A stretch of 64,000 bases of DNA from Psammoneis japonica. Its lineage: Eukaryota. Shown piece after piece: positions 1 through 64,000 of the stretch. Within the stretch, counting starts at the first letter, position 1; every line of letters starts with the position of its first letter. The notes under the pieces are model-generated. The model made no database searches. It had not been told where the DNA came from and was given only the letters and a program-made list of their open reading frames with translations. Where the stretch lies: positions 62,001 to 126,000 of the forward strand of contig QPGO01000110.1 in the NCBI GenBank assembly GCA_008632985.1, written 5' to 3'. A program made the translations under genes and the position numbers.

Positions 1-2338
1 CCAATTTGAGAGTGGCAGACTCCATACAACGCAGCACACGCTCCTTGAGACCGAGGCACATCGTTCGTCCAACGCGTTGATTTGAATGGGGCGCATATGA
101 GCCAAAGTGTCTTTTGGGTTGGCGACGGCTGGAGCATCATTTTGCTGCTTCTGCTGCTTCTTTGAAAGTCGTCATGAGCTTGTTGTACAAGGGCAGGACG
201 TGGTGCAGGGTCTCGATGTAAGCGTAGTGACCCCATCCACGAAGAGAACGAAGCAACTCTCGGTTGGTCCCTTAGGCTGATAAGATGAGAGAATGCTGTC
301 GGTGCGTGCTTGTCGACCAAAAGAAAATGGCCAGCGGTTTCGTGGCCACCACAGGACAAAATGCATAATCCATTATTCATGTCGCCAGTCTCGACAACAT
401 TGATAGAGAACCATTTTTAGCCGTTAAACCAAGCCCAATGATAAGAAACGATGTCACACAGAGTTGGAAGAAACTTCAAAAACAAAACCAAGACGAGGGG
501 ATATCACAGGAACTTATTACGCAGCATACATGTCCAAGTCCTGTTTGTTGTCGTACATTCGTTTGTGTACCGGTGCGTCATTAGAAGATTTGACGAGTCG
601 GAGGCATGGCGCGTTGCACTTTCTGGTGCCCTTGGGCTGGGTTTTGTGTGGAAAGACAAGTTTTTGTCTCCCTTGGCTAAGCGGAACTATTGCCAAAACT
701 GAATTCATCAGTGTTATTACCCAGTTCATTTCAGCAGGTGACTATCTCTCGCTTGTTTGAAGACATGAATCGATTCTCTAGGATCAATTGTCATGTCAAG
801 GCATGCAGAAAACGTCGTAAGGTCGCTCAAAACTAAACGACTATCTCCGGCAAAGGTACAGAGAAGCCATCCCGTGTCCACGTAACGTCGTCTCAGCCGC
901 GCTCCAGAACAATCTCAGATGTGAAGAGCCCGTTGACGGCGATGCTTGATAAATACATGCCGAACACAGAAAGGAACGGACTGCAAATCGAAAGTGCAAA
1001 AGGCCAACGGTTGAGACCAACAAAGAGTTCGACAAAAGGACGAATGTCTCCTTGTGAACAAATGCAAGGGGAATGACGCACAATAGCACGCAGCAGCCTT
1101 GGATCTAGTTGCACAGTACTTCAGTCGTCTTGTGTGATATGAAACCATTCATGCGCCATGACTTTGAGTTTCTTGACGGCATCGCATAAATCGCTCCACC
1201 AATAACGCCGACGAGGCCGTAAACAATGGAAATGAAATAGACATGGCAGAGCCACGCCGTGGCAAGAAATGGGAAGGTGCAGTAGATTCCTCAGAATCAT
1301 GCGGTTCACCAAAACGGCGACAACAGACGAAACAGCTTCGGGTGAAGGCGCAACAAAGCACTGCAAATCCATTCGATGGGGCACTTCCAGCACAAAGAGT
1401 GCACTGCCATGGGAAATCCGAAGTAGCCAGGTACGGCCGCCGACACAGACGTCAAGTTTATGGCTCTTGCAGACAAGACTGACTGTCGCGTCACGACACC
1501 CAAGTAGGAGCCAATCATGCCAACAGCCAAAATAAGGCTCCCAAGGATAGACCAGACACCATTTTGGCAGTCGAAAAAACACAGAGATTGACAAATATCA
1601 GAGTCCTGAACTCCCCTAGAATGCAGCGACTTGATCCATTCATTTTGCCTCGGAAGAGGTTTCGGTGAAACGACAAAGATGTAAGACAGAATCTACAACG
1701 TGATGCCAGCGAGAGAGTAGATGGTTAAATGGACCAAACCGAATAGACAAAATAAGAACCCACCGATGTAAAGCAAGACTTACCCCGCCAAGGATAGATG
1801 AGCAAAGCCAACCGTAGTGCGGAAGAGGGAAATGCACATCCAAGTCGGTAAAGAACCCCATCATGTGCAGTTGCTCAGGAAGTGTCTTCCATGTGAACTC
1901 CACACGAAAGTCTCCCCAAGTCCACTAAAATAGGCTTTTCTGGAAGTAGACGTATCCACAACATTTTGGGGCTTTGATTTCGTTGACGACGCTGGGACAC
2001 TTTCACGAGAAACGAGCTTCTTGCTCGGGGTGCTTTTCGTGGGAGAAGTGCTCGTAATTTTCTTAGAAGGAGCCGGCAATGCCTGTGTTTTCAACGTGCG
2101 GTTACTCGAGAAACTCGATCTTGCCAATCTCCATCGGAATGGACTGCTCAAGAAGTTCCCGCCGATTCTCAGGCCTTTTAGAAACGTGCAATCCCTGAAC
2201 TACCTTTCCTTTGAACTCTCCGAGTACTCCCCGAAGTTCGAAATGTCCAGGACAAGCAAATACGATAGCTTGACAAACGGGAGCAGGATGCCTTCGTAGA
2301 TGAAGTCTTCAAGCCAATAATCAAGCGACACAGGGTCG

Positions 2339-2915
2339 TCAACTCTTGGGAGAAATGATGCCCTGCGACTCCGTCATTTGTAAGTCGTTGTGCAGATTAA
2401 ACTTCGCCAGTGGAGTGGGCAGCACAGATATCTCCGGGGGTAGCACCTCCCTGAGACGATTGTTCGGGAGCTCCAGCGAAACGACAGACCTGCCGATCCC
2501 ATGACAGACAACGCCTTTCCAAGTACATTCTTCCGCGTTCAACAGCCACTTGTCCGCAGAAATCAAGGTATGAGAATTTTCCGTATCAGGTGTTCTGACG
2601 TAGAAACAACCCAAAACCCAGCGCTGGATTTTCTGTGCTTCAGAGTAGCGAGTTAGATTCGCATTTTCTTGAAGCCACGCCAGAGCGATCGACTGATAGC
2701 TTTTTGGGTTATTACTCTCTGCCTCACCTTTGGAGGCAACCTTGGACAACGTTTCCGACAGAGACAGCGTGCCGCTTGATCCACTCTCGTTGCTCGAGTC
2801 GTCCTGCAGGGAAGATGTAACCAGCGATCAGCATGCCCATCATAAACGCCTCAGCAATTAGAGCCAAGATCCAGCCGCTGACGCAGCAAATCACCACTTT
2901 GCGGCGATCGCACAT
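2339..2915 (-). pseudogene. Truncated leucine-rich-repeat receptor-like protein fragment (TM segment + LRR N-cap)
   Basis: ORF 2724-2915 is hydrophobic (TM-like). ORF 2339-2749 has SYQSIALAWL..QRWVLGCFY..WL..EECTWKGVVC..VVSLELPNNRL, typical of diatom LRR proteins. Only about one LRR before the stop. Confidence 0.5.
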
Positions 2916-5149
2916 ATTGTTGCCTCTGTGGAGAGGTAGCAGCTCTCCGGAAGAAGGTCGACAAAAACTTCTTCGTTTCCTATAGGTGCCAACTTACTTT
3001 CCTCTTTGAAGAACAGTGAACTTGTATTCGACATGAATTGAGCTCCCGTCGAAATAAGAATCTTGCTTACGCTCCTTCGTCGCCCGTCTTGTGATAGGTT
3101 GCCTTTCCGGCCTTTTGCTTGTTACTCTTCTTACCAGCGTTTAAAGCGTCAACGAGTTTTGATCGGCAGCGATAGCTGAGTTGGTCAAATCACTTGAGGA
3201 CCCCGAACTCGTTGAACTTGAATCCTGTTTCGAGTCATCGGATGAGCTCGCTCGGCGGGTAGCATGTCGTCTGGTCCGTGCACGGGAGAGCTTCTCCAGC
3301 TCCTTTGTTCCGTAACGGGACAGCTCAAACGTACGGTAGTCGCGTGGCAAAGATATCCTGATCCTTGTGCGCTTTGTGCTGAAGAAGACGCTTGCCGACT
3401 CTCACGTTGTAATTCATACCTTGACAACTCTGGGACCTGCTGGCGAAGGAATTCGCCGCCCTAACTATACAACTGTTTGCCGTTCCACTCTGGAAAAGCC
3501 AACTTCGGCCCAATCTACAAATCCATTATCAGAAGAGTCGATGCTTCGCTTCGACGGCTGCTTATCTTGGATTGCGAGCATTATTTCTGGTTCCAAGAGA
3601 AGCATAATTCCATATCGGTCGAATCCAACGAGGCCCTTCTATTGTTACCTCCAGCAGACTGCTCATAGCGATGGAGTGCCTCTCGTTCACCTTTAGACAG
3701 GCCCAGCTCCTCCCAACCCACTGAACTTACTCATATCTGGGTTGTAGATCAAGTCGTCTGCACAAGAGTTTAGCAATTTCTTTCCAAGACACTGCTTTCG
3801 ATGCAGTTCGGTTGAAAACGCATTCAGGAAATGACCTAAGGTTGATGTACGCTCATCCATTTGAACCAGCGGGAGGATGGTTGGCTCCTGTATCAATCAC
3901 ATATCAATCTTGCCATGTTGGCCATATGAAAAGTCAAGAGTTGCTCGAAGCTTCGTCCAAGCGATTCCTGTCCTAGCGATAAGGAGGCCATGAGGCTTCT
4001 TCTTGCTCATCATGGATTAATGCTTTATCAAATCATGACTGAGTGCCACGTTAATGTCGTCGTGGGCCAACATTGACTTTTTCGGGTGCTTGAATCCGTA
4101 GCATTTCCAATCTTATCTTTTGTGATTAACTGCCACATGGTGACTCTCGAGATGAATTCGATGACGCAAGTACGTTATCGATTCGCAGACTTGAAATATG
4201 ATGTCTGCAGCACCTGTATCCATTCCTATTGCAAGGTCAGTTGAAAAGGCTTAACATGTCACCAATAATCCTCGATTAGCGCTGCAGGGATAATTTGCTT
4301 GGAAGGTGTTGGCATTGTCTCTGTATGGATGCCAGAGTTATTCACAGGAGAGCTCAGAGCTGAAGAGTTTGATTTCTCCTTTCGCCCCGTTATCATGAAT
4401 TGCTGCGATACACCAGATGCATGCTGTCCTTCTCCGTATTGCTATCATTACTCGTCTTGATACGAATTATTCTCAATTTTCTAATTGCTGCTGTTCTTGT
4501 CGCTGCTGTCGCTCTTGTCGCGCTTGCTCTTGTAATAATCTTGCAGCCTAGAGGCGACAATCGCTTCAGGTTTCTCGTGAGAAAACAAATCGTGTCCTCG
4601 CTTCTCAATCTTTCGTACACTGGAAAAGTGCAAAGGCCAACAAACGTACTCTAGACGCTACAAATACTTGTGTGCGAGATCCTCCCGGAATCTTCTTGAC
4701 TGCGCAGAAAGTACGGTAGATGAATGAGAGAATGGTGAGACGCGGACGAAAGAAGATAGAGCTGCGTCTCATAATCTTTTTAAAAGCTAATTAACTTACT
4801 CAATGTTTCAAGCCCCATGTGTCTGTTGCGCTTGTTGGTTGCTGAGCGGGTATGTTTTGAGTTTGATGTCCGCCATGGTGACCTGTACCAATTACAGACC
4901 TCCCAAGCCGGGAGTGCTATGTCATCGCATCATCGCCACGCATCATCAATCGCCATCGTGGTCTATGCGTCGACCGAAAATGCCTAAGGCGCTCCGATAA
5001 CACCCGAACACCGCACCGCGATCTTCAACTTTGTCCAGATTGCCATGTCCAGGTTGCAATCATCATCTTCAAACACTTTGCTGAGCACTTCCATGATGTG
5101 TAGATGAGTGGCCATAATGTGGTTCTCTTCATTTTTCGTGGTGTATCTG

Positions 5150-8100
5150 TCCTGTCAAAATGACATTTGAGGGCGAAGGTGTCTGTGTCGTGTCAGTGAG
5201 ACATTTCAGGGTGTGTGAAGAAGTGCTCTGCTCGCCCTTGCCACACACTTGCTCTGGAAACAGGAAGAGAGAGAGACTGGGCCATTGGTTGGGGGCTCTG
5301 ACTACCCAACTTGTGGGTGGAAGACAAGAATGGCTGCACCACCCCTTTGCTGGGAATGCAAGAGCGAACTTCCGTGAAGCGGGGGTTGTCTGGCTTCCTG
5401 AGTTGGCAGATGACTGCAGCCATTTTTGATGGAGTGTCAAGCCCCAGAGACTCTGGCTCAGTGGAAGCAAGAAAAGCTGGGGAAGATGTGTGCTTGTTGC
5501 CTGACAACCCCTTTGTCATTCCTTGAACCAATGCAACAACAAAACTCTCCAGTGCCAGCTTGGCGGTGAGTGACCCAAAAATGGGCTGTTGGGGCTCATC
5601 TTTGAGAATGAGGTCTGCAAAGCAGGTCTGGCTGCTCTCGGTGTGTTTGGCACCAAGGGTGACATGGAATGCTTTTCATGATCAAGGGTGAGCAGCTGCG
5701 GCATCAGGCAGCCATTGCTTGCTCTTGTGGTGCTCAGCTCAACTTGAGAAATTCTCAAGCATTTGGTGATCTCTTTCTGAAGCTGCCTGTGCTGAGCCAA
5801 GTCATTTGTTGTGTGGCCATGCAGGCAAAAATGCACCAATTTTGAACACTCTGCTGCTTGAGAGCTGAATTTTAGAAATTCTCAGTGCTTGTCCTTGACT
5901 GTGAATATAGCTGGTCAATGCCACCAACCCCCCAGCACTGGCCAAGTCAGGCTCAACATTGTGTTGGTGGCCCTTCATGTCAGAGAAAGGCAGCTCTTCC
6001 TCTTGCTTGTTTCCTGAACATGCTGTCATCCTCTTGATTGGCAACAGCTTTGTCGCAGGCACCCCCCATCCACGCGGCAATGGCAAATTGTTCCCGGTCA
6101 GGACATGGGGGTGGCCCATGATGTTTTGGAACAATTGCTCAAGGGATGCTTCTTTGCTCTTGAGGGCCAGCAAGAGAGAGAAGCTTTGCTTCAAACCTGA
6201 TCCAATGATTGCAAATTGTCCTGTTCTTGGATGCTGGGATTGTGCCAAAGACTGGTGTCTGCTGGGGCACTGTCAAGAGTTCCCTCCTTGACTTGCTTTT
6301 GTCCTGACACCCAGCCTCCTCTTGGTTCTGCTTTTGTGGCAGCCAATCTTGACGGACATGGCAGCCCTCCTCTCCTTCCTTGCCATCATTTTGGACTGGA
6401 CAGCCTTGGGCAACTCTCTCTCTCTCTCTCCTTGCTTGTTGGATGACTTGGCCAAAGAAATCACTCGTCAGCTCTTTGCTGGTGCTTGTTTTTTTTGTTT
6501 TTGAGATGTTGGCCTCCTTTCTGACAGAGGAGCCTTCATGCTTTCATCACTTCAGGATCCATCCTTGGCAAGCCTGTTGCCTTGGTCTTGACAATCTTTG
6601 TTCCTGAGTTTTGTTGGAGATGAGTTTGTCCCCTGCTTCAGTGCTGACAGGCAGTTTTCTTGGTTTTCTGCGCAAATTTCTGTGCTTCTCTTGCAAAAAC
6701 TGAAAAGGTTGACCAGTGCATCAGAGGGGTCATGCACCTCACAGGTCTGATTCATTTTGCATCTCCTCATTGCCCACAAGGTGCTCAAACCATCACATCT
6801 CCAGAGGAGTTTTTTGGGAGCTGCTGTGCTCTCCCAAAAGTTGTCTGGTGGCTGGTGCTGCCTTTTTAGAATTTTGACTTTCCTGTCCAAGACCAAAAAA
6901 TGGCTGGCTGTTTGCTCACAGCTTTTTTTTGTGGAACATCATGTGTGAGATGCTGCTTTAAAACTGAGCCCATCAGAGTGAGCCACAAAATTTGGCGACA
7001 CCAACCAAATGACAGCGATGGCATTTTTCTCTCAGCTTTTTCTGCTTGCTGCAACCCACAACTGCAAAAACATGCACAGCAGCATGGCTCAACAATGCAA
7101 AGAAGCACCATGGGAAAAAAGAGCAGACACAGACACAACATGAGCATGATGGGAAATCAGCCACAGACAGCTGATGCATGATCAAAAGCAAAAAGAGCAT
7201 GTCCACTCATGAGAATCTCAGACCTCATCTCTGAGTTGTTTTCCAATCACTTGTCCTCACCAGAGAGAAAGAAAATGTCAGGAGATTCAGTGTGGACACA
7301 GGTCATTCCAGCCACACAAACCTCCAAGTCAGTGGCGCTGCTGCAGTTGCCAACAAAGTGAGATTGGGCTCTGACAATGGGCTCATTGCAAGGTTTTGCT
7401 GCTGAGTCTTTCATGCAGTTCTTGATTGCACAGAGTGTGGAAAAGGATTGAAAGTCAAGCAAGCAAGGTGCTGCTGTTGGCCTCAACAGCTCACAAGAAA
7501 GCAGCAGCAAAAGCAATTTGAAAGTGCAGGGGGCTCACAGCATCTGTTGCATTTCTGCAGTGCAGCCACATCATGGAAGGCAAAGCACAAGCAAACACCA
7601 TTGCTTGGGCAATGTGCCTGATTGGCAAACACAGGAATTTTTCTTCAGCACAGTCCTTCCATGAGCCACTTCATTTGGAGACAGAAAGATTGTGCGGATT
7701 GTGTCAAGGACCCTCCACATCATGAAGGGACTCTTGCACTTGGATGTGGTCTGGTGGCAGTGCTGTCCACATGACCTCACAGTGGGAGAATCCTTCCACT
7801 GTGCTTGCTGCTGGTGGCAATGACATTGTCAAAAAGGCAGCCAAGTGTGCAATGGCCATGAAGCCAGAACATGGGCCCATGCAGCAACTCACGTCATGGA
7901 AGACATTGCACACATTGGCATCTTGCATGTGGCAAAAAGTCAGAGAACATGAAGGCATGCAACAGGTGTTGCATTTCTTGGCATTGCTGCAGCGATGACT
8001 GCCCTGCCAAGGATTGGCGCAAGAGCCACAAGCGTGCAATGCAGCCCGCTGGAGGCCATGCCACAAGGAGCAGGCATTTCATGCACGTCAATCTCAGCTT

Positions 8101-8234
8101 TACAAATGGCGGCTTTGTGCACCTGAGGGACATGTGCCTCCAGAGGCTGCCAAGACATGTCCACATGAATCACCCAACATGCATCTGTGCAATGTCAAGC
8201 CAGACAACACACACTGCAACTGTCCGTTTTGCGT
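5150..8234. other. TpA- and CpG-depleted degenerate domain (decayed repeat/gene copies), host site of Copia element 1
   Basis: Only about 7 TpA in ~3 kb by manual count; strong TG/CA excess; overlapping Cys/His-rich, Tyr-poor ORFs. Confidence 0.8.
7915..8045 (+). pseudogene. MYND-type zinc finger remnant
   Basis: ACGKKSENMKACNRCCISWHCCSDDCPAKDWRKSHKR matches the MYND spacing C..C..CxxC..YCSxxCQxxDW..HK. Confidence 0.6.
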
Positions 8235-8403
8235 TGACAGACATCCGAGATGGGGAGTGCACTCCCTTGTGTCGGACAGACTGGCACAGACAGCATGGAG
8301 AGATCCGATGATCTCTCCTTTGCTCACTTTCTTTCTCATCTAGTGCACGATTGTCATCTGTCCTAGACATCCGTTAGATTGTCCCGATGCCGCTAGTCCG
8401 CAA
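8235..8403 (+). repeat. 5' LTR of Copia element 1
   Basis: Direct repeat of 15148-15320; begins TGACAG, ends CCGCAA. Confidence 0.95.
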
Positions 8404-8413
8404 GGTTGTGAGC
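8404..8413 (+). other. Primer-binding site (half-tRNA-iMet type), mutated
   Basis: GGTTGTGAGC directly after the LTR; one TA->TG change from GGTTATGAGC, the complement of the tRNA-iMet anticodon arm GCTCATAACC. Confidence 0.7.
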
Positions 8414-8843
8414 AGCAGTGTGCTGTTCCTCTTCTTCTGTGCTCCTCTGCTGCAATGCCCGTTGTGTGGTTTGGCGACTTTTTCTTCGTTGAAATCGTCA
8501 TCATTGTCACAGCCATTTTTTCACCTCTCGATTTGTGATCAAACGACCACCGCAGAACACATGCCAGAGCTCTGCGCAGGAATTTAATTTTTTTCCCGCG
8601 CAACCATGGTGAACAAAAATCAAAATGCCGTCGATTTGACCAAGATCAAGTCGATGCTGGTTGCATTCAACCCCCAGCATGGCTTGCCAGATGCCCATCA
8701 TTGCCTGAACATCCTTTGTTCCGACGAAGACACCTGCTCCTGAAGAACTTCTGGATGGATTTACTCCTCAAGGCCTCAAGAGCGATGCCACCACTGCTCT
8801 CCGTCACAAGATTGTTCATGACCTCATCATCCCCAAGGCTGCC

Positions 8844-11800
8844 TTGACTGAAGATCTCACACGGATTGGGCCGATCATGGACAAAGCTCCTCTCTTTGTG
8901 GCTGCTCCAGAAGCTTCTCTGGTTCATCTAAATCTTGCCAATCTTCAGAAGACTGTGATTGGCATGATCTCAGATGGTCAAAATGCCACAACGGTCTGTG
9001 TTGAGACCATGTTTCTCTTCTTCCGTCCTGATTTCCCGTCGCATGCATGTTGGGACGACATCTCGGATGCTCCACATTCAAAGACATCTCCAACCTCAAG
9101 TTCTGTGCCTCCACCGGTTGCTGCCACAAGTCCCACTCCTGAAGACTTTGCCAAGGCCTCAGCTGCTCATTTGCCTGGTCCAAAACAGTTTGAGCAAGCC
9201 ACGACAAACGCACTGAAGAACTCTGCTCCCAAGACATCATCTTTTGCACCGTCTGCCATGACTGCTGCTGGTGCGGCTTCTTCATTGACTGCTGCTAGTG
9301 CTTTGCACACCTTCAACCCGAAAGGACTTCCAAAGGATGTGCTGGCTTGCCATCAATGCAAAGAAGCCGGGAAAGCAGTGCTCGGAAAATCACTGGCACC
9401 TTGCAAGTCTGGAAACCTTTGTTGCAAGGACGGCACTGAGCGTCTCATCCTTGCCGATGGTTCTCTCTTTGTTCATCACACTGACTGGGATGCAAAGTCT
9501 TTCCTTTGTGACCCCCTCACTTGTGATGACATCTCTCCTCAAGGAATCCGTGCATGGCACACTGCTGTCACCCAACAAGCCTCGGCTTGTGGCACACACA
9601 TGCATCCTCTGTGGTGTTTTATCAAGGATGGTGGAAACTGGGGTTTCACCTGTGGCAATGATCCAACCGATGATCCACCTCTCCAAATGACGGCGGCACT
9701 TGACTGAATGAAACTGACCATCTTCCAGCACATTCAGAAAGTTGGAATTTTTCCTGCAGACTCCAAATGCCCTGACATTGTTCGTCAATGCTGTGGTGAT
9801 GGATGTGTGGCTGTCAAGATGATTCTCTTTGACATCCCACTGATTTGGACGAAGCGTCTGCATGAGTTGATCAAGAGCCACCCGCACCAAAACAATCTTA
9901 CGGTCCTTAGCTGCTGTGCTCCATTCAGAGACTGCCTCCAGCTACGATCCATCATCTCCAATGTTGATGCCTCTCTTGATGACCCTGGTGAGCTCGACAT
10001 CTTTCTCAGCAACACCCACTGTGGCGAGCACCTTCACCGTAAAACAGCGGATGCCCGGGAAGACAAGAACCAACAACACAAGTTCACCCAGAAGAAAATT
10101 GTTGAAACTGTCAGTGCGATTCTCAAGGAACCGGACAGCCCAGCTCTTCATGTCAAGGACCCTCCCAAATGTCCTCCACGTCGTCTTCACACTTTGCCTC
10201 CTCCTCCTCTCGCAGCTCCTGTCCGCGGTCTTGACTTGCTTCCCAAAGATGAAGTTTCTACTCTGCCTCCTGCGATTGAGGAGCCTCCCAAGGCAACTGA
10301 ACCTCCTGCTGTGGAAGAACCTGCGGAAACCATGGAGCATTTTGTGAATGAACTTGCTGCTGTGGATGTTCCTGCGCAGATGATGATGCACAAGCCCTCC
10401 ATGGTGTCCACAAGGCCTGCATCCACAGGATCAAGTCCTCTCCTGCCATTGCACAGAACCGTCCATGTGTTGTTTGTGGCAATGACCACTTGTTCCATGA
10501 GTGTCCTGTGTTGAATGATGCTGAGCACCTGCGCACTCATCTCATTCAGTTCTCCCAGTTCCTTCAATGTGATCAGCGTGCTCGTGATGCACCCAAGTCT
10601 GACACGGCCAGAAAGGATTTTTCCCAGGGCTGTTGTCATGTTCGGACACACAATGCCGCCCATCCTCCTCCCATCCAAAAACTCCTGCAAGCGGGGCAAC
10701 TGTGAAAGAGGGTCCAACCGACTCGTTGCCTTCCGCTGATGCTCCTCTTTCACCTGTCTCATTTGCCAACCTTCTTTTGGGCTCGACAAAGGCTGGTGCT
10801 CCTGATCCCAAGACGATTCCTGATGATGACCCTGGTGATCATAATCAGGGGAGGGCATTAGATCCCTCTACACTGGATGCTGCTGTTCCATTGTCTGCTG
10901 ATCAAGACCAAGAATTTGAGCATCTTGATGTGACCAACACCCAGCATTTGTCACCTCTCAGTGCCACACGCATCTCCCCAATTTTTTCTCCCCCGGAATC
11001 ACCTGCGACCTTTGCATCCTTGACTGCTCCAGTTGTTCCCATCAATCATGTCCTTTGTGATTCAACGATTTGTCATGCACAGATTGATGCTGGCACTTGG
11101 GCATCCTGTGCAGGGGACAAGAAACTCCTCCATGCCCATGCTCCCTTTGGACCGGATGATCCTTGTCCTTTGAAGATGCTTCCTGCTGCTGAAGGCTCTG
11201 ATGTGGTTCCTCATGGCTTTGGTTGTCTACAGGTGCCTGCAGACAATCCTGAAGGTTTTCTTCTTGTGCGCACCTTTTGCCATCCCAGCCTGCGTTCCAC
11301 TTTGATTGACGAGCATGATTTTGCGCAGGCTTCTGGTTTCAAACCTCAGTCCATTCGCTCCGAGCTTCTTGAGAAGACATGCGCCGACGGCACTTGCACT
11401 TACACTGCTTCCACTGATGCTCAAGAGGTGGTTGTCCATGGCACACTTCGACATGGCAAGGTCTTCACACAACCCCTGGTTCCTCCGTCTGCGTCCAATG
11501 TCCCTTCGACATCACTGACTCCTGACTTGTCCTTGGTTGATGACACTGATGATGCCTGTCAACGTGCAGTCTTTTTTGTCAACATCCAACAAGGTCCATC
11601 CGATCCCTTGCTGATGGACACAGAGCTGTTTTCCATGCAGTGTGACACAGCTCCCAACATCTCCCCTCCATTGTCTGCCTCTGCTCCTGTCCGCTCTCTC
11701 AAAGTTGAGACTGAACGTCTTCCATGGCATCAACGCCTTGGACATCCCAGCGATCACTGTTTGTGCCATGCTCACAAGTGTGTCAAGGGCGTCCCCAAGT

Positions 11801-14800
11801 TTTGACGTGCCAATCCTGTCCTTGACATGTGCCCTGCGTGTGTTCAAGCCAAGCAAGTCAAGACTCCCGCTGGTCCAAACATGACTTGGAAGGCAACCCA
11901 GCCATGCCAAGGTCTCACTGTAGATTTTGCTTTTGCTGGCCAGACTTCCAAGAATGAAGACCGCAAGGTTGATTGTCTTGGATGCAATGGTGAAACGTGT
12001 TGGATTGCTGTCTATGATCATCACACGCGGATGCTCCATGGAGCAGCGAGGGTTTCCAAAGCCAGTCCCCTCAAGTGGCTTTGCCGATTCTTGGATCGAC
12101 ATTCACCAAATTGTTGTGACAAATGTGTGTTTGTGGACCAAGGTGGGGAATCATGCAAAAACCCCAAAGTTCGTGACCTCTTTGAACGCGAATTCCAGCA
12201 TGACATCTGTCCTTCTGGCACTGGTGCATCCAACCAATGTGGACCTGTTGAACGCTCACATTTGACTGTTGAAAACGCGATTCGTGCAATTTTAATTGGT
12301 GCCAACCTTCCGATTCGATTCTGGCCCTGTGCATTTTGCCATTGCCTCCGCATCAAGAATGCTGCTCCTGCAAAAGATCAAGATGCGGCACCCATCACTC
12401 TTGCCACCGGAAAGGTCGAAGATTTTACTGCTCTGAAGACTTTCGGATGTCGAGCATGGTCCAAACGGTCCACTGCTTGTTCTGCCACCTTCCGGACCAA
12501 TTCCAAGAAGGGCACATTCCTTGGTCACCTTCCAAACACCCTCAAGAATGTCATGTGGTGGGATCCTGAGACTGACAAAGTCAAGACGGCCAAGCATGTG
12601 TGCTGCAATGAGGGCATGAATGACCTGTTTTTGGATCAACTCCCTCCCAATGCCATCCATTTGCAGTGTGTGGAAAATGGTCAGCCTTTTCCAGCTGAAA
12701 CACAGGACACCACCGTTCCTGTGTTCACGTCTTCGTTGAATCCTTTTGCTGCGACTGTCACATGTGCCATGAAACGTCCTCCAAAGGACCCCACTTGTGG
12801 TTTTGGATTTTCCCAGTGTGCGCTGATGGACCGTGTCTGTGTGTCGGAAATCAAGCAGCACAGTCCTGCGGCTTCCTTGTTTTCTTCCCTCCGTGCTGCC
12901 CGCAACAAGATTGTGGGTGCATGCGTTGTCTCTGTCAACAAGCGTGAAGTCGTTGCTCCATTGGATGCTGAAGAGGCCTCATTTCAGGTCTTCCATGATG
13001 AAATCCCAACTTTCGAGATTGCTTTTGCGCCGGAACGACGATTGGATTCTTGCACCCTTGACAAGGCATTTGAGGAAGCAGAGTCATTTGCACCTGACTC
13101 CATGGAGGACGACTCCCATGTTCCCGAACTCACTTTGGAAGATGTGCGATCTGTTGCGGCTCTTCTCCATCCTGATGATGATTTTTTGGATGAGGCCATC
13201 CCTGCGGATGTCTTCTGTGCACATCTCAATGCGATTGGCTCCCGCTCTCTCACTCCGGAGGAAGCTGCTCTTGACCGCCTCACCCGTGCCAAGCTTCATA
13301 AACTTGACACATGGCCTGAATGGGAAGAAGGCAAACAGCATCAATTGGATCAATTTTGTGCCCTTGGCATGTGTGGTCCTCCACAGCCATGTCCCCCTGG
13401 TGCGAACGTCATGCGTCCGCATTGGGATCACATGGTGAAGCCGGATGGACAACGTCGTTCTCGGCAATGTGGTGATGGCTCCAAGTCGGCAATGCCGGCC
13501 TTGCACAAGTTGACTTCCACCTGTTTGTTGTGTGTGGAACGCTCTGTCGAAAAGATGTTTTTTGCTCTCAGCGCGGCTGTGTTGCATCATGTCTTTGGTG
13601 GTGATGCCTGGGATGCCTGCGCTCATTCTCCTGGTCCTTCCCAGCAGGTTTTTGTTGCTGTTGATGATGCATGTGCCACCTGGTGTGAAAAGAGATTTGG
13701 CAAGACAGTGCCCCACCATTGTGTTCTTCCGCTCAAGCATGCTCTTCAAGGTCATCCTGAGGCTGGTGTCCTCTGGGAAAAGCGCATCAATTCGATTCTC
13801 ACAGGTGCGAAACTTCTTTTCCACAATGCTGCTCACGACAAGTGCATCTGTTCCGGTGAATGTGATGGTGTCAAGGTCCTTCTCCTTTGTCAGGTCGATG
13901 ACTTTGCTCTTGCTTGTCCTTCTGAAAGGATTGCAAAAGAGATCTACGACCATGTTGGCAAGGCTCTCCAGATGGAGAATGAGGATGCTCCTCCCTTTAA
14001 GCATTTGGGCTTGGTTGCTGAATTCAATGGTGTTGATGTCATCCAAAATGACGATTCAATTGCTGTCAACATTGCCAGTTGCCTTGACCGTGTTTTCAAG
14101 ACACATGGTTGGGATGCTCCTGCTGCGCATGAGTCTGATTCTGATTTCAAGGCTGCACCTGTTCCGGTTGATTGCACTCCTGATCTGCACGCCACTGAAG
14201 GTCCTGAAGAGGGCACACCTGAGTGTGACACTCTCGCTGAGTCCCAGAGATTCTCTTGCCATTCTGTTTTGGGTGAGTTGGTCTTTGCCTGCTCTTGTTG
14301 TCACTTGGACATTGGTCATCCTGTTGTCACCTTGTCCAAGTTTTCCAAGGCCCCGGCTGAGCTTCATTGTGATTCACTCAAGCATGTGGCCAAGCATTTG
14401 TGGTGCACCAAACATTGGGGGCTGACGTGTGTGAAGTCTGGGCGCGATCCCAGTCTGCCTCCTTGCGATTTCAAATGGCTTGAGGATGACCCATCTCTCC
14501 TGGACTTTCCTTGTGCTGAAGACTTTTTCCAACTTCTTGGTTTCATTGATGCGGCACATGCCAATGAACTGTGGCGTCGCCGTTCTGCTGCTGGACATGC
14601 GCGTGTCCTCCTTGCTGGTGCTGCAATTGACTGTCGATGCCGCGCGCAAATGATTGCGCTGCCAGTTCCACGGAAGCTGAGTTTCTCGCGGCTGTTGCTG
14701 GTGTGAAACAGACCCTGTGCCTCCGCATGGTTCTGGAAGAACTGGGCTTTCCCCAGCGTGATCCTGCTCCCTTGCACATTGACAACTCCTCTGCTGTCCA

Positions 14801-15005
14801 GATGATCAACAACAAGGTGCCTGCGGAGCGATCCCGCCACGTTGACATTCAACATTTTGCTGTCCAAGACTGGCGTGACGCAGGCAAGATTGTCACTCGA
14901 CACATCCCGGGTGTCATCAACCCTGCTGATGCACTGACCAAGGCTGTGGGTTGGGTGCTCCATTCCCGCCATGCTGCCTGCCGTTTGATGGGACATTGCC
15001 GTTGA
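8844..15005 (+). pseudogene. Copia gag-pol (gag, GAG-pre-integrase, integrase, RT, RNase H), broken by stops and frameshifts
   Basis: WHQRLGHPS pre-integrase motif; integrase DFAF..DQGGE..VERSH; RT QVDDF; RNase H SSTEAEFLAA..IDNSSA..RSRHVDI..NPADALTK. Split across ORFs 8844-9707, 9708-10514, 10633-11805, 11827-14706 and 14637-15005. Confidence 0.9.
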
Positions 15006-15137
15006 TTGTTGTTGGGTTTGTTGTGGATTGAGTCTTGGGTGTGTCTCTGTTTTATTTGTTTTTTGTCTTTGCCATTCTGGTCCTCTCTTTTTATTCGGAT
15101 CGTCTCTTTCTTTCTTGTTGAGCATTGCAATGCTCAT

Positions 15138-15147
15138 CAGGGGAGGG
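15138..15147 (+). other. Polypurine tract of Copia element 1
   Basis: CAGGGGAGGG immediately upstream of the 3' LTR. Confidence 0.8.
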
Positions 15148-15320
15148 TGACAGACATCCCCGAGATGGGGAGTACACTCCCTTGTGTCGGACAGACTAGC
15201 ATAGACAGCATGGAGAGATCCGATGATCTCTCCTTTGCTCACTTTCTTTCTCATCTAGAGTACACGATTATCATCTGTCCTAGACATCCGTTAGATTGTC
15301 CCGATGCCGCTAGTCCGTAA
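15148..15320 (+). repeat. 3' LTR of Copia element 1
   Basis: Direct repeat of 8235-8403; begins TGACAG, ends CCGTAA; followed by TSD TGCGT. Confidence 0.95.
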
Positions 15321-16016
15321 TGCGTTCTTGCCTCCCAACACCAGCTTGTCACTCTGGCAAAAGCAATGAGGAAGATTCACAAGAGATGGACGCAAAACAA
15401 CCATTTTGAATGCTCCTCATTCTCTGGCATCAATGCCAGAGACATTGCTTCTGGAAGGAAGGCATCTTCCTCCACTCGACCTTGTTGAAATCTGACACAA
15501 TGTAACACCATCATTTGCTGTGAGAAAGAATGAAGAGCGCCCAAATCAAAGAAAAGGAAACCCAAAATTGAAAATTCAATGTCTCAAATGACCCTGCTGT
15601 CAGAGTGTTCCACCTAAAAGCACACTTCTTGGAATGGATCGCTGCTGCTTGCCGGCACGAGTGAGGAGCTGTGCTTGATGAGATCACACCTCTTCGTGTG
15701 AATTTAGCTGCGCTTTCGACCTGCCTCCAAGCGCTTGGCAAGCTGTAGCTGTCTTGAATACTACACCTTCTATTTTGGCATGACTTAACCTGCGAAGCGA
15801 GAGATGAGGACTAGTTCGTAATCGTGAATGCTAGCTAGTAGATAGAGTTACCGCTTTGCCCATCCGGACTTTGGCTTACCCGCGTACTTGTTGTAATATA
15901 AGCACCTCCTACGAAGCACGTACTCTACGTTATCACTCCTATCGCACTCAACATCATTGGGGCTACAGTACTGTCAGGTGCAACTAGCTAAAATTGGTTT
16001 TTAACGTACACATCGC

Positions 16017-16687
16017 TCAAGAGATATACTGCAGGTTTCGATAGTACGCGTCATATTCGGCTTTGCTGATCATGCCATCGGAATCCGGGTCAAAGTCTTC
16101 GAACTTTGGAAACTGGGACGCCATTTCGGGGTGTTTCTTCAAATACGCGTTTTTGTGCATGTTGAATTCAGCACGGCTCACTCTGTTGTCATTATCCACG
16201 TCGGCTGCTTCAAATTCGGAATCCAATTGGTGTTTGGTGGCGTCCTGTGCAATTTGCGCGAGCTCGGCATTTTGATTCTGAAGTGCCAACACGTCTTTGT
16301 AATACTGAGAAACGAGTTTCTTTTGGTCTTCTTGGTGCTTTTTGGTGAGCTTCTTGACGGCGCGTTTGGAATGAACCCTGCCCCCTAGGAACCACGTGAC
16401 GGCGCCAAACACAACCGTCTTGCCCCATCCGCCGCTATTTACGTGAACAATTAATAGGTGGAGTGAGTATGGAGCTCAATTTGAACAAGCATCGTATGCT
16501 GCGCTGCTGGTACTCACCCACCAGCAGCTTTCTGGTTTGCGTAGTCGGCATAAAGATTGTCCTGTTGGTACCCATCTGCATAGTCTTGGTAATCTTGATA
16601 GTCGCCATAACCCTCTCCCCGGATTGCGCATACCAGCCACAATAGAAACAAGACACCAGAAACTGATCTTTGAAACAATATCGACAT
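16017..16687 (-). CDS. Secreted/membrane EF-hand protein (2 exons: 16687-16518 and 16434-16017)
   Basis: Exon 1 MSILFQRSVSGVLFLLWLVCAIRGEGYGDYQDY.. is signal-peptide-like. A GTGAGTA..TAG intron keeps the frame. EF-hand loops DVDNDNRVSRAE and DPDSDGMISKAE. Confidence 0.8.
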
Positions 16688-16999
16688 TATTACGAATCAG
16701 GAGGTATGCAGCAGGAAAAGACACAAAGTAACAGACAGCGTGCGTGATGGATGGCAACAACAGGCATTACAGTGATCAGTGATCACGAAAAAATGATGGC
16801 GCCGCATCCACGTGTATCTCGGCGGTTGTGTTGCACGTTGAACTCCCGCCGACAACACGTCATCTGATTTTGGCGTCCATCCAAGACCGAAACAGCGACC
16901 TGCTTTTACCGTAGTACAGCATGGAGAGGCGCATGCGGCTCAGAGGACCCAAGTTAGTGCGTAGAAGAAAACCTCACGGGTGTCGTCCATTTTGCATTT

Positions 17000-19010
17000 A
17001 GAGCAAGCAGAGAGGGAGATTCCGTTGTCCATCGCGAGCTTTTCACAATCTCATCTTGCACACAGCACACAAAAATCTTCGCAACACAACCCATCGTGTG
17101 ACGGCGGCACTTGTTGCTTTTTCTCGTGGCTGGAGCGCCGCAGCTGACGAGCCCCAGCTCTGGGTGGGACTTCGCACTGCCGGACTGCAGCAAGAGAGTT
17201 TTTTGGTCATGCACCACACATGGTGTCCAAACATTTCTGTGTGTGTGTTTCTGCAACACTTTTTGATGCTCCCTGTTTTGTGAAGAACATGAAGCCAAAC
17301 ACAGTGCTTTTTTCATTCTGCCCATTTGTGAAAGCAAAAGTTGGCTGGGCACATTCTTCGATGCCCACAGAATGTGCCCAGCAAACTGGAAATGATGTCC
17401 TCCAAGAATGAAAGAGGAGGATGCAATTGCAAAATTGCCCCCTTTTTTCTGTTGGTGACAGTTGACATGTTGATCACCAAACAAATTTCTTGCTGCGAAG
17501 CTTGCAGAATTCAGCATGTAAAAGCCCCATGGAGTCCCACCCAGTGCTGTCTGTGCAGCACTCAGCATGCCTCATCCCCCCCCACACAACTCAACATCCT
17601 TCCTCGCACACTCTTTTCAGTGCTCAACTTAAGAAACTTGCGCTCCAGCTCTGGGCAGAGTCTCTCACACTGCTGGGCTGTGACATCAATTGCTTTTTTG
17701 TCATGTGCCACTTGTCTCATGCATGTGCACTTCTGTTGCAACTTTGGTGGCAATTTTGCATCATTTTACAGGGAAATTGTTGGGTGGTTCATTCTCAATG
17801 ACTTTTGACATTTGGTGGGTGGGCGGTGGTGCAGTGCAGGCAGACTTTCAAAAATGACAAGTGCAAACCACAGGTGCAGCTGTGTGATCCCCTGGCATTT
17901 TATTTTGTGACTTTTTGTGCTTTTGAACATGTTCCAAGGTGCTGCTGATCTGGTGGGTCTGACTGCCTGCCATGTGATTTGAGAACTTCCTGACCACAAT
18001 CTAGAAAAGTGCTGGCCAGCAAGCTGGGTTTGCACCATCATTTTCAGCTCAGAACAAACCCCGCACAAAGGGCCCTGGTGGAAACTGTGCTCCACTTTTT
18101 ACAAAATTGGTGTTCTTGCCCACAATCAAAAAGCTGGTGCCATCCTTTGTTCTTGTTGTTTTGTCGCTGCAGCATCTCTTCACTCTTGTGTTCAGTGCAA
18201 CAACATGCCACCTCCTGAAGACTTGCCCTTCCCTTCATCTGACACTCTGGTTGCTGATGCTTTGAAAGCACAACTTTTGCCCCTGCTTGTGCCATTGTTG
18301 CTGAAGATGTGCATTTTTTGCATCCTCAAATGTTTTTCTGCATCTGGCTTGCTGTTGATTGGCTCAGCTGGATGGCACGAATGTCAACATCTTTCCATGC
18401 TGCAAGAACCATGTGTCACCATGTGTGTTGTGCCTTGTGTGTCCCATCTGATTGTGGCACACCAAGGTCTTTCACATTGACTTAAGCCAAGTCAACCCAC
18501 CCACTTGAGGTGAGTTGGCAGGCTGTTCACTGCGTTCCATGCCAACCATGCCAGTTTCAGGCCCAACTCATCTCAAGTCACATCTCATGGCAAGCAGCAT
18601 GTCTCATCAGATTTCACCTTTAAAAATGCCGGAGTTCTCTTTCACATTGACTTGAGCCAAATGAGCTCATCCACTGAAGGTGAGTCAGCATGCTGTCCAC
18701 TCCATTCTGCACCAATCAGTTTCAGACCCCACTCATCAAGTCACATCATGGCAAGCATTGGATGTCACCTTTGAAAATGCCAGAGTCTCTTTCAAATTGA
18801 CTTGAGCCAAGTGAACCCAAGGCAGAGTCGGCAGGTCACTCACTCCATTCTGTGCCAATCAGTTTCAGGCCCAACTCATCAAGTCATGTCATGGCAAGCA
18901 TCAGATTTCACCCTCTCTGCATCAAGGCATTCGCTTTTGGACGAACCCCACATCAACATTTCCGGTGCACCACATTCCTGCGAGTTCTTTGGTTGATCCA
19001 TGGTGAGCTT
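17000..19010. other. TpA/CpG-depleted degenerate domain of unidentified repeat
   Basis: Abrupt loss of TpA between two normal genes; contains a tandem repeat. Confidence 0.7.
18471..18912. repeat. Three degenerate tandem copies of a ~150-170 bp unit
   Basis: TTCACATTGACTT(A/G)AGCCAA...CAGTTTCAGGCCCAACTCATC recurs at ~18471, ~18641 and ~18791. Confidence 0.8.
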
Positions 19011-19243
19011 TCATAATTAGAGGCCTCTTGCCCGTCGCATCAAGCAAGCGATTGCCTTACGAATCTTGAAAGACTTCAAAAGGTACAGTATAGAACTCGC
19101 ATTAAAATCATTAGAAAGGAATGTATGAATCTTAACGACTGACGATACCCAGAGCAGACGGCATTTTTGTCAGCCCACAACTCCCAAGCTAAGCATCGAC
19201 ATCAATTCTTCTATCATTTGTCACTTGACCAATGCTGCTGCCT

Positions 19244-19825
19244 TTATGGCTCTGCCGCTGTACAATAGGGTAGCATTGACTCTTGAAAGACCGCGGTCCA
19301 TCCCATTGAAAAGATCGCAAAGAAACCAACGGCGTAGGAACATGTCCGCAGAGCATCAATGCTAAAGACGTAAAAGAATGGATACACCGAGCGACTGAAA
19401 ATAACCAGAGTAGACCACTTTGCAATAAGAACCTGATCCAACTGCAGACTTTGTGCCACAAACAGAGTCGCTATAAAGCATGTCAAGAACTCGGTGGTGT
19501 TATCATGTGCACAATGCATGAGATAAATCCATCCAAGCGCTTCCTCCTTTGCTTGTCCACGAGGATTCTTGTTGTCGGTACCGTTCTTGCGAGTGCTCAC
19601 AACACCCACCAAGTAGCACAAGATAGAAATGAGCCATAACGTCAAGACCCACATTACGGCAAAGTACGGAACCAGATTAACAGGTACTGGCATGAGAATC
19701 AATAACGTATTCGACAATCCTGTTCTGGGCCAGCACAGAGCGGATGCAGCAATGACTCCAAAGGCTGGAACCACAACAGCAACAAGCCCCTTAATACCAA
19801 ACCCATGAAAGCTAAGGAGACTCAT
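19244..19825 (-). CDS. MAPEG-family membrane protein
   Basis: 193 aa; several TM segments; AHDNTTE motif followed by SRSVYPFFY resembles MAPEG. Confidence 0.6.
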   Translation of the reverse strand: MSLLSFHGFGIKGLVAVVVPAFGVIAASALCWPRTGLSNTLLILMPVPVNLVPYFAVMWVLTLWLISILCYLVGVVSTRKNGTDNKNPRGQAKEEALGWIYLMHCAHDNTTEFLTCFIATLFVAQSLQLDQVLIAKWSTLVIFSRSVYPFFYVFSIDALRTCSYAVGFFAIFSMGWTAVFQESMLPYCTAAEP

Positions 19826-20300
19826 TGCATAAGGTGAGATGAGGTGCTTGTATGATCTACTAGGGGGCCCTAAATCAGTTGCGACTCTCGCGAAGTATCG
19901 TTGTCAAACTTGAAGACGGCGCAACTCGTATGCGGTATGCAATGGCTCTCCTCCACTTAAGTAGCTCTGCAAAATGAAGAACCGACTTGAAAAGAAGCAA
20001 TGTCAGAACGACCCGTCGCAAACAGCCTTTCATACACCGGAAATGAACTGCTTATTGCAAGCGCCGAGAAATGATAGATCGATGTTCCGCGATTGTGCTG
20101 TTTGCTGTTAGCAAAGGACACAACGATTTTCCTATTTCTGAAATAAAAACGCGATAAAAGGTCAAAAAATTAGTCGTGACGTCATGCTTTATTTGATAAT
20201 CCCTTCATCTTTTGAAATTTGAATTGACAATTTTTGAAAATCCAAATCCATACCTCAACTCATCAACTCACAACTCACAACAATATAGAGTGAAAGCTCG

Positions 20301-21308
20301 ATGACGTTCTCTCCGCCTCCCATGCCGTTGCTCTCCATTTCCAGTCCAGAAACGATTGAAAAGTGCTCTCTACTGCCTCCATGTAATTCTGATATATTCA
20401 TTTGCTCATATCCCAAGAGCGGGACAACTTGGACGCAGCACATTATTCTGTCGCTGCTCTTCTGTCACTTGACCAACACTGCAACAACCTCTTCAACGCT
20501 GCCACCCACTTACAATCACGTGTCCGAGTACGCTCCGTTTTATGAGATTGATGCACACTGGGAAGAGGAGAGCAACAAATTGATACCACGTATTCGAGAA
20601 AATCACGAGAAACTGGGACGAAGAGTCTTCAACACACACTTGCGTTTCGACATGCTTCCAAAGCCTCGCTCAAAAGACGACGCTCCAAAGCTGATTTACA
20701 TTGTTCGGTCACCTCTCGATGTATGCGTCAGTTTCTATCATCACCTTTCACACCAAGTTGAGGGTGGATACGAAGGTTCTTTTGATGCCTTCTTTTCGGA
20801 TTGGATAAAAGGCAGAATTGCCTTTGGTTCGTGGGTGCATCACGTCCTGTCCTTTGCGCAAGGCATGACCCATGGAAACGAAACTAGTGGACATGTTATT
20901 CGATTGGAAGATGGCCGGCAGATTCTGTTGCTTTCTTATCAAGACATGGTGGAGGATCTAGCCTCAGCGGTGCAACAATTGGTAGACTTCTTGGAACTGC
21001 GTGTTTTTGCTGAGGATTTGAAAGAGCTCGTGCCCAGCTTTTCATTTCAAAGCATGAAGGATGATATGGATCGTTTCCAGCCTCAGAGTGTGACATGGAA
21101 GAACAATTTCTCTTTCTTAAGAAGGGGCATATCGGGTGACTCGGCGGAACTCGTGTCCAAGGAACAAGAAGGAGCGTTTCGAGAGTGGATTGAGAAGGAA
21201 AAATACAAGGAGCTCTTGTCAAGCTGGTTGGAAGGAGCTCATCCATTGCTATTGAGCAAGTTTATTCAATTGGCGGAGGATGATAAAACTGGAGGAGCAT
21301 CCTATTAG
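20301..21308 (+). CDS. Sulfotransferase (Sulfotransfer_1 family)
   Basis: 5'-PSB SYPKSGTTW, 3'-PB RSPLDVCVSFYH, C-terminal FLRRGISGD. Confidence 0.92.
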   Translation: MTFSPPPMPLLSISSPETIEKCSLLPPCNSDIFICSYPKSGTTWTQHIILSLLFCHLTNTATTSSTLPPTYNHVSEYAPFYEIDAHWEEESNKLIPRIRENHEKLGRRVFNTHLRFDMLPKPRSKDDAPKLIYIVRSPLDVCVSFYHHLSHQVEGGYEGSFDAFFSDWIKGRIAFGSWVHHVLSFAQGMTHGNETSGHVIRLEDGRQILLLSYQDMVEDLASAVQQLVDFLELRVFAEDLKELVPSFSFQSMKDDMDRFQPQSVTWKNNFSFLRRGISGDSAELVSKEQEGAFREWIEKEKYKELLSSWLEGAHPLLLSKFIQLAEDDKTGGASY

Positions 21309-21867
21309 CTCCGGTTTGTGGTTGTCGATCTACGTGTAGCCGAGCTGCAATATTCCCCCGCGCGACATCACAAGTTGGTGACGATAGAAAATGAAAGGGA
21401 ACCCTGTCGACGAGGCAATTCGGACTCCGACTGGATGTTTGTTGTCATCACTGGAGCCATCGCACAAGCTCACAAAACATGAGAAGGAGAGAGAACAATA
21501 ATATCCATGAAAGGGTAGCGTTGAGTATCGTCCTGCAGTTTAGCACGAGAAATTCCTATGCGGTCCCTGGGATTATTCAGAGAGTAGCCTATGGTTTGAT
21601 CTCGCCTTTTAGACACAATGCCCTGAGTATTCAAAGCCTTCTTGCTTCGTGAGACTCGTTTCAACGTTTCTTTATTGGGCGGGATGGGTGTTCGGATATC
21701 GTTATTAAAGCTTCCCGTGAGAAAGGGCTCTAAGCTGTAAAGGAGATAGCTTGGTGTGATCTCTGGAACGGCATTGGACACAGCCATTGTCATGACGCTG
21801 CAGAATGATACGGTTGCAAGAAATACCCTGATCATACTGTACGGAAGCGGGAATATATTTTAATGAC

Positions 21868-22415
21868 CATGTATAACATTTAGCTTAGCTGACATACAAT
21901 GCTTAAGTTTAGGTGACAGACAGTACCATCAAAGGTTTACTATGAAGACAGTACTGTCACTGCGTGTCTCACAAACGCCAAAGAACCCTCTCTATATCCT
22001 GCCGAGCATACCTCGCGGTATTCAAATCAATTACCAGCAGCTGCAGCCGAATGTATCGTTGTTGGAAGTCCTCATATCAGTGCAGGTAAGTCAAGGGAGA
22101 GCTTCGGGCAAGAAATACCCTGTTCATACGGAGGCGAGAAGAAGGCCGACTCTGACGACATTAAATTGTAGTGATCATGTAAAACATTTAGCTTAGCTGA
22201 CGTACAATTTTTATTAAGTATAGTTGACAGACAGTACCATAGAATGGTTTACTATGAAGACAGTACTGTGTCGCACAAACGCCAGAGAATCCTCTCTATA
22301 GATCCTACCGAGCATACCTCGCGGAATTCGAATCAATTACCAGCAGCTGCAGCCGAATGTATCGTTGTTGGAAGTCCTAATATCAGTGCAGGTCAGTCCA
22401 GGGAGAACTTCGGGC
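21868..22415. repeat. Tandem duplication (~240 bp) of the 3' end and downstream flank of the neighbouring gene
   Basis: ~21868-22109 is similar to ~22176-22415 (CATTTAGCTTAGCTGAC...TTACCAGCAGCTGCAGCCGAATGTATCG...CTTCGGGC). Confidence 0.85.
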
Positions 22416-22787
22416 TCCTCTGGCTCTTCCACGACAAAGTCATCTTTTTCTTCGGGCTCAGACTCCTCGACGACTTCACGTTCTACTACTTCTTCGCGTT
22501 CCTCCTCCACTGACTCGGACTCGGACGAAGGAGTAGTCACTTCGTCAGGCTCCATTTGGCGTTCTTCAACCACGGGAGCCGGTTTAGGTTCAGGGGCAGG
22601 GTGGAGGCGCTTGTTTGTGGCATCCACAATCTCCTTCGTGCTGGCCTTTTTGCCAAGCTGGGATCGAGTAATTTGAGCTTCCTTGTGGACTTGCTTCCGA
22701 GAGAGGCTTGGATTGTCCTTACGGAGTTTCCTCTCAACGTTGGTGCCTCCTGGGCGGATAAAGCTACGAAGAGGTCCTCTCACCATG
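22337..22787 (-). CDS. Hypothetical protein, basic N-half and Glu-rich C-half
   Basis: ORF 22337-22900; likely start MVRGPLRSF; low-complexity acidic tail ending FGCSCW. Confidence 0.5.
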
Positions 22788-23334
22788 GTTTGGCTTTCAC
22801 TGATTGTAACTTGATAACGACTGAAAAAATTGTGAGGGGTATGAAATGAAGAAGTATCAAAATGTGATCGGAATGTGATCACATTTTCATCGCCAACCAT
22901 CGCGGAAAGTTCAGTCCCGCATTGTATATTGGCGATTTACGTAGCCCGGCGCGTGACATTTCTATTCACGAGTTTATACTCCGTTCGCAGGCAGCCGTTG
23001 AGAATATAAATATTCCTCGATTATGAGTATTTTTAATGACGTGTCAGCTGCGCGCGCGCGAAACGATAAAATTGTGAAGCACAATGACCCAAGTGTGACT
23101 TCTCCATTTTCGAATGACAAAACTGGATAGTCTACTCTCTAGCTATTCTATGATGTTGCCCTAGAGTGTATGGTTGCATCAAACTTGGAAATTTTGGGAA
23201 TAGAATACATAACAACTACTAGCATTGGAAGTCAGTGTCGTTGATGGAATGAACTGGCGCTCGCCCATTAACTTAGGCACCTCGTGCTTCTCGCCGCCCT
23301 CACAAACAATTTTGATTATCGCCTATACCGGCAG

Positions 23335-24313
23335 CTACGGCGATGCTTCTTTCACTAGATTCTCTGAAAGCTCCCATAGTATCCGCGGTGCGTCCTTTCC
23401 TAAACTGTCCACATACTCCGTTTCTTTCGTCGCAACATCTCCGTCCCGATATACTGTCCCACTCTTCAGTTCCGGCTCGATCACGGCAAACACAATGTTT
23501 TGCGCTCCTTGTACCGTACTCCGCTGGATCAAACGCATTATTGGTATTGCCGTGGCTTTTTTGTACCATGCAAAACTCATATTCCGAGCTAGACTTGATC
23601 GGCAAAACCCTGGGCTAACTGCTACAGCTGTGACTCCCTTTTCATTGCCGAGATGCTTTGCCGTAAGTGCATTCATGAGTTTGGAATCACAGTATCCAGT
23701 AGGAGCAAAGCTTGGTTTACTGTCATGTTCGTCCTCTACTTGACGACCGTCTCGAACGAAATCCTTTTTTCAAGATCCAGCTTCCCGACGTCATCAACCC
23801 AGAACCCACAATCACAATCCTGTCCTGAACAAAGCCAGTCAATTCCTGGATAAGCGCAAAGTGACCAAGATGATTGACACCAAAATGAATTTCAAATCCA
23901 TCCTTGGTTTTCGCGTGTTGATCCATTGGAACCCAGACTCCAGCGTTGCAAATCAACGTATCGATTTTGGGATACTTGCTTTTGAGAGCAGAACTGAACT
24001 CTCTCACTGATGCGAGTGACGCTAAATCAAGCTCAAAGACATCAACCGGAAGGGAAGACCCGATGGATTGAGATGCTTCTTTGGCTTTTTCAATGTTTCG
24101 GCACGCAATCACAACTTGAGCGCTACGTTTTGCCAGATCCTTGCTGCTTCGAGTCCTAAACCACGTTTGCTCCCGTGATTACTATCGTTTTCCAGTCAAA
24201 TCACACTCCTTGGACCTGCAGTCAATCCATCCTCGAGCAATACGACGACGAATGAGGTAAAGTGCCGACCCAATCACACCAACAGTGCCGACAGTGGTGC
24301 TAAGGACCGCCAT
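23335..24313 (-). CDS. Short-chain dehydrogenase/reductase, retinol-dehydrogenase (RDH11-14)-like; frameshifts probably assembly errors
   Basis: N-terminal TM anchor; IACRN..KA; LDLASLASVREF; LICNAGV; DGFEIHFGVNHLGHF; VSPGFCRS. Confidence 0.85.
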
Positions 24314-24478
24314 TGTCAGCAGAATTTTCTTTTTTGGAGCCTTCGATGTGAATTGTGAGGCTTGTTGAGATTCCGCATTCTGCGTTTCAAAGATACCGTT
24401 TGGTCGCGGATTTGTTCGTGGAAAGCTGACGTGCAAGAAGCACGCACGACACCAAAAAGTGAGACTGACTCATCCTCC

Positions 24479-25445
24479 ATGACAGCAACCAACACCGTCA
24501 ATCAAAGCAAATCATGGCAACAACTGGCCTCAAAATCTGTAATCAACACCATCAAAGCACTGACAACAATGACGTTCAATGGCAACCAGGCCGGAATGGC
24601 CATCTTTTTAATATTTGCAGTTTTTGCCAACGCGTGGTTTGTGTTGAAATCTTCGTTGCGAGCCTTTCGCAAGAGACAAGACGACTCGTTAAAGGCATTC
24701 AATCCATTTCGACAGCAGCTTTTGAAATATTCCGTCCTTGCCATGGCCTTGTTTGATATTCCATGGGTATGGCTCTGTATGATCAGTGCTGGAACAACAT
24801 GTTGACAGAGCCAAACAGTTTTCATCAAAGCACCGGCGACGATAGCTTTGGATGCAAGTTTATGGGTTTCTATTCAAGCTTTTCTCTCATATCCATGATG
24901 GGAAGCCATTGTCTCGTGGCGTACTACTTGATGAATCTGCTCAACAACCGTACCAATGACGAAAGAGGTTCATTTTTGGATAGCACCCGAGGTTTGATAT
25001 CCATGTCGGTACTCATTTTGATTACGGCCGTGCTGTTTGGCCTCATGCCACTCATGCAAGGCGACGGATACAGACTAACAAACGGTGGATTCTGTTATGC
25101 TGACTTTACCAACAGCACGCAGAGTATTGTGATTTTGTCCTTTGTGGTATTCTTTTTGCTCCTTGCCGCGATGCTTTGGATCAGAATTGGTAACTGGAAG
25201 AAGTACTGGGTTTATTATGCCTTTTTCTTTTGCACGTGGATCTTGTGGGTACCCGCCACATCTTATGGAATTGCCACTGGAGACGAGATTGCAAGTCCGT
25301 ACATGATTATTGGTGCTATTGTCGGTCACAGCAATGCAATCATCAATCCAGTCCTTTACGAGTCAAGCTGTTTCAACAATTGAAGAGACAATCTGATTCC
25401 GAACAAGACGCTTACGTTGGCATGTCCAAAGAGTTTGAGCCGTGA
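24479..25445 (+). CDS. Class A (rhodopsin-like) 7TM GPCR; frameshifts probably assembly errors
   Basis: TM1 FANAW, TM2 LAMALFD, TM3 GCKFMGF, ECL2 GGFCYADF, TM6 ILWVP, TM7 NAIINPVLY (NPxxY). Confidence 0.75.
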
Positions 25446-25510
25446 GATAGTATGCATAGTTGGTAATTAGGTTTTGGTTTACATTTTCTAGTTTTGATCT
25501 AACGTTGAAA

Positions 25511-25680
25511 CAAGAGCACAGGCTCAGCAAGCTAGTGCAATGCATAGAATTGGAGTCTCTACATGATCCAGCGTGAGCCCAGTCAAGCTAACGCTGTAGC
25601 AAGAGCACAGTCTCAGCAAGATAGTGCAGTAAATAGGATTGGAGTCTCGACATGACCCAGCGTGGGCCCCAGTCAAGCTG
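25511..25680. repeat. Two tandem ~85-bp copies
   Basis: CAAGAGCACAG..CTCAGCAAG..TTGGAGTCTC..ACATGA..CCAGTCAAGCT occurs twice. Confidence 0.75.
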
Positions 25681-26729
25681 ATAGAAACGACGACATCAAA
25701 GTATTCAACGACATCGCAAGCGCTACGACCGCCATCGTTGTCCACAGACATACGCACGGAATAAGTAACGCGCAAATAAAGATTGCTATATTGTACTTTT
25801 AGTCTTTCTACTTCTATTGGGAAAGTTTCAAAGAGTGTTTCAAATTTGCTATTGAAATGGTTGCGTAGGGTAACGTTGCCTCAAGAGCTCCATCAAAAGA
25901 TGGCGCTCAAGCTTTTACGTATCTTATTCAGAGAGAAAAATATCACTCTAAAAAATGTAAAAGGGGGGACGTACTACGGAGACAACAAGAAAACTTGCGA
26001 GTCAACCGCGTGCTAAATCAACACTCCCTACGAGTGAAGACTTACCGTATCATGTCACTGATACGACGGAACCCCAAACCCGTGTTCCGTCAACGGTGTG
26101 ATCTGCTTGGCGAGCTTTTGCTGCTTCGCAGATGAACGCTGCTGTCTGTTTCAACAGCCGTGACCTGACGGGTCAAGCGAACAGGCAACTTCCTGCGGTC
26201 AAAGACACAGGAGCAACATGGACTCCAGGCCGGAGACACGCATTCGATTTGCCCCGACCTCCGGACTTAACTGGCAACACCTGCGCCACCTGGCGACAAC
26301 ACGCCATCAAGCTAAATGAGTTGTGGAATGCCAAACGAGAGCGAGTGCTCAATCCAGAGGAAGGGCGAGCCATCCTTGGCGATTACGGCATTCAGGCTTG
26401 GCAAACAACAACACTCGTGCGAGACGACGAGTTGTGATCGAAAACGAGCGCGAAATTCCGACTGTGTCGTGACCGTTGCTATATTTCTCAATCACTATCA
26501 TTTTTGTGTGCTTTTGTAGAAGTAATACCATGATTTCGTATGTAGAACATTCGTTGGGACTTGGTACTTTACAAATTATTACTAATTCCTACGTAGACCT
26601 TACGGTTGCCGTACAAAACGCCAGAAAAAACTGCCGCCGATGCGTCTTCCTTTGCGCGCGCGCGCCGTTGTCAAGCAGGTCCGTCCGTCCGAGCACCACC
26701 AGAATTTCATAATGGCATGTTCATAATGT

Positions 26730-27950
26730 GACGATGCCCTCCCTTTTCCCCGTGCCGATTCTCTCCGTGCTGCTCTCTCTTTTCTTAACCCTGTGAATGA
26801 TCCCTCCTGCAATCCAGAGCTCACTTCTGGCATCCGCTTCCTTGGACAACCTCTTGGCTCCCGAGATTTTGCCAGTTCCTTCCTGTCTGGCATCTCCTCC
26901 ACTCTCTCGCACAAAGCTGACATGCTCCTTGCTCACCTTCACGACAAGCAAACTCAAGGTCAACTTTTCAAGCACTGCTTCATTCCCACCTTGGCTCACC
27001 TCCTCGGTGCCAACTTCCACTGCAACTTTGATCCCAACAATCCCTCCGATCCCTTGCTTTGGAGACCTCGCCCTTTCAAGACTCGCTTCTCACCATCACT
27101 CACCGCTTTCTCTGCTGCATCGCCTCTCATGCTGCTCCTTTCCCTGATCACTCTTTGGCCACAGCCTTTCTCCCAGAGCATTGCTTGGGGGCCTTGGCCT
27201 TTGAGACCCAACGGCTGCTGCCATTCCATCGCTTGTGTGGTTTCCTTGCTTCGTTCATTTTGCTTTGCCTCTCACGGCATCAAGCTGCCACCAGGTGCTG
27301 CAATTGCTCTTCCTCACTGCTTTGGGGTTTCTCTGTCCTCCTGGCACAACCCTTGATCTGCCCTGTGACTCTGCTCCATCTTTTGCCACCATGCCTCGAT
27401 TCTTGACTCTGCTTCTGCCCTTTCTCCTGCTTCCTTGTCTGCGCTTGTCAAGTCTGCTGCTCTTCCTGGCTTGGCTCGTTGGCTGCATCATGATCATCAG
27501 CAGCATTCTTGCTGATGCCCCCTCTGAAATGCAGATCTTCCCACCTTTGCTGCTGTCTCCGCTTGCCAGTCTGCCTCTTCACTCCTTCTCCCGCCGCTCT
27601 TCAAGTTCCCGCCTCTCTTCCAATGTCTGCATCATTGCCATTCAATGCAAGCTGCGTCTTCCTGTCCTTCCTCCTTCTCTTGTTGACACACCCTGCTCTT
27701 GTGGTCACACCATTCTGGATGCTTGTGGCGACCACGCCTTCTCTTGCCGTGGCACACACAAGTCCAAACTTTTCAATGGCCTGTGTGACACCCTCTTCAT
27801 TCCAGCTCAAACTTTGGGCCCCCTTGCTCAACTGTGCTGCTCCTCCACAGACGTCCACCTTGAACCCCTCAATTTGCTTCCTTCTCAGCCTCTCCTTTGC
27901 CCTGCCAATGTTGGCACATCCGTTGCATTCAGCACACTCCGCGATCTGTG
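26730..27950 (+). mobile_element. Non-LTR retrotransposon remnant (RT C-terminus + Cys/His knuckle)
   Basis: GIRFLGQPLGS (RT thumb-region motif) and CSCGHTILDACGDHAFSC; frameshifted; TpA-depleted. Confidence 0.65.
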
Positions 27951-29799
27951 CTGTGTCACAACCAAAGCAAAAGAAGAATGGAGCACTGCTTGGAACACAT
28001 CAACTGTGTGGAAAGCTGTGTCGGAATGCTGCAGTGTGGTGTCCACTGCGTTTGTCTGCTTCAGCTGCTGCATGTTGTCGGGAGTGGAGTTGCGCTGCCC
28101 TCAGCAAACCTCTGGAGTCTCAACCTTTGCTGTCTGCATTCACCAACACAGCAAACTCCATCAAAAAGCAACTGCCCAATGACGTGGGCAAATGGAGACA
28201 ACCTTGCACGTGCCGAGTTCTCATTGCTTGGTGCTCACAGAGCATTGATGCCAAGGAGACTCAACTCCAGTCCACCTGATCTTGACAGAGTCTGCAAGGG
28301 CCAGCAGCAGCTTGGGCATTTTCTGCACTTCTCAAGACAAGCTTGTGAGTCTGCAAGAAGAACCATCTCTAACATGTTTTGGTGCTTGTCAAGAATGAAA
28401 CTTGTCAACAAACAAAATTGTTGCATGCGTGCTGTCTCTGTCCACTGATCTTCAGTGTTCTCACTTGCCAATTGTGCATTCTTAAAATCATCACAAATGT
28501 GCCAACTCTGCCCAGTTGTCAATTGTGCATTTTTACAAACTTTGGGTCACAAATTGTTTGACCATTTTTTACCTGCGTGGCCCGATTCGCGGTCGGCGGA
28601 CACACATTTTTTCACACCACACCACAGACACCAACAGCCGCAATGTTGTTGACACGACCCATGTCAACAACATTGCAGAGGTGAGCTCTTTCTTTGTTTT
28701 CTCATTTTGCACCAATTGCATGCTCACTGAAGATGTTGTTTGTGCTTTGTCAAAGCTTCACAGGTGGGTTGATCGTCTCGTGCGGTTGATTGTTGCATCT
28801 GTGATGTTGGTGTTTTTTTCGCGGCATTTGCACCACCACAGCACATCCGTTCGGGAGCCTCATGCCTCGCCCCACTCTGCACCCTTTGGTGCACCTGTTG
28901 TGCATGTTGGCATGGATTTGTCATGTGCTTGACATGTTTTTGAAGGTCTTGGTTGGCTTGCAATCACAGCATGTCGTTTTTCGGCCACAACAATTTCTTG
29001 AAAGTGCGCGCCGTGGGAACAAAACAATGCGATGGAGTCTTGGGGACACTCATGACGTTGGCGTTTGTCAGACAGCCTTCCCACAGTCCAAAAAAGGTGA
29101 TCCTGTGAGCACAACGTAATTGTTTGAGCATTGGACTCGTTTTGATGAAACTTGCACACCTCACAAGCCTTTTTTGTGCGTCTCGTTCATGTGCGCAGGT
29201 GTCTGGTCCTTTTTGACCCTTTCTTCCTGCTCTGCAATCGTGTTGTTTTTATGATCTGAGACACAATGTCTCCCCCACATTGTTTTGGGTGATCTTGTCA
29301 GCACAACTGCCAGACTGGGTTTTGCGCTGGGCAAAACAGAGAAGTGGAGGCTTGTGTGGCCGGGCTCCTTGCCTTCTCTTGGATGTGTGGATGCAACAAT
29401 CTGCTGGCGGCATTTGAGGCCATGAAATTTGCCAGGGTGACTCAGAACTGCCTTGGAAAGGTGCCCTGGTGAGCACACTGTGACATGTGGCCTCAATGGA
29501 TTGTTGTTGTGTGTGTTGTTCCACTCACATTTTCATTTTGCCTGTCATGTTTTCAGCATGATTGTCTGGGACTGCAAGTGCTGAAAGTGGCCTTTCCATG
29601 CCAACACTCTGCATGACACAAAAGTCCGTTGACAACACTTGCATGTTTGGGGAATCAGATCTTGGAGCTTTTGGCATCCAGCCGGGTCTAGAGAGAAGCT
29701 CCTGACCATGGCTTTTAAAGTGTTGCCTGGGGTCCACTGCAGACATTCAATGCATGGTGTTTGACAACAGTTGTTGGGTGGGTGGGTGCACACATGGTG

Positions 29800-31220
29800 C
29801 TGTTTCACTTCAGAAGTTGGGAATTGAGTCTCACCCTGACATTTTGTGAAGTGACATGGGCTGCAGCTGAGCCAGCCTGGCGGCAAAGGAGGTTCGCAGC
29901 TGTCTTGGGATGGCATTGGAGGACTCCAGTGGGTCCCAGAGGATGCATCAACAACAATGGTTGGGAAGCAAAGGCCTTGTCTTGTGTCCACACAGCCCTT
30001 TGTCTCTCTGACATGACTGGGTTCCTTTGCCCAGCCACGCCACCTGCAAAAACAAGAAAACAATCTGTGTGACAGCACAAGTGCTCTGTTGTCTTGGGGT
30101 GGCCTTGGAAGACTCGATCAGGACCCAGAGAGTGCAACAACAACAATGGTTGGGAAGCAAAGGCCTTGTCTTGTGTTGGTGTGGCACCTTGTCTCTCTGG
30201 CATGGCTGGGTTTGGCCCAGCCAAGAACCGTCCTGCTGCAAGAAAGATGAGGGAACTGTCTGTGTGACAGTGCGCAGGCACTCCATGTTGTCTTGGGACA
30301 TTTGCAAGAGACTTCATTGGGTCCTCAAGGAGGCAACAACAACAGTGGTTGCAAAGGAAAAGCCTTGTCTGGTTGTGAGTTTGGTTGCATGTCTTGGTGT
30401 CTCCAACTGGAGCAACAGGCTTGCCGAGGGGTGCGTGGCACATGAATGATTTGGGGAGCTGCAAGCCATGTCTTGGGCAGCAGCAGCAGCCCCTTGCATG
30501 ATCCCTCCACACAAGAAAATGCCTGCACAAGGTGCTGTGGGGAGGCATCAGCCAACCTGCAAAGAAAAGGGAGCCATCTGTGTGATGGTGCAAGCACTGC
30601 ATTGTCTTGGGATGGCTTTTGGCAGCTCAACCTGCAAGAAAGACAAGGGAGTCATCTGTGTGACAGCGCAAGCACTCCGTTGTCTCAGGATGGCTTTTGG
30701 TGGCTCAACCTGCAAGAAAGACAAGGGAGCCATCTGTGTGACAGTGCAAGCACTCAGTTGTCTGAGGACACGCACAAGAAACTCTGTTGGGTCCAGGAAG
30801 AGGCAACCACAATGGTGGTTGGGAAGGAAAAGCTTTTTGTCTTGGGCCAATGCAGCCCCTTTTCTTTCTGATGTGATCGGCTTGCTTTGGTGATGGAGCC
30901 ACCACCCCACCTGCAAAGGCAAGGGAGCTTTCTGCAGACAGTGCCAGTGCCCAGATGTCTTTTGCTGGCCCCTTGGGTGACTCCATTGTGTCCCAGGAGA
31001 GCCAACAACAACCTTGGTTGGGGAGCAAAGGCTTGTCTTGTGTCAACAATGTGGCCCCTTTTCTTTCTGATGACATGACTGGGGCCTTCTTTGGTCCAGC
31101 CAATGCACCTGTGCAGATGCCATTGAGCCATCTGTGTGACAGCGCAAGTGACCAGTTGTCTTGGGATGGCTGTTGGAGGAGACTCCATTGGGTGCCAGGG
31201 CATGCAACAACAATCATGGG
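29800..31220. repeat. Degenerate tandem repeat array
   Basis: Recurring motifs CCATCTGTGTGACAG(C/T)GCAAG, ACCTGCAAGAAAGA and TGGTTGGGAAGCAAAGGCCTTGTCTTG. Confidence 0.7.
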
Positions 31221-34200
31221 AACTTTGTGCCAGTGCATGAGATTGCAATGGCTGAAGGCAGAGTGGCACAGGCCTGCGTTCACATGGTCCACAGTGGCTT
31301 TGTCATTGTGAAGGCAGCAGCAGTGGTGGCAGTTGCTGGGTTTGGACCATCAGCCAGTGCTGCAACAGCTCCAGCAGCAGAGCCTTGGTTTCTCTGAGGG
31401 CTCCTGCTGCTGAGCTTTTGTGGCTGAGATTGAGCTTGAGATTTGCCAGCTCAACCTGCACAGCAAGACTGTGAAAATTTTCATCTTAACAAGAACACAC
31501 TGACAAGATGAAAACTGTGCAGCAAGACTGTGAAAATTTTTGCATCTTGGTGAGAACACATTGACACAATGAAAGATGAGAAATTGACCGACTGCCGACA
31601 CACGGCACACATGCAAAACCCAAATGACTGGATGATTTCATTGAGTCATTTCAAATCATTCAAACCTTCAAAACGGAATGTGAGCATGGAATTTTAAAAC
31701 AAAATTGTCACTTAAAAAATGATGCTGACAGGAATCACCAGGCAGACAGGCTCAACATTGCTGCAAAAACACGAGCCATCATTTCCTCACAAGACACCAA
31801 ACACAAAACACAGGGTTTGTCAAACATCATGACAATGATGTCAGCAGCAAGGGAAGGCAACAGAAGAGCGCCAGGGGGAGGAGGACAATGCAGAACACAA
31901 GGCAAGAGAAAGGCAGGAACTGAGTCTGTGAGTGCATGGAGTTTGGGCAACAATGCAAACAACTGGCACTTTGGCCAATCTTTCAACTCAGACGTTGTGA
32001 TGTTGATGACATGCAAAGGCAGACGGAAGGGAAGACGGCCCTGCAGGGGCCACACAAAGGTGAGCAAAGCACATTCGAAACAATGCAAATGCAATGCTCT
32101 CATCTGTTGCGTGCTCTTTTCTCTTCTTTGCAGGCGATGCTTTGGCAAACTGGTGCAAAACACGAAAGAGACATGGTCGCGTGCAAAGGTGAGCAGAAGC
32201 GCTGTTTTTGTCAAGACAGCCAAGCCCACGCAAAAACCAAACATGTGCAATGCTCTGATCTGTTGCAAGCTCTTTTCTCTTCTTTGCAGGTGAAGCTTTG
32301 GCAATCTGGCATGACAAGCAAAAAAGAGACAAGGTCACAACACGGAACGAACGATGGGATTTTGTGCATGGCGAGCGAGAGTGGATGCAAGGGACAGTGA
32401 AATGAGTGAAGCATCATGCCATCACTGCGGCATGGGAGAACTGGCAGGAGACAGGAAAAAGCCAAGGAGGGAAGAGCAGGAAACAGGAAGCAAAAATGCG
32501 TTCACTGCAGAAATGACAAAACACAGCTGGCACAATCACATTGCAAGAAACACACAGCCAATGTGCGAGCATCTCAATGCAATGAATGAATGTTGCAGTT
32601 GTCAGAAATGAACAATGTTGCAAAGCAGTTGCAATTGCACCCTTGTCAAGAAGTTTTGTTGACAATTGTTTCCTGCTTGGAAGGTCGCATCAATTGTGAG
32701 CGTGAGCTGAACAATTTTAAAATCATTGTGGTCGCAAGGCCAATCTTGTCAAGATTGAATGAAGAATTAGAGTCATTTTCATCAAGTGCCAAATCCCACT
32801 TGGCACATTGAAACAATCATCAAAATCAATTTGTGCACAGTTGATGAGCACTTGTTAAGAACACAGGATTCTCAACAAGAGCAAAACGAGTTCTGAACAA
32901 GAGCCATGATGTTTTCCAGACGACACAACGGCAGAAGAAACAGATGATGTGAGTGAAGCAAGCAGGGGCACATGGTGAGACACTGCACAGAAACACCCCA
33001 AAACATCTCAGCACTCACCCTCAAGAATCGTGATTCTGAAACATGACATGGTGAGCTAACTTCTCACACTGCTGGCATCAAAGAATGCAGTTTGCTGCGA
33101 TGGAGTGTCTCACTCTGCTGCAACATTGCAGCCATGCTCAGCTCTCATGAAATGAAAAGGCTGTGTTGCAAAATGAAAATGACAATTGAAGCAATTGCAG
33201 GTGGCTCAGCAGCTTTGAATGAATGATGAATCACTCAGCCAGCATCCTTCAACTTGCCATCAATTGTGAGCAGATGAGCACCCCCTCCACCTCTTCTTCA
33301 CGCTGGTCATCCTCATTGTTGTCATTTGTTTGATCAGCTGTGAGCAGATGAGCATCCCCTCCACCTCCTCTTCATGCTGGTTGTCCTCATCATTGTTGTT
33401 CATTTGATGTGCGCTTGAACTGTGATTTTTGAGAAGAGTGAAGAAGATTGCCAAAGAGAGGGAAAAAGAAGCCAACATGCAAAGACTTTGCTCCAGCACC
33501 AAGTTGCACACAAGCTGACAATTCCACAAAAATGCTTGGAATTCCACGATGCTTTTGTCCATGCTCTCAAACAAAAAGTCTCCATTTCTGACAATGCCAA
33601 ACACATCTGAGTCCTGGCACACAAGAGACTTGACACACACGCGCTGATGACCTGGCTCTCGCTCCAATCTTGTTTGACATGTTCAACCAAAATGCATCTG
33701 CTGTGGTGTCAAAAAGGAGAGTAAAGAGAAGAGACAAGATTCGTGATCAGCACAGCAAGACTCAATGGTGCACCTCTTCACCATTGCCGTTGCTTCCACA
33801 GTTGCTGTGCCGGAAGAGCCGGCTGGCAGGAACAACCAGCAGTGCCATCAAAAATGTCACTCTGACTGCGCAGCAGCGGCATGCTCTTGGGCCACCAGCC
33901 ATGCCACACTCCGTTGCTTGATGGAATGCCGACAGTTGTCAAACGCCGTTTAGTGCATTCCGTTTGTCATCCCGGAATGCAAAGAGAACGATGGTTGCCG
34001 GCACACGGAATGTGCTTTTCACATTCCTTGAGCAGCCCCCCTCGAAATGGAATGTGAGGCGCATTCCGTGAAAAGAGGCCTCCATACGAAATGTGCAAAA
34101 ATGGCCTTATTTCTTACGGAATAGCTCAGCGGAATGTGAGAAAAAGGCTTATTCCGTGCATTTCCGTGAAGTCTCAGCATTTTGCTGTCATGTTCATTTT

Positions 34201-34242
34201 ATTTCAACAACAGCGACGACACAACACAGTACGGTAACCACC

Positions 34243-35203
34243 ATGTCTTCCTCGAAAAAGCCATCATCGTCATCCTATGATTCCTTTGCTCAAGTGGACG
34301 AGCTGGTTTCGAAACCCGTGTTGGGTAGTGACGGTGCTGCAAAATGGCAAGACTTTCGTTCCACGTCCAAACAACTCCAGCACAACACGACGAGTTCGGC
34401 TCCGTCCTTGGTGATGAAGCACGTCGATCGTGTCGTGGGTTTCACTTCTCTGGAGCAAGAACGTGCCGTAGAAGAGCAAGTACGAAAAAAAGAAGGACAT
34501 GCAGACATGGGTTCGGATATACAAGCTTTAAACGCAAGGGCGATGCAGAGGACGCGGCAGAACGCAAACGACGAAAAGCCAATCGAGATCGTATACGACC
34601 CGACAAGATGACGTACTTTATTGCTGCTTCTACGTTTGAGGGATGGAAACATGATTATGTATTTACAACTCGTCATCGTGGGACTGGTTATTACTGGGAC
34701 GGTATGGATAGTGTTAAACAATTAGACGGCAAGCTCGAGATGAGTGCAAGTGAAAAAGCAGATAGCGAGACCCAACAATAACAAAAGCGATGAACCAGAA
34801 AAGGCCAAAAAGAAGAAAAAGAGGAAAAGAAAAGCTGTCGTGGAAGAATCGATTAGTCCCTTGGAGCAGGTGGCAAACGCTATTCAACGACGACAGGACA
34901 ACTGCAACAACCACCAGCCTTTCTTCGACAAGCTGGAGCCACCGCCTCTGCTACGACAACGCCTGCAGTCTCTGGTACCTTGAAAGAGGGTTGGGAAGAA
35001 GCAAAAGATCCGTCAAGTGGAAAGACGTATTATTTTGTCGTGCTACTGGTGAACGATCGTGGGATCGGCCAATGGAGAAAACAGAAGACAAGAATGTCGT
35101 GTTGCCGCCGGGATGGAAAGCTACAAAGGACCCAAAAACACAAAAAGAATATTACTATCATGCCGAGACTGGTAAAACCTCATGGGAGCGACCGAAATCC
35201 TAA
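34243..35203 (+). CDS. WW-domain protein; frameshifts probably assembly errors
   Basis: Two WW domains: EGWEEAKDPSSGKTYYF..SWDRP and LPPGWKATKDPKTQKEYYYHAETGKTSWERP. Confidence 0.8.
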
Positions 35204-35265
35204 TACATAATATACGGATCAGAGGTACTGGTAGCGTTGTTTTCTTAAATTTTGATACGATGATT

Positions 35266-36265
35266 CTATTCTTCCGCGAGACTGGGTCGTAACGCACAAT
35301 ACAAGACACTTCCAACCACGGGCAGCAAGATGGTACTGGCTGCAATTAAATTTGCCTTGTTCTTATCCGTCACGCCTCGTCGTTGCAAATCCTCCGGCAC
35401 TAGACTCGCAGCTGTCAGCGTTAGTATCAGCAAGTCTAAACTTGACGCAGCCGCAGGGCAGTGTGGGACACCAAATCGACATAACCATCGAGTTCAGATT
35501 GTAGACCACCTTGTAGCAAGTCGGGAAGGAATCCGGTAACCCAAAAGGTGGAGCATGCCATGGCCACCACGAGCCAATTGAAAATTTTGTTTTCCAACAC
35601 ATTTGCCGTGAACCATCCCAAGTCGGATTTTGTGACATTGATTTGCGGAACGCGTGTCATCATGTACAAGCCTAAATAAAAAAGTAATTTGTAGTGAGCT
35701 TGCGTTTCTCTCAAGACGTTCTTGTGTCATTTTCAATTCCAATGCCTACTCCCACACACGTACCTAACGAACCAAATCCAGCAAAGGCCGATCCGGCAAC
35801 AAAGGGGGCCGCCGGCAATTGTTGATTTTTGGAACCCGGCAACAATAGACACGCCATGGGAATAGCCACAAGTCCCAACAAATTGAAAATACAAACAAAG
35901 AGCAAATTGACGTCGGGGTGTATCGGGTCGACAAGAAACTGATCCAACACAGCCTTGGATGCTTGGGGAGCTTCTCGAAAGGAAGCGTACGCAGCCGTGA
36001 CGAGAAATGTCGTCCAGGCCTTGGCAAAGACGGGGTTTGTGATTGTCGGTAACGAAAAGGACTTTTCATTGTCGTCGACTGACATTTGAAATGTAATTGG
36101 TGTGGTCGAATGACGTGTGGACGACGGAATACTCGAAAACGGAGGAACAACAACCGAGTGCCTATTCAACGCTGCCGAGTGAGATACTGTCGGCACAAAT
36201 GCCGTTACGACAATCGGTACTGTCAAGGCCGCCATGGCAGCAGTGACGAAGGAAACACGCCTCAT
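35266..36265 (-). CDS. Hypothetical multi-pass membrane protein with a bipartite plastid-like presequence
   Basis: Signal peptide then VTAF; several TM segments; intron ~35760-35673; C-terminus ..LYCALRPSLAEE*. Confidence 0.6.
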
Positions 36266-36514
36266 CTTTCTTGAGACAAGTCGAATGATGAATGACGCAA
36301 CAAAGTACTGTACACTGTACCTGTCGGATGCAATTTCTGGAAATCAAAAAATGTGAGGGAGTGTGAGTCAGTCTTGACTTTCAGATTTTGCTGTTTGTGC
36401 TTTTGGAGCTTCCGTAGAAATGACGTGGAAATGGACAGTACGGAGAAACATGACGTCACGAAGAAAAGCCTGTTTTCTCATTTTTTTTGTTTCAGCCGCA
36501 CAAAATCTTTGACC

Positions 36515-37659
36515 ATGGCGTCGTCTCTGAGTCGAAGCGCTAGCGCCATGCGCACCGCAGTACAGCGCCTACAACCATCACCCACGGTCCTTACACCTTG
36601 CACTCAACCTAAGCGCCTGCTGTCGAGCAAAATCCCTCCAACGCCACCGAAACGACGAGTTGTCAATCCGGCTCATTCCAAAACGTCTGGCGTCGGCACG
36701 GGAACGTATGAAGACGCCGGGGCGTTTGGTTTTACCAAGAATCGCGGTCCCGTATCATGGCCCGCCTTGGGATTAGTGGCTGTGGTGGCAGCCAGTGTGG
36801 TTTCCTACTACAAAGTCGAGCGAGAGAGGCGATTGGAAAATGCCATGGGAAAAATTGTATCAAGTGAGTCGGATGGGTGGAGTCCCAATCCAGAGTTTCT
36901 AGCAAAGCGACAATGGAAATTAACCCAATATGGATGGTTTCCCGCCGAGGATGCCTTTGGCGGAGGTGTGTGTTTGTTTTGATAATTGTGTTTGAAGTGT
37001 ATGGGTGGTGTAGTTTGTTGAGATGGGTTGTTGTATGCTATATGATTTCTCAGAAGAAGAAAAGAGTGTCTGTATGAATCAGAAGAAAAAACATACAGAT
37101 TGTCTCACATTATCTATTCTATTTCCTGCTCTGCTCATAGCCGGCAAACCCGCCATTGGCGGTCCGTGGTCACTGGTTGATTTGGACGGCAACCTCGTGA
37201 CCAACAAGTCGTTTGAAGGCAAGTGGCTCTTGCTCTACTTTGGCTTTGCTCGATGCTCCCGACATTTGTCCGTCGGAAATGGTCAAGGTTGGAAAAGTCA
37301 TGGACATGCTGAAAAAGAGCCATCCACAATTAGCCGACAAGTTGCAACCCATCTTTGTCAGTGTCGATCCCGCTCGTGATTCACTCAAGGCACTTCGGGA
37401 GTACGCCAAGGACTTTCATCCGTCCTTTGTCTTTCTGACGGGGTCTCCGGTGCAAGTGCAGGAAATGGCGAAAAAGTATAGAGTCTATGTTAGCAAGGCG
37501 GATGAAACCGAGGATGGTGATTACTTGGTGGACCATTCGATTGTTATTTACTTTCATGACGATACCGGTGATTTGGCCGATTGCTTTACGCAATCCATGA
37601 GACCCACGGATGTTTCGGAAAAGATTATTGAGCGCATGACTTTTGTGCCATCGTACTGA
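36515..37659 (+). CDS. SCO1: SCO1/SenC cytochrome c oxidase copper chaperone
   Basis: IGGPWSLVD..YFGFARC/PDICP (CxxxC split by a 1-nt frameshift), SVDPARD, YLVDHS; intron ~36966-37140. Confidence 0.9.
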
Positions 37660-37890
37660 TAGATATAAAAAGTTTGGAGCCAATAATACAACGAATAGTA
37701 ATGATTCTAACTTGTGTGTTTATTGTTTTAATACAAACAACTTGTGCTATGCAATACCGAGACCCAGTGATGTTTCGGAAAAAAAATATTGAGCGCATGG
37801 CTTTTGTGCCGTGGTACTGATAGATGTAATCCTTGGAGCCAACAAAAGAACGAATAGTACTGATTCTATCTTGTGTTTATTGTTAAAACA
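37601..37890. repeat. Tandem duplication of the SCO1 3' end and downstream flank (~130 bp)
   Basis: GACCCA..GATGTTTCGGAAAA..ATTGAGCGCATG..TTTTGTGCC..GTACTGATAGAT at 37601 and 37762. Confidence 0.85.
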
Positions 37891-37897
37891 ACTCGTG

Positions 37898-39298
37898 CTA
37901 CACAATACCGTTGCTTGCACTGTTGTGCCCTCTTTCCTGCAAATACTCGGAAATTACATTGCCAATTTGATTGTCTACCTCCTCTTCTTGCTCTACTTGC
38001 AACGATGCGTCACCATTTGCTTCGTCTTGTTGCAGTGAAGTCGATTTGATAACAAACAACGAAGTCGCCGATCCGTCCGGTTCTTCTCGAAACGACAATT
38101 CGTGTTCGACACGTTGGTATTTGTTCTTTCCGTGTCGTTTTGTGGAACCACTTGGTCTCTTTTCTTCTCTTTCTTCTTGTTTGGACGTTGTTGGTTCCAA
38201 TTGTATCTCTTCTTCATCCAAGTCTTCGAGTTGTGCTTCTTGCTCCATTTTGGCCAAATGAAAGGTAACCTTGTAGCATACGACACCCAAAAACACAATG
38301 AAAATACCCGCAACATTGGTTGGATTCAGCGGGTCACCAAACGCAAGCACACCCATTAGTATTGTAAGCATTTCCTTGATGACACCACCAATCATGAGAA
38401 CAATGGCATTGGAATTCATAATGAGATTGAATTCAAACAGCACCATACAAATGCCAGTGTCGCTCCACCCAGTCCCAAGGAAGTAGTATAAAAGGCATCA
38501 AGGGCGTGTCAAAGAAATTGCCACCCCTTAATCTATCCCATGGTTGTTCAATTGCCATGGACAAGACAAACATGGAACAAAACATGCACGGCTCAAGACT
38601 CGCATGGTTGCAATTGTCGTCTTGAGCGGTGGGTCCAACTGATTTAGTTTCAGCTGTACCAACGTCCACCGTGCTCCCGATAAAACAGTGGCACTTAGAC
38701 ACAAAATGAAACCAATTAAATTAAAGTCCACTTCACCCCATACCGTCAAGAATTCGCCAGACGCAATCAAGGCCACCACAACGAGTAAACTGGTGGTGAT
38801 TTTCTCAATCCCAAACACATAGGCCCACAACAAGACAAACACGGGTGCCGATGCCTTGACCATGGTATAAAAGGTAATTGTGATTTTGACGAGACTCAAA
38901 TTGCTCAATCCAACATCGCCCGATGTGACCAATCCACAGGGGATCGAAACGGAAAGAAAGGTCTTCCAGTCCATTTGTTTCAGCAAATCGCCACCAAAGT
39001 ACTCGGGCGCTACGTATTCACTCATGGCCCAACTAAAGACCCATTGAACGAGAAAATGAACACTCGTCAAGAGCAAAGGACATGGAAAACCCAAATGGCC
39101 GCTACCAAACACGAGCTGAGTGTGTGTGCGATTGGTGGATTGGGCGAGTCATTGTGAGTATAAGAACAACAACAACAATATAACATACACGTGTTTCTTA
39201 TTCAGACTCACCTTATTGAAAGCGCTTAGTAAGGCTGAAAAGAGAAACCATCCCAGCATAGACGGGAGGTATATACAGTGATCTCGATAGAAGCCCAT
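37898..39298 (-). CDS. Triose-phosphate/nucleotide-sugar transporter family protein (SLC35C2-like)
   Basis: DVGLSNLSLVKITITFYTMVKASAPVFVL..GARWTLVQ..GGVIKE; one intron; frameshifts. Confidence 0.85.
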
Positions 39299-39574
39299 AG
39301 TGTCGATTGTATTTTGTATTGCGATAATATGAAACAAATGCCTCGGAATTGAAAATTGAAGCTCCGTGACAGAGTATTGAGTATTTTGAATGCTTGTATT
39401 CTAGTCAATCAACCACACATTCGAAAAATTCGTTGTTTCTCTTTAATGTATCGTCCTGTTAGCAGTGTTGTTGAGAGGTAAGAGCGGTCACAGCAGCAAC
39501 AAAAGACGTTGTTCTAAAACAAAAAGGTATTGGATAAAACAGTCCCGTTGCGTCTTGCGTCGCGTTGTTACATA

Positions 39575-41634
39575 CTACGAATTCGGAAACAATTGCGCGT
39601 TTTCCAGCGCGAAGGTCGAATATCGCGCCTGAACCGACGATCGGCGCTTCGCGCAAAACTCATGTACAAATACGTAGAAAACATACTAGAGCTAGAACTC
39701 CAGAACGGAGAAAATCATCTGAATGGTGCGCGTATCATCACAATGATGTTGTTGCGTCCCTTCGTGAGCGTTTCTTACTACCATGCCACCCACAAAGAGA
39801 CGAAAGCATTGTGTTCCTGCTCAAGCACCTGGAGATACAGTGACTCATCCGTCTAGTGGTGGCACTAGAGGCTATTCCCAGGCTCAACTTTTTTCCGGAG
39901 AGGTTTCTGGAGATGACGCCCGCGCCGACCCATACTCGGCCTTGTTTGAGCTATTCTTGATCGTTTTTGTTCATTGAAGACATGTCTTTTACTTTTAGGA
40001 GGTATAATTGATAGGTGAGACCCTTGGTTTGGTGAGAAACGGAGTAGTCGTTGTGTAGAAATCAAAAAATGGGTCTTTTCCATTTTTGGGCGGCAAAACC
40101 CATACTTTGATGTTATTCGTTCAATACACCTCCTCTGTTGCCTCCCATTGCTGTTATCTCTTTATTAAGATACGAAAAGTATCCCCTGTCTTGGGTATGC
40201 TGTGTGTATGATCTGTGGCGAGAAATATTGCTCACATTCGTGTGGTCTCGCATCGGCATTTTGAGACTACCACCGACCCATACTTTGATGTTTATTCGTT
40301 CATTTGGTCTCTTTACTCTCACTTCTTTGATCGAATCTTTACTTTATAGTTGTGGTAGCATCCTTCTGTCTTGAATTTGCTGTGGGCGCGAGCTGTGGCA
40401 AGAAGTATTCATCGATAAAACCAACTGCGACATGTGCCGACGCCTTCTCCTCGCTTGCAGAGAATGCGCTTTTCCCGTTAGTCTAGTCTGTTGGATACTA
40501 CTGCTAATAGAATCATAAAATAGAATGGTGACACCTAACAAATTCTTCTATTATCTGAAGCTAGTATTCCCCCATTTTCATTGGTAGCATGATGCTCCTC
40601 GGCTGTTCGTGTATCCGAGAGTCGAGTGCTGACTCGAATCCTCATGTTTTACAATGTCAGCGCGTTCACTAGAAAATCATGAGTGGAGGAATCACAGGAT
40701 GAATCGTTTGATGTGTTGCCAGTACTTCCGACTTCGATATTGTCGATAGGAATTCGATTATCTTCGTCAGCATTTGTCGGTGCGACATCAGTGCTTTTCC
40801 GTCTGTGGACGCGTCAACCATACTGTAACCTCTGCTTGGCATTTCTTGTTGGATTTATTGTGCTTCCAAGGCAGAATGATGCTACCACAACTATAAAGTA
40901 AAGATTCGATCAAAGAAGTGAGAGTAAAGAGACCAAATGAACGAATAAACATTAAAGTATGGGTCGGTGGTAGTCTCAAAATGCCGATGCGAGACCACAC
41001 GAATGTGAGCAATATTTCTCGCCACAGATCATACACACAGCATACCCAAGACAGGGGATACTTTTCGTATCTGTGATAAAGAGATAACAGCAATGGGAGG
41101 CAACAGAGGAGGTGTATTGAACGAAATAACATCAAAGCATGGGTCGTGACCATTCCTGATTATCCGGTCAATCCAGTCAATGTGACAGTGCAATGTTTCT
41201 CACCACAGATCGAATACACAGCATGACCAAGACAGTGAGTACCTTTGGTATCTATAATAGAGAGACACCAGCAATGGCAGGCAACAGAGGAGGTGTCTTT
41301 AACGAATAAAGATCAAAGCATGGGTTTTGCCGCTCAAAATTGGAAAACACCCATTTTTTGATTTCAACACAACGACAACTCCATTTTTCGCCAAACCCTA
41401 AAAGTAATATCCATGTCTTCAATGAACGAAAACGATCAAGAACAGCTCAAACAAGGCCGAGTCTGGATCGGCGCTGCGCTATGTAAAAAAAAATCCACGC
41501 TCCAGGAAAAAGTCTCTCTCTAGTATGTTTTCTACGCATTTCTACACAAATCTTGCGCGAAGCTCCGATCGTTGCTTCGGGATGAAAATTTGAGCTTCGC
41601 GCACGAAAACGCGCAATTGTTTCCGAATTCGTAG
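39575..41634. mobile_element. Non-autonomous foldback/MITE-like element with ~0.75-kb imperfect inverted arms, flanked by TA
   Basis: CTACGAATTCGGAAACAATTGCGCGTTTTC at 39575 is the reverse complement of the end at 41634. Internal blocks 39920-40362 mirror 40879-41474. TA on both sides; no transposase ORF. Confidence 0.8.
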
Positions 41635-41833
41635 TAGTTTTTACAGTATGTTCGTTCGTTTTTGCTGGCGTTGAATGTCTGGCCGCTGGCCGTCAGCATC
41701 GTCGTTGCGCGAATTATGCGCGCTCACTCTAGAGCACGCAGAAAAATAGCGCGGCCCATTTTTTTCTGCATCCGCCCTGCTGTTTTCATCATTGACATTG
41801 TTCTGTGTGATGCTGTTTGATGTTTGACGTTAT

Positions 41834-44800
41834 ATGATGAAACCAGCAACGAGTGCAACATGGAAATCAAAGCCTGATAGTAATACTGACTCTTGTATGA
41901 CGTTAGAGGAGAAACAAGTGATTCTCAAGGGCCTTCTGGAAAAGCTGCGCCCCTTTCAGCGAGAAGCTTATGAATTCGCCACCAAGGGGACTCGCTATGA
42001 ACGCCAGTGGGCAAAAGATGATGCTGTAACGGACAAGAAGAAGGATAGTTCCAAGAAGAATACAAAGTCTTTAGGCTCGAAAAGCAATGGAAAAATTGAA
42101 GACGATGACGACTACAACTATGCAAAGAACTTTGTCGGAGGCAATGGGCGCATACTGCTTGCAGACGAAATGGGTTTAGGCAAGTCGATCACGTCCTTGG
42201 CAATCATGGCATACTACGCACAAGAATGGCCTCTTCTTATTCTATGTCCCGCGAGTTTGCGACATCAATGGCCTTGTGAGATTGAAAAGTTCATACCAAG
42301 TCTTCCAACGTCAGCTCTCCACGTGGTCGCGGGGTTTGATGATGTGGCTTTTGGCAAGCACAAGAAGAATCTCAAAATTGTCGTGGCACCCTATTCTCTT
42401 TTGCAGACACGATCGGCAGTGGCACGACTCTTGCAAGAAATGAACTTTCAATGTGTCATTGCAGACGAATCGCACAATATCAAGGAACGCACGTCCCAGA
42501 AATGCAAGCTCGCCATGCCGATACTCACACGAGCCAAACGTGTAGTACTTCTATCTGGAACACCCGCCTTGGCAAGACCGGTGGAGTTGTGGACACAAGT
42601 GTCGTGTATTGCGCCAAAGCTATTTTACGGATCATCTTTTAACCAATTTACGAAACGCTACTGCAATGCACACCGAAATAGATTTGGACGGTGGGATGTG
42701 TCGGGCCTCTGTAATGCCGCCGAGCTGCACTCCAAGTTGAAACTCATCATGGTACGACGATTGAAATCCAATGTCTTGACCGAGCTACCACCCAAACAAC
42801 GTTCGATTGTACCCATTTCCATTGCGAATCCAAAGCTCAAGGCTGAAAGTCAAGCGTTGGTACAGCAATTGCAGGACACACGCACGTCGGTACAAGACCT
42901 GTTCATGGTGGACAGTGCTCGACAAGCTGATTTTGAAGCACGACGACTCTTGATGGAGTGTTATCAAGCAAGTGGTATCGCCAAGGCACCAGCAGTGGCA
43001 GAGTATCTCGTCGACTGGCTCAAGGGGTCGTCTACGCAAAAGATTCTTGTCTTTTGTCATCACACCGCCGTCATGGATACGCTGGAAGACGCCATTACCA
43101 AGAACAACAAAAGCAATCCGACAAGTCATATTCGTATTGATGGTTCCGTCCCATCCAAGAATCGGGCCGTCTTGGTCCGCAAGTTTCAGAGCAATCCCCG
43201 GGTGCGCGTGGCCTTGTTGAGTGTCACGGCGGCCGGTGTTGGATTGACACTGACGGCGGCGAGTTCTGTTTTGTTTGCCGAATTGCACTGGACTCCCGGG
43301 GTCTTGGCACAGGCCGAAGATCGATGCCATCGTATTGGACAAGCCAATGCGGTCAATGTCATGTATTGTATTTGTAAGGATCAACAGACTAGTGTGGATA
43401 TGAGCTTGTGGGCCATGTTGAGTCGCAAAGTGGGAACCTTGGGGAGAGTGATTGATGGATGCAAGGTATGTGCGAACTATTCTTCTTGTCGATTCTCGTT
43501 CTATTTTTGCGGTCGATATCAACAAATAACATCTTACTACTGCATTGCTTATTTGGTAACAATAGGATGCATCCATGGAGGCCAAGGACGCCGACCCCAA
43601 CGACGTACTGTCTCAACCGCGTGGCGAATCTGCCGCAGATGAGTTGGTACGCTTCTTTGCAGAAACTTCGGCTCTGGACAGACAGAAACGTCCGTCCACG
43701 CAGGAACCTGTAGCAAAAGGGTCCATTCTAAGCTTTTTCAAAAAGCCAGCGGCGTCTGCATCTACTACGACCGCTCAATCTGGCGGTGGTCCTACCAAAA
43801 CAAAGAAACAAAAGCTTGAGACAAGCACACCAGTCCAGACGCAACGGGCACTTTCACTTGAGACACAGGCATTTACTCGCAGTGAAAACGCTGGGTACGA
43901 GAAGAAAATGCCGTCATTACCAGATCCGTTGCCCATGATTGCTTGGTCGTGTGAGATGTGTACGTTTGAGAATCAACAACGAAAGAAACAAAGTGGCTGG
44001 CTTGCTTGCGAAATGTGCAATACCCCATATGTTCAAGGTACCGTGACAAGTAATGACACCAAAGCGAAACTATCGCCAGCGAAGAAACAACCAAGCCAAC
44101 CCATTGTGATTGACATTGATTCACAAGAGGAGAAGCCATCTCGGATCGATAGAAGGATACAGCCAAGTCATCCTATTGTGATTGACATTGATTCACAAGA
44201 GAAGAAATCATCTCGTATGGATAGTAGGGTGACGCCAGCGCCTGCGAAGGAAGTCATTGAAATTGATCTTGAGGACGTCGAGCCTCGGCCAGCGCCCGTT
44301 TCTTCCGCAATGCGCGATACTAGCATCGTGACTCCATCCACCGCGAGAAGGAAACGACCTCTGGAGGGCATGTCCAAGGCAACGGAGCCAAACGAAAAGC
44401 CGTGCGTTTTGAAATTTAGTGTTTCTGTCAATAGCGGCCGAGTCATTTTCCACTCTGCGGGTGATAACAGCCAATCCATGTGCACTGGGTTTGACATTGA
44501 TGACGTTTTAACAGAAGAGTCGTGTGACAAACTAATGACGGCGGCAGTGAAACGGTCCGCTGGGCAATCGGCACCGCAGAGCAGTCACGTGTCGGTTGAG
44601 TTTAATGATGCGGAGGTTTTGAAAGGTTGGTACTTGTTCTCTTGAATGCTGTGTTAAAAAGCGCTTCCTACAATCTCACCTTTTGCTTCCTTTCCAAGTC
44701 GTTGACAGACTTCCAGCTGAAGTAGCCAAGGACTCTGAAACTGTGAAGCAGTGTTGCCGAGAATTGAAAGCGTTCGTGTCTGTTTACTTGACCCTACGTG

Positions 44801-45554
44801 AGGTGGAAAAGAAGGCTCTCAAAGAATTCGGACAAGCTGTTTCTCCTTTTGGATTAAGAAAGACTCTAGCTGAAATCATGACTCCCAGCGTCACAAATTG
44901 TACGGAGCGGTACAAGGGAGGTGCTAGGGAACGAGCAAGGGAAAACGCCGAGAATGGCACTGCGACGGAGTCGGACCGTGCTGTTTTGGCTGGAACAGCC
45001 TGCGCTTGGTGCGCCAAACTACTACCATCGAGCTCCTTTGCACCGGGAGTGCAAGCCAAATATTGTTCCAACAAGTGTGCTGAAACTGGCCGGTTGGGTA
45101 GCGGTGGCATGTACGCGTCTACTCGAGTTCGGGAACAAGTGTTCCGACTGGAGGAAGGTGTTTGTCAGAAATGCGGAATGGATGCACACTCTCTGTACCG
45201 CCGAATTTGCGCCCTCCAACCTGCCGAGAGGTTAAATGTTCTTTGCAACGCAAACTGGCGTCTTCCGACGACCAGTACTGCGCTCGAGCGGCTCTTACAA
45301 AACCCAAGGAGGGAGACTTTTGGCAAGCAGATCACATTGTAGCTGTCGCAGAAGGAGGAGGAGCTTGTGGGTTAGATAATCTTCAAACGCTTTGTACGCC
45401 GTGTCACAGGATTGAAACCGACAAGTTGAGAGCCCGTTTACGCTTGAACGGCGCAGTTGGTGAACAATCGGATCCGTCATCCGCCCATGCCAAACAGATG
45501 GACATTCGATCAGCGTTTCCATTAAAAGACGCTCGTCGCAAAAGATGTGAATAG
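41834..45554 (+). CDS. ZRANB3: SNF2-family annealing helicase/endonuclease, ZRANB3-like (SNF2 + RanBP2 zinc finger + HNH)
   Basis: LADEMGLGKS, IADESH, LSGTP, QAEDRCHRIGQ; WSCEMCTFEN..CEMC; WQADHIVAVAEGGG..NLQTLCTPCH; two introns and one frameshift. Confidence 0.88.
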
Positions 45555-45614
45555 TTCGCAAGGTTTACTTGTGTACCAAATCTTTGATGCATTCTATAAT
45601 AGATTTTCTGAATG

Positions 45615-45748
45615 TCACTTGCGTGATCAGCGGTCAACCTTTGAGCAAACCATTGCTATTTTCCAACCGTGAACCTTGGAACGGAGTATACGGTAGATGG
45701 TCTCAGAGAAGGCGCCGAATGGACAATAACCACAGAGATAGATTAGCT
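45615..45748 (+). repeat. Diverged copy of the 3' end of the gene at 47509-48696
   Basis: Matches ~48573-48698 (TCACTTGCGTGA..CGGTCAACCTTTGAGCAAACCATTGCTATTTT..CAGAGATAGATTAGCT). Confidence 0.85.
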
Positions 45749-45928
45749 GTACAATTTAGTTTGGTTATATGGTCTGTTGCTTCTGGTGCGCTACTTGGAC
45801 AAATTGGCTCCTACCTCCTTATCGTCCCAACAAGGCCAGGATAGAAGGTAAAGTTATAGATGCACAATGCTATCAAGATTAGTTTCTCTACACAAAGCTA
45901 TACACGATGCATGAATCATCACACTTTT

Positions 45929-47135
45929 TTAGAACCAGCGGCCTTGATCACTATGCCCACTAATTGCGTAGTAGCCACGTCCTTTGTTCTTCTTCAATTT
46001 TTCACGATAGTCCCATGTCTTCCACGTATTATTGATCACGTTTTTGTAAAAAGAGGCAATCTCACCCTGACCCTCGAGGTGATACCAGTGTTCGAGCTGC
46101 ATGAACTGAAAGACATCCAATGCAGAATTCATGGTGACATCAACATGCACATACGTGCGACGGTAAGTCGGCACCATGTCTTCCAGCGTTTGACCCAGGC
46201 GTGGCGGATGGTCTGGACCGGCAAAGCGAATTGCCTCCCACCAGTTCCGTGCGAGAAAGAAACGGCCAGCGCATTTATCGGAAAGCCTGAGTACGTCATC
46301 ACCCCTGTTGATGCAAACAAAGACTTTGCCTGTTGGACGAAGCTGGCCAACCCAGTCGACGTGAGTGTTTCAGTCAACGTCCGCAGCAGTAAGGATGATG
46401 TTCTGGAAGAGAGATAGACTGCTGTGCGACACTCCAGAGCATTCTTGCCTTCTCGGAGGTCAGGGATGCGCGACTGGTTAATGGACGTGTCCAGAATTGC
46501 ATTTTCCAATACATAGTTGCCCATGCTATGGCACATGAGCGACACTGTCTGTCGGTTGTTGGCCTGGTAGAGGTAATCCTGACTTTTAGCTAGGAAGCGT
46601 AAGAAAGGACGCGCTGACATCTGGCATCTACCCTGTCCTCGTCGTAGCCACTGAAACGACCTTCAGTAGGCCACATGAATACAATCACCTCACACTTGTA
46701 TTTTTCCTGAAGCTTGGCTGCCGCCTGGAACGGAGTTTCAATCCTGTTGTTGTACCCATGGACGTAAACAACAGGGGTCGAGAAGGCGCCTCGCCCTGTC
46801 GGCAACCTCCCGAAAGGCTCTTTGAATCTTTGAATGATGTCCTAGAGGCTGATCTTCGAAGATATCACAGCGCCACTCTGAGCTTTCGGCAGTGGGCTTT
46901 GACTTCGAGAAACTCCATGCCTTTCCAAAGCGAAGATTGTTCATCGTTTCATCTTTGCTCCCCTCAAAAGATTTGATCGCATCCTGGTAAGCCTGTTGGA
47001 AAGAATGTTTTTCATTTCTTTACCAGTCAAGTCTCTGCCCGAATCGTACTTCTTTTTCACTCTACGGCAGGTGGCGAAGAGAATCCATTCCGGCGGTTCA
47101 CTGTCCTCACTGTCCTCTCGTTTGCGGGAAGGCAT
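45929..47135 (-). CDS. Alpha/beta-hydrolase (DUF900-like esterase); frameshifted
   Basis: VVYVHGYN, FMWP..GY..DR, nucleophile motif CHSMGN, C-terminal HWY; split over several frames. Confidence 0.7.
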
Positions 47136-47508
47136 TTTTACCCTCTCTCTCTTTTGCTTGTTCCTCAGTTGTACTGCTAATGGGGACCTGCTGTCATGAT
47201 GGGTTTCAGGTTGTCAATGTGATTGATGATGAGAACACCCGCAGTTCAAGTTTCACGACTGACTATCGATGATGCGTGCGGGAATATCATCAGTACGGTA
47301 GACTGTAGAATGCACACGTTGTTGATGGCGCATTCAGTCTTGCTATTTCAGAAGATAACCCGGACTTTCATGTCATGAACGATCAAACGCATCGCAAGGC
47401 GAACTAACGATGATGTTTTCCATTTATCACGGCGTCATCAAGCAGGAGCCCAAACCTAAGCCCACTGCCCTATTCAGTTGAACCTTTATAAATCCAAACC
47501 GATGAGCC

Positions 47509-48696
47509 ATGAGGATGAGGTTAATATGTACAGTTTGCTTGCTCTCAATAGCAACTTCTCATGTTGTGGCATTTAGCACGGTAGACGCATCTACAGCAGG
47601 TTTAGTTCGGTGTCGGTTCAACGAGACCTTCCAGTGTCACCCACAAAAGCGCAAGAAGCGTGGATATCATTTGTGTTTGAAAAAGGCGGGGGGCTGCCGA
47701 CAATTGTAATCCCTCAGAAGGACGGCGATACATCTCGTCGTCTTTTGGTTCCGCTGTTTGCGCAAGAAACGATAACTTCAAGCACAGTGGGTGATAGCGA
47801 AGCTTCGGTTGAATACGTCTTGACAGAGCTAGGGCCAATCTGGAGTTCCGAAATCAAGAAGGATACCCATTTGGGCGTAGTGGATTCACTAGCTCACCCG
47901 ATAACAATGATTGTTGTTCAATGACGTGGACGAGCACTTTTACCACTTTGCAACGAAATGGCTTTTGGAAAGCGGTGACAGAACAGTTGATTAATACCGC
48001 AAGCGATAATCTTGCTGCTAGCCTGAGAGCACCCTTGCTGTACACTCGGACAACAAGACTAGCCACGAAAGAAGCAGTGCCGTTATCAAAGATTGCTGAA
48101 CATTGGGTTGAGTTTTGCTTTCGAAGCGGCGGCGGACTGCCGGTCAACCCACCACTTGTTGTGAATCGCGGTGAAGAGAGCGGCAAAGATACAGAATTGT
48201 TACGCGTACCTCCCTTTCTTCGTGAAAAGGTAATTTCAGTCGATACCTCCAGCGAGTGTAGCACGGTTCAATACAGGATTATGAATCCCAGTTTGTTTAC
48301 CTACCAAGTCTACAGCCATTTGGGCCGTGTGCGATTTTATCCAAAGCAAGACTACATTGATATGGTCTGGAACGTTGAGATTCGACCTTATCGCGGTTGG
48401 GAAGAGGCTGTCAAGATATTTACAGAAGCGATAATCACAATGCTTTCTCGGAATTTCGCATCTCATCTAGCCGAACCGAATGCACACGTTTCTCTTCGAC
48501 CACCGCGAGGCGGTCGTGGAGAGCACTAGCTCAGATACGCAAAGATTCCTGGTTGGGGGGTGTCTTAGATGCTCACTTGCGTGACCAGCGGTCAACCTTT
48601 GAGCAAACCATTGCTATTTTTCAACCGTGGACCTGGGGACGGAGTACAGATGGTCCTGGAGAAGGCGCCGAATGGACAACCGCAGAGATAGATTAG
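47509..48696 (+). CDS. Hypothetical protein with a signal peptide and two repeated SRPBCC-like modules; frameshifted
   Basis: Repeated W..F.F..GGGLP...LL.VP....E.I...V.Y...HLG.V units. Confidence 0.55.
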
Positions 48697-49064
48697 CTAC
48701 ACTACTTGTAAGTTCTACATAGGAACATTTTAGCTACAAAAGAAAGAAGCCAAGCGACGTAAATTTAGTAGTATAAAAGATAAAAGGCTGTCGAGTTTAT
48801 TCCGTTTAACCTACAGTACGTTTTAATCGCAAAGATACAGAAATCAAATGTCACAAATCATTTAGATACACGTTTCAAGGAAGAAGAGCCCGGAAACACA
48901 TCCAAACAAAATGATATATGCTCTCGCGTGGTAAAGAAATCGTACAGGCGTGGGGGATTCCATAGTATGGATCAAACTTGACGAAACACAGCCACGCTTT
49001 TTCACAAACTGTAGTCAAGACTAGCACAGCAACGTACCGGTATACCTGCACGTTTCCTGTTTGA

Positions 49065-50327
49065 CTATGACGACTCTTGCTTTTTGACGCGTTGAAAAAC
49101 ATGATATTGTTCAAATCCCTTGTTTCCAGGAGAAGGATTGACGGGTAACACCTGTCGTAGTATCCAACCGCCGCTTTCAAGGTAATCAAACAAGGTATCA
49201 TTTCCATTCGCACCACCTCGGCCTTCTCCAACATAAACCACGGTGTCATTCTCCTCTGCAACGCTCACATAACGTTGAATTATATCAAGTGCCATGGGAC
49301 CTGGCGGAGGATACACCAACAATAGGACCCGACCACGACAAGATGGCTGTTGAAGTGTTTGTTTGAAATCTGATATTTTTTTGACCTTGCTGTAAAAGAA
49401 GTCCTTTGCCGGCTGGGTGTGGTCGTGATAAATCTTGGTGGACAATGGTAGCTGGTCCATGTTGTCGAATGCCAGAACAATTTCAAACTGGTCATTATAC
49501 GTTCGTTGTTTTTGTCGTTGCTGCTGCTCAGTGTGGTGATCAACAATGGCTCGGGCCCACTGACCATGCCCGCTCCCAAATTCAACAATCCCTCGATTGC
49601 GCCCAAGCTCCAACAAGGAGTCAAGAATATCATTGGTCCATCCTGCACAACCATAACGTATCATAAAATTCTCTCGTTGTTGTGGCGAAACATTCTTGCC
49701 GTATGCAATACGACACATTTCTAGAAACAACGCGTTGAGTTCTTGTTGCTGACTCTCCGTAGTAGAAGTGACGGTGTTTGCTCCCTCGTGTCGTTGACGT
49801 AGTTCCATTGCCTTCTTCTGTATATTCAAAAGCTTTTTCTCGTCTCGACGACGTTCCTTCAGTTTGCGTCGAATCTTTGCATTGTCAAAGACTGCGTCAC
49901 CGGGAGTGATGACTCGAGGAATGGGCCAAGACACGACTCCGCTCCAAGCCAGAAATCGCCGTATCTGTCCGACGGGTGGAGGCGTTTGACTTGAACTGAC
50001 GGTATTGTTGTGACCGCTCATTTCCTGAGACACACATCTAGCCACCGATGGTCTCATCCACTGGAATACGAACGCCTGATACTCAGCACTATTACGCATT
50101 TGTTGGTGGCAGTGTCTGCTCGATGCGTCAGAAGAAAAAAGCTGACTGCTATGAACCCGATCCTCTCTTGTGCGAAAGTAGTACAAGGACGAAGCCATGG
50201 CAGTCACCAGTGCACCACCAAGTATATGCCGCTGTGGCAGGCGGTGGCAAAGAGATGTCATGACAAGCGCGTCAGATGTAGAGTGATGTTGCGGTGTTAA
50301 TAATTGCGGCTCATGGCTCATGGCCAT
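49065..50327 (-). CDS. Hypothetical SAM-methyltransferase-fold protein
   Basis: 420 aa open ORF with VEFGSGHGQWA, LLLVYPPP and VYVGEGRGG. Confidence 0.65.
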   Translation of the reverse strand: MAMSHEPQLLTPQHHSTSDALVMTSLCHRLPQRHILGGALVTAMASSLYYFRTREDRVHSSQLFSSDASSRHCHQQMRNSAEYQAFVFQWMRPSVARCVSQEMSGHNNTVSSSQTPPPVGQIRRFLAWSGVVSWPIPRVITPGDAVFDNAKIRRKLKERRRDEKKLLNIQKKAMELRQRHEGANTVTSTTESQQQELNALFLEMCRIAYGKNVSPQQRENFMIRYGCAGWTNDILDSLLELGRNRGIVEFGSGHGQWARAIVDHHTEQQQRQKQRTYNDQFEIVLAFDNMDQLPLSTKIYHDHTQPAKDFFYSKVKKISDFKQTLQQPSCRGRVLLLVYPPPGPMALDIIQRYVSVAEENDTVVYVGEGRGGANGNDTLFDYLESGGWILRQVLPVNPSPGNKGFEQYHVFQRVKKQESS

Positions 50328-50676
50328 CCTGCGAATGGCGAAAAGAATGAGGTTATCACTCAGTCAGTGTGGGTGTGCCACGTCCGTATGCGGTTTTCTT
50401 CTCACGCACGGTTAGTTGTCTTCTGACACAACTCACAGCACGTGTGCCACTGTAAAAAGGCATGTAAAGAAACACCTCACAGGAAAGCGCATTTCCGACA
50501 GCGCACACAGTTCAATCAAATGATGATTACAGCACATGTAGTCGGCTAAAGCTAAACACAGACCATTTCAGGAAAGACATGTGTTGACTCTGCTGCTCTT
50601 GTCCTGATGCTGTGTTGACTTGCGGCCGACTTGTGCGCATTTTCAGATGACACAAACTGGACATCAACACAGGTGG

Positions 50677-50953
50677 TGACAGAAAATGAAGGCAAATGGC
50701 AAGAATTCAAACAACAACTCCTTACTGCTGTCTAAACAGCAGATGAGTCTCCGCTCAGAGACCGTCACAGGAGCCGAAAGACGTGCAAGTCGGTGTGATC
50801 GGGCTGCTGTCATTGTTCTTGTGAGCCTTGTGGCTCGAAAGCAAACTGCATCGCGCGTGAACGTTGCAGAACTAAAGCACACAAAACTGTGCACGGTAAA
50901 CTAAACAGCGCACGACACTTCGCGCGCACCTGGATCCTGTTCAAATCCTGTCA
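50677..50953 (-). repeat. 3' LTR of Copia element 2
   Basis: TGACAGAAAAT...ATCCTGTCA, repeat of 57510-57785; adjacent purine tract AAACTGGGGAG on the minus strand. Confidence 0.95.
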
Positions 50954-53900
50954 CTCCCCAGTTTGCTTGAGGAGCCACAGAAACAGATTCGACTTCGGAT
51001 GGAATGAAGTTCCAGAACATGAGGGGGCGGAGAAGGTCCCAGATTTGGGAGCAACCCCAATGCTTGCTGAGAATGTCAGCAGGGTTGCGGGAGCCTTCGA
51101 TGAAGTGGAACTCAAGGCAACCAGAGGCAATTGCCTCACGCACACGGTGGAACGACAGTGCGGTGTGTCGCTTGTGTAACTTGGAGTGCGGGATGGTGGC
51201 ACTGTCTACAACCGACTTGTTGTCACCGAACATGTAACTGACATTACGGATCGGGACGCCAAGGCAGCGCAGGGTGATGCGCAGGTCGACAATCTGCTCA
51301 ACACAATTCCTTGCGGCAACAAATTCAGATCCGCAGGTTGCAGTCTCCACGGTGGCTTGTTTCTTGGAGAACCAATCAGCCGGGAATTTGTTGAGGAAGT
51401 GGAGCATTCCCATGACAGAGCGTCCGGTGAGCATGCAATGGTGCAAGTTTGCATCGACGTAGTGGGTGGCAGTGACGAACTTGCCAAGGGGCGGTGGAGC
51501 GTCCTTCGGGATCATCTCTTCTGCTTCACCATACACGGAATGCATCCATTCATAGGCCGGAGCAGGGAGATCCGAATGGTCGGGCTCTTCCGTGCGAACG
51601 CGGAGAGCACCGTGTCGCATCTTGGAGAGGCACCCACAGACGCGTTTGGCACGATCCAAGTGGCCTTGACGGGGCGCAGCTCGGAAGCTGGAGAGTGACA
51701 TGACGGCTGTGGCAATGTCAATTCGACCAAGGGACACTGCCCATTGGAGTGAACCAACAAGAGACTGGAACTTGTGAATGCCATCGGGTCCCAGCAGTTC
51801 GGAAGTGTCCAGTTCGGGGTGGTCACCCTTCTCTAGAGGTGACAGGGCGTTGGTGGCAGGTTTCTCCCCAAACAGTCGGGCATGGCTGTCGACCATGCGC
51901 TCGATGTACTTGCGCGGAGACAGGCACAAGGTTCCGTCGGGTTCCCGGGAAAAGTCGCAACCCAGATGGAACTCAATGGGTCCCGCACCCTTGAGCTTGA
52001 ACTTGTGCTTTTCCGTGAGAGTGTCGACGAAAGATTGAGGGTCCTTCATGGCAATGGCGAGGTCATCCACATAAACGGCAATGCATTCACAGTGGTCGCC
52101 GTTCCTGCGCATCCAAATGTCGGGTTCGGCGCGGCAGGGGAAGAAGCCTTCAGCTCGCAGGCAGTCGGCGAAGCGCTCGTGCCAGCGGAGACCGGAGCTG
52201 CGCAGTCCATGCAGTGCCTTGTGGATGACAAGGATGTGCCCTTCGAGTTTGCCAAACTCGGGTCCAGCTACAATGTAAAGCTTCTCCTTGGTGGTGGCTT
52301 CAAGGCAGGCATTGCCAATGTCGGTGGCCCATGTCTCCAACTCATTGAGTTCGGCCAGGAAAATCATCAGCCGAAGGCCACGGAGGGAGACCACTCCGGA
52401 GCAGACACTGTCGACAGGCATGTCCGTGAGGTGCCCGTCGGCTGCGAGTCGTGCCTTGTGGCGACCGTCGTGTTTCACGTCGCACACCAGGTGCACTCGG
52501 ATCTTCTTGTGTCCCGCAGGAGGAGTGGAAGACTTGAAGGGCCCGCAGTCATGGAAGACTTCGCATTCGTCGAGTTGGTCCATCTCGAGATTAGTTGCGT
52601 CTCCCCACTTGCGGTTGCCGTTGCGTTCGTCTAGTGACATGGCGTGTTTGTAGTTCCGGGGAACTTCGTGTCCATGCTTGTAGCGAGGTGCAGTGCGGAA
52701 GGAGCGAAGCTTGGCTTGGTTGGCCATGCGAAACAGCTTCTTTTGGCGCCTCGCGATGGTGCGGAACCGCTTCCAGCCATCCGTGTCGAGGAGTCCGTTC
52801 TCTCGTGCATAGATGGCACAGGTGACGGGGTCGTCCTTGGCGATGATGGCAAGAGGCTCGGACGTGATCTCCCCACTTTCCCATTCAAGCATGATGTTGT
52901 AGCTGGAGCCTTTCCAGGTTGGGTCGTGAGGCTTCAGAGGTCCTTCGTGCGACACGATGCGTCGAAATTTCCAAACAGTGGTGTCTTCGTCTTCTTGCTC
53001 AATGTGATTCATGATGTCATTGCAGGCAAGGACTTCCTTGCATTCGTCATTGTTGACAGAGCAGACGAACTTAGTGAGCTCGGGATTGCCGTTCACTTTC
53101 CATTCGTGGTCTTCGACGGCCTTGACGATGCGAGCTCTGTGGCATTGTCCGTCCTCTTGTGGCTGCATGAGGAAGGTACGTCCAATGATGTCTTGCGGAT
53201 CGAAAACTGGCATCTTGGGTGTCCTGATCTCCCCATCAGGAGAGTCGACGGGGTTGTCATCATGGCGAGATTTGATGATGGGTTCAGGTGGCTCCCCATC
53301 AGGAGGATCAAGACGCAGGTTTCGAATGGCAGGATCGGGTGTAGCGGAGCGGACGTTGGACCGGTGGAGGATCTTCTGAGTCTCGTCAGATAGAATCTTG
53401 AAGGTCATCTGGTGGCCGATGTGCTCAGCAATGCCAACGAAGCGTCCACGCAACTCACGGGATTCGGACGGCCAATCGGAGTCATCGAGGTGGAAGCACA
53501 CGGGTTCCCACCAGTGAAAGCGAAGCAATGGGCTGATGTCCGGGGTGGAGCCAGTGAGAGTCTCGAGGGGCGTGCGCCAGTGGAGACGTGGGGACGCTGC
53601 ATGGTTGAGTGTGAAGCACACGCACATGAGCGCCAGCAGCCATGTGTGGGCGGGCGAACCAAAACGATCCATGACAGTGTTCGCCATGCGCTTCACGGTC
53701 TGGTGTCGACGTTCGGCAAAGTTTTGGTGTTGCTGGTGAGGCTCACTTTGCCAGCTAGAGATGAAGAGGGTGCGCAGGACACCGAGCACTTTGTTGCTGA
53801 TCTCAACTTGAGCACGGTCGCTAATGAGTTTGGATGGAGCACCACGTTCACGGATCTGATCCTCGAGTGTGTTGACAAACTCTTTGTCCGTCTCAGTGCC

Positions 53901-56600
53901 GTAGACGTCAGTGACGGTAGACTCGGTGCCAACAAACAGTTGGGCGCTGGTGCAACCAGAGTCGACGGCCGGGGTGTCGGCATGAACGGTGTCAGTGGCG
54001 ATGGGCTCGTTGCGGCGGTGCACATTAAGGGCGGGGTTGGGTGATTTGCAGGCCTTGCGAAGGTGTGTACCGGCGGGCATGCGGGCGCACTGCGTGGTGC
54101 AGTCAAAAGTACGACGGACCGCATCGGCAGGTAGGAAGCCAAAGCAAGGCCGAAGAGACTCGAAGGGGGGGTCCTTGGGCTGTACAGTGCGCTCCGGAGG
54201 TGGAACGTCATCGCCCTTGGGGTCAATCGCATGCAGATGACACTCGTAGAACACGTCGTCGTTCGGAATGAGGTGATCATCGAGGGCGGACGCGTGATCG
54301 GCAGACAAGGAAGCGGACAAGATGGTCTCGTTGACAACGACACGATGACGGCAGTTGCCGCACTCGCCAAACAGGTTGGCAGTGGGATCGTCCTGCAGGT
54401 CAGAGATCGCGTCGCACCACTGGTCGTCGTCAGTGACGGAGTGATCGAGGACGGAAGGGTCCCATGTGTCATCACTGGTGAGGATGACATGGGGCAGGGT
54501 GTCCCATTCGGCATCAGTGTAAGGTCGCATGGCAACATGAGGCAGGCCAGCCTTGATGTCAATGGGGATGACACAGCCATCAGGAGTGGCAATGCGTTGC
54601 AAGCCGTTGGGCACCTTGACAGAGCGATCGTTGACATCCTGTTTGCACCATTCGAGCTGGCCGCAGGAATGGATGGTCTTGCCCTTGCCCGTGCATGCGC
54701 ACTGATGGAGGATGGCGATGACGGGACCACGCTGGGTCTCAACAACGGCACCAGTGGTGACAATGGGGATGTCCACCAATTGATGATCGTCAATGCCCTG
54801 AACGTCGACTTGGCGAGAGGTGCGTGCAATGACGCGAACGTCGTCGCCAGCAATGCCGCCGTTGGCCCCACGATCGACTAGAGCGCCAGTGCGTGTGGAG
54901 CGATGAGCAGAGGCAGAGCAAATGACATTGTGGTTGTCAACGCGGCGGCAAGTGCGGCCGTTGAGTTCTGTGTCATCTGCAGAAGCTGGCGGGGTAGAGG
55001 AAGCGGCGGATGGCCCCGGTCGACTGGCATTGGGGGCTTGGTCAGGAGACAACAGACGTTGCAGATCACCGGGTGGCAGCGGCTTGCGCTTGGTGAGGTG
55101 CGCCAGGATGGGATTGTCCGAAGTGGCGTCCACATGTGGAGCGGAGTCACCAGAGTCAGCAGGAGTCGTGTTGGACAAGTTGACATCGCCGTCACTCCCA
55201 AGGCATTGGTCGTGAAGGTTGGCCGCAACAGACTCATGGCAGTTGCTGGCTCGCGGGTTGCGGGGAGGTGGACGAGAATGCTCAAGGATGATCGCCTTGG
55301 AGGAATCGGGCAACGAATCCCAGAGCCGTTGGTGGTCGGGAGGGAGACGTCTCCATTGGACACCGGCGAGGCTGGGACCGCGGGTGTGGGCAGCATTGGC
55401 CTGAAGGACGTCAACGTCGCTGTCAATGTCGTAGAACACATCGTCGGACGGTTCCTCGGAGCAGACGTCATGTGCGTGCATGGCGCGTCGGGGAGCTTGA
55501 GGTGTCGTCTTGGGTTGAAACGTGCTGTCGCACTGAGCTGCCGCGGAGAGGAGCAAGCCACAGCATTGATCGCATGTGAGGCTCTTGCCACTCTGCGCAC
55601 GATGCTGATCAGCTTGGCTCTTGACAGCACGGAGTTCCTCGACAGGGTGCACGGCATTCTCGAGCATGACGCGCTTCTGTCCTTCAGAGAAGTGGTCACT
55701 GGCCGGGATGAGTGCCTCGCACTTGCGCAACTGATCTTGCCAATGAAGGATGAAGCCGTGGGTCGGACCTTTCCAAGTGCCATCACCGAGACGCGCGGTG
55801 GTGAGGTGCGTGAGCAGGGTGGAGGACTCGATGGATGCGCGGGTGGAGGCAAGCGCGCACTCAGACAAGGAGCGGCAGACGGTCTGTGCGTCAGAAGACC
55901 CCACATTTTCGCGAATGAGAGCCTTGCCCTTGTCGGTGAGAAGGATGCGTTCGAAGACGGCGAACATGTGCTTTTGCTGTTCAGCAAAGAGCAGTTTGTC
56001 TTCGGGGCTGGTCGGTTTGTACGACGAGTCTAGAATGCACTCGACGTCTTGGGCACGGGCTTGTGCCACAAGTGAGGTGTGCCAAGTGTGCCACTGCTTG
56101 TCGGATTTGAGAGCCGTGAAAGCGGTGGGATCACGCTTGATGCCTTGCTTGAAGTCCCGCACCGGGTCGCGTGCCTTGGTCGGGTTGGTGACATGTGGAG
56201 GTGCAAGGGGTGAGCTGCCGATGGACACAGAAGACATGTGGTCGGGGCTGAGGCGGCAGGCAAGGAACTCGTCATGCGCGAACAAAGAGGAGTCGTTGGC
56301 AACATCAAGACCTTTGTGTGCTTTGACAATGCACAGACTGACCAGTGCTGCCAACATGTTCTTACAACCACGGGGCAAAGGGATCACATTGGTGCCGTTG
56401 TCGTGCTCAAGCGAGTCGATTTGGGACGGCATGAACGTGAACAGTTCCTGATGCGAGTCCGTGCCGTCTTGGGCCAAAGCCAAACGAAGAGGACTCCCAG
56501 CACCTTGGGCAAGCACGGTTCCAACCACGTGCTCGAAACCATCGGTTTGTTGCTGACGAGTGAGAACCATGGCAGACAAAAGTGGTGTCAGGACAATCAA
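50901..56600 (-). CDS. Copia gag-pol polyprotein (protease, integrase, chromo-like domain, RT, RNase H), open but heavily missense-mutated
   Basis: Protease LVDRGANGG; integrase TDTV..SDRA..NFAERR; RT YVDD; RNase H YVDAN..SEFVAA..GDNKSV..NPADILSK. Confidence 0.93.
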   Translation of the reverse strand: MIVLTPLLSAMVLTRQQQTDGFEHVVGTVLAQGAGSPLRLALAQDGTDSHQELFTFMPSQIDSLEHDNGTNVIPLPRGCKNMLAALVSLCIVKAHKGLDVANDSSLFAHDEFLACRLSPDHMSSVSIGSSPLAPPHVTNPTKARDPVRDFKQGIKRDPTAFTALKSDKQWHTWHTSLVAQARAQDVECILDSSYKPTSPEDKLLFAEQQKHMFAVFERILLTDKGKALIRENVGSSDAQTVCRSLSECALASTRASIESSTLLTHLTTARLGDGTWKGPTHGFILHWQDQLRKCEALIPASDHFSEGQKRVMLENAVHPVEELRAVKSQADQHRAQSGKSLTCDQCCGLLLSAAAQCDSTFQPKTTPQAPRRAMHAHDVCSEEPSDDVFYDIDSDVDVLQANAAHTRGPSLAGVQWRRLPPDHQRLWDSLPDSSKAIILEHSRPPPRNPRASNCHESVAANLHDQCLGSDGDVNLSNTTPADSGDSAPHVDATSDNPILAHLTKRKPLPPGDLQRLLSPDQAPNASRPGPSAASSTPPASADDTELNGRTCRRVDNHNVICSASAHRSTRTGALVDRGANGGIAGDDVRVIARTSRQVDVQGIDDHQLVDIPIVTTGAVVETQRGPVIAILHQCACTGKGKTIHSCGQLEWCKQDVNDRSVKVPNGLQRIATPDGCVIPIDIKAGLPHVAMRPYTDAEWDTLPHVILTSDDTWDPSVLDHSVTDDDQWCDAISDLQDDPTANLFGECGNCRHRVVVNETILSASLSADHASALDDHLIPNDDVFYECHLHAIDPKGDDVPPPERTVQPKDPPFESLRPCFGFLPADAVRRTFDCTTQCARMPAGTHLRKACKSPNPALNVHRRNEPIATDTVHADTPAVDSGCTSAQLFVGTESTVTDVYGTETDKEFVNTLEDQIRERGAPSKLISDRAQVEISNKVLGVLRTLFISSWQSEPHQQHQNFAERRHQTVKRMANTVMDRFGSPAHTWLLALMCVCFTLNHAASPRLHWRTPLETLTGSTPDISPLLRFHWWEPVCFHLDDSDWPSESRELRGRFVGIAEHIGHQMTFKILSDETQKILHRSNVRSATPDPAIRNLRLDPPDGEPPEPIIKSRHDDNPVDSPDGEIRTPKMPVFDPQDIIGRTFLMQPQEDGQCHRARIVKAVEDHEWKVNGNPELTKFVCSVNNDECKEVLACNDIMNHIEQEDEDTTVWKFRRIVSHEGPLKPHDPTWKGSSYNIMLEWESGEITSEPLAIIAKDDPVTCAIYARENGLLDTDGWKRFRTIARRQKKLFRMANQAKLRSFRTAPRYKHGHEVPRNYKHAMSLDERNGNRKWGDATNLEMDQLDECEVFHDCGPFKSSTPPAGHKKIRVHLVCDVKHDGRHKARLAADGHLTDMPVDSVCSGVVSLRGLRLMIFLAELNELETWATDIGNACLEATTKEKLYIVAGPEFGKLEGHILVIHKALHGLRSSGLRWHERFADCLRAEGFFPCRAEPDIWMRRNGDHCECIAVYVDDLAIAMKDPQSFVDTLTEKHKFKLKGAGPIEFHLGCDFSREPDGTLCLSPRKYIERMVDSHARLFGEKPATNALSPLEKGDHPELDTSELLGPDGIHKFQSLVGSLQWAVSLGRIDIATAVMSLSSFRAAPRQGHLDRAKRVCGCLSKMRHGALRVRTEEPDHSDLPAPAYEWMHSVYGEAEEMIPKDAPPPLGKFVTATHYVDANLHHCMLTGRSVMGMLHFLNKFPADWFSKKQATVETATCGSEFVAARNCVEQIVDLRITLRCLGVPIRNVSYMFGDNKSVVDSATIPHSKLHKRHTALSFHRVREAIASGCLEFHFIEGSRNPADILSKHWGCSQIWDLLRPLMFWNFIPSEVESVSVAPQANWGVTGFEQDPGAREVSCAV

Positions 56601-57498
56601 CTCTGGTTGGGAAGAGAAGGTAGACTCGAAACTTGGGTGAGAATGGACTTGACTTGAAACAGACTTGACTTGAAATCTTGAACTGTCTTAAAATCAGAAG
56701 TCGCCGGGCTTTGTCATCCCGTTCGTTGTCAAGTGCTAAACTTCCCATCCGGTCCGTAGAGTTGTGCCGGCACGTCCGAACCCGCAGCTGGCGGCGCTTT
56801 GGGTTGCTTGCGAGCGGAGCAGCGGGTTGTAAACCCCTGCAGGCAAGCTGACTGGAGGTGGACAAGACCCCCGAACCGTTCTCATTTTATGTCGGTTGGA
56901 TTTCCCGATCAGGCTGGCCAGTTGACGCAGGCGTCAGGCGCTGTGGACGAACGAACAAACGTGGGAAAGCACCCTCGCCCCAACGCAGGCTGCAATCACG
57001 GCTGCTTGCTCTCACAGTCGTCCTCGTAGACCTAGCAGAACTGTAGAGCACCAGTAGTCCGGGGTAGATCAGGTACAATGGACTCGGTGTGCTTGTAGAG
57101 TGGTGGCAAAACCGCAGTCCGAAGAGTGGGTGCAGGTTCTTGGCCGTGAAGATATGTATATATACACATGTCTTCAGCGACGAAGATCCTTGAATATGTA
57201 GGGTTCTTGACCGTTAACCGATGAATAGGTATATCAAGGGATGAGGATCAAGGATAGACTTGGATATGACCGTTGAATGTATGTCTTCAGCGATCAAAGG
57301 TAGTATAATCAATCCAGATATCCAGCGGTAAGGAGACTTGACGGTGACGTTAACTTCCTGCCGATGCCCTGGTATTGAATGCGCGTAGACTTGCCGATGT
57401 ATGTAGGATATATACGGAGGTCCACGTAGAATTGAAATAGCGTCGTTGGTAAATCAACGACGACGATGGCGGTTGCTCAATGGGTTGACAATGAGCAA

Positions 57499-57509
57499 GA
57501 CTGTTAATC
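57499..57509 (-). other. Candidate primer-binding site complementary to a tRNA-Asn(GUU) anticodon arm
   Basis: Minus strand reads GATTAACAGTC directly after the 5' LTR, the complement of GACTGTTAATC. Confidence 0.55.
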
Positions 57510-57785
57510 TGACAGAAAATGAAGGCAAATGGCAAGAATTCAAACAATAACTCCTTACTGCTGTCTAAATAGCAGATGAGTCTCCGCTCAGAGACCGTTG
57601 CAGGAGCCGAAAGACGTGCAAGTCGGTACAATCGGGTTGCTGTTGTTATTCTTGTGAGCCTTGTGGCTCGAAAGCAAACTACATCGCGCGTGAACGCGCG
57701 GAACTAAAGCACACAAAACTGTGCACGGTAAACTAAACAGCGCGCGATACTTCGCGCGCACCCAAATCCTGTTCAAATCCTGTCA
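57510..57785 (-). repeat. 5' LTR of Copia element 2
   Basis: Repeat of 50677-50953; bordered by TSD GGTGG. Confidence 0.95.
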
Positions 57786-60700
57786 GGTGGCAAAATCAAA
57801 GACCAAGACAAGGCGATCATCTTCATTGGAGGGATGGGAAGATGGCATGATCAGAAAAGTGGTTGCGCATGCCATTGGCAAAGGCATCATCCCATGCATG
57901 TGCCGTGCCAGCCTTGGGTGCAACAAGAAGGAGGTTTTGTTTGCAGCGGGTGAGAATGCCGAAGCACCTCTGTCCAAAAGGCAAAGGGCAAACGCGGCCT
58001 TGTTGTTAAGATCCAGATGAAAATCTGCAGGAGGAGTTTCTCCTGACAAGACAAAGACCTTGACACAAGCTCAAGGACCCACATCCATTTCAAGATCAGG
58101 CCAGGTGTCCTGCACACGACCACGAATCTTGGAGAGAACCTCGGCATCGACATCATCAGTTTTCATGGCGCAATCTGATGAACCAACTGGGCCATTGCAC
58201 ACTTTGTCCTTGGAGATTTTGAAGCACACTTCACCTTCAATGGGGTGGCTCTTGATGTGCTCATCTTCCATCTTGCACCAGGTGCCAAAAGCCCCGCGCT
58301 CGAAACTGCACTTGTGCACAATTTGGTGAAGCGCTGCAAGCTTGTTGCCCCATCAAGAAAGCCATCAAAAGACCAGATGCCCGGGTTGGAAGCAATGAGC
58401 TTTCCTCCAACTGGCTTGGTCCATGGCTTGTCAAAATCCATCTCATCAGCAACAACAGCTGGAGCATCCTTGGCATTGCCTTGCAGCTCCTTGCCGTTGA
58501 AGCACTCATTTTGCAACTCTGAGGCTTCCTCCAACTGGCTTGGTCCATGGCTTGTCAAAATCCATCTCATCAGCAACAACAGCTGGAGCATCCTTGACAT
58601 TGCCTTGCAGCTCCTTGCTGTTGAAGCACTTGTTTTGTAACTCTGAGGCTGCAATGCACAACGCAGATGTTGTCATGGCATCACCATCAACACAACATCC
58701 AACTTTGTTGAGAGAATGACAGTTGACTTTGGTGCAAAAATGAGCTCCAATGATGACAAAGCCAGGTTCCATCCATCCACTTGTCTGACAATTTTGCGTG
58801 TGAGTGCACAAACTGCTCTGACTGACAGGCAGGGCCAACAAAACACACACTGGAGCTTGTGCATGGAATCCTGCAACTGCACAGCTCCATTTCTGTGACA
58901 AGCAGAAATGACCTGTTCCAGCTCCAAGTGTTGCTCAGAGGTGTGCAATCCACCGATGGCACATTTTTGTGTTTGGTGCAATGGGTTCCTTTGACTTTGA
59001 TCATTTCAAAAATCAAAGGGCACAATGCTTGTGTTTTTTGTGTGCACTCACCTTTTGATTTTTGAAATGATCAAAATTGAAGGAGCTGCTCATGATCACT
59101 CATTTTTTCACTTTTTTGCTGCAACTCAACTGACATCCAAACACGCCCTGTTTCTCCAGACACCAGACATTTAATTTCACACTGAGTGCACCAAAAAGAC
59201 ATGTCCTCTTGACTTTTCATCTGTCTCATCCACCAGCCCCCTCATTGCCCATTTTTCACTCAAATCTCCAATGCATCATTGTGAAGAAGAGGAAGGAAGC
59301 TGAAGTTGGCCATCAACACAAGTCAGCAACTGGCAGCACCAAAAACAAATGATCCAATTGCAAAATTCCAAGACAATCTGTCCCCTCCCAAATTGATGCC
59401 AAAGGAGCAACAGCCACTCCCTCCAACCTCACCTGTGACAATTCCACCATCACTCCCTCCACACTTCTCTTGCCCACCAAACTTCTGTCAACCTGAGCCC
59501 CTCCACAGAATTCCTGGCTCATCATGAAAGGTTGTCCTTTCCAAGACAACACATCCCCTCCCAATTCCATGCAGCCACTCCCTCCAACCTCACCTCTGAC
59601 AATGCTGCTGTCACTCCCTCCATTGTGCCCACCAACCAAATTTGCCCCACTTCAATCCTCATGCCTTTGGTGCAGCCCACAAAGATCCCCAACAAGCACT
59701 TTGTTGTTCAGAGATCAAAGCAAAACAAGGAGTCTTGTCTTGCACTGCCGCTCAAGAGCAATGAGGGGCTGCCTTCATGTGCACTTTGCATCTTGTTTCT
59801 CACAATGTGGAGCAGTGAAAAACAGACCAAAATCAGATCAGAATCTCTAAAAAGGAGCCCATCTTCAATTGACATAAAATGCAAGAGTCTCCAGTGCTGC
59901 ATGTTTTCTGGCACAGCTGGCAACAGATTTTTGGTGCTGTGCTGCCAAAGGAAACACGGGATGCAAAAATTTTGGCCACATTCTTTCATGGCTGGTGGCA
60001 GAGTTGCAGAGTGTCTCTCTGCCAAGACCCGCAATGTTTTGACCATTCCTTGGTTGACTGGCAACAGACTTGCAGCATTCATGCCAAGACCCACAAGTGT
60101 TTGGTTGACAGCATTCCAGGATGACTGGTTGCACAGAGACAGAGTGTTGCAGTGTGACTGCCAAGAGAAAGCAGGAAAACAGCCACCAGCATGGTGTTCC
60201 TGAGCGCAGCTCAATTGGGTGGGAAGGTCTGCCATTGTCAAACAAGCCTTGTCCTGCCTGACAACTGCATGCTTTGTTGCAACAATGGCCATCTGTGCTT
60301 TCCACACCTGGTTCCAAAGACCCTGTTTGCTGTCATCATGTGATGACAGACAGCTGCTGGAGACATTGTCTCTGAGTCCAAATAAAAAAAAGACTGGCCG
60401 CTGTGCACAGTGGGACTGTTGCTTGCTTTGGCCAACATTGCTCTGTTGCTGTGACTTGGGAAGCTGATTGTGGACCCAGCAACAGACCCAGCAGCTCTCA
60501 AATCAGCTGCATCATGTTGAGCTCTCATGAAAGCAGGTGGTGTCATCAAAACAGAGACACCCAGCCAGGCACTTTTGGTTTGTGACTTGCAGCGTGCATG
60601 GAGTTTGGAGTTTGGGGTGTGCTTGGAAGCTGAGGCTGCAAAACATTTGTCAGAGTGGCTTGCTTTGCTGCTTCACACATTGTCACACCATGTGTTTTGG

Positions 60701-63400
60701 CCCACTGGCTGGCTGCTGCACTCACAAAGGTTGAGCTGTGCTGCCACAACAGTGGTCAAGAAGCAACCCTGTCAAGATGTGCTCAACGCTTTTGACTCAT
60801 GCCTTGGGGCATCATGCAGAGTGTGCTTGGAAGTTGAGGCTGCAGTGAATTTGCTCAAAATGACTTGTTGATGTTCCACTGGCGCTTGACACTTGGTCAC
60901 CATCAGGAGGCCCAGCGTGGTGCCCACATGGCAGCTGCGCCAAGCAACCCCTGGTTGAGCTGTGCCCAGCATGTGACTTGCTTGTGAGTTTGGGTGTGAA
61001 ATGTGCTTGGAAGCCAAGACTGTAAAAGGTTTGTCTAAAGTGGCTTGTTTCACTGCTTGACACTTGGTCACCTGGTCTTGCGTGTGCACACACACACCAG
61101 TGGCTGATGATGCACTGCTCTGTCACAATGGTGGCCAGGCAACCAGTTCTCAAGCTGTGTGGTCCAACAGTTTTTACTTGCAACTTGGGGCATGTGGAGT
61201 GTGCTGAGGAGCTGAGGCTGCAAGTGATTTGTCAGACATGGCTTGTTTTGCTGCTTGGGGCTACAAAAAACTTGTCAGAGGTGGCTTGTTGAGCTTCCGC
61301 TGCTTCTCACACATCTGGTGGCACCAGGTGTTTCTGCACATTGCTGCACTCACCACCAACAATGATGAGCTGCTGCCACAACAGCAGTCAAGCAACCCAG
61401 CTGAGCCATGCCCCAGCACTTTTTGCTTGTGACTTAAGATGTGAGAAGCTTGCTCAGAAGTTGAAACAGCAAACAATTTGTCAGAAGTGGCTTTTGTTCT
61501 GTTGCTTGACACCTGGCGCCACCAGGTTTTTCTGCACACAGTGGCTGCACTGTCACTGCAAGAGCTGTCAAGCAACCCAGCTGAGCTGTGCCCATCACTT
61601 TTCTTGTACTTTGGGACATGTGTGGAGTGTGCTTTTGAAGGCAGAGACTGAAAAAAGTGGCTTGTTTTGCCTCTTGACACTTGGTCACCAGGTTTTTCTG
61701 CACAATCAGTGGCTGCGTTGCCACCACAACAGCCCTCAACCAACCCAGCTGAGCTGCACCCAACACTTTTTCAATTGTGACTTTTGCAACATGTGGAGTG
61801 TGCTTGGAAGCTGAGGCTGCAAAAAATGTCAGAAGTGACTTGCTTGCTGTGCTTGACACTTGGTCACCAGGTGTTTTTTTGTGCAGACAGCACAAAATGG
61901 CGGCTGCACTGCCGCCACAATGGCAGCCAAGCAACACAGCTGTGCCCAGCACTGGTTGCTTGTGACTCAGGGTGTGTTGAGCATGCTCAAAAGCTGAAGC
62001 CATGAGCAGTTTGCTGTGAGAGGTTTTTGTTTGCTGCTTGACATTTGGCACCACAGGGTGTTTCTGCACACACAGTGGCAAGAAGGCGCTGTCACCACAC
62101 TTGGCAAAAAGTGACCCGGCTGAGCCAATGTGTTCAACACTTTCAACTTGAGTTTTTAAAATTTAAGTGTTCAAAGCCTGCCTGAAAATCCAAGGAAAAA
62201 CAGCAAGTCAGAAGTGACCACTTTGGCTTCATGGTGCTTTGTTGCCAGGGTGTGTGTGCCCTGCTTGCAACTCACCTTTGAGACCCAGAATTCTTGACAA
62301 AGCAACGCAGACCCAAGTCAGTGGTGCACTGACTGCAGATGTTGGCAGTGGCCACCCATTGCACCAAATTCCCACTCCTTGCTGTTGCTGCCTTTGTCAC
62401 CCCCCACAGGGACAACTGCCCCTCCACACTTCTGGAGCTTCTTTGCAAAATCTGTGCAATGAGCTTGAGTGTGATCGTTCACTGCCTTGGAGCGCCACCG
62501 GCAGCACTGCATCTTTGTCCTCAAGCAGCATGTTTTCTCTCATCAAAGCCAGCTTTCCCATTGAGCAGACTCTTTCTGTGTGACTCTCAGCATTGGTGGC
62601 ACCAATCTGAGCTAGAGAGCAGCTTGCCATGAGAGGCAAGAACATCCAAGCTGCTTGCGCTTCTTCTCTGATGACTCCAGCTTCTTGCACAAGACACACA
62701 CGTCCAGCTTCAGCAAGTCTCCAATGTCTGAGATTAGATTTCTCCAATGGCACCTTCTCACTTGGACACTCTTCATGCCACATGACCTTCAACTGAAGCC
62801 AGCTTTTGTGACAACTTTCTTGAGCTCTCACAGAGCACACAGCCTTTTCTCTTTGTTGCACTGACCACAGGAGTTTTCTCTGCTGACTGGGCACAGCTGC
62901 TGTGGTCATGTGAAGAGTTGGTGTCAGAGCCACCAAAGATGTCATGCTCTCATGTTGAGACCACCAGCACTTGCACAAGGTGCCAAAACAATGTCCTTGT
63001 TGGCTGCTGATCAGCTGCAGCCAGTCTCAAGCTCGTGCCTTTCTGCAGCCCAGCTGCTGTGTCAGCCTCTTCTTTCTTTCACTTCTCCTCTGCTTCTTTC
63101 TTTTTTCTCTCTTCCGCACATTGGTGTGAAAAGTGGTGGCATGCCAATGGTCTTCCGGCAGAGGCTGGGGCATGTTGGCAACTGCTTGCAGGCCCAGAAC
63201 ACAAGACATGATGGCATGGCCACCGCCACAACTGGCCATCAAACTTGATTCTTCTCCCTTGTTTTGACTCAAAAACTTCTTTTGAAATTGTCATGTTCAT
63301 CAAGCTTTGAAAGACTGCCATCCATTGGATCTTGTGGTGTGCATCACTTCACTGTAAAAGACGGCAAAAGACCGCCATGGAGCAGAAATTCGCCTTCCTC
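57786..63400. other. TpA/CpG-depleted domain: decayed gene-like sequence and degenerate tandem repeats
   Basis: About 15 TpA in ~5.5 kb by manual count; 124-bp tandem duplication at 58402-58650; ~170-195 bp repeats at ~60550-62150. Confidence 0.8.
60550..62150. repeat. Degenerate tandem array, unit ~170-195 bp
   Basis: Recurring CACCAGGT(G/T)TTTCTGCACA, CAACCCAGCTGAGC and GTGCTTGGAAGCTGAGGCTGCA. Confidence 0.75.
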
Positions 63401-64000
63401 GCGAGGCACGTGCGCATGCATGATCTTGCACAGGCTCAGATATTGTGGATGGTGTGTGTGTCATCATGCCAGTGAAAATGTCTCAGTAACCTTTGACGAT
63501 TTAAGCCCCGATGTCTTTTACATTGTACGGCATGCGTTGCGATTTGTCCCCATTTTTGTTTTCAGACACGACAAGACGATGAAATGTGTTGTCGAATTTC
63601 TTCTCTACTGGCTCTTGTACTTATCATTTTGATTGAGCATGCTCGATCTATTGTCCTTCATAGTTTTACAGGCATCATTAGGGACAGGAAGGATGACGCT
63701 GAAGAGTACAGAACAAACGCGGGCACAAGTTCAAAGGGTCAGGTGGAACTCGAGAGCAAACACTTGGAGTTGTGTCGAAAGGCAAGCCATGGTCAACTAC
63801 AAGACCCTCGGTATCTATATATTGGTTTGCGGTTCACAGCAGTCGCCATACCGCGAAATGCGAAGATAACTGCCGCGAAAATCATGTTCTACGTCGACAG
63901 AGAAGCCAACCTAGAGAGTGCAAATGAGTTTGGTCACAATAGAAATGTGAGCATTACGATTACAGGAGAATACGTGGGGGACGCACCACCCTTCAGCGCG

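What the first reader, a model, noticed from the sequence alone, without database searches (positions are those of the whole stretch)
5150..63400. Candidate new genome-defence system: repeat-targeted A->G hypermutation at TpA (TpA->TpG/CpA), an adenine analogue of RIP
Seen: four sharply bounded domains (~5150-15740, ~17000-19010, ~26730-34080, ~50400-63400) almost lack TpA and are rich in TG/CA, while interleaved genes and intergenic DNA have normal TpA. LTR pairs differ mainly at TA vs TG/CA, and conserved Tyr codons have become TGY (Cys) or CAY (His). Known: fungal RIP is C->T and creates TpA and stop codons; 5mCpG decay gives CG->TG/CA and cannot remove TA; ADAR editing of a retroelement transcript would give A->G on one strand only. 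Inference: a process converts A to G in TpA on both strands of integrated, repeat-rich DNA, for example a DNA adenine deaminase or mutagenic processing of a modified adenine guided by homology or heterochromatin. I am not aware of a description of this in diatoms but cannot search. No candidate enzyme is visible in the window.
Basis: partly seen in the sequence, partly recalled or inferred. Interest (0 to 1): 0.95.

Follow-up and report, generated by a model that had tools for sequence, protein, structure and literature searches.

The report
TpA hypermutation of diatom transposons
In this stretch of a probable diatom genome, old and young mobile-element DNA has had nearly every TA dinucleotide turned into TG or CA, a targeted mutation process so far reported only in a 2026 preprint on an unrelated alga.

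Summary
Five blocks (30.8 kb in all) hold 122 TpA, against 1372 in the other 33.2 kb. TpA observed/expected (O/E) is 0.04-0.16 inside and 0.59 outside, and the borders are sharp to within 100 bp. Polarised tests give the direction TA->TG/CA. Two copia elements with intact target-site duplications have LTR pairs that differ almost only at TA vs TG/CA. At conserved Tyr columns, element B has 19 Cys and 4 His (8 of 34 Tyr kept) and element A has 5 Cys and 2 His (0 of 8 kept). All 120 relatives of B, the 22 of A that were aligned, and 54 related loci are neither Tyr-poor nor TpA-poor. TG and CA gains are about equal, so both strands are hit. TAT is the most mutable context. TpA loss runs ahead of CpG decay. 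No stop codons are created, so open reading frames persist.

The host gene's named relatives are all diatoms. The same signature was shown experimentally in the chlorarachniophyte Bigelowiella natans (bioRxiv 10.64898/2026.01.13.699255), so this is a new member of a just-described kind. It adds a new lineage and a new target, LTR retrotransposons. The enzyme is unknown and repeat-targeting is not shown.

The parts
5144..8234 (.). D1a: old TpA-free block of unidentified origin. It lies left of element A and is single-copy in run X1.
   Evidence: 8 TA in 3091 bp: TpA O/E 0.04, CpG 0.15, TG 1.72, CA 1.78. An X1 contig of 3377 nt at depth 62 matches 4887-8263 with 2 other letters. No Pfam family at E <= 0.001, only sub-cut-off matches up to E 0.1. 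No blastx hit and no purine/pyrimidine-coded match above control.
8235..15320 (+). Element A: heavily mutated copia-type LTR retrotransposon. LTRs are at 8235-8403 and 15148-15320, the TSD is TGCGT, and ORF pieces span 8844-14706.
   Evidence: LTR pair. TSD. SH3_retrovirus and RVT_2 matches. Homologues down to E 1e-281. TpA O/E 0.065 and CpG 0.51 over 8235-15053. Tyr is 0.2% of the 959-aa ORF. Of 8 conserved Tyr columns, 0 are kept: 5 Cys, 2 His, 1 Trp. Multi-copy family, with depth 1300-6000 against ~60 for flanks.
15054..15320 (+). Spared island: the last ~95 bp of the interior plus the 3' LTR of element A, with normal TpA.
   Evidence: 11 TA in 267 bp, TpA O/E 0.61. The 3' LTR keeps TA at all 6 sites where the 5' LTR has TG/CA.
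15321..15720 (.). D1c: continuation of the old TpA-free block to the right of element A.
   Evidence: 3 TA in 400 bp, TpA O/E 0.10. 100-bp bins.
16999..19014 (.). D2: old TpA-free block between an EF-hand gene (16020-16475, -) and a MAPEG gene (19247-19903, -).
   Evidence: 9 TA in 2016 bp, TpA O/E 0.07, CpG 0.24. Edges go 6->0 and 0->6 TA per 100 bp. An X1 contig of 2003 nt at depth 66 matches 16877-18879 with 1 other letter. Flanking genes.
26786..33951 (.). D3: old TpA-free block of unidentified origin with internal ~190-200-bp repeats (29892-31044).
   Evidence: 17 TA in 7166 bp, TpA O/E 0.04, CpG 0.31. Repeats. No Pfam family at E <= 0.001.
50553..50676 (.). D4pre: left remnant of the old block into which element B inserted.
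   Evidence: 1 TA in 124 bp, TpA O/E 0.12. It abuts the TSD GGTGG.
50677..57785 (-). Element B: younger copia-type LTR retrotransposon. LTRs are at 50677-50953 and 57510-57785, the TSD is GGTGG, and an open 1899-aa polyprotein frame runs 50901-56600.
   Evidence: RVT_2 E 1e-24. LTRs and TSD. Over 50677-56621, TpA O/E is 0.16, CpG 0.91 and GC 0.57. Tyr is 0.8% against 2.9-5.0% in 120 homologues. Of 34 conserved Tyr columns: 8 Tyr, 19 Cys, 4 His, 2 Phe, 1 Trp.
56622..57785 (-). Spared island: the leader and 5' LTR of element B, with normal TpA.
   Evidence: 54 TA in 1164 bp, TpA O/E 0.75. The leader is 0.81, against 0.45-0.87 upstream of the ORF in 18 related loci. LTR2 has TA at all 6 TA-vs-TG/CA sites.
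57786..63355 (.). D4b: old TpA-free block to the right of element B, with internal repeats (58396-58650, 61163-62079).
   Evidence: 16 TA in 5570 bp, TpA O/E 0.045, CpG 0.15. Repeats. No Pfam family at E <= 0.001.

Best explanation
These blocks are integrated mobile-element DNA in a probable diatom genome. They have undergone a real, TpA-specific A:T->G:C hypermutation acting on the chromosomal copy, of the same kind as the one measured in Bigelowiella natans.

Shown:
- The direction is TA->TG or TA->CA.
- Both strands are hit about equally, and site by site without runs on one strand.
- The process is confined to sharply bounded tracts that do not follow element ends.
- It is faster than methyl-CpG decay in the same DNA.
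- TAT (ATA on the other strand) is the most mutable context.
- It cannot create in-frame stop codons. It scrambles proteins by missense, mainly Tyr->Cys/His, and leaves long open frames.

Inferred: an enzyme recruited to silenced, CpG-methylated chromatin modifies the TpA step. The most likely route is deamination of adenine to hypoxanthine, which then pairs with C, carried out by a TadA/ADAT2-like deaminase. The effect would be permanent inactivation of invading DNA. Neither the enzyme nor the recruiting signal has been seen.

The confidence given is for the whole statement. I put the reality of a TpA-specific mutational process at about 0.9, its action in situ on DNA at about 0.75, and adenine deamination as the chemistry at about 0.4.
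For: Depletion and borders.

Polarity, protein level:
- Element B keeps 605 of 647 conserved non-Tyr columns but only 8 of 34 Tyr columns (19 Cys, 4 His), Fisher p 7e-22.
- Of 68 changed conserved columns in B, 30 are explained by a TpA transition (counted by hand).
- Element A keeps 0 of 8 conserved Tyr columns (5 Cys, 2 His).

The pattern is not a family trait:
- 120 of 120 homologues of B have Tyr 2.9-5.0%.
- 22 of 22 aligned homologues of A have Tyr 2.5-4.5%.
- 54 related metagenome ORF regions have TpA O/E 0.45-0.96, against 0.16 for B and 0.06 for A.

Changes after insertion: both elements have intact 5-bp TSDs, and their LTR pairs differ almost only at TA vs TG/CA.

Both strands: against 26 CpG-intact relatives, B lost 37 TA per kb and gained 14 TG and 15 CA per kb. 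TG aligned to CA occurs 21 times in 1835 columns of intra-domain repeats and 4 times in 1679 columns outside, p 0.001.

Context: a surviving A with a 3' T is rarest, at 18 inside against 778 outside. The figures for C, G and A are 62/807, 70/570 and 94/589. This holds for B and for the other blocks taken separately. 14 of 18 polarised LTR events have a 3' pyrimidine (read by hand).

Order of decay: CpG O/E is 0.91 in B, 0.51 in A and 0.15-0.31 in the old blocks, while TpA is already at 0.16 or below in all of them.

Not an assembly quirk: k-mer contigs of run X1 reproduce the TpA-free D1a and D2 with 2 and 1 other letters, at single-copy depth.

Outside this assembly: metagenome proteins P0392 and P0133 are 91% identical. 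Of 13 Tyr in the aligned part of P0392, P0133 has 8 Cys, 1 His, 1 Phe and 3 Tyr.

Precedent: 230 of 231 de novo mutations in two integrated viral regions of B. natans were A->G/T->C, and all of those fell on TpA.
Against: - No enzyme, DNA modification or chromatin mark has been observed. No genome is held, so candidate genes could not be sought.
- Adenine deamination cannot be told from thymine-directed chemistry, because every event is A:T->G:C at a palindromic step.
- Equal hits on both strands with no strand-coordinated runs are not what single-strand-specific deaminases usually leave.
- At Tyr codons, Cys outnumbers His 24:6 in A and B together (binomial p 0.0014). This may reflect the 3'-pyrimidine preference, a real sense-strand bias, or both, and it is not resolved.
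- Each young element keeps one end unmutated (15054-15320 and 56622-57785). No model here explains that.
- The four old blocks have no recognisable gene or relative, so their foreign origin is assumed.
- Only one run holds the sequence. It may be the run the window was assembled from, and its platform is not on record.
- A defence function is an inference. The mutations could instead be a side effect of a silencing mark.
Confidence: 0.65

Rival explanations
1. The phenomenon is the same but the chemistry targets thymine. A TET/JBP-type dioxygenase oxidises T in TpA of silenced DNA to 5hmU/5fU. The oxidised base mispairs with G, or is mis-repaired, and gives T->C.
For: Every event is equally well read as T->C in R-T-A context. 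In dinoflagellates 5hmU replaces T preferentially in TA and TC, lies on TEs and silences them (PMC11572971, passages found). A double-strand-acting, palindrome-symmetric modifier fits the equal TG and CA gains.
Against: No TET/JBP gene or 5hmU has been seen for this organism. That 5fU is mutagenic is recalled, not taken from any call. The B. natans authors favour adenine deamination, though on homology alone.
Confidence: 0.2
2. The mutations arose before integration. Retrotransposon RNA or cDNA was edited during the replication cycle (ADAR-like or APOBEC-like in logic), and the edited copies were then inserted.
For: At Tyr codons, sense-strand A->G (Cys) outnumbers T->C (His) 19:4 in B and 5:2 in A. 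cDNA-level editing can in principle leave the two LTRs different.
Against: Net TG and CA gains in B are equal, at +14 and +15 per kb. The spared end is the 3' LTR in A but the leader and 5' LTR in B, so it does not follow the polarity of reverse transcription. The old blocks, and the 400 bp and 124 bp of flank outside the TSDs, are equally TpA-free. A 3' T/C is favoured, whereas ADAR prefers a 3' G by my recollection. In B. natans the mutations arise de novo in integrated DNA viruses.
Confidence: 0.08
3. It is a sequencing or base-calling artefact. A modified base at TpA in silenced DNA is read as G or C, and the true sequence still has TA.
For: The blocks coincide with DNA that is probably modified, judging by CpG decay. 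The platform of the only run that holds the stretch is not on record.
Against: 31-mer contigs at depth ~60 reproduce the blocks almost letter for letter, which needs accurate and mutually consistent reads. Each site is fixed as TG or as CA. The same Tyr->Cys/His signature is seen in proteins from other public metagenome assemblies. CpG decay and protein-level decay accompany the pattern. In B. natans the changes were new mutations called against the ancestral line in mutation-accumulation lines sequenced on Illumina.
Confidence: 0.03
4. There is no dedicated system. The pattern reflects relaxed repair, or biased gene conversion, of ordinary lesions in silent chromatin.
For: The blocks are gene-free and CpG-decayed, so they may be heterochromatic and poorly repaired.
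Against: The specificity is extreme. All 6 of 6 LTR substitutions in A, and 14 of 19 substitution columns in B, are at TpA or at TG/CA sites. TpA outruns methyl-CpG decay. GC-biased conversion does not single out TpA. In B. natans the rate is about 1000-fold above background and appears only in some lines.
Confidence: 0.05

Closest known systems
TpA->TpG/CpA hypermutation of integrated giant-virus and virophage DNA in Bigelowiella natans (Mettrop et al., bioRxiv 10.64898/2026.01.13.699255; abstract, Results and Discussion read)
   Same: The changes are almost exclusively A:T->G:C, only at TpA, and on both strands. They are confined to particular integrated foreign regions while the rest of the genome is normal. 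In the long term TpA falls as CpA+TpG rises. TpA-poor coding sequences are enriched for reverse transcriptase and DDE domains.
   Different: The host is a stramenopile (probable diatom), not a rhizarian. The identifiable targets here are LTR retrotransposons. Depletion here is close to saturation (O/E 0.04-0.16, against Rho 0.45 for the B. natans NCLDV region). CpG decay occurs alongside it, whereas the word CpG is absent from the preprint's main text. The neighbour preference, the absence of stop creation, the spared islands and the 100-bp borders are described here only. No de novo rate could be measured here.
Repeat-induced point mutation (RIP) of ascomycete fungi
   Same: It is a targeted, dinucleotide-specific transition hypermutation that permanently inactivates mobile DNA within sharply bounded tracts.
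   Different: RIP is C:G->T:A, mostly at CpA. It creates TpA and stop codons, lowers GC, and requires duplicated sequence. Here TpA is destroyed, GC rises (0.57 in B, against 0.39-0.54 in relatives), no stops are made, and blocks that are now single-copy are affected.
Deamination of 5-methylcytosine at CpG (CpG decay)
   Same: It gives the same products (TG and CA), acts symmetrically on a palindromic dinucleotide, and affects silenced DNA. It is present in these same blocks as a second, slower component.
   Different: It cannot remove TpA. In element B, CpG is still at O/E 0.91 while TpA is at 0.16.
ADAR hyperediting and APOBEC3 editing of retroelements and viruses
   Same: They restrict invading nucleic acids by deaminase hypermutation. 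ADAR favours a 5' U (as cited in the preprint).
   Different: Those act on RNA or single-stranded cDNA and leave one-strand signatures. Here both strands are hit equally, the DNA outside the elements' TSDs is also affected, and the favoured 3' neighbour is T/C.
5hmU marking of transposable elements in dinoflagellates (PMC11572971, passages only)
   Same: It is a TE-associated modification with a TA preference, in a marine alga of the SAR group.
   Different: It is described as a silencing mark, with no mutational signature reported in the passages I saw. No evidence for 5hmU exists for this window.

Membership tests
TpA-specific hypermutation of integrated foreign DNA (B. natans type) | Mutations are almost exclusively A:T->G:C transitions | tested here: met
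   LTR A: 6 of 6 substitutions. LTR B: 14 of 19 substitution columns are TA/TG/CA type, 3 are CpG type and 2 are other. Tyr->Cys/His at 23 of 34 conserved columns in B and 7 of 8 in A.
TpA-specific hypermutation of integrated foreign DNA (B. natans type) | The mutated A is preceded by T (TpA only), giving TpG on one strand and CpA on the other | tested here: met
   TpA O/E is 0.04-0.16 with TG and CA at 1.3-1.9. B gained 14 TG and 15 CA per kb for 37 TA lost.
TpA-specific hypermutation of integrated foreign DNA (B. natans type) | Confined to integrated foreign DNA, with neighbouring host DNA unaffected | tested here: inconclusive
   Met for the two copia elements, and host genes next to the blocks are normal. 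The four old blocks have no identifiable origin.
TpA-specific hypermutation of integrated foreign DNA (B. natans type) | Arises de novo in the integrated copy at a rate far above background, and in only some lines | not testable with these tools
   This needs mutation-accumulation or pedigree sequencing. The only indirect evidence is LTR divergence after insertion and TpA loss outrunning CpG decay.
Fungal RIP | C:G->T:A at CpA, creating TpA and stop codons | tested here: not met
   The direction is the opposite. TAA plus TAG make up 11% of stop triplets inside the blocks and 48% outside, and TpA is destroyed.
Fungal RIP | Acts on duplicated sequence only | tested here: inconclusive
   Family A is multi-copy (depth 1300-6000). 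D1a and D2 sit at single-copy depth with no copy at 85% likeness or more in run X1. Their copy number in the past is unknown.
ADAR-type RNA hyperediting fixed by retrotransposition | A->G on the transcribed (sense) strand only | tested here: not met
   TG and CA gains are equal in B, and the LTR events fall on both strands. A Cys-over-His excess at Tyr codons (24:6) remains unexplained.
TadA/ADAT2-like adenine deaminase acting on DNA | A deaminase with an HxE...PCxxC motif is present and recruited to the target; the substrate context resembles U-A-C of the tRNA anticodon loop (recalled) | not testable with these tools
   No genome is held. No deaminase domain appears in the window's ORFs. The context evidence is a 5' T and a favoured 3' T/C.
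Copia-type (Ty1/copia) LTR retrotransposon, for elements A and B | LTR pair, 5-bp TSD, and a polyprotein with integrase before an RVT_2 reverse transcriptase | tested here: met
   LTRs and TSDs. RVT_2 in both elements. 1223 homologues of B at E <= 0.001 and 5112 of A.

The most novel reading that the evidence does not exclude
TpA-directed editing of chromosomal DNA is an old, widespread genome-defence or silencing system of SAR-group algae, present at least in Rhizaria and stramenopiles. It would be run by a so far unrecognised enzyme that reads the palindromic TpA step in double-stranded, heterochromatin-marked DNA. Its footprint would be Tyr-poor, Cys/His-rich, stop-free 'zombie' ORFs, already common in marine metagenomes and inflating gene and TE catalogues.
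Probability: 0.35. Interest if true: 0.9.

Novelty: new member of a known kind. Interest (0 to 1): 0.7.

Why it matters
If confirmed, this would be the second lineage with TpA-specific hypermutation of invading DNA, and the first in diatoms, a major group of marine primary producers with genetic tools.

- It shows that LTR retrotransposons are targets, not only integrated viruses.
- It supplies a testable sequence rule: T-A with a 3' T/C, both strands, and 100-bp borders. Any candidate enzyme must reproduce that rule.
- It has a practical consequence. The process removes TAA/TAG and never makes stops, so dead elements keep kilobase-long ORFs that gene callers will report as proteins. Tyr-poor, Cys-rich copia 'proteins' of this type are already in public metagenome catalogues.
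- A natural enzyme that makes A:T->G:C changes in double-stranded DNA would also interest base-editing research.

Tried and rejected
- **Whole genome:** not held, so there is no genome-wide TpA map, no other copies of families A and B, and no search for deaminase or TET/JBP genes.
- **Identity of the old blocks D1a, D2, D3, D4b:** 63 stop-to-stop ORFs of 110 aa or more gave no Pfam family at E <= 0.001, only weak matches below the curated cut-offs. There was no blastx hit to B and the 120 relatives of B. BLAST on purine/pyrimidine-recoded sequence, which is blind to transitions, found no match to A, B or the 78 related loci better than the reversed-sequence control.
- **Host clade from the SNF2 protein in the ESM Atlas:** the nearest clusters were viral or arthropod helicases, so it gave no information on the host.
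- **Site-by-site DNA polarisation of B against relatives:** the closest locus is only 70% identical, so this was dropped in favour of conserved amino-acid columns.
- **Strand bias:** the Tyr->Cys excess first looked like a sense-strand bias. Equal TG and CA gains and the 3'-neighbour effect make that reading unsafe, and I leave it open.
- **Strand-coordinated runs:** in LTR B the ten events of LTR1 form 6 runs, which is about the chance expectation. This was read by hand, and no coordination was seen.
- **Expression:** no RNA holder was listed for 5200-15199. Run X2, whose kind is only guessed, covered 14 of 30 bins of 1-20000, with next to no cover (depth under 5) between about 5340 and 18680. 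No inference is drawn from this.
- **Run X3:** nothing was laid.
- **Supplements of the B. natans preprint:** closed, so its lists of TpA-poor genes and its mutation tables were not seen.
- **Literature:** searches for TpA hypermutation with transposable elements and diatoms returned only the B. natans preprint as relevant. One search failed on term syntax and was not repeated.

Full report
**1.
In 1-kb windows, TpA O/E drops from 0.35-0.93 to 0.00-0.13 over ~5000-14700, 17000-18700, 26800-33700 and 57700-63000. It drops to 0.03-0.24 over 50500-56500. TG and CA rise to 1.5-2.0. The window has 1499 TpA with a median spacing of 16 bp, yet the blocks contain TA-free runs of up to 1771 bp.

With limits set by TA positions, the blocks hold 122 TpA in 30,769 bp and the rest holds 1372 in 33,231 bp. 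The edges are abrupt. At D2, TA per 100 bp goes 6->0 at 17000 and 0->6 at 19000.

Per-part values:

| Part | TpA O/E | CpG O/E |
|---|---|---|
| D1a | 0.04 | 0.15 |
| Element A | 0.065 | 0.51 |
| D2 | 0.07 | 0.24 |
| D3 | 0.04 | 0.31 |
| Element B | 0.16 | 0.91 |
| D4b | 0.045 | 0.15 |
| All DNA outside | 0.59 | 0.98 |

Two small islands of normal TpA lie inside them (15054-15320 and 56622-57785) and were not noted.

**2. What the blocks are.**
Two are copia-type LTR retrotransposons. Both are bona fide insertions, and both sit inside older TpA-free DNA that continues beyond their TSDs (15321-15720; 50553-50676 and 57786-63355).
- Element A (8235-15320, + strand) has 169/173-bp LTRs, the TSD TGCGT, and broken ORFs with SH3_retrovirus and a weak RVT_2 match.
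- Element B (50677-57785, - strand) has 277-bp LTRs, the TSD GGTGG, and one open 1899-aa frame with RVT_2.

The older blocks have no Pfam family at E <= 0.001, no blastx hit to the B family, and no similarity to A, B or 78 related loci even in a transition-blind purine/pyrimidine code. Their origin is unknown.

Between the blocks lie ordinary intron-bearing genes: sulfotransferase, MAPEG, EF-hand, SDR, SCO1, TPT and SNF2-HNH. Among the 120 listed homologues of the sulfotransferase, the 10 that carry an organism name are all diatoms, at 41-52% identity. Unnamed hits reach 59%. The window therefore most likely comes from a diatom.

**3. Polarity.**
At insertion the two LTRs of an element are normally identical, so their differences date from after insertion.
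- In A, all 6 substitutions inside the LTR are TA in the 3' LTR against TG (4) or CA (2) in the 5' LTR. The only other differences are two 2-bp indels.
- In B, 19 substitution columns comprise 6 sites TA vs TG/CA (TA always in LTR2), 4 sites TG vs CA, 3 sites CpG vs TG/CA (CpG always in LTR2), and 2 others.

At the protein level, B was aligned with its 120 best homologues (59-71% identity, about 1900 aa, from metagenomes). Of 681 conserved columns B keeps 613. It keeps 605 of 647 non-Tyr columns but only 8 of 34 Tyr columns, with 19 Cys, 4 His, 2 Phe and 1 Trp (Fisher p 7e-22). Codon inspection shows TGY and CAY at these places. It also shows further TpA-type changes across codon borders, giving 30 of the 68 changed columns by my hand count.

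A, aligned with 22 of the 150 listed hits, keeps 0 of 8 conserved Tyr columns (5 Cys, 2 His, 1 Trp). It also shows Arg->Cys/His/Trp, the mark of CpG decay.

The relatives are not like this.
- Tyr is 2.9-5.0% in all 120 homologues of B, against 0.8% in B.
- Tyr is 2.5-4.5% in the 22 homologues of A, against 0.2% in A.
- For 54 related metagenome loci, the ORF region has TpA O/E 0.45-0.96 with a median of 0.675. These 54 come from 78 fetched; I left out 24 with short matches.

Copies from the same genome could not be examined.

**4. Properties of the process.**
(a) **Both strands are hit.** Compared with 26 relatives whose CpG is intact, B has 37 fewer TA per kb and 14 more TG and 15 more CA per kb on the sense strand. 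Within-block repeats show TG aligned to CA 21 times in 1835 columns, against 4 in 1679 outside the blocks (p 0.001). That is what independent resolution of one ancestral dinucleotide would give.

(b) **Neighbour effect.** Among surviving TpA, an A followed by T is by far the rarest. The inside/outside counts by 3' neighbour are T 18/778, C 62/807, G 70/570 and A 94/589. 3' T is rarest in B and in the other blocks taken separately; the full order T, C, G, A holds for the other blocks, while B, scored against the same outside background, orders T, A, C, G. Survivors of the form YTAR are 43% inside against 17% outside. Of 18 polarised LTR events, 14 have a 3' pyrimidine (read by hand).

This preference probably accounts for much of the Cys-over-His excess at TAY codons (24:6 in A and B together, p 0.0014). 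I first read that excess as a sense-strand bias, and I now leave it open.

(c) **Speed.** B still has CpG O/E 0.91 with TpA already at 0.16. A has 0.51 and 0.065. The old blocks have 0.15-0.31 and ~0.04. TpA loss therefore runs ahead of CpG decay in the same DNA, which points to an active process.

(d) **No stop codons.** TA->TG/CA removes TAA and TAG and can produce TGA only from TAA. TGA makes up 89% of stop triplets in the blocks and 52% outside, and long ORFs appear in all frames. The 1899-aa frame of B is therefore not evidence of an active element.

(e) **Tracts do not follow element ends.** A is mutated up to 15053, but its last ~95 bp and its 3' LTR are untouched (TpA O/E 0.61). B is mutated from its 3' LTR through the ORF, but its leader and 5' LTR are close to normal. 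The leader is 0.81, against 0.45-0.87 for the DNA upstream of the ORF in 18 relatives. LTR2 is 0.62 and LTR1 is 0.30.

The spared end is the 3' end in one element and the 5' end in the other. On the chromosome it is the right-hand end in both. This argues against a gradient tied to reverse transcription. With two cases it may be chance, and it remains unexplained.

**5. Artefact?**
One public run (X1) holds 73% of the sampled words of 5200-15199. Its k-mer contigs reproduce the blocks:
- TpA-free D1a: 3377 nt at depth 62, with 2 other letters.
- D2: 2003 nt at depth 66, with 1 other letter.
- Neighbouring genes sit at the same depth, 57-63.

Element A sits at depth 1300-6000, with other copies differing mainly by transitions (A>G 181, T>C 259, C>T 242, G>A 228, and transversions 27-50 each).

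X1 may be the data behind the assembly, and its platform is not on record, so this is not independent proof. It does show that the letters are carried by many concordant reads.

Independent of this assembly, 7 of the 150 listed hits to element A have Tyr 0-1.1% with Cys 2.1-5.6%. They come from JGI and ENA metagenome contigs. P0133 is 91% identical to P0392. Of the 13 Tyr of P0392 in the aligned part, P0133 has 8 Cys, 1 His, 1 Phe and 3 Tyr (counted by hand). I put the artefact reading at about 3%.

**6. What is known.**
Full-text searches found one relevant work, a 2026 bioRxiv preprint on the chlorarachniophyte Bigelowiella natans. I read its abstract, Results and Discussion; its supplements are closed.
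- In mutation-accumulation lines, 231 of 302 nuclear single-nucleotide mutations fell in an integrated giant-virus region and a virophage region.
- Of those 231, 230 were A->G/T->C, and all of these were at TpA.
- The rate was about 6e-7 per site per generation, and mutations appeared in only some lines.
- 124 TpA-poor, CpA+TpG-rich clusters were found genome-wide, enriched for reverse-transcriptase and DDE domains.
- An ADAT2-like protein was proposed as the enzyme on homology alone.

The signature in this window is the same. The words CpG, diatom, LTR and tyrosine do not occur in the preprint's main text. I found no report for diatoms.

**7. Mechanism.**
Shown: a TpA-specific A:T->G:C conversion of chromosomal DNA, on both strands, tract-limited, faster than CpG decay, and favoured by a 3' T/C.

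Inferred: an enzyme recruited to silenced chromatin. I favour adenine deamination by a TadA/ADAT2-like enzyme. Its natural substrate context, U-A-C, is recalled rather than taken from any call.

The data fit oxidation of T in R-T-A equally well. In dinoflagellates 5hmU prefers TA/TC and marks and silences TEs (PMC11572971, passages).

The CpG decay in the same blocks suggests, but does not show, that the targets are 5mC-marked. Whether the mutations are the purpose (defence) or the by-product of a mark, as C->T is for 5mC, cannot be told from sequence.

**8. Verdict.**
- Repeat-targeting and the enzyme are untested.
- This is a new member of a kind described in 2026, in a new eukaryotic supergroup branch and on a new class of target. 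It adds several properties that constrain the mechanism.

Noticed in passing
public proteins P0133, P0190, P0206, P0207, P0211, P0257, P0268: Copia-type 'proteins' from JGI and ENA metagenome contigs have Tyr 0-1.1% with raised Cys and His. P0133 is a Tyr->Cys copy of the intact-looking P0392 at 91% identity. The same hypermutation seems to be present in environmental eukaryotes, and its stop-free ORFs are being called as genes.
   Followed up: partly
window 39573-41636: A large inverted repeat (40098-40373 vs 41144-40867 at 97.5%; outer arms 39573-39691 vs 41636-41518 at 84%) lies just upstream of an SNF2 helicase gene (41834-43642). That gene is followed by an HNH endonuclease domain (45102-45551). 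The helicase's nearest Atlas clusters are mostly viral. TpA is normal here.
   Followed up: no
window 60500-62000 and 29500-30500: ApT is also depleted inside parts of two old blocks (O/E 0.36-0.55 and 0.58-0.67). These parts coincide with internal ~190-250-bp repeats. It is not known whether this reflects repeat composition or a second context effect.
   Followed up: no
window 45615-45748 and 48573-48698: A direct repeat of ~130 bp at 87% identity brackets ~2.8 kb of normal-TpA DNA with unannotated ORFs. It could be the ends of another element that has not been hypermutated.
   Followed up: no
window 1-4700: Contigs of runs X1 and X2 show many differences, short skips (58-142 nt) and a divergent second form over 2500-3700. 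This suggests an allelic or paralogous copy, or spliced transcripts, of the genes to the left of D1.
   Followed up: no
window 8235-8403 vs 15148-15320; 50677-50953 vs 57510-57785: Elements A and B belong to families only ~22% identical in RT, yet their LTRs begin with the same TGACAGA.
   Followed up: no

Follow-up and report, generated by a model that had tools for sequence, protein, structure and literature searches.

The 64-kb window, by which we mean the whole stretch of 64,000 bases that was analyzed, carries two Ty1/copia retrotransposons, several blocks of repeats, and a number of host genes with Pfam matches; no tRNA genes were found in it. The first element, Copia 1, lies on the forward strand between two copies of the target-site duplication TGCGT (8230–8234 and 15321–15325), and comprises a 5′ long terminal repeat (LTR) of 169 nt (8235–8403), a coding interior, and a 3′ LTR of 173 nt (15148–15320), which is directly abutted by the polypurine tract GGGGAGGG (15140–15147, forward strand). 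The duplication and the purine tract, read directly from the sequence, together indicate that both LTRs stem from one insertion. The limits of the 5′ LTR also fit the contigs of a public sequencing run (X1), 14 of which diverge before 8235 and 8 after 8403. This run holds 0.64 of the 31-letter words sampled, with 582 contig pieces at least 99% alike, and 3483 of its contig pieces could be placed on the element, showing that the Copia 1 family is repeated. X1, probably of DNA, was the one public run listed with matching words, and the listing included no RNA run. A low-stringency blastn search for both LTRs and the interior within the window returned only the two LTRs themselves, and scanning metagenomes for a 33-base LTR pattern gave 0 matches.

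The interior contains a gag-like frame (8844–10514, forward strand) with no Pfam match and one in-frame TGA at 9705–9707, followed by a pol frame (10633–14706, forward strand) that spans the protease region, integrase, reverse transcriptase, and the start of RNase H, and is likewise broken by one in-frame TGA (11803–11805). The C-terminal part of RNase H continues in a different frame (14637–15005, forward strand; 105 aa align at 61% identity with the C-terminal end of the homologue P0002), placing a frameshift near 14640–14706, and this copy of the element is dead. Its pol domains are gag_pre-integrs and SH3_retrovirus, then RVT_2, and the same three domains are found in its homologues; only SH3_retrovirus scores above the Pfam cutoff, with the other two below it, as expected of a mutated copy. 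The integrase thus precedes a reverse transcriptase of the RVT_2 type, as in Ty1/copia elements, and the direct LTRs, the short (five-base) target duplication, the purine tract before the 3′ LTR, and the order of gag, then protease, integrase, reverse transcriptase, and RNase H are all shared with the Ty1/copia elements of diatoms. The best named homologue is from the diatom Cylindrotheca fusiformis. Copia 1 differs from its relatives, however, in being only 45–48% identical to the nearest proteins found, and in having LTRs that end in ...CAA and ...TAA rather than in CA.

Alignment of 8235–8403 with 15148–15320 gives 169 shared columns, of which 163 are identical. At each of the six remaining columns (5′/3′: 8259 G/15174 A, 8283 G/15198 A, 8287 C/15202 T, 8345 G/15262 A, 8353 G/15270 A, and 8401 C/15318 T) the 3′ copy reads TA, whereas the 5′ copy reads either TG (8258–8259, 8282–8283, 8344–8345, and 8352–8353) or CA (8287–8288 and 8401–8402), corresponding to four A>G and two T>C changes on the forward strand. 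Beyond these six sites there are two gaps of two bases each (CC and AG) and zero substitutions, and all 8 CpG dinucleotides of each LTR are retained in both copies. An earlier note on this DNA had described precisely this pattern, with six substitutions of one type and in one direction, changes on both strands, two 2-bp indels, no further substitutions, and intact CpGs, and had concluded that the changes arose after integration. The alignment bears out the description, and the TGCGT duplication bears out the conclusion, since its intactness implies that the LTRs were identical at insertion, such that their differences must be later.

This concentration of differences in one class is not readily obtained by chance. 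Between 36 of 169 and 42 of 173 of the possible single transitions would yield a pair of TA and TG/CA (a fraction of 0.21–0.24), such that the chance of six out of six is ~0.9–2.0 × 10–4, and when the TA is also required to lie always in the same copy (a factor of 1/32) this falls to ~3–6 × 10–6. The 3′ LTR contains 10 TA dinucleotides (15173, 15197, 15202, 15256, 15261, 15269, 15281, 15292, 15311, and 15318), where 11.4 are expected from composition, and we infer that, of the two copies, it was the 5′ LTR in which the six sites changed. The 5′ LTR retains just four TA dinucleotides (8341, 8364, 8375, and 8394), all in a YTAR context, which amounts to a loss of 6/10 in the 5′ LTR versus 0/10 in the 3′ LTR (Fisher p = 0.011).

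The LTR differences lie within a much larger pattern. A tract almost free of TA extends from 5150 to 15050, beginning in the flank upstream of Copia 1 and taking in the 5′ LTR and the interior. The upstream flank contains 7 TA where 197 are expected (an observed-to-expected ratio, O/E, of 0.04), the Copia 1 interior contains 24 where ~396 are expected (O/E 0.06), and the stretch 14000–15050 contains 0 where ~55 are expected. The 3′ LTR, by contrast, lies in an island of 270 bases with 12 TA versus 18 expected, with TA-poor stretches on both sides, the tract edge falling somewhere between ~15000 and 15173. Downstream of the insertion comes a TA-poor remnant of an older tract (15321–15745; 3 TA versus 29.6 expected), followed by normal DNA with the EF-hand gene. 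We note that an untouched 3′ LTR between a TA-free interior and a TA-poor flank is an odd outcome for a simple domain-wide process. Nine frames from the upstream flank (5129–8311) gave zero matches to Pfam.

Across the window, tracts with a TA O/E below 0.2 total 33,000 of the 64,000 bases, and here too sharp tract edges occur. The tracts have TA O/E values of 0.04–0.17 and TG/CA O/E values of ~1.5–1.9, and cover both Copia elements as well as repeat blocks, while the genes that match Pfam families (EF-hand, MAPEG, sulfotransferase, TPT, and SNF2) lie outside them. No 2-kb window shows an excess of TA, the maximum O/E being 0.70. When repeats are compared with each other, 20 adjacent double differences of TG versus CA are found in nine repeat pairs within tracts (768 bp), as opposed to 0 in four pairs outside them (404 bp). 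Such doubles are expected where one ancestral TA (or CG) has been resolved on different strands in each copy.

The direction of change can be read from the proteins. Tyrosine is almost absent from Copia 1 pol, with 2 residues in the 959 aa of the last open reading frame. At the 23 columns where Tyr is conserved (present in at least 4 of 5 homologues, which are 45–48% identical to the element), Copia 1 has Tyr once, Cys 14 times, His 6 times, and Phe twice, whereas none of its 33 conserved Cys (12) and His (21) columns has turned to Tyr. The long frames are without TAA or TAG nonsense codons, and their breaks are TGA. CpG-type loss is also present in the interior, affecting 14 of 48 conserved Arg, compared with 0 of 16 CpG in the LTRs (p = 0.014), and for this reason part of the interior decay may predate the insertion, or else the LTRs may have been homogenized.

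The second element, Copia 2, provides a replicate on the reverse strand (50677–57785, with LTRs at 50677–50953 and 57510–57785, and an RVT_2 match with an E value of 1 × 10–24). It has an open polyprotein frame of 1928 aa (50901–56687, reverse strand). Its LTR pair shows six further differences of TA versus TG/CA, with a polarity of 3:3, in addition to four adjacent double differences of TG versus CA. At its 24 conserved Tyr columns (Tyr in at least 5 of 7 homologues) the element has Tyr 6 times, Cys 13 times, His twice, and Phe 3 times, such that Tyr has become Cys or His in 15 of 24 conserved columns here and in 20 of 23 in Copia 1, while Copia 2 has kept conserved Arg (41/42 columns) and His (17/17 columns). 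The Copia 2 tract combines a TA O/E of 0.17 with a CG O/E of 0.92, and thus the loss of TA is independent of CpG decay. We also considered whether mutation spreads from a neighboring old tract, but this is contradicted by Copia 2, in which the less mutated LTR is the one adjoining the old tract.

The changed sites follow a context rule. Outside the tracts, the 1333 TA dinucleotides divide into 215 YTAR, 685 mixed, and 433 RTAY, whereas the 99 that survive within tracts (Copia 1 excluded) divide into 42 YTAR, 47 mixed, and 10 RTAY (chi-square p ~ 10–11). In the two LTR pairs taken together, non-YTAR sites were mutated in 11 cases and kept in 2, compared with 1 mutated and 7 kept among YTAR sites (Fisher p = 0.002), and a pyrimidine follows the changed A in 11 of 12 events. 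The preferred target is the A that comes after T and before a pyrimidine (5′-TAY), with T preferred over C, and one such rule fits both the tract survivors and the mutated LTR sites. It also predicts the excess of Cys over His at former Tyr positions, which is 27 versus 8 in Copia 1 and Copia 2 combined. A transcription-strand cause for the excess of TG over CA was considered and rejected, because two elements on opposite strands both have more TG than CA on the forward strand; the bias at Tyr codons is explained by 5′-TAY.

Taking these observations together, we consider it very probable that Copia 1 underwent a post-integration, regionally limited hypermutation of TpA to TpG or CpA, which hit the 5′ LTR and the interior and spared the 3′ LTR. 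In this scenario, a Ty1/copia element would have integrated first, with identical LTRs, and a regional chromosomal process would then have converted TpA to TpG or CpA, through A:T → G:C transitions on either strand. The affected tract would run from older upstream repeat DNA across the 5′ LTR (6/10 TA) and into the interior, where TA is ~94% below the expectation from composition, and would end within ~170 bases of the 3′ LTR, leaving the latter intact. The six LTR differences would then be early events of the same hypermutation that cleared TA from about half of the window while sparing genes, a process that would be distinct from ordinary CpG decay and would outpace it. The further claims of the earlier note, namely that TA is ancestral and TG/CA derived, that the process acted patchily and spared the 3′ LTR, and that dating by LTR divergence is invalid here, are likewise supported. 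The first of these is well but indirectly supported by the Tyr columns, the near absence of TA from the interior and the upstream flank next to its normal frequency in the 3′ LTR, the lack of any TA excess in the window, the Copia 2 replicate, and the context rule, and the third follows from the fact that all 6/6 differences belong to the targeted class, with none in the remaining columns.

The same direction of change would apply if the patchiness were secondary, with gene conversion having either reset the 3′ LTR or placed a mutated LTR in the 5′ position. Gene conversion would have donors in a repeated family (the 3483 contig pieces noted above), and would account for an unmutated island of 270 bases that is flanked by TA-poor stretches and begins close to the LTR border, as well as for the weaker CpG decay in the LTRs than in the interior. 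However, the LTRs agree at all bases except for six sites and two gaps, the target duplication is intact, and gene conversion is not needed to explain a sharp tract edge when such edges occur elsewhere in the window; we thus regard it as unlikely.

A second possibility is that editing preceded integration, acting either on the RNA genome (ADAR-like) or on the cDNA (APOBEC-like, on adenine), with the LTR asymmetry arising from reverse transcription. Editing of retroelement RNA and cDNA is well known in animals, and the Copia 1 interior is indeed much more mutated than the LTRs. In the established model of retroviral replication, however, the two LTRs derive, segment by segment, from a single template, such that RNA editing would leave the LTRs identical. 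Editing of the cDNA predicts a single polarity, whereas both polarities are present in both LTR pairs (4:2 in Copia 1 and 3:3 in Copia 2), and this route would alter the 3′ LTR, whereas the changed copy in Copia 1 is the 5′ LTR. DNA that belongs to no element (5150–8234) and tandem repeats elsewhere were erased too. We consider editing before integration very unlikely.

The opposite direction of change, in which TG/CA would be ancestral and C-to-T changes at CpA would have created the six TA of the 3′ LTR, resembles repeat-induced point mutation (RIP). Taken alone, the Copia 1 LTR pair gives no direction, and at the last site a CA would make the more canonical LTR end. In addition, among the 40 best-supported of 2032 variable places between the window and the X1 contigs, there are two at which the window alone has TA and nearly all other contigs have TG or CA. 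These best 40 places, none of which is one of the six LTR sites, also include two at which the window has CA and the other contigs TA, and there is no net direction among them. Against this reading, TA is nowhere in excess in the window (maximum O/E 0.70), no conserved His or Cys has turned into Tyr (0 of 33 columns for Copia 1; for Copia 2, 0 of 17 His columns), the long frames lack TAA and TAG and are broken by TGA, and the gained TA would have to sit precisely in those contexts that are lacking from the mutated tracts. The host sulfotransferase gene, too, looks diatom rather than fungal, all of its named homologues being from diatoms (the best match being 59% identical). A RIP-like origin is accordingly most improbable.

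Modified bases cause systematic miscalls on some platforms, and a modification of TpA in silent repeats that was miscalled as G for A could mimic a TA loss that is not real in the DNA; yet we find this scarcely credible given the agreement with run X1 noted above (possibly from the same sample), the TGA stops, frameshift, and CpG-type Arg losses in Copia 1, which are decay that such an artifact could not make, and the partial and differing states of two LTRs of the same sequence, which are hard to obtain from a systematic miscall.

Turning to known systems, fungal RIP depends on RID/DIM-2 and is pre-meiotic in its timing. Like the process described here, RIP in ascomycete fungi is a dinucleotide-specific transition hypermutation of repeats and transposons that disables coding sequences and spares nearby genes, but it proceeds from C:G to T:A, mainly by conversion of CpA to TpA (PMC2621366). 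RIP thus raises TA and nonsense codons, whereas here TA falls, G+C rises, TAA and TAG vanish, and frames stay open. A far closer likeness is found in mutation-accumulation lines of the chlorarachniophyte Bigelowiella natans, in which 230 of 231 changes in two integrated viral regions are reported to be A>G or T>C, all at TpA (Mettrop et al., bioRxiv 10.64898/2026.01.13.699255). There, TpA likewise becomes TpG or CpA according to strand, and the changes are confined to foreign or mobile DNA, with a long-term footprint of scarce TpA and abundant CpA+TpG in clustered windows; in our window, too, the changes are almost only A:T → G:C, at TpA, and confined to mobile and repeat DNA. According to the same preprint, the hypermutation is ongoing and was directly measured, at a rate raised roughly 1000-fold, and coding sequences poor in TpA show an enrichment of reverse-transcriptase and DDE domains; editing of retroelement RNA or cDNA is also discussed there (bioRxiv 10.64898/2026.01.13.699255).

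The two cases differ in that B. natans belongs to Rhizaria and the DNA affected there is of integrated giant viruses and virophages, whereas the present window is diatom-like. The rate was measured in lines in B. natans and is known here from the footprint alone, and the hypermutable regions of B. natans keep TpA at 3.3% of dinucleotides, whereas erasure here is nearly complete. The available text of that preprint makes no mention of sequence context, diatoms, or retrotransposons, whereas a 5′-TAY preference is seen here, and our literature search found no description of a TpA-erasing process in diatoms. The process looks to run counter to fungal RIP in its direction, and until now it has been reported from one other alga.

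As to chemistry, the natural tRNA target of ADAT2/ADAT3, A34, follows U33. Deamination of A to inosine, which is read as G, would give A>G changes, and the U33–A34 pair would match the requirement for TpA. Enzymatic deamination of adenine in DNA, perhaps by an ADAT- or TadA-like enzyme of the sort proposed for B. natans, is a plausible but tentative candidate, to which we assign a little less than even weight. Amphioxus ADAT2 has been reported to deaminate DNA (PMC10354150). We note that A>G on one strand is indistinguishable from T>C on the other by sequence alone. The erasure of TpA would presumably serve as a defense against repeats, or as one directed at silent chromatin. Going further, and with clearly more doubt than confidence, it could be that diatoms possess a natural DNA adenine editor that is directed to chromatin or repeats and deaminates 5′-TAY on either strand in sharp domains, a defense that would kill transposons by turning Tyr into Cys or His rather than by nonsense, and that would be shared or convergent with that of the chlorarachniophyte.

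Should the TpA-erasing process described here be confirmed, there would be a second, unrelated algal lineage with a targeted A:T-to-G:C mutator against mobile DNA, and what is now one recent report could prove to be a general defense; if the proposed diatom editor exists, it would suggest that algae widely possess a counterpart of RIP that has been overlooked. An LTR pair within an intact target duplication is in effect a natural, time-stamped experiment, and this one points to a process that targets DNA after its integration, affects both strands, has sharp edges, and shows a 5′-TAY preference that can be read from the sequence, all of which helps to narrow down the enzyme. Base-editing research, too, would have an interest in a natural DNA adenine deaminase. 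For diatom genomics, dating by LTR divergence would overestimate the age of such elements, and transposon copies would quickly drift beyond the reach of similarity searches. Finally, because DNA free of TA has no TAA or TAG stops, long false reading frames are to be expected in it on both strands.

The LTR pair of Copia 1, an LTR element at 8235–15320, lies where the earlier note had placed it, with a 5′ LTR of 169 nt at 8235–8403 (+) and a 3′ LTR of 173 nt at 15148–15320 (+), flanked by identical copies of a 5-base target duplication, TGCGT (8230–8234 and 15321–15325), and with the purine run GGGGAGGG abutting the 3′ LTR on its 5′ side. Alignment of the two LTRs gives identity at 163 of 169 columns, together with two 2-base gaps. 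The six substitutions, at 8259/15174, 8283/15198, 8345/15262 and 8353/15270 (5′/3′ = G/A in each) and at 8287/15202 and 8401/15318 (C/T), all place TA in the 3′ LTR, opposite TG at four sites and CA at two in the 5′ LTR, which bears out the single direction of difference, with two 2-bp indels, that had been read from the sequence, as well as the intactness of the CpGs (8 of 8 retained in both copies). Chance is a poor explanation for this pattern: the possible single transitions that yield a TA-vs-TG/CA pair amount to 36/169 to 42/173 in these LTRs, the chance of six consecutive substitutions of this kind is ∼1–2 × 10⁻⁴, and the presence of TA always in the same copy contributes a further factor of 1/32. 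Since all six differences belong to the targeted class and none comes from the remaining columns, the divergence of the Copia 1 LTRs is a measure of mutator exposure, not of age, and the earlier warning that LTR-divergence dating is invalid here is upheld. We note that the LTRs end in ...CGCAA (8399–8403) and ...CGTAA (15316–15320), not in the usual ...CA, the end being fixed by the 5-base target duplication.

The LTR pair by itself leaves the direction of change undecided. Conserved protein columns, dinucleotide counts, a second Copia element, TG-vs-CA doubles, a shared neighbor-base rule and a direct precedent in Bigelowiella natans, six lines in all, indicate a change from TA to TG/CA, and from these we infer the ancestral state at the LTR sites. 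Tyr is encoded by TAY, Cys by TGY and His by CAY, and at the 23 conserved Tyr columns of Copia 1 (Tyr in at least 4 of 5 homologues) the element carries 14 Cys, 6 His, 2 Phe and a single Tyr. Its interior contains 24 TA vs 396 expected from composition, and the upstream flank (5150–8234) 7 vs 197, with 12 vs 18 expected over 15051–15320, a 270-base island that includes the 3′ LTR and lies near the level of the gene regions (TA observed/expected ratio, O/E, 0.58–0.78). CpG-type loss has occurred at 14 of 48 conserved Arg in the interior vs 0 of 16 CpG lost in the LTRs (p = 0.014), so that part of the interior decay may be older than the insertion, or the LTRs may have been homogenized; gene conversion of one Copia 1 LTR could also have taken place.

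No further copy of the Copia 1 LTR was found within the window, and none in a metagenome scan. The family is repeated in the public sequencing run X1, where 3483 contig pieces align and contigs with differing flanks stop exactly at 8235 and 8403. Among 40 of 2032 variable places examined against this run, none of which is an LTR site, two have CA in the window and TA elsewhere and two have TA in the window and TG/CA elsewhere, giving no net direction. Because mutation may have reached most copies, TG or CA can be the commonest state at a site that was once TA, making the family consensus a weak test of direction.

TA-poor tracts (TA O/E <0.2) make up 33,000 bases of the 64,000-base window and contain both Copia elements and repeat blocks; the Pfam-matched frames (EF-hand, MAPEG, sulfotransferase, TPT and SNF2) are located outside the tracts. 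Tract edges are sharp, as illustrated by the lack of TA in 14000–15050 (55 expected) and its normal density from 15053. The Copia 1 3′ LTR has the TA-free interior on one side and, on the other, 425 bases of TA-poor DNA left from the older tract (3 TA, 29.6 expected), a gene being located 700 bases beyond this remnant. Because the Copia 2 tract is low in TA (O/E 0.17) and not in CG (O/E 0.92), with older tracts depleted in both, TA erasure is distinct from CpG decay. The older tracts at 26651–34100, 57751–63500 and 16951–19050 (TA O/E 0.04–0.09, CpG 0.18–0.34) are composed of tandem or dispersed repeats of ∼70–200 bases, for example at 29892–31192, 58396–58643, 61163–62031 and 18468–18912. A stretch at 23701–24600, within an otherwise normal gene region, has a TA O/E of 0.24 and normal CpG (0.92), and may represent a small or recently formed tract, or a chance fluctuation.

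Copia 2, a second Copia element at 50677–57785 on the minus strand, provides a replicate. Between its LTRs (50677–50953 and 57510–57785), which have canonical ends TGACAG...CTGTCA, there are six TA-vs-TG/CA sites, the 57510 copy holding TA at each, together with four adjacent TG-vs-CA doubles, three CG-vs-TG/CA sites and two other changes, the 50677 copy being the more mutated. As the less mutated LTR is the one adjoining an old tract, spreading from old tracts is no general rule. The polyprotein frame (50901–56687, −) is open over 1928 aa. Of its 24 conserved Tyr columns (Tyr in five or more of seven homologues), 15 have changed to Cys or His (Cys 13, Tyr 6, Phe 3, His 2), with retention of conserved Arg at 41 of 42 columns and of His at 17 of 17; this element shows hardly any damage other than the loss of Tyr.

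The loss of TA depends on the neighboring bases. The 99 TA surviving in tracts other than Copia 1 comprise 42 YTAR (Y, pyrimidine; R, purine), 10 RTAY and 47 with other, mixed neighbors, vs 215, 433 and 685, respectively, among 1333 TA outside the tracts (chi-square p ∼ 10⁻¹¹), and the survival ratio by the base 3′ of the A is lowest for T (0.26), followed by C (0.89), G (1.28) and A (1.87). In the Copia 1 5′ LTR, all five non-YTAR TA changed and four of five YTAR TA were retained; over both LTR pairs, 11 non-YTAR TA changed and 2 were retained, vs 1 and 7 for YTAR (Fisher p = 0.002), with a pyrimidine 3′ of the changed A, on its own strand, in 11 of 12 LTR events. The excess of Tyr→Cys over Tyr→His in the two elements (27 vs 8) is predicted by this 5′-TAY preference. 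TG-vs-CA doubles, two adjacent transitions expected where two copies of a single ancestral TA (or CG) mutated on opposite strands, number 20 in nine repeat pairs within tracts (768 bp) and 0 in four pairs outside (404 bp).

The intact target duplication, the presence of both strand polarities in each LTR pair, and the erasure of upstream non-element DNA and of tandem repeats elsewhere all point to changes made on DNA already integrated, supporting the earlier note's view of post-integration change on both strands. We infer a region-targeted enzymatic conversion at TpA, in which an A following T, preferably with a pyrimidine on its 3′ side, would become a base read as G. An ADAT/TadA-like deamination of adenine to inosine, as proposed in the Bigelowiella natans preprint discussed below, would be the leading, if tentative, candidate; the same footprint would result from chemistry acting on thymine in the opposite strand. 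A base-calling artifact is an unlikely source of the TA loss, since a public run, possibly of the assembly's own sample, has 0.64 of sampled words in common, and Copia 1 bears other, real decay. Editing of RNA or cDNA prior to integration cannot account for LTR differences of both strand polarities, nor does it explain the erasure of non-element DNA. A RIP-like direction, with TG/CA ancestral and TA gained, is contradicted by the absence of TA gain across the window (no TA-generating process was seen, the maximum TA O/E of any 2-kb stretch being 0.70), of His/Cys→Tyr changes (in Copia 1, none of the columns with conserved Cys, 12 in number, or His, 21 in number, gained Tyr, nor did conserved His in Copia 2), and of TAA/TAG nonsense codons.

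Fungal RIP converts CpA to TpA (PMC2621366), and the process in the window is its mirror image, with TpA lost rather than gained. The closer likeness is to B. natans mutation-accumulation lines, for which a preprint (Mettrop et al., bioRxiv 10.64898/2026.01.13.699255) reports that 230 of 231 changes arising within two regions of integrated viral DNA were A>G or T>C at TpA. The two cases agree in chemistry, in the dinucleotide affected, in strand symmetry and in being confined to certain regions. However, the host lineage differs (here diatom-like), the DNA targeted here consists of LTR retrotransposons and repeats, in place of the integrated giant viruses and virophages of B. natans, TA erasure is near-complete here, and a 3′-neighbor preference is seen here, a term search of the preprint's main text having found no mention of sequence context. 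Our literature search found no description of such a TpA-erasing process in diatoms.

The host sulfotransferase gene (20289–21308) has 288 relatives, and as all organism-named ones among the best 120 are from diatoms, with a top identity of 59% among these 120, the window most likely derives from a diatom that lacks close relatives in the protein collection searched. The closest proteins found for Copia 1 are Copia polyproteins at 45–48% identity, one of them assigned by name to the diatom Cylindrotheca fusiformis. Its interior codes for a Ty1/copia polyprotein, with a gag-like frame (8844–10514, +) and a pol frame (10633–14706, +), the latter matching Pfam SH3_retrovirus above cutoff and gag_pre-integrs and RVT_2 weakly, and with the C-terminal RNase H part (14637–15005, +) displaced into a different frame. 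Both frames have a single in-frame stop, in each case TGA (9705–9707 and 11803–11805), and either may be a mutation or an original signal at the gag/pol boundary.

Across six frames of the TA-erased 8404–15147, compared with 34101–50700, the stops are 333 TGA, 19 TAA and 12 TAG. With TGA nearly the sole stop, long overlapping open frames arise on both strands (26 of at least 100 aa over 8000–15500), making TA-erased DNA a pitfall for gene callers. Finally, an SNF2-related and Helicase_C open frame of 604 aa (41828–43642, +) lies in DNA of normal composition, its nearest Protein Atlas clusters being mostly viral (Uroviricota; one Nucleocytoviricota).

Follow-up and report, generated by a model that had tools for sequence, protein, structure and literature searches.

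TpA hypermutation of Copia retrotransposons and other repeats, with site survival graded by the flanking bases

Introduction

What removes TpA dinucleotides from some stretches of a genome, and why do a few of them stay behind? These questions are raised by a 64-kb stretch of DNA (hereafter the window) in which the observed/expected ratio (O/E) is 0.36 for TA, 1.39 for CA, and 1.44 for TG. An initial annotation of 8335..8403 (+ strand), the 3′ part of the 5′ LTR of a Copia element that we call E1, had noticed that the few TpA sites left there are mostly YTAR, the context with no TAY on either strand. It took this as a sign of an enzyme-like sequence preference.

Hypermutation of TpA has been described before. 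A preprint on Bigelowiella natans (B. natans) reports that viral DNA integrated into the genome is hypermutated locally from TpA to TpG/CpA, de novo and very rapidly in some cultured lines; of the 231 de novo mutations in two viral inserts, 230 were A→G/T→C, every one at TpA (10.64898/2026.01.13.699255). In the same alga, TA-poor coding sequences were enriched for reverse-transcriptase and DDE domains, and the authors name an ADAT2 homologue as a candidate agent (10.64898/2026.01.13.699255). The main text of that preprint gives no flanking-base rule (10.64898/2026.01.13.699255). Our literature searches found TpA hypermutation described in this preprint only and the flank rule nowhere, and a term search of papers on diatom transposable elements returned no mention of repeat-induced point mutation (RIP), hypermutation, or deamination. 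The hypermutation itself is thus already known; what is new here is that it targets LTR retrotransposons, in what is probably a different lineage, and that it follows a flank rule.

Results

The LTR pair of element E1

E1 lies at 8235-15320 on the + strand, between target-site duplications (TSDs) of TGCGT at 8230-8234 and 15321-15325. Its interior (8404..15147, +; TA O/E 0.06) holds a Copia polyprotein frame interrupted by a few stops, in which Pfam recognizes SH3_retrovirus and, weakly, RVT_2; a protein search gave 85 Copia homologues. The 3′ LTR (15148..15320, +) has kept all 10 of its TAs and was used as the ancestral reference. In the 5′ LTR (8235..8403, +), 6 of the 10 ancestral TAs are now TG or CA. 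The changes are GTAC→GTGC twice, CTAG→CTGG, ATAG→ACAG, TTAT→TTGT, and GTAA→GCAA. All 6 substitutions between the LTRs are of this one kind, and the remaining differences are two 2-base indels. The direction is A:T→G:C, restricted to TA, and both strands are affected. Since the two LTRs of a single insertion differ and the 5-bp TSD is intact, the changes were made after insertion.

Exactly four TAs remain in the 5′ LTR, all within 8335-8403, with their T at 8341, 8364, 8375, and 8394. These sites read CTAG, CTAG, TTAG, and CTAG, just as first annotated, and all are YTAR. The alignment of the two LTRs also bears out that 5 of the 6 mutated sites had TAY on a strand. YTAR was kept at 4/5 sites and every other context at 0/5 (one-sided Fisher p 0.024).

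The interior of E1 was examined at the protein level. Alignments with the E2-type metagenome loci described below were not usable for E1, and the protein search was used instead. A position was called conserved if Tyr was present in at least 60% of 82 Copia homologues. At the 31 positions so defined, E1 now has 19 Cys, 7 His, 1 Tyr, and 4 other residues, which means that 26/31 have become Cys (TGY) or His (CAY).

TA-poor domains in the window

Segmentation with a two-state HMM called five TA-poor domains with sharp edges. TA O/E is 0.04-0.17 inside these domains and 0.53-0.95 outside, and CA/TG O/E inside is 1.3-1.9. Inside the domains, AT and GC dinucleotides show no depletion where they are clear of a TA, and GC content is not lowered.

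The first domain (5145..15052; 33 TAs in 9.9 kb; O/E of 0.06 for TA, 0.40 for CG, 1.56 for CA, and 1.73 for TG) consists of an older stretch of no assigned identity (5145-8234) and of E1 to about 100 bp short of its 3′ LTR. The second (17000..19013; 8 TAs) has internal direct repeats and is without a Pfam match. The third (26725..34084; 18 TAs) contains a tandem array at ~29.9-31.2 kb. The fourth (50554-57026; TA O/E 0.17) covers most of a second Copia element, E2, and is normal in CpG (0.91). The fifth (57749..63440; 17 TAs; CG O/E 0.17) has tandem repeats at 58.4-58.65 and 60.6-62.1 kb; here, as in the third domain, all Pfam matches are below cut-off. Copia LTR retrotransposons, recognized by Pfam RVT_2 and SH3_retrovirus, are thus found in 2/5 domains (E1 and E2). 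In the other TA-poor stretches, the Pfam search placed 0/60 ORFs above cut-off and gave three weak matches below curated thresholds. The insertion point of E1 is the junction of the TA- and CpG-poor stretch 5145-8234 (CG O/E 0.15) with TA-normal DNA from 15326, and the edge of the older domain coincides with the E1 insertion site (8230-8234 / 15321-15325).

Four of the five domains are CpG-poor too (CG O/E 0.17-0.40). The CpG decay in these four runs faster where the flanks are A/T, and its contexts in the TA-poor domains show no TCG-specific signal. A single enzyme acting on both TA and TCG was considered and is unsupported, the CpG decay being without such a signal. Because the decay is missing from E2, is faster in A/T flanks, and lacks a TCG signal, we infer that cytosine methylation drives it in the older domains, separately from the loss of TA and more slowly.

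Loss of TA removes TAA and TAG, and the changes can create no stops; therefore 30 of 42 ORFs of at least 200 aa lie in TA-poor domains. These ORFs often overlap on both strands.

Element E2 and its family

E2 (50677..57785, - strand) has LTRs at 50677-50953 and 57510-57785 and a TSD of GGTGG. It carries an open frame of 1928 codons (window 50901-56687, -). At 39 conserved Tyr positions, E2 has 16 Cys, 8 His, 10 Tyr, and 5 other residues. At control loci from five unmutated relatives, Tyr was kept at 176/209 positions, with 0 Cys and 8 His. As 24/39 conserved Tyr in E2 are now Cys or His, it is a hypermutated copy, presumably dead despite the length of its frame. Dead elements that keep very long frames are an annotation trap and would mislead gene callers.

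Within E2, a TA-normal island of 722 bp (57027-57748, TA O/E 0.95) covers the 5′ LTR and leader. It lies between the mutated E2 body and the old TA-poor domain; E1 spares its 3′ LTR instead. Two ideas about such spared ends were rejected. Mutation spreading from the neighbouring old domain does not agree with the E2 end beside that domain being its least mutated part. A link of mutation to element polarity does not hold either, as E1 spares the 3′ LTR and E2 the 5′ LTR and leader.

The E2 family is very abundant. Contigs from four sequencing runs of one sample (14,938 contigs) have a summed depth of ~5e4 to 2.6e5 on E2 vs 59 on unique flanks, a sum that shows abundance and is no copy number. 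Variants in the family (run X1) are overwhelmingly transitions, with 98 A>G, 96 T>C, 77 C>T, and 61 G>A, next to 30 transversions.

Survival of TpA depends on the flanking bases

The counts behind the flank rule come from the window, 69 metagenome loci, and the sequencing-run contigs. The metagenome loci encode relatives of the E2 polyprotein, and they were used because host DNA may poorly represent ancestral elements. Forty-two of the 69 were taken as unmutated Copia relatives (TA O/E at least 0.6 and CG O/E at least 0.8). This baseline holds 9153 TAs, of which 15.2% are YTAR and 36.1% are RTAY, the context with TAY on both strands.

In the four old domains, meaning all but that of E2, the 76 surviving TAs are 40 YTAR, 34 with one TAY, and 2 RTAY. 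The 1368 TAs of TA-normal segments are 225 YTAR, 703 with one TAY, and 440 RTAY. The two distributions differ strongly (chi-square p 1.8e-16), with a Fisher odds ratio of 5.6 for YTAR (p 3.5e-12). The excess is seen in each old domain, at 14/33, 4/8, 13/18, and 9/17 in order along the window (each binomial p < 0.03 vs 0.161). It was therefore correct that surviving TpA sites are mostly YTAR, and the manual count of about 9 YTAR among some 15 TAs in 57800-63300 was close to the exact 9/16. The initial expectation that roughly a quarter would be YTAR was too high; the proper figure is 16.4% (225/1368) or, from the Copia relatives, 15.2%.

The skew holds against the Copia baseline as well. The E1 interior has 7 YTAR, 15 one-TAY, and 0 RTAY (p 0.001), and the other old domains have 29, 19, and 2 (p 7e-17). 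In E2 the skew is weak, both against the Copia baseline (YTAR 11, one-TAY 27, RTAY 7; p 0.012) and against TA-normal DNA (YTAR 14/50; p 0.05).

Survival is graded. Per kb and relative to TA-normal DNA, it is 0.006 for RTAY, rises to 0.063 where one TAY is present, and reaches 0.232 for YTAR. These absolute values are approximate because the ancestral composition was inferred from proxies and CA/TG gains exceed the losses; computed from host DNA, whose background density lacks the counts of 1-5144, the CA/TG gains are greater than the losses of TA and CG together. By context, TTAA survives best at 0.43 (20 kept), followed by CTAG at 0.17 and CTAA/TTAG at 0.15. We also fitted a model that assigns every 3′ base a single dose, applied to each strand; the doses are 0.42 for TAA, 1.12 for TAG, 1.83 for TAC, and 2.76 for TAT. 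The model fits the counts (X2 15.7, 12 df) and improves greatly on a uniform dose (likelihood-ratio test 91.6, p 1e-19). At the scale of the window, then, the NTAN contexts are depleted unequally inside the domains relative to the DNA outside, and the graded survival and the dose model both support a preference of the enzyme-like kind first proposed. The robust rule is strand-symmetric, with RTAY the most vulnerable context and YTAR the least.

The same rule can be followed outside the window. Three metagenome Copia loci (L032, L036, and L016) are TA-poor. L032 and L036 belong to the same family as two copies with 94.5% likeness, and their pooled survivors are 19 YTAR, 17 one-TAY, and 3 RTAY (p 8e-9). 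In L016, which is only mildly depleted, a context bias was not significant (p 0.14). Conserved Tyr is now Cys or His at 17/20 positions in L032, 15/20 in L036, and 15/30 in L016. This damage means that the process also operates in organisms other than that of the window.

Which strand and which base are changed

Survival counts are strand-symmetric, and they therefore cannot tell whether the A is edited in TAY, the A is edited in RTA, or the T is the base that changes. Only the products at asymmetric sites discriminate between strands, where TAY→TGY predicts RTAR→RCAR and YTAY→YTGY. At RTAR and YTAY sites in the LTR pairs, the TAY-strand product was found 10 times vs 3, and all 3 exceptions are in one LTR of E2. 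Conserved Tyr codons that follow Y in the window have become Cys in 22 cases vs His in 6. After R, the corresponding counts are 13 vs 9, as expected where TAY is present on both strands. Pooled over the window, the events favour TAY→TGY by 32 to 9 (p 4e-4). Among 40 of the 367 variant entries for the E2 family, the TAY-strand product is found at most asymmetric sites; at 3 sites among the same entries, the E2 copy of the window itself has the disfavoured product.

Ratios of 4-mer products, (RCAR+YTGY)/(RTGR+YCAY), are 1.16 in E1, 1.15-1.65 in the old domains, and 1.0 in the E2 interior. The comparators are 0.83 for the Copia relatives (0.58-1.13 per locus) and 1.22 for host DNA. The TA-normal host segments, in which TA O/E is 0.53-0.63, thus have a higher TAY-product ratio than the unmutated Copia relatives. 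Weak genome-wide action of the same process on host DNA is possible.

The metagenome copies do not follow the strand preference of the window. In the three loci, Tyr codons after Y have become Cys 8 times vs His 14 times, which differs from the window (Fisher p 0.004). L032 alone shows the opposite strand rule (Cys 1 vs His 7). Product ratios of the TA-poor metagenome loci equal the baseline. Products at asymmetric sites in the L032/L036 pair are split 13 vs 11, a biased comparison, as sites at which both copies have the same product are invisible in it. Because the TAY→TGY bias fails in these copies, we take the symmetric rule as the robust one. The reading centred on the A of TAY is likely for the organism of the window and is not general.

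These statistics bear on what the agent does to the DNA. Our explanation of the whole, which we consider probable, is a DNA-level hypermutation of TpA to TpG or CpA after integration, with a flank rule and carried out by an enzyme that is likely an adenine deaminase. The data show A:T→G:C changes in sharply edged domains that cover retrotransposons as well as other degenerate repeats. In these domains RTAY is nearly always destroyed, sites with one half-site are usually destroyed, and YTAR, above all TTTAAA-like sequences, survives best. The enzyme would be drawn to the chromatin of silenced repeats and attack TpA steps there. It would most likely deaminate adenine to inosine, which is read as G, with a 3′-pyrimidine preference of TAT >= TAC > TAG > TAA. 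Deamination of adenine is the simplest chemistry.

An alternative that we regard as unlikely, yet worth serious attention, is centred on thymine. The T of TpA in silenced repeats would carry a modification, made for instance by a TET/JBP-type dioxygenase that yields 5hmU and oxidised forms, and would give T→C with a 5′-purine preference (RTA→RCA), the mirror of TAY→TGY. Oxidised 5hmU derivatives mispair with G. No sequence statistic used here can tell the attacked base of a pair from its partner, and the alternative explains the data equally well. It also has a precedent in dinoflagellates, where 5hmU made by a TET/JBP homologue is enriched in repeats and silences them, and where inhibition activates transposons (PMC11572971). 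However, our search of that study turned up no T→C hypermutation arising from 5hmU (PMC11572971). The authors of the B. natans preprint favour adenine deamination, with the ADAT2 homologue as a candidate, and offer no experiment either way (10.64898/2026.01.13.699255). We retain adenine deamination as the preferred reading.

Wider context around the survivors

The bases beyond the immediate flanks are also skewed. Survivors have A at +2 in 55% of cases vs 27% in the background, T is enriched at -2 and -3, and A is enriched at +1 too (p 2e-18 and 7e-13). The surviving sequences are often tttTAaaa or ttttTAc, and surviving TAY often has a T-run upstream. This enrichment of T- and A-runs would be expected if the recognition site were longer, and equally if DNA shape or chromatin gave protection.

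It could be argued that DNA shape or chromatin explains the whole flank rule. Junctions of T-tracts and A-tracts would be protected, for example by poly(dA:dT) excluding nucleosomes or resisting base flipping, and the agent would need only TpA. The T at -2/-3 and A at +1/+2 are what this predicts, and TTAA, the best survivor, fits it well. Several contexts do not fit. CTAG and CTAA/TTAG survive well without A/T tracts, and the four survivors in the E1 LTR have no tracts either. The dose for TAG is also smaller than those for TAC and TAT, though TAG and TAC are both G/C-flanked. An account by shape alone is therefore improbable in our judgment, and a base preference of the agent remains the better explanation of the rule.

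Surviving LTR sites are ancestral

If surviving YTAR sites were new TAs, formed by later C→T at TCA/TGA or CAG/CTG, then they would say little about protection. The candidate precursors CA and TG are very abundant in the TA-poor domains, and 57 of the 76 survivors contain TTA or TAA, which would suit such an origin. The LTRs argue strongly against it. Each of the 9 TAs that the mutated E1 and E2 LTRs still have is matched by a TA in the partner LTR, and the LTR survivors are for this reason ancestral. The 11 retained Tyr codons (E1 and E2 together) sit where Tyr is conserved. Random back-mutation of CA/TG would be expected, from arithmetic on the old-domain counts, to give ~24% YTAR and ~24% RTAY, against the observed 53% and 3%. 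We find it very improbable that the surviving YTAR sites arose in this way rather than by being spared.

The last alternative, ADAR-like RNA hyperediting before reverse transcription, or else chance or compositional bias, hardly deserves any weight: although ADAR does favour U 5′ of the edited A (PMC10661471), the comparison of two differing LTRs of one insertion places the changes after integration and refutes it, both strands are affected, the domains include DNA without recognisable retroelement genes, the ADAR hot spot UAG (PMC10661471) is among the best survivors here, chance is ruled out by p values of 1e-12 or better, and against bias stands the mere 15% YTAR in the 42 unmutated relatives.

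Discussion

Comparison with known systems

RIP is a genome defence of ascomycete fungi in which C→T changes at CpA give rise to TpA and to stop codons. The process in the window resembles it in using one transition type at one dinucleotide in repeats, in acting on DNA after insertion, and in the sharp edges of its domains. Unlike RIP, it destroys TpA (TA O/E 0.04-0.17), raises GC, and creates no stops.

The closest likeness is to B. natans. When tested in the window, the changes proved to be almost exclusively A:T→G:C, at TpA only, and in foreign or repeat domains, as they are in that alga, and the long-term signature is likewise TA depletion with CA/TG enrichment. The targets differ, being giant-virus and virophage inserts in B. 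natans and Copia LTR retrotransposons and repeats of no assigned identity here. For the host sulfotransferase gene and for E1, every named homologue comes from a diatom, with an identity of no more than 59%, and no identical protein is on record; we take the organism to be a diatom-like stramenopile. Going by these protein matches, the lineage of the window is probably different from B. natans. Our findings would then extend a defence known from one preprint on one alga to the LTR retrotransposons of an apparent diatom relative. A bolder proposal, which we put forward only tentatively and hold to be rather doubtful, is that TpA hypermutation is a RIP-like defence common to distant SAR lineages (a chlorarachniophyte and a diatom-like stramenopile), with an enzyme that reads double-stranded RTAY and turns A:T into G:C on either strand.

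Of the clues to the agent, the sequence rule is the most direct, and known adenine deaminases can be compared with it. The core motif of bacterial TadA is UACG (PMC11472039), and an engineered TadA-8e variant edits A in YAC (PMC13109818). Natural TadA is inactive on DNA, and EcTadA is not mutagenic in E. coli (PMC10354150). Deamination of A in DNA has been reported for one eukaryotic ADAT2, that of amphioxus, whose preferred contexts are GAA for A and TCG for C (PMC10354150). Like TadA and ADAT2-ADAT3, the agent in the window would have T/U directly 5′ of the edited A, as all changes are at TpA. Unlike TadA, it shows no preference for C at +1, since TAT (2.76) receives a dose at least as large as that of TAC (1.83), and TACG is without special depletion (5/28 surviving TAC vs 182/807 in the background). 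Naming TadA/ADAT as the agent is speculation, as the initial annotation itself allowed. ADAR shares with the process in the window the clustering of A→G in repeats and the preference for U 5′ of the edited A. Unlike ADAR, which acts on RNA with a 5′-UAG hot spot (PMC10661471), the agent here would under-edit TAG and act after integration on both DNA strands.

Taken as a clue, then, the rule argues against ADAR, misfits the TadA core, and suggests symmetric recognition of RTAY. If the bolder proposal is true, cells would have their own DNA adenine editor or thymine modifier, one of an uncharacterised kind, with the flank rule as its identifying fingerprint. A natural enzyme that makes A:T→G:C changes in double-stranded DNA would also interest those who work on base editing.

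Other features of the TA-normal DNA

The TA-normal DNA at 34-50 kb contains an intron-less ORF of the SNF2 helicase family (604 aa, 41828-43642, +). Its nearest Protein Atlas clusters are mostly viral (Uroviricota and Nucleocytoviricota), a match at the level of the family, and from this similarity the ORF may belong to an insert of viral or mobile origin. Inverted repeats are found nearby in 39573-41636, where 40098-40373 pairs with 41144-40867 at 97.5% and the wider arms at 73-84%, and direct repeats are present at 41009-41325.

Follow-up and report, generated by a model that had tools for sequence, protein, structure and literature searches.

How a retrotransposon polyprotein can come to contain almost no tyrosine is the question raised by a locus of the diatom Psammoneis japonica. 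The window, a stretch of 64,000 nucleotides from contig QPGO01000110.1, carries an element at 8235-15320 in which Tyr had been reported, in a sequence-only reading, to be almost eliminated and replaced by Cys or His. In this study, we found that the Tyr loss has a DNA-level cause and is not a matter of protein evolution; it is a by-product of a DNA process that acts independently of the reading frame.

Tyrosine loss in a Ty1/copia element

The element is a Ty1/copia LTR retrotransposon in a diatom host (Table 1). It has two direct LTRs, a 5-bp target-site duplication and a polypurine tract, PF25597 precedes PF07727, and the order is colinear with P0001-P0003, the intact diatom polyproteins used as references. 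The LTRs lack TG...CA termini, which are common but not universal in Ty1/copia, and have TG...AA instead, as judged by the target-site duplication, which was exact in 13 of 19 two-LTR copies. The region 10603..11805 is presumably protease and pre-integrase, from its position and a WHQRLGH motif. The reading frame of the gag region is interrupted three times: it shifts near 8726 and again near 10370, and a TGA lies in frame at 9705-9707. The frame at 11806..14706 matched PF25597 (E 1e-7) and PF07727 (E 4e-4, below the cut-off) and was 46-48% identical to proteins of Nitzschia inconspicua and Fistulifera solaris. Neither the 959-aa ORF nor the sulfotransferase has an exact match in the protein collection searched. 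The element shares the LTR structure and copia domain order of the CoDi Ty1/copia elements, and TG/CA ends are also absent in 3 of 26 CoDi families in the available text of that study (Maumus et al., PMC2806351). The closest of its named relatives occur in pennate diatoms. Unlike the window element, relatives keep about 3.5% Tyr.

Table 1. Features of the window, with positions counted from its first nucleotide
Feature	Position	Strand	Evidence or remark
TpA-erased domain (element and further repeat-like DNA, sharp edges)	5000..15745	.	TpA o/e, TA positions
5' target-site duplication TGCGT	8230..8234	+	same 5-mer at 15321-15325
5' LTR (TG...AA), 4 TA left	8235..8403	+	six substitutions vs 3' LTR
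Putative primer-binding-site position, TpA-class site inside changed	8404..8414	+	adjoins LTR
gag region, frame-broken, 0 Tyr	8606..10514	+	27-33% identity to P0001-P0003
CCHC zinc knuckle (CxxCxxxHxxxxC)	10466..10504	+	seen in translation
Protease and pre-integrase region (presumed), 1 Tyr, TGA end	10603..11805	+	36-43% identity to P0001-P0003
Integrase, SH3-like, RT, RNase H start; 959-aa ORF	11806..14706	+	profile and homologue matches
RNase H end, shifted frame, 0 Tyr	14658..15005	+	62-64% identity to P0002/P0003
Polypurine tract AGGGGAGGG	15139..15147	+	sequence
3' LTR, 9/11 TA-class sites retained	15148..15320	+	LTR comparison
Host sulfotransferase, control gene	20289..21308	+	PF00685 E 4e-46
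Second, younger copia element	50677..57785	-	1,928-codon frame open; PF07727 E 1e-24

The reported near-absence of Tyr was confirmed. Only 3 Tyr were counted in about 2,000 codons: 0/332 at 8709-9707, 0/268 at 9708-10514, 1/400 at 10603-11805 and 2/966 at 11806-14706 (959 aa when counted from the first ATG), the last with 57 Cys and 43 His. The zinc-knuckle frame (116 codons) and the RNase H tail have none. The host sulfotransferase has 10 Tyr in 339 residues and 92 homologues have a median of 3.5%, at which the probability of 2 or fewer Tyr in 959 is 9e-13.

None of 16 conserved Tyr columns was kept (11 Cys, 4 His, 1 Phe). The suggested change of TAY to TGY or CAY holds. Conservation elsewhere was high for Trp (11/11), Phe (19/22) and Gly (37/41). 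Conserved Arg was kept at 17 of 33 columns; CpG decay converts Arg to Cys or His, so part of the Cys/His gain is CpG-made. All five motifs said to carry Cys or His where copia proteins have Tyr are present, and Tyr is the commonest residue of the homologues at the FWPCAF (77/92), DIGHPV (63/68) and DACAHS (46/76, with Phe in 29) sites and at the first C of CHSVLGEL (59/67). At the FLGHLP site, Phe occurs in 51 of 86 homologues and Tyr in 34; copies of the element's own family have Cys 12, His 3 and Tyr 1 there. Among 17 copies, 20 of the 22 Tyr-derived codons tabulated occur in both TG and CA states (for example, 9:8, 8:8 and 7:9), which points to independent hits. At a few Tyr positions, almost every copy has Phe or Trp.

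Cys or His at these positions is not a property of intact homologues. Of 77 homologues that cover the conserved Tyr columns sufficiently, only 2 have at least two Cys/His there, and one of these, P0071, appears mutated likewise when compared with a full-length relative. Related metagenome elements bear the same scar.

A family naturally poor in Tyr, or an assembly or base-calling artefact, has a negligible probability. The Phe/Trp positions would fit the former. Short-read contigs have small indels at three of the frame breaks, so that some frameshifts may be assembly errors. For Tyr loss, however, both are already refuted by the Cys/His mixtures across copies, by the Tyr gradient in the younger family described below and by the intact neighbouring genes. 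Short-read contigs showed no letter difference over the five pieces listed within the element, and the Tyr loss is therefore not a base-calling artefact.

Loss of TpA in two families

TpA o/e per kb was 0.00-0.13 at 5-15 kb, compared to 0.36-0.79 in TA-normal bins, and genic DNA retains TpA. The LTRs, the primer-binding-site position and adjacent repeat DNA are also changed at TpA. Across 12 copies there are 402 TA-class columns; the window element keeps 33 of 401 such sites, compared to 183 of 284 CpG sites, and about 92% of its TpA-class sites are now TpG or CpA. At 8407-8408, 17 copies have TG (10), CA (5) or TA (1), and one is uncovered. Changes occur on both strands (216 TG, 148 CA). Run-like strand clustering of these changes was not detected (0.543, null 0.535), and processive hits were dropped as a candidate.

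In 28 other loci of the family, taken without much flank, TpA o/e was 0.02-0.11; it was 0.21 in L023, flank included. No unmutated copy was found among these loci, and the direction of change is therefore deduced from site classes and from the Tyr of homologues. All six substitutions between the LTRs of the window element are TA>TG/CA, with TG or CA in the 5' LTR and TA at the matching 3' sites, which indicates that the changes postdate insertion. In 19 LTR pairs, 42 sites were TA vs TG/CA, 59 TG vs CA, 38 CpG and 25 other. LTRs kept 26-30% of TA-class sites, compared to 2-13% inside, and those of L038 had no mutation over 104 bases compared. Two duplicated insertions have 320 and 356 common hits, and their present differences are mostly CpG. 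Inheritance of hits from mutated donors was rejected, as same-direction hits in both LTRs (133/167) showed no clear excess over the 123 expected from site bias.

These data bear on RNA hyperediting by an ADAR-like enzyme, or reverse-transcriptase error, before insertion, which we regard as highly improbable. A 5' U is favoured by ADAR according to the available part of a preprint on Bigelowiella natans (bioRxiv 10.64898/2026.01.13.699255). The genome also has an ADAR/ADAT1-type paralogue, and TG exceeds CA on the sense strand (216:148). However, such editing would leave A>G changes confined to the transcribed strand and LTRs identical at insertion. Instead, 40% of the hits are antisense (148/364), and TA sites differ between the two LTRs of one copy; the LTR differences largely refute it. 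Repeat DNA other than retroelements is affected too, and TAG, the context favoured by ADAR, is among the least hit.

The younger family, whose member in the window has 16 Tyr and a TpA o/e of 0.16 in its ORF, served as a control. Its 21 copies have lost a median of 61% of TpA (27-72%), compared to 4.4% of CpG and 0.6% of other sites. A>G was 0.5-0.65% at AA, CA and GA and about 30% per strand at TA. In 17 full-length copies, Tyr ranged from 9 to 53 and Tyr+Cys+His from 164 to 172 (rho -0.91). Since 19-20 of the 21 copies lie between TA-free flanks, whole islands are affected, not elements alone. Of 177 heavily hit columns, 35 are nearly one-directional and may be inherited or misclassed. The RT-motif Tyr is kept in 19 of 21 copies; selection is not needed to account for this, as retention varies widely by site and the context is of the less-hit type. 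The family, with 427 first-look candidates, has spread despite the process.

All Tyr codons start with TA and become Cys or His whichever strand changes. A TA change turns no sense codon into a stop; frames therefore remain open, and TGA stops arrive only later, through the slower decay of CpG. Nonsense changes were accordingly 0 of 143 TA hits in the window element and 0 of 2,141 in the younger family. The window element nevertheless carries TGA in frame twice, and its frame is broken at several points. In-frame stops in 12 family copies lie at CpG-class sites in 15 of 21 cases; the stops come from CpG decay, and this copy thus carries nonsense damage besides missense. The view that the change would inactivate by missense rather than nonsense fits the TA process, which is missense or synonymous only, but the damage to this copy is not of the missense kind alone. 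The proposed inflation of spurious ORFs is real but moderate. Simulated TA loss raised stop-free frames of at least 150 codons from 23 to 52 (39 if CpG decay was added), and off-frame stops were 3.0-3.4 per 100 codons, compared to 3.6-4.1 in genes. In a metagenome, one Tyr-poor copy, P0071, is annotated as 'hypothetical protein'.

Candidate mechanism

A host process that erases TpA (A:T to G:C) in repeat islands after insertion is the best explanation, with a probability of about 80%. The element started as a normal Ty1/copia retrotransposon of diatoms, with Tyr in its proteins. The data show that, once a copy had inserted, A:T was changed to G:C at TpA in chromosomal repeat islands by a host process, at single sites and on either strand. 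They also show that TpA loss leads CpG loss about 14-fold and saturates early. The target is probably a chromatin domain, not paired homologous copies. As to the chemistry, the most likely route, to which we give even odds, would be a TadA/ADAT-type enzyme that deaminates the adenine of TpA and so yields inosine. The process may act as genome defence, in that it would disable the element's proteins and primer site.

TAY was preferred over TAR in separate fits for both families, and a T at two or three bases upstream was disfavoured. The fit was predictive across families for direction (rho 0.24-0.49), but context accounted for only part of the site variation (cross-family survival rho 0.16-0.42). 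TadA-derived adenine base editors, grouped here with ADAT2-3, also make A>G in DNA, and the editors favour a pyrimidine on both sides (YAY) in the available text (PMC10188366). However, these editors are engineered, and the diatom repeats show no excess of change at CA over GA or AA, which makes the TA specificity of the diatom process stricter than YAY. The genome has an ordinary set of deaminases, including ADAT2, whose presence is uninformative as to the enzyme, plus a second ADAT1/ADAR-type gene; this A_deamin paralogue has many relatives with that domain alone. A PF14437 search found no further deaminase, and a TET/JBP search had no match in the genome or in the controls.

The same repeat-restricted process could instead damage the T of TpA (oxidised thymine) or use an error-prone polymerase repairing methylated DNA, which we consider somewhat unlikely. 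A>G and T>C look alike in sequence by strand symmetry, and TpA-poor bins are mostly CpG-poor too. However, the per-strand change at TA was about 45-60 times that at AA, CA or GA, whereas the WA bias of polymerase eta is far looser. TA survival had no relation to the distance to the nearest CpG, and TpA and CpG loss correlated only weakly among the younger copies (rho 0.39, p 0.08). UV photoproducts at TA were ruled out, as their spectrum is A>T/T>A and no repeat restriction is expected.

It is doubtful that the changes are a passive by-product of silenced chromatin, in which a common TpA lesion is poorly repaired and no defence is involved. The involvement of whole islands and the expansion of the younger family would agree with this. 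The change of about 60% of TpA sites against 0.6% elsewhere and the strict context suit an enzyme, and the rate in B. natans was about 1,000-fold over background and on in some lines only, as far as the available preprint text goes.

Relation to known systems and implications

RIP in ascomycetes is a C>T process that gives rise to TpA and to stop codons. Like RIP, the diatom process is repeat-restricted and dinucleotide-specific, with transitions on both strands fixed in chromosomal DNA and genes spared. Unlike RIP, it removes TpA and makes no stops, and C>T is confined to the slower decay of CpG. Homology sets off RIP, most strongly between linked duplicates; the LTRs, though more repeated and more closely linked than any other part, are mutated least here, which makes a homology trigger less likely.

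In B. natans, the integrated DNA of NCLDV and virophages has been described as hypermutated specifically at TpA; the same spectrum was measured directly there, RT and DDE-endonuclease domains were enriched in TpA-poor coding sequences and ADAT2 was put forward as candidate enzyme (Mettrop et al., bioRxiv 10.64898/2026.01.13.699255, available part). In both cases, A>G/T>C is confined to TpA, on both strands, regionally and in foreign DNA, with host genes spared, as judged here from this window and the flanks of 21 copies. B. natans is a rhizarian with single-copy viral insertions and a TpA o/e of still 0.45, whereas the diatom case concerns multi-copy retrotransposons near saturation (0.05), and adds LTR-pair dating, 3' context and the protein consequence. 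We found no description in the literature searched of near-complete TpA-specific A:T>G:C rewriting of transposons in diatoms, and the available parts of PMC6604790, PMC11884799 and 10.1101/2025.10.24.684338 do not mention TpA. The only description of repeat-directed TpA loss, the opposite of RIP, that we came across concerns a single, unrelated alga.

We tentatively propose that diatoms and Rhizaria might share a host DNA adenine deaminase steered to silenced chromatin, either ADAT2/3 or the stand-alone ADAR/ADAT1-type paralogue. As a natural adenine base editor of eukaryotes, it would act as a 'reverse RIP' defence that disables transposons by removing Tyr, leaves frames open and seeds Tyr-less, Cys/His-rich ghost genes.

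Because most LTR differences are made by the process, LTR dating is broken. Profile detection is weakened, with RT scores under the Pfam cut-off, and gene callers can list the long open frames left behind as proteins. Because Tyr+Cys+His is conserved, protein sequences alone allow a simple screen for the process in annotated genomes and metagenomes of any kind. What has been measured in a single rhizarian alga would extend to a second, genetically tractable lineage, so that its enzyme and trigger become testable.

Tyrosine loss and its origin in DNA

The sequence-only reading held that tyrosine had nearly disappeared from the copia polyprotein through change of TAY codons to TGY or CAY. Its near-absence was borne out, as we found three Tyr residues across the frames at 8709-15005 (0/332, 0/268, 1/400, and 2/966; the short knuckle and tail frames lacked Tyr altogether). 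The 959-aa ORF contained 5.9% Cys and 4.5% His; the medians of 92 homologues were 3.5% Tyr, 1.6% Cys, and 4.3% His. At the 16 columns where at least 70% of homologues carry Tyr, the window had 0 Tyr, 11 Cys, 4 His, and 1 Phe. Other conserved residues were kept (Trp 11/11, Phe 19/22, Gly 37/41), and conserved Arg was eroded as well (17/33 kept). Across 17 copies, TG and CA were both present at 20 of 22 tabulated Tyr-derived codons. Six further Tyr positions, which are Phe or Trp in almost every one of these copies, are family differences. The species represented among named relatives of the element are Nitzschia inconspicua, Fistulifera solaris, and Cylindrotheca fusiformis.

The Tyr loss originates in DNA. 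TpA observed/expected per kb was 0.00-0.13 over 5-15 kb and 0.36-0.79 in TA-normal bins, and 30 of the 64 kb-bins in the window held at most 10 TA. The element's family has many copies in the genome (46 matches, with 40 of 73 candidates scored). Twenty stretches around such copies were fetched and 16 were projected onto the window. Site counts were made on 12 copies including the window, leaving out near-duplicates (L033, L041), a distant subfamily (L047, L050), and a partial copy (L049). Two clear column classes were obtained, 402 TA-class and 288 CpG-class. The window still had TA at 33 of 401 TA-class columns, with 216 TG, 148 CA, and 4 CG, and kept 183 of 284 CpG-class columns. Since no unmutated copy was seen among the copies examined, the direction of mutation in this family rests on the column classes and the homologous Tyr.

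Within the element, short-read contigs from one public run, possibly of the window's own sample, agreed with the window with zero other letters over the five pieces listed (146-281 bases each). This speaks against an artefact of long reads. These contigs also showed small indels at three frame breaks of the element; some frameshifts may therefore be assembly errors or letters from other copies.

Features located in the window and the host genome
Feature	Coordinates	Basis or remarks
Ty1/copia LTR retrotransposon	window 8235-15320	5-bp target-site duplication, polypurine tract, zinc knuckle, integrase ahead of RT and RNase H
SNF2-family helicase gene	window 41828-44645	PF00176, PF00271; TpA normal; CxxC...CxxC motif in frame downstream
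ADAT2	L076:1351-1953	long insertion separates HAE and PCxxC motifs; matches to many relatives continue through it
ADAT1/ADAR-type deaminase-domain gene	G000:C40:112674-113392 (L160, L163)	domain search, translation
Second ADAT1/ADAR-type gene	G000:C79:344558-345390 (L161, L162)	catalytic motifs look intact

Coding effects and timing of TpA loss

The second window copia (50677-57785) belongs to a younger, high-copy copia family, with 427 first-look candidates in the genome, 40 of them scored. We fetched 20 copies, picked for similarity to the window copy, and measured TA loss at 250 conservatively classed TA columns. Median loss was 61% at TA, 4.4% at CpG, and 0.6% at other sites; A>G at AA, CA, and GA was 0.5-0.65%. 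In 17 full-length copies Tyr ranged from 9 to 53, while the sum of Tyr, Cys, and His stayed within 164-172. Among 2,141 ORF hits there were 689 Tyr>Cys, 337 Tyr>His, 26% silent changes, and no stops. The five in-frame stops in 21 young copies were all at CpG sites, and 21 stops counted in the first element's family were 15 CpG-class, 1 TA-class, and 5 other. The earlier proposal of missense rather than nonsense thus holds for the TA process, but the element at 8235-15320 has nonsense and frame damage too.

It had also been proposed that loss of stops inflates spurious ORFs, and this was supported, though the effect is moderate. Off-frame stops per 100 codons were 3.0-3.4 in the element versus 3.6-4.1 in three genes. 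When TA loss was simulated in 28.7 kb of host DNA, the number of stop-free frames with at least 150 codons rose from 23 to 52; adding CpG decay gave 39 frames at 36% decay and 30 at 85%. TA-free, CpG-poor tandem-like repeat blocks at 26700-33900 and 58000-62900 held many such Tyr-less, Cys-rich stop-free frames (Tyr 0-0.2%, Cys 6-7%).

Both LTRs of an element are identical when inserted. All six substitutions between the window element's LTRs were TA in the 3' LTR versus TG or CA in the 5' LTR. Two LTRs were present in 19 of the 21 stretches, and these pairs differed at 42 TA versus TG/CA and 59 TG versus CA sites, together with 38 CpG-type differences, 11 other transitions, and 14 transversions. 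Four short two-LTR derivatives of this element's family (L043-L046, 2.6-2.9 kb), TA-erased too, entered this comparison only. The pairs L032/L033 and L040/L041 share a target site at 98% identity; each is one insertion, in duplicated or allelic copies. They have 320 and 356 hits in common, and their present differences are mostly CpG. These results demonstrate that TA loss is early and saturating and that CpG decay continues.

Targeting and candidate enzymes

Context preference was estimated by a competing-risk fit to each family separately. In both, the hit A favoured a following pyrimidine (relative 1.2-1.7) over a purine (0.6-0.75), and T at the second or third position ahead of TA carried a penalty. 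A fit from either family was predictive in the other, with rho of 0.24-0.49 for direction and 0.16-0.42 for survival. Strand clustering of hits was not seen in the first element's family, and hits showed no dependence on CpG distance.

In that family, 26-30% of sites were kept in LTRs and 2-13% in the interior. Young-family copies had 122 cases of a spared 5' LTR opposite a hit 3' LTR and 10 of the reverse; in the window element at 8235-15320 the spared LTR is the 3' one. Flanks were TA-free on both sides in 19-20 of 21 young copies. The spared LTRs and TA-free flanks would be better accounted for by targeting of chromatin domains in which promoters or edges are protected than by homology pairing. 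The young-family leader, along with the 5' LTR, was spared relative to the 3' LTR. At locus L038 the flanks were TA-normal and the LTRs retained TA, with 0 differences over 104 compared bases; interior TpA o/e was 0.08. Nested long inverted repeats (206 nt, 99%) at 39573-41636, perhaps a recent foldback element, lie within TA-normal DNA and are repeated and apparently spared.

Genome searches with PF00383, PF14437, and PF02137, labelled from translations, returned what we take to be dCMP deaminases, a TadA-like gene, ADAT2, RibD, two further small deaminases, and two ADAT1/ADAR-type genes. Named relatives of the host ADAT2 include Skeletonema and Thalassiosira; on these names and those of the element's relatives, we take the host for a diatom. 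The second ADAT1/ADAR-type gene belongs to a conserved family, with the deaminase domain alone in 13 of 14 relatives scanned; a TA-poor stretch starts ~1 kb upstream of it. Domain searches and translations gave no link between any deaminase found and the TA process. The TAY preference here resembles, by analogy only, the YAY preference that one paper reports for a TadA-derived editor (PMC10188366). According to another, CG methylation of transposons in diatoms is carried out by DNMT5, while DNMT4, whose function is given as unknown, is related to RID (PMC9998398).

Known systems and related loci

Fungal repeat-induced point mutation follows a similar logic, but its chemistry differs, so the TA process does not belong to it. 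A Bigelowiella natans preprint describes the same TpA-only spectrum; it puts forward ADAT2 and finds that TpA-poor coding sequences include RT domains (bioRxiv 10.64898/2026.01.13.699255). Both of its features open to test, the TpA-only spectrum and regional action sparing host genes, were found here. The Tyr loss and the TA process in the window element are real; the spectrum is, from that preprint, already known in B. natans, and no description of a TpA process in diatoms was found in the literature searched, whose coverage lacked most subscription papers.

Of 80 related metagenome loci, 9 had TpA o/e of at most 0.31, and 8 of the 9, two being near-identical, showed Tyr>Cys/His. Between L091 and L111, which are 86% alike, 39 of 52 TA sites had become TG/CA and none had changed in the opposite direction. 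Relative to P0094, a full-length member of its cluster, protein P0071 (labelled hypothetical in the database) had 44 changes, 8 of them Tyr>Cys. The scar of TA>TG/CA and Tyr>Cys/His was carried by the metagenome copia relatives L111, L116, L118, L120, L127, L135, L112, and L155, and by proteins P0071 and P0072. The metagenome proteins are ~45% identical to the window, which suggests that these loci come from other organisms.

Follow-up and report, generated by a model that had tools for sequence, protein, structure and literature searches.

TpA-specific transitions in a Copia retrotransposon of the diatom Psammoneis japonica suggest a repeat-directed mutation process

A Copia insertion among TA-free blocks

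The DNA analysed here, termed the window, is a stretch of 64,000 nucleotides from Psammoneis japonica (assembly GCA_008632985.1, contig QPGO01000110.1, positions 62,001 to 126,000 of the forward strand), and all coordinates refer to positions within it. At 50677–57785 it carries a retrotransposon, Copia 2, which reads on the minus strand. The left copy of its long terminal repeat (LTR; 50677–50953, 277 nt) is the 3′ LTR and the right copy (57510–57785, 276 nt) the 5′ LTR, as the initial annotation had labelled them and as the minus-strand orientation of the gag-pol frame, P0001, requires. Both copies begin with TGACAG and end with CTGTCA, and because these direct repeats have GGTGG on either side (a 5-bp target-site duplication at 50672–50676 and 57786–57790) they are the two LTRs of one insertion. 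P0001 is an open frame of 1,899 amino acids that starts at 56600 and ends at 50901, with its last 53 nt inside the 3′ LTR. Residues 1361–1572 match RVT_2 (PF07727, E 9.7e-25), the sole Pfam domain returned at E 0.001 or better. P0001 has 1,319 homologues; PF07727 is present in all 120 of the matches listed, of which the closest is not above 72%. An RVT_2-type reverse transcriptase, direct LTRs with TG..CA ends and a 5-bp duplication together identify a Ty1/copia element. Self-comparison of the window returned no further copy of the Copia 2 family.

The internal zone next to the 3′ LTR (50954–57026, minus strand) is hypermutated, with an observed/expected ratio (o/e) for TA of 0.15 in the coding body (50954–56600) and 0.29 in 56601–57026. 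At about 57027 it switches abruptly, without a gradient, to a spared part of the 5′ leader (57027–57509, about 480 bp, minus strand), which holds 42 TA at an o/e of 1.09; CA/TG is unenriched in the bin 57001–57500 (mean o/e 1.07). The 3′ LTR is heavily hit, with 5 TA remaining, and the 5′ LTR lightly hit, with 11. The GC content of the body is 0.55–0.62 against 0.47 in the spared leader (same bin) and 0.33–0.58 in relatives, as a conversion of A:T to G:C predicts.

Besides Copia 2, four blocks of the window (5000–15000, 17000–19000, 27000–34000 and 57786–63500) are nearly devoid of TA (0–5 per 500 bp) and depleted in CG. Their edges are sharp, and the normal DNA adjoining them has a TA o/e of about 0.55 and a CG o/e of about 1.0. 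The first block, with 0–5 TA per 500 bp and a CG o/e of 0.07–0.7 (also the range of the old blocks together), overlaps Copia 1, a second, older Copia element on the plus strand (8235–15320; LTRs 8235–8403 and 15148–15320) that is flanked on both sides by TGCGT and whose body likewise has almost no TA. The third contains internal repeats of about 96 nt, and the fourth abuts the right end of Copia 2 and includes a 124-nt tandem repeat. Searches of Pfam found no transposon domains in the open reading frames of the 17–19 kb, 27–34 kb and 58–63.5 kb blocks. The affected blocks are transposons or repeat-rich DNA, an apparent restriction to repeats that holds for this window. In every block TA is lost both faster and more completely than CG. 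The triplets TAA and TAG are nearly absent from the blocks, whereas TGA is common.

Polarity of the changes in the LTR pair and in P0001

Global alignment of the two LTRs of Copia 2 gives 257 identical columns, 19 transitions, no transversions and one 1-base indel, a raw divergence of 6.9%. If transitions make up two thirds of all changes, an outcome of 19 among 19 substitutions has a probability of 4.5e-4; for comparison, 22 transitions and 22 transversions were counted in total over three pairs of repeats taken from normal DNA of the window. Pyrimidine-purine (YpR) steps hold 17 of the 19 substitutions but only 144 of the 277 LTR positions (binomial P 7e-4). The differences quoted in the initial annotation are real, every string being present, and 16 of the 19 substitutions fall within its nine clusters, which miss 50804 (C/T) and the group at 50864–50868 (indel, T/C, A/G). 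It had supposed that most sites were ancestral TA, mutated so that one LTR now has CA and the other TG. That complementary form is found at four sites (50766/7, 50796/7, 50811/2 and 50931/2), whereas six are one-sided, with TA retained on the right and CA or TG on the left (50715, 50737, 50795, 50815, 50848 and 50916). Three sites (50865, 50868 and 50912) have CG on the right and TG/CA on the left, so that at least these three LTR sites are CpG decay, and two changes (50804/57637 and 50933) belong to neither class, 57637 being a simple C to T that is not part of a YpR step. The reading of site 50931–3 is ambiguous. A further suggestion, that occasional double hits turn TA into CG, fails at 50912, where other copies read G over 96% of their depth, so CG is ancestral there. 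Outside the hypermutation classes there remain only about two of the 19 differences, and dating by LTR divergence would be badly inflated in this genome.

Polarity in P0001 was read against 70 full-length homologues, a column being counted as conserved tyrosine when 80% or more of them have Tyr there. At the 37 such columns P0001 has Cys in 19, His in 7, Tyr in 8, Phe in 2 and Trp in 1, and when each homologue was left out and scored in the same way, none exceeded 3 of the 37. If columns with at least 50% Tyr are admitted, the changes number 24 to Cys and 13 to His. Other conserved residues are largely retained (His 28/29, Cys 6/6, Gln 22/23, Arg 54/56, Trp 22/24); among the 82 His, Cys, Gln and Trp columns 78 are retained, 4 have changed to other residues, and none has become Tyr or a stop. 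Tyrosine makes up 0.84% of P0001 against 3.86 ± 0.32% (minimum 2.86) among the 120 matches listed, and cysteine 3.05% against 0.97% (maximum 1.61); the Copia 1 frame has 0.2% Tyr, 5.9% Cys and 4.5% His. Over 752 conserved columns there are 86 differences, of which 25 are unresolved and 61 amount to one nucleotide step. The latter comprise 29 A>G (24 in T[A]N, 5 outside TpA), 8 T>C (8/8 in [T]A), 4 G>A (4/4 in C[G]), one C>T (1/1 in [C]G) and 19 transversions. Hence the direction proposed initially, with TA ancestral and CA or TG derived, is upheld wherever an outgroup allows the comparison, with 26 of 37 tyrosines altered to Cys or His and no case of the reverse. The choice of strand along P0001 is unclustered (20 runs against 17.9 expected in a hand runs test).

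These counts bear on the view that all of the differences reflect C to T deamination alone, with CpG decay in both LTRs, a RIP-like change of CpA to TpA creating the TA of the right LTR, and CA/TG pairs derived from CG. The caveat to the initial annotation had raised the last of these, and CpG decay is indeed real at 50865, 50868 and 50912, while all five polarised C>T or G>A changes are at CpG. Furthermore, RID-related DNMT4 genes of unknown function occur in many diatoms (PMC9998398). Nevertheless, for P0001 the view is already contradicted by the loss of conserved tyrosines and by the lack of any conserved His, Cys, Gln or Trp turned to Tyr or stop, and the right LTR and leader match unmutated relatives in GC and TA o/e. 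At the four complementary sites a CG ancestry would demand an improbable coincidence, namely that all four right-LTR CpG hits fell on the 7 left-hit sites among 24 (P 0.003, hand calculation), whereas the same coincidence under TA ancestry has a probability of 0.15 (hand calculation). With TA as the ancestor, 10 of 15 inferred ancestral sites were converted in the left LTR, a rate that agrees with that of the polarised Tyr codons, and the right LTR apparently received 4 hits. Deamination of cytosine as the only process is accordingly very unlikely.

Independent hits among copies, and when they arose

Contigs of four sequencing runs from one sample were aligned to the element, giving thousands of pieces and 465 variable places, of which 40 were listed; direct polarisation of LTR sites comes from about five of these places, and the 120 matches listed include no LTR outgroup of Copia 2's own family. 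The contigs probably derive from the window's own sample and are hence dependent on the assembly. Their summed depth is 50,000–230,000 for the Copia 2 family against 59 for a flank contig. At residues 1779, 1675, 1573, 1311 and 1309, for which the outgroup shows Tyr or Phe/Tyr, the copies carry TGY, CAY and/or TAY, and these differing codon states mean that hits occur independently in each copy. The complementary TGY and CAY at places where the outgroup has Tyr also bear out the initial proposal that either base of TA can be hit. The window copy alone has CG to TG/CA changes at 50912, 51708, 52344, 52421, 53039 and 53327 and TA to CA changes at 52419 and 53780. Because some 70% of TA sites are hit in each copy, the majority state is often derived and a majority consensus would mislead; a majority-rule family consensus would not be ancestral.

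Related environmental loci, 79 in all, were found by an alignment-based scan, whereas a scan with the mutated P0001 sequence itself returned none, probably because its peptide words hold mutated residues. In 77 of the 79 the fraction of Tyr changed to Cys or His is 0.17 or less (median 0.03); the outliers are L066 (0.40) and L034 (0.32), which lie on unrelated environmental contigs from other assemblies and carry the same signature as P0001. L066 has 20 A>G changes, 17 of them in T[A]N, and 7 T>C, 7/7 in [T]A. Many of the environmental relatives have a CG o/e of 0.1–0.5. No strand bias in the form of a coding-strand A>G excess is claimed, Tyr codons being the only unbiased class for such a count: the ratios of Cys to His are 19:7 or 24:13 in P0001, 8:6 in L066 and 3:5 in L034.

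Modified bases, such as 5mCpG or a modified TpA, might in principle lead to strand-specific transition miscalls in long-read basecalling, and a CA/TG pattern would result if modified palindromic dinucleotides were read from both strands. However, contigs of run X1, which average about 200 nt, contain 70% of the sampled 31-mers of the element, and a unique flank contig has 0 differences from the window. TA, CA and TG all occur among the copies within these contigs, the two environmental contigs come from other assemblies, and near-100% miscalling across thousands of bases is implausible, so that the probability of an artefact is very slight indeed.

The abundance of the family might also invite an explanation by GC-biased gene conversion among its many copies, or by selection against UpA and CpG in the element RNA. 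In RNA viruses CpG and UpA are jointly suppressed with an excess of CA/TG. Against this, 26 of 37 conserved tyrosines have been destroyed, and therefore the changes were not selected, and the two LTRs of a single insertion differ from each other. A general weak-to-strong bias would moreover be unlike the 5 A>G changes outside TpA against 24 inside. An origin of this kind is already contradicted by the context specificity and is exceedingly improbable.

A more serious question is whether the changes were made during retrotransposition, by ADAR-like A-to-I editing of the genomic RNA or by deamination of single-stranded cDNA, with unrepaired heteroduplex giving rise to the LTR differences. The modest excess of coding-strand A>G in P0001 (seen with both the strict and the 50% column sets) points this way, as does the heavier hitting of the 3′ than of the 5′ LTR in Copia 2. 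The spared zone is just inside the 5′ LTR, beside the primer-binding site, where exposure would be least: minus-strand cDNA there is single-stranded for the shortest time, as reflected in the APOBEC3G gradients of HIV. However, both strands were hit, the T>C changes all being at TpA and CA and TG occurring together within one LTR. There is no rise from 5′ to 3′, since conserved tyrosines survive at 3 positions upstream of residue 1200 and at 11 beyond it, and the boundary near 57027 is sharp and not graded. The LTR pair of Copia 1 differs by 6 substitutions, 6/6 of them TA against TG or CA, with 0 transversions, but there it is the 5′ LTR that is the more heavily hit. Tandem repeats and blocks without any recognisable retroelement domain are TA-free as well, and the near-complete loss of TA in old copies would need repeated rounds on copies that do not transpose. 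An origin during retrotransposition is thus unlikely, and the initial contention that the hits came after insertion is sustained by an LTR pair that differs within an intact target duplication. Taken as a whole, the initial interpretation is partly supported: its core stands, while some of its details fail.

A putative TpA-directed process and known systems

The changes have a consistent polarity, are restricted to TpA and CpG, arose independently between copies and between LTRs, and lie in sharply bounded blocks. They are best explained if Copia 2 is a young insertion whose integrated DNA was hit by a mutation process that is aimed at transposons and other repeats and erases TpA, and this is likely to be the case. 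In its fast arm, T:A pairs at TpA would become C:G, giving CA or TG according to the strand hit; in a slower arm, CpG would become TpG or CpA by the ordinary decay of methylated CpG, and CA/TG would be the sink of both. The process would appear to be enzymatic, a RIP-like genome defence. Its chemical step would most likely be oxidation of thymine at TpA, modelled on dinoflagellate 5hmU, in which 5hmU or 5-formylU would mispair with G, or the action of a DNA adenine deaminase preferring a 5′-T, and the data fit both. The spared leader beside a hit right LTR fits badly with a simple tract model and with a simple whole-repeat model alike.

Fungal RIP, as in Neurospora, offers a set of likenesses: transition-only hypermutation, an apparent confinement to repeats with sharp borders, a strong dinucleotide preference, near completion in old copies, inactivation of transposon genes and a difference between the two LTRs of one element. 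The polarity is not that of RIP, however, since RIP converts C:G to T:A at CpA and so makes TpA, whereas in Copia 2 the T:A of TpA is turned into C:G, with a loss of TpA and a rise in GC. Here no stop codons are produced, TAA and TAG are removed and frames stay open; moreover, the host is a diatom and RIP is fungal. Clusters of transitions in retroelement copies likewise result from ADAR hyper-editing and from APOBEC3 hypermutation, A-to-G being the ADAR signature and UA a favoured ADAR context. These activities, unlike the changes described here, precede integration, act on RNA or on a single cDNA strand and leave one-strand patterns; in place of sense-strand A-to-G alone there is T>C at TpA and an LTR pair that differs, with both strands hit after integration and non-retroelement sequences affected too.

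The slower arm matches the decay of methyl-CpG, CG having gone to TG/CA, and would be the same process; transposons of diatoms are known to carry CpG methylation (PMC9998398). The loss of TA is beyond the reach of such decay, and outpaces the loss of CG in every block. Dinoflagellates belong to another SAR lineage, and the modification of thymine on their repeats by TET/JBP thymidine hydroxylases provides a possible analogy, the main target here being the T of TpA, with TpC in the majority among off-target changes. Dinoflagellate 5hmU is described as TpA/TpC-biased, most strongly in C. cohnii, and as marking and silencing transposons in A. carterae, with no mutational footprint reported (PMC11572971), and the link to this diatom is one that we infer.

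That some diatoms enzymatically rewrite the T:A of TpA into C:G in repeats is a wider proposition towards which the evidence leans slightly. Such a 'reverse RIP' would be without precedent as a repeat-directed hypermutation from A:T to G:C, its chemistry would have to be new to eukaryotic genome defence, and it would kill transposon genes without stop codons, leaving GC-richer, TA-free DNA that is rich in CA/TG. A search of open-access papers and bioRxiv found no paper, on diatoms or any other organism, that describes repeats hypermutated from TA to CA/TG, and a term search of Maumus et al. 2009 (PMC2806351) gave no passage on dinucleotides, deamination or hypermutation. If the proposition is true, repeat-directed hypermutation would exist in two chemically distinct kinds, that of fungi and one in major marine primary producers whose RID-like DNMT4 genes await a function. 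It would also imply a new DNA-modifying activity on T or A at TpA, of interest to epigenetics and to base-editing enzymology. For annotation, the erasure of TAA and TAG means that very long frames remain open on either strand of dead transposons, which will mislead gene finders, while old copies drift beyond the reach of homology searches.

A preference for particular flanking bases was also looked for. The TA that survive in old blocks are in an ATAN context in 13 of 80 cases, against 51% in normal DNA, and are enriched in TTAA, GTAA, CTAA and CTAG, the polarised sample being too small to show which base is recognised. Off-target changes, in a hand tally of the P0001, private and L066 changes, are at TpC in 7 of 12 cases when read from the thymine side.

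Direction of change in the focal Copia element

A complete Copia-type LTR retrotransposon lies on the minus strand at 50677-57785. Its left direct repeat (50677-50953, 277 nt; the 3' LTR) and right direct repeat (57510-57785, 276 nt; the 5' LTR) both start with TGACAG and end with CTGTCA, and the pentamer GGTGG borders the element on either side, which indicates that the two LTRs stem from one insertion event. A single open frame of 1899 codons, read on the minus strand from 56600 to 50901, contains RVT_2 (E 9.7e-25), a reverse transcriptase domain of the Copia type. The frame extends 53 nt into the 3' LTR (50901-50953).

The direction of change was read from this ORF with homologous polyproteins serving as the outgroup, the LTRs themselves being without one. 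Measured against the best 120 of 1319 related polyproteins (59-72% identity), the encoded protein is poor in Tyr (0.84% vs 3.86 +/- 0.32, minimum 2.86) and rich in Cys (3.05% vs 0.97, maximum 1.61) and His (4.79% vs 3.51, maximum 4.62). An alignment with 70 full-length homologues contains 37 columns in which at least 80% of the 70 have Tyr; here the focal protein has Cys in 19, His in seven, Tyr in eight, Phe in two and Trp in one. The same scoring never exceeded 3/37 in any homologue, and control columns were largely retained (His 28/29, Cys 6/6, Gln 22/23, Arg 54/56, Trp 22/24). At 752 conserved columns there are 86 differences, 61 of them reducible to a single nucleotide step: 29 A>G (T before A in 24), eight T>C (A after T in 8/8), four G>A (C before G in 4/4), one C>T (followed by G) and 19 transversions. 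In the focal element both TA and CG have been turned into CA or TG; no change from CA/TG to TA is seen among the resolved differences at these columns. Since the CG observed/expected ratio (o/e) of the element is near normal at 0.93 while that of TA is 0.15 in its body, TA loss is the faster arm. The frame ends past the ends of 68 of the 70 aligned homologues (residues 1871-1889), two of which reach 1899, and because residues 1878 and 1881 are encoded by CAA and TGG, the original TAA or TAG stop of the polyprotein may have been erased too.

Differences between the LTRs and among copies

In a global alignment, the left and right LTRs agree in 257 columns and differ by a single-base indel and 19 substitutions. 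Each substitution is a transition, and 17 fall in a pyrimidine-purine step, compared with 144 of 277 positions overall (P 7e-4), whereas three repeat pairs from ordinary parts of the window, pooled as a control, gave 22 transitions and 22 transversions. The changes affected both strands and arose after integration. Every LTR string quoted in the initial annotation was found in the sequence, although its list misses 50804 and 50864-50868. It resolves most sites to an ancestral TA that became CA in one LTR and TG in its partner; such a CA/TG pairing is seen at four places (50766/7, 50796/7, 50811/2 and 50931/2), which account for eight substitutions. Six others are one-sided, with TA kept on the right and CA (50715, 50737, 50916) or TG (50795, 50815, 50848) on the left, three have CG on the right and TG or CA on the left (50865, 50868, 50912), and two belong to neither class (50804, 50933). 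If TA is ancestral, 10 of 15 TA are gone from the left LTR and 4 of 15 from the right, the former agreeing with the 26/37 at Tyr codons of the ORF. The four CA/TG places might instead descend from CG, but this would need all four right-LTR CpG hits to coincide with the seven left-hit CpG among 24 (probability 0.003 by hand calculation), whereas the equivalent coincidence under TA ancestry has a probability of 0.15, similarly calculated.

Contigs from four runs on a single sample, which is probably that of the window itself, contain thousands of pieces of the family and bear directly on a few LTR places. At 50912, G is present in 96% of other copies, so that CG is ancestral there and the LTR difference reflects CpG decay, not a TA to CG double hit of the kind proposed. 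The other copies have G (90%) and A (about 100%) at 50932/50933, a state that a TA to TG step in the majority of copies would explain and that is compatible with CG ancestry too.

Differences between contigs and window are mostly transitions (in X1, one of the four runs, 120 places show A>G, 110 T>C, 90 C>T and 92 G>A, against 48 with a transversion). Forty of 465 variable places were listed, and at the 35 coding ones copy states were set against the outgroup. Residue 1779 is TGC in the window, with the letters of CAC in ~40% of depth and Tyr in 69/70 of the outgroup; residues 1675 and 1573 are CAT in the window and TGY in most copies, the outgroup having Tyr; and residues 1309 and 1311 have three states among copies. 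Residues 1690, 1683, 1317, 1307 and 1789 keep TAY in the window and are TGY in 32-75% of depth. What the initial annotation envisaged, separate hits falling in complementary fashion on one ancestral TA, is visible at these residues between copies and is polarised by the outgroup. Among the places listed, changes private to the window copy are mainly CG to TG/CA at 50912, 51708, 52344, 52421, 53039 and 53327 and TA to CA at 52419 and 53780, with a few A>G or T>C outside TpA at 50933, 52239, 52257 and 53244; a plain C>T at 57637 is private to its right LTR.

TA-poor blocks, the spared leader and environmental relatives

Within the window the signature is restricted to blocks. Four TA-poor blocks with abrupt borders (5000-15000, 17000-19000, 27000-34000 and 57786-63500) hold 0-5 TA per 500 bp, with CG o/e 0.07-0.7 and CA/TG o/e 1.5-2.0; ordinary window DNA has a TA o/e of about 0.55 and a CG o/e of about 1.0. 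TAA and TAG are almost missing from the blocks and TGA is frequent, TAA or TAG occurring about 1-2 times per kb vs about 24 per kb for TGA in blocks 5000-15000, 27000-34000 and 57786-63500. This erasure leaves long open frames on both strands, and the same three blocks contain many non-gene frames of 180-960 codons in both orientations. Within the 5000-15000 block lies Copia 1, the older Copia element of the window (8235-15320; LTRs 8235-8403 and 15148-15320; TGCGT on both sides). All six substitutions between its LTRs are TA vs TG or CA, with no transversions and two 2-bp indels, Tyr makes up 0.2%, Cys 5.9% and His 4.5% of the residues in its ORF, and its Copia domain matches are weak. At 58396-58643 a TA-free block contains a 124-nt tandem duplication whose copies differ by six transitions and one transversion. 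A neighbouring host gene encodes a sulfotransferase (20301-21308) whose named relatives are confined to diatoms, at <=59% identity, which identifies the host as a diatom. An intronless gene at 41834-43642 encodes an SNF2-family helicase of 602 aa, whose closest Atlas clusters are mainly viral (Uroviricota, Nucleocytoviricota).

Part of the 5' leader of the focal element (57027-57509, ~480 bp) retains 42 TA; at 1.09, the TA o/e lies inside the 0.38-1.22 range for leaders of unmutated relatives, CA/TG is not enriched (mean o/e 1.07 in 57001-57500), and TA drops suddenly below 57027. Susceptible contexts are present in this stretch, the adjoining right LTR seems to carry four hits, and the sparing does not fit the proposed process. 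One X1 contig connects 56792 directly to 57490 and contig depth is minimal over the leader (57169-57415), so some, perhaps many, copies may be without most of it; our guess is that such absence would suit a homology-dependent trigger. The 123 bp next to the left LTR (50554-50676) contain zero TA and look TG-rich, which may reflect leakage of the process past the repeat, or chance.

Among 79 related elements scored from metagenome contigs (TA o/e 0.31-1.0), the median share of reference Tyr positions occupied by Cys or His is 0.03, but the share reaches 40% in L066 (1-2759, TA o/e 0.31) and 32% in L034 (1-2561, TA o/e 0.33), two environmental loci with 64-65% identity to the window protein. Polarised changes in L066 include 20 A>G (T before in 17) and seven T>C (A after in 7/7), whereas four control loci show chiefly CpG transitions and transversions. 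The signature in these two loci speaks against an artefact of one assembly.

Likeness to known systems and candidate chemistry

The pattern suggests an enzymatic process directed at repeats. Its overall behaviour is similar to repeat-induced point mutation in fungi; however, that system changes C to T at CpA, and when tested the focal process departs from this defining chemistry, with the polarity reversed. Its CpG arm amounts to the usual decay of methylated CpG. A study of diatom DNA methyltransferases reports that the RID-related DNMT4 in this group has no known function (PMC9998398). A search of open-access papers and bioRxiv returned no description of TA to CA/TG hypermutation of repeats. 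The TA-erasing process is taken to be a form of repeat-directed hypermutation, with a fair chance of being a new kind of DNA chemistry.

The data fit an attack on T or on A equally. 5-Formyluracil and other oxidised thymines mispair with G, and deaminases of the TadA/ADAT type target an A that follows U. On the thymine side, T in TpA would be oxidised as in the dinoflagellate 5hmU system and would mispair with G; on the adenine side, a TadA/ADAT-type deaminase would act on the A of TpA. According to one report, 5hmU in dinoflagellates, another SAR lineage, is produced by TET/JBP enzymes, takes the place of T with a preference for TA and TC (C. cohnii), is enriched on repeats, and silences transposons in A. 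carterae (PMC11572971). TpC makes up 7/12 of the off-target changes from the thymine side in a hand tally, which is only a hint as to mechanism, and ATAN contexts are under-represented among surviving TA.
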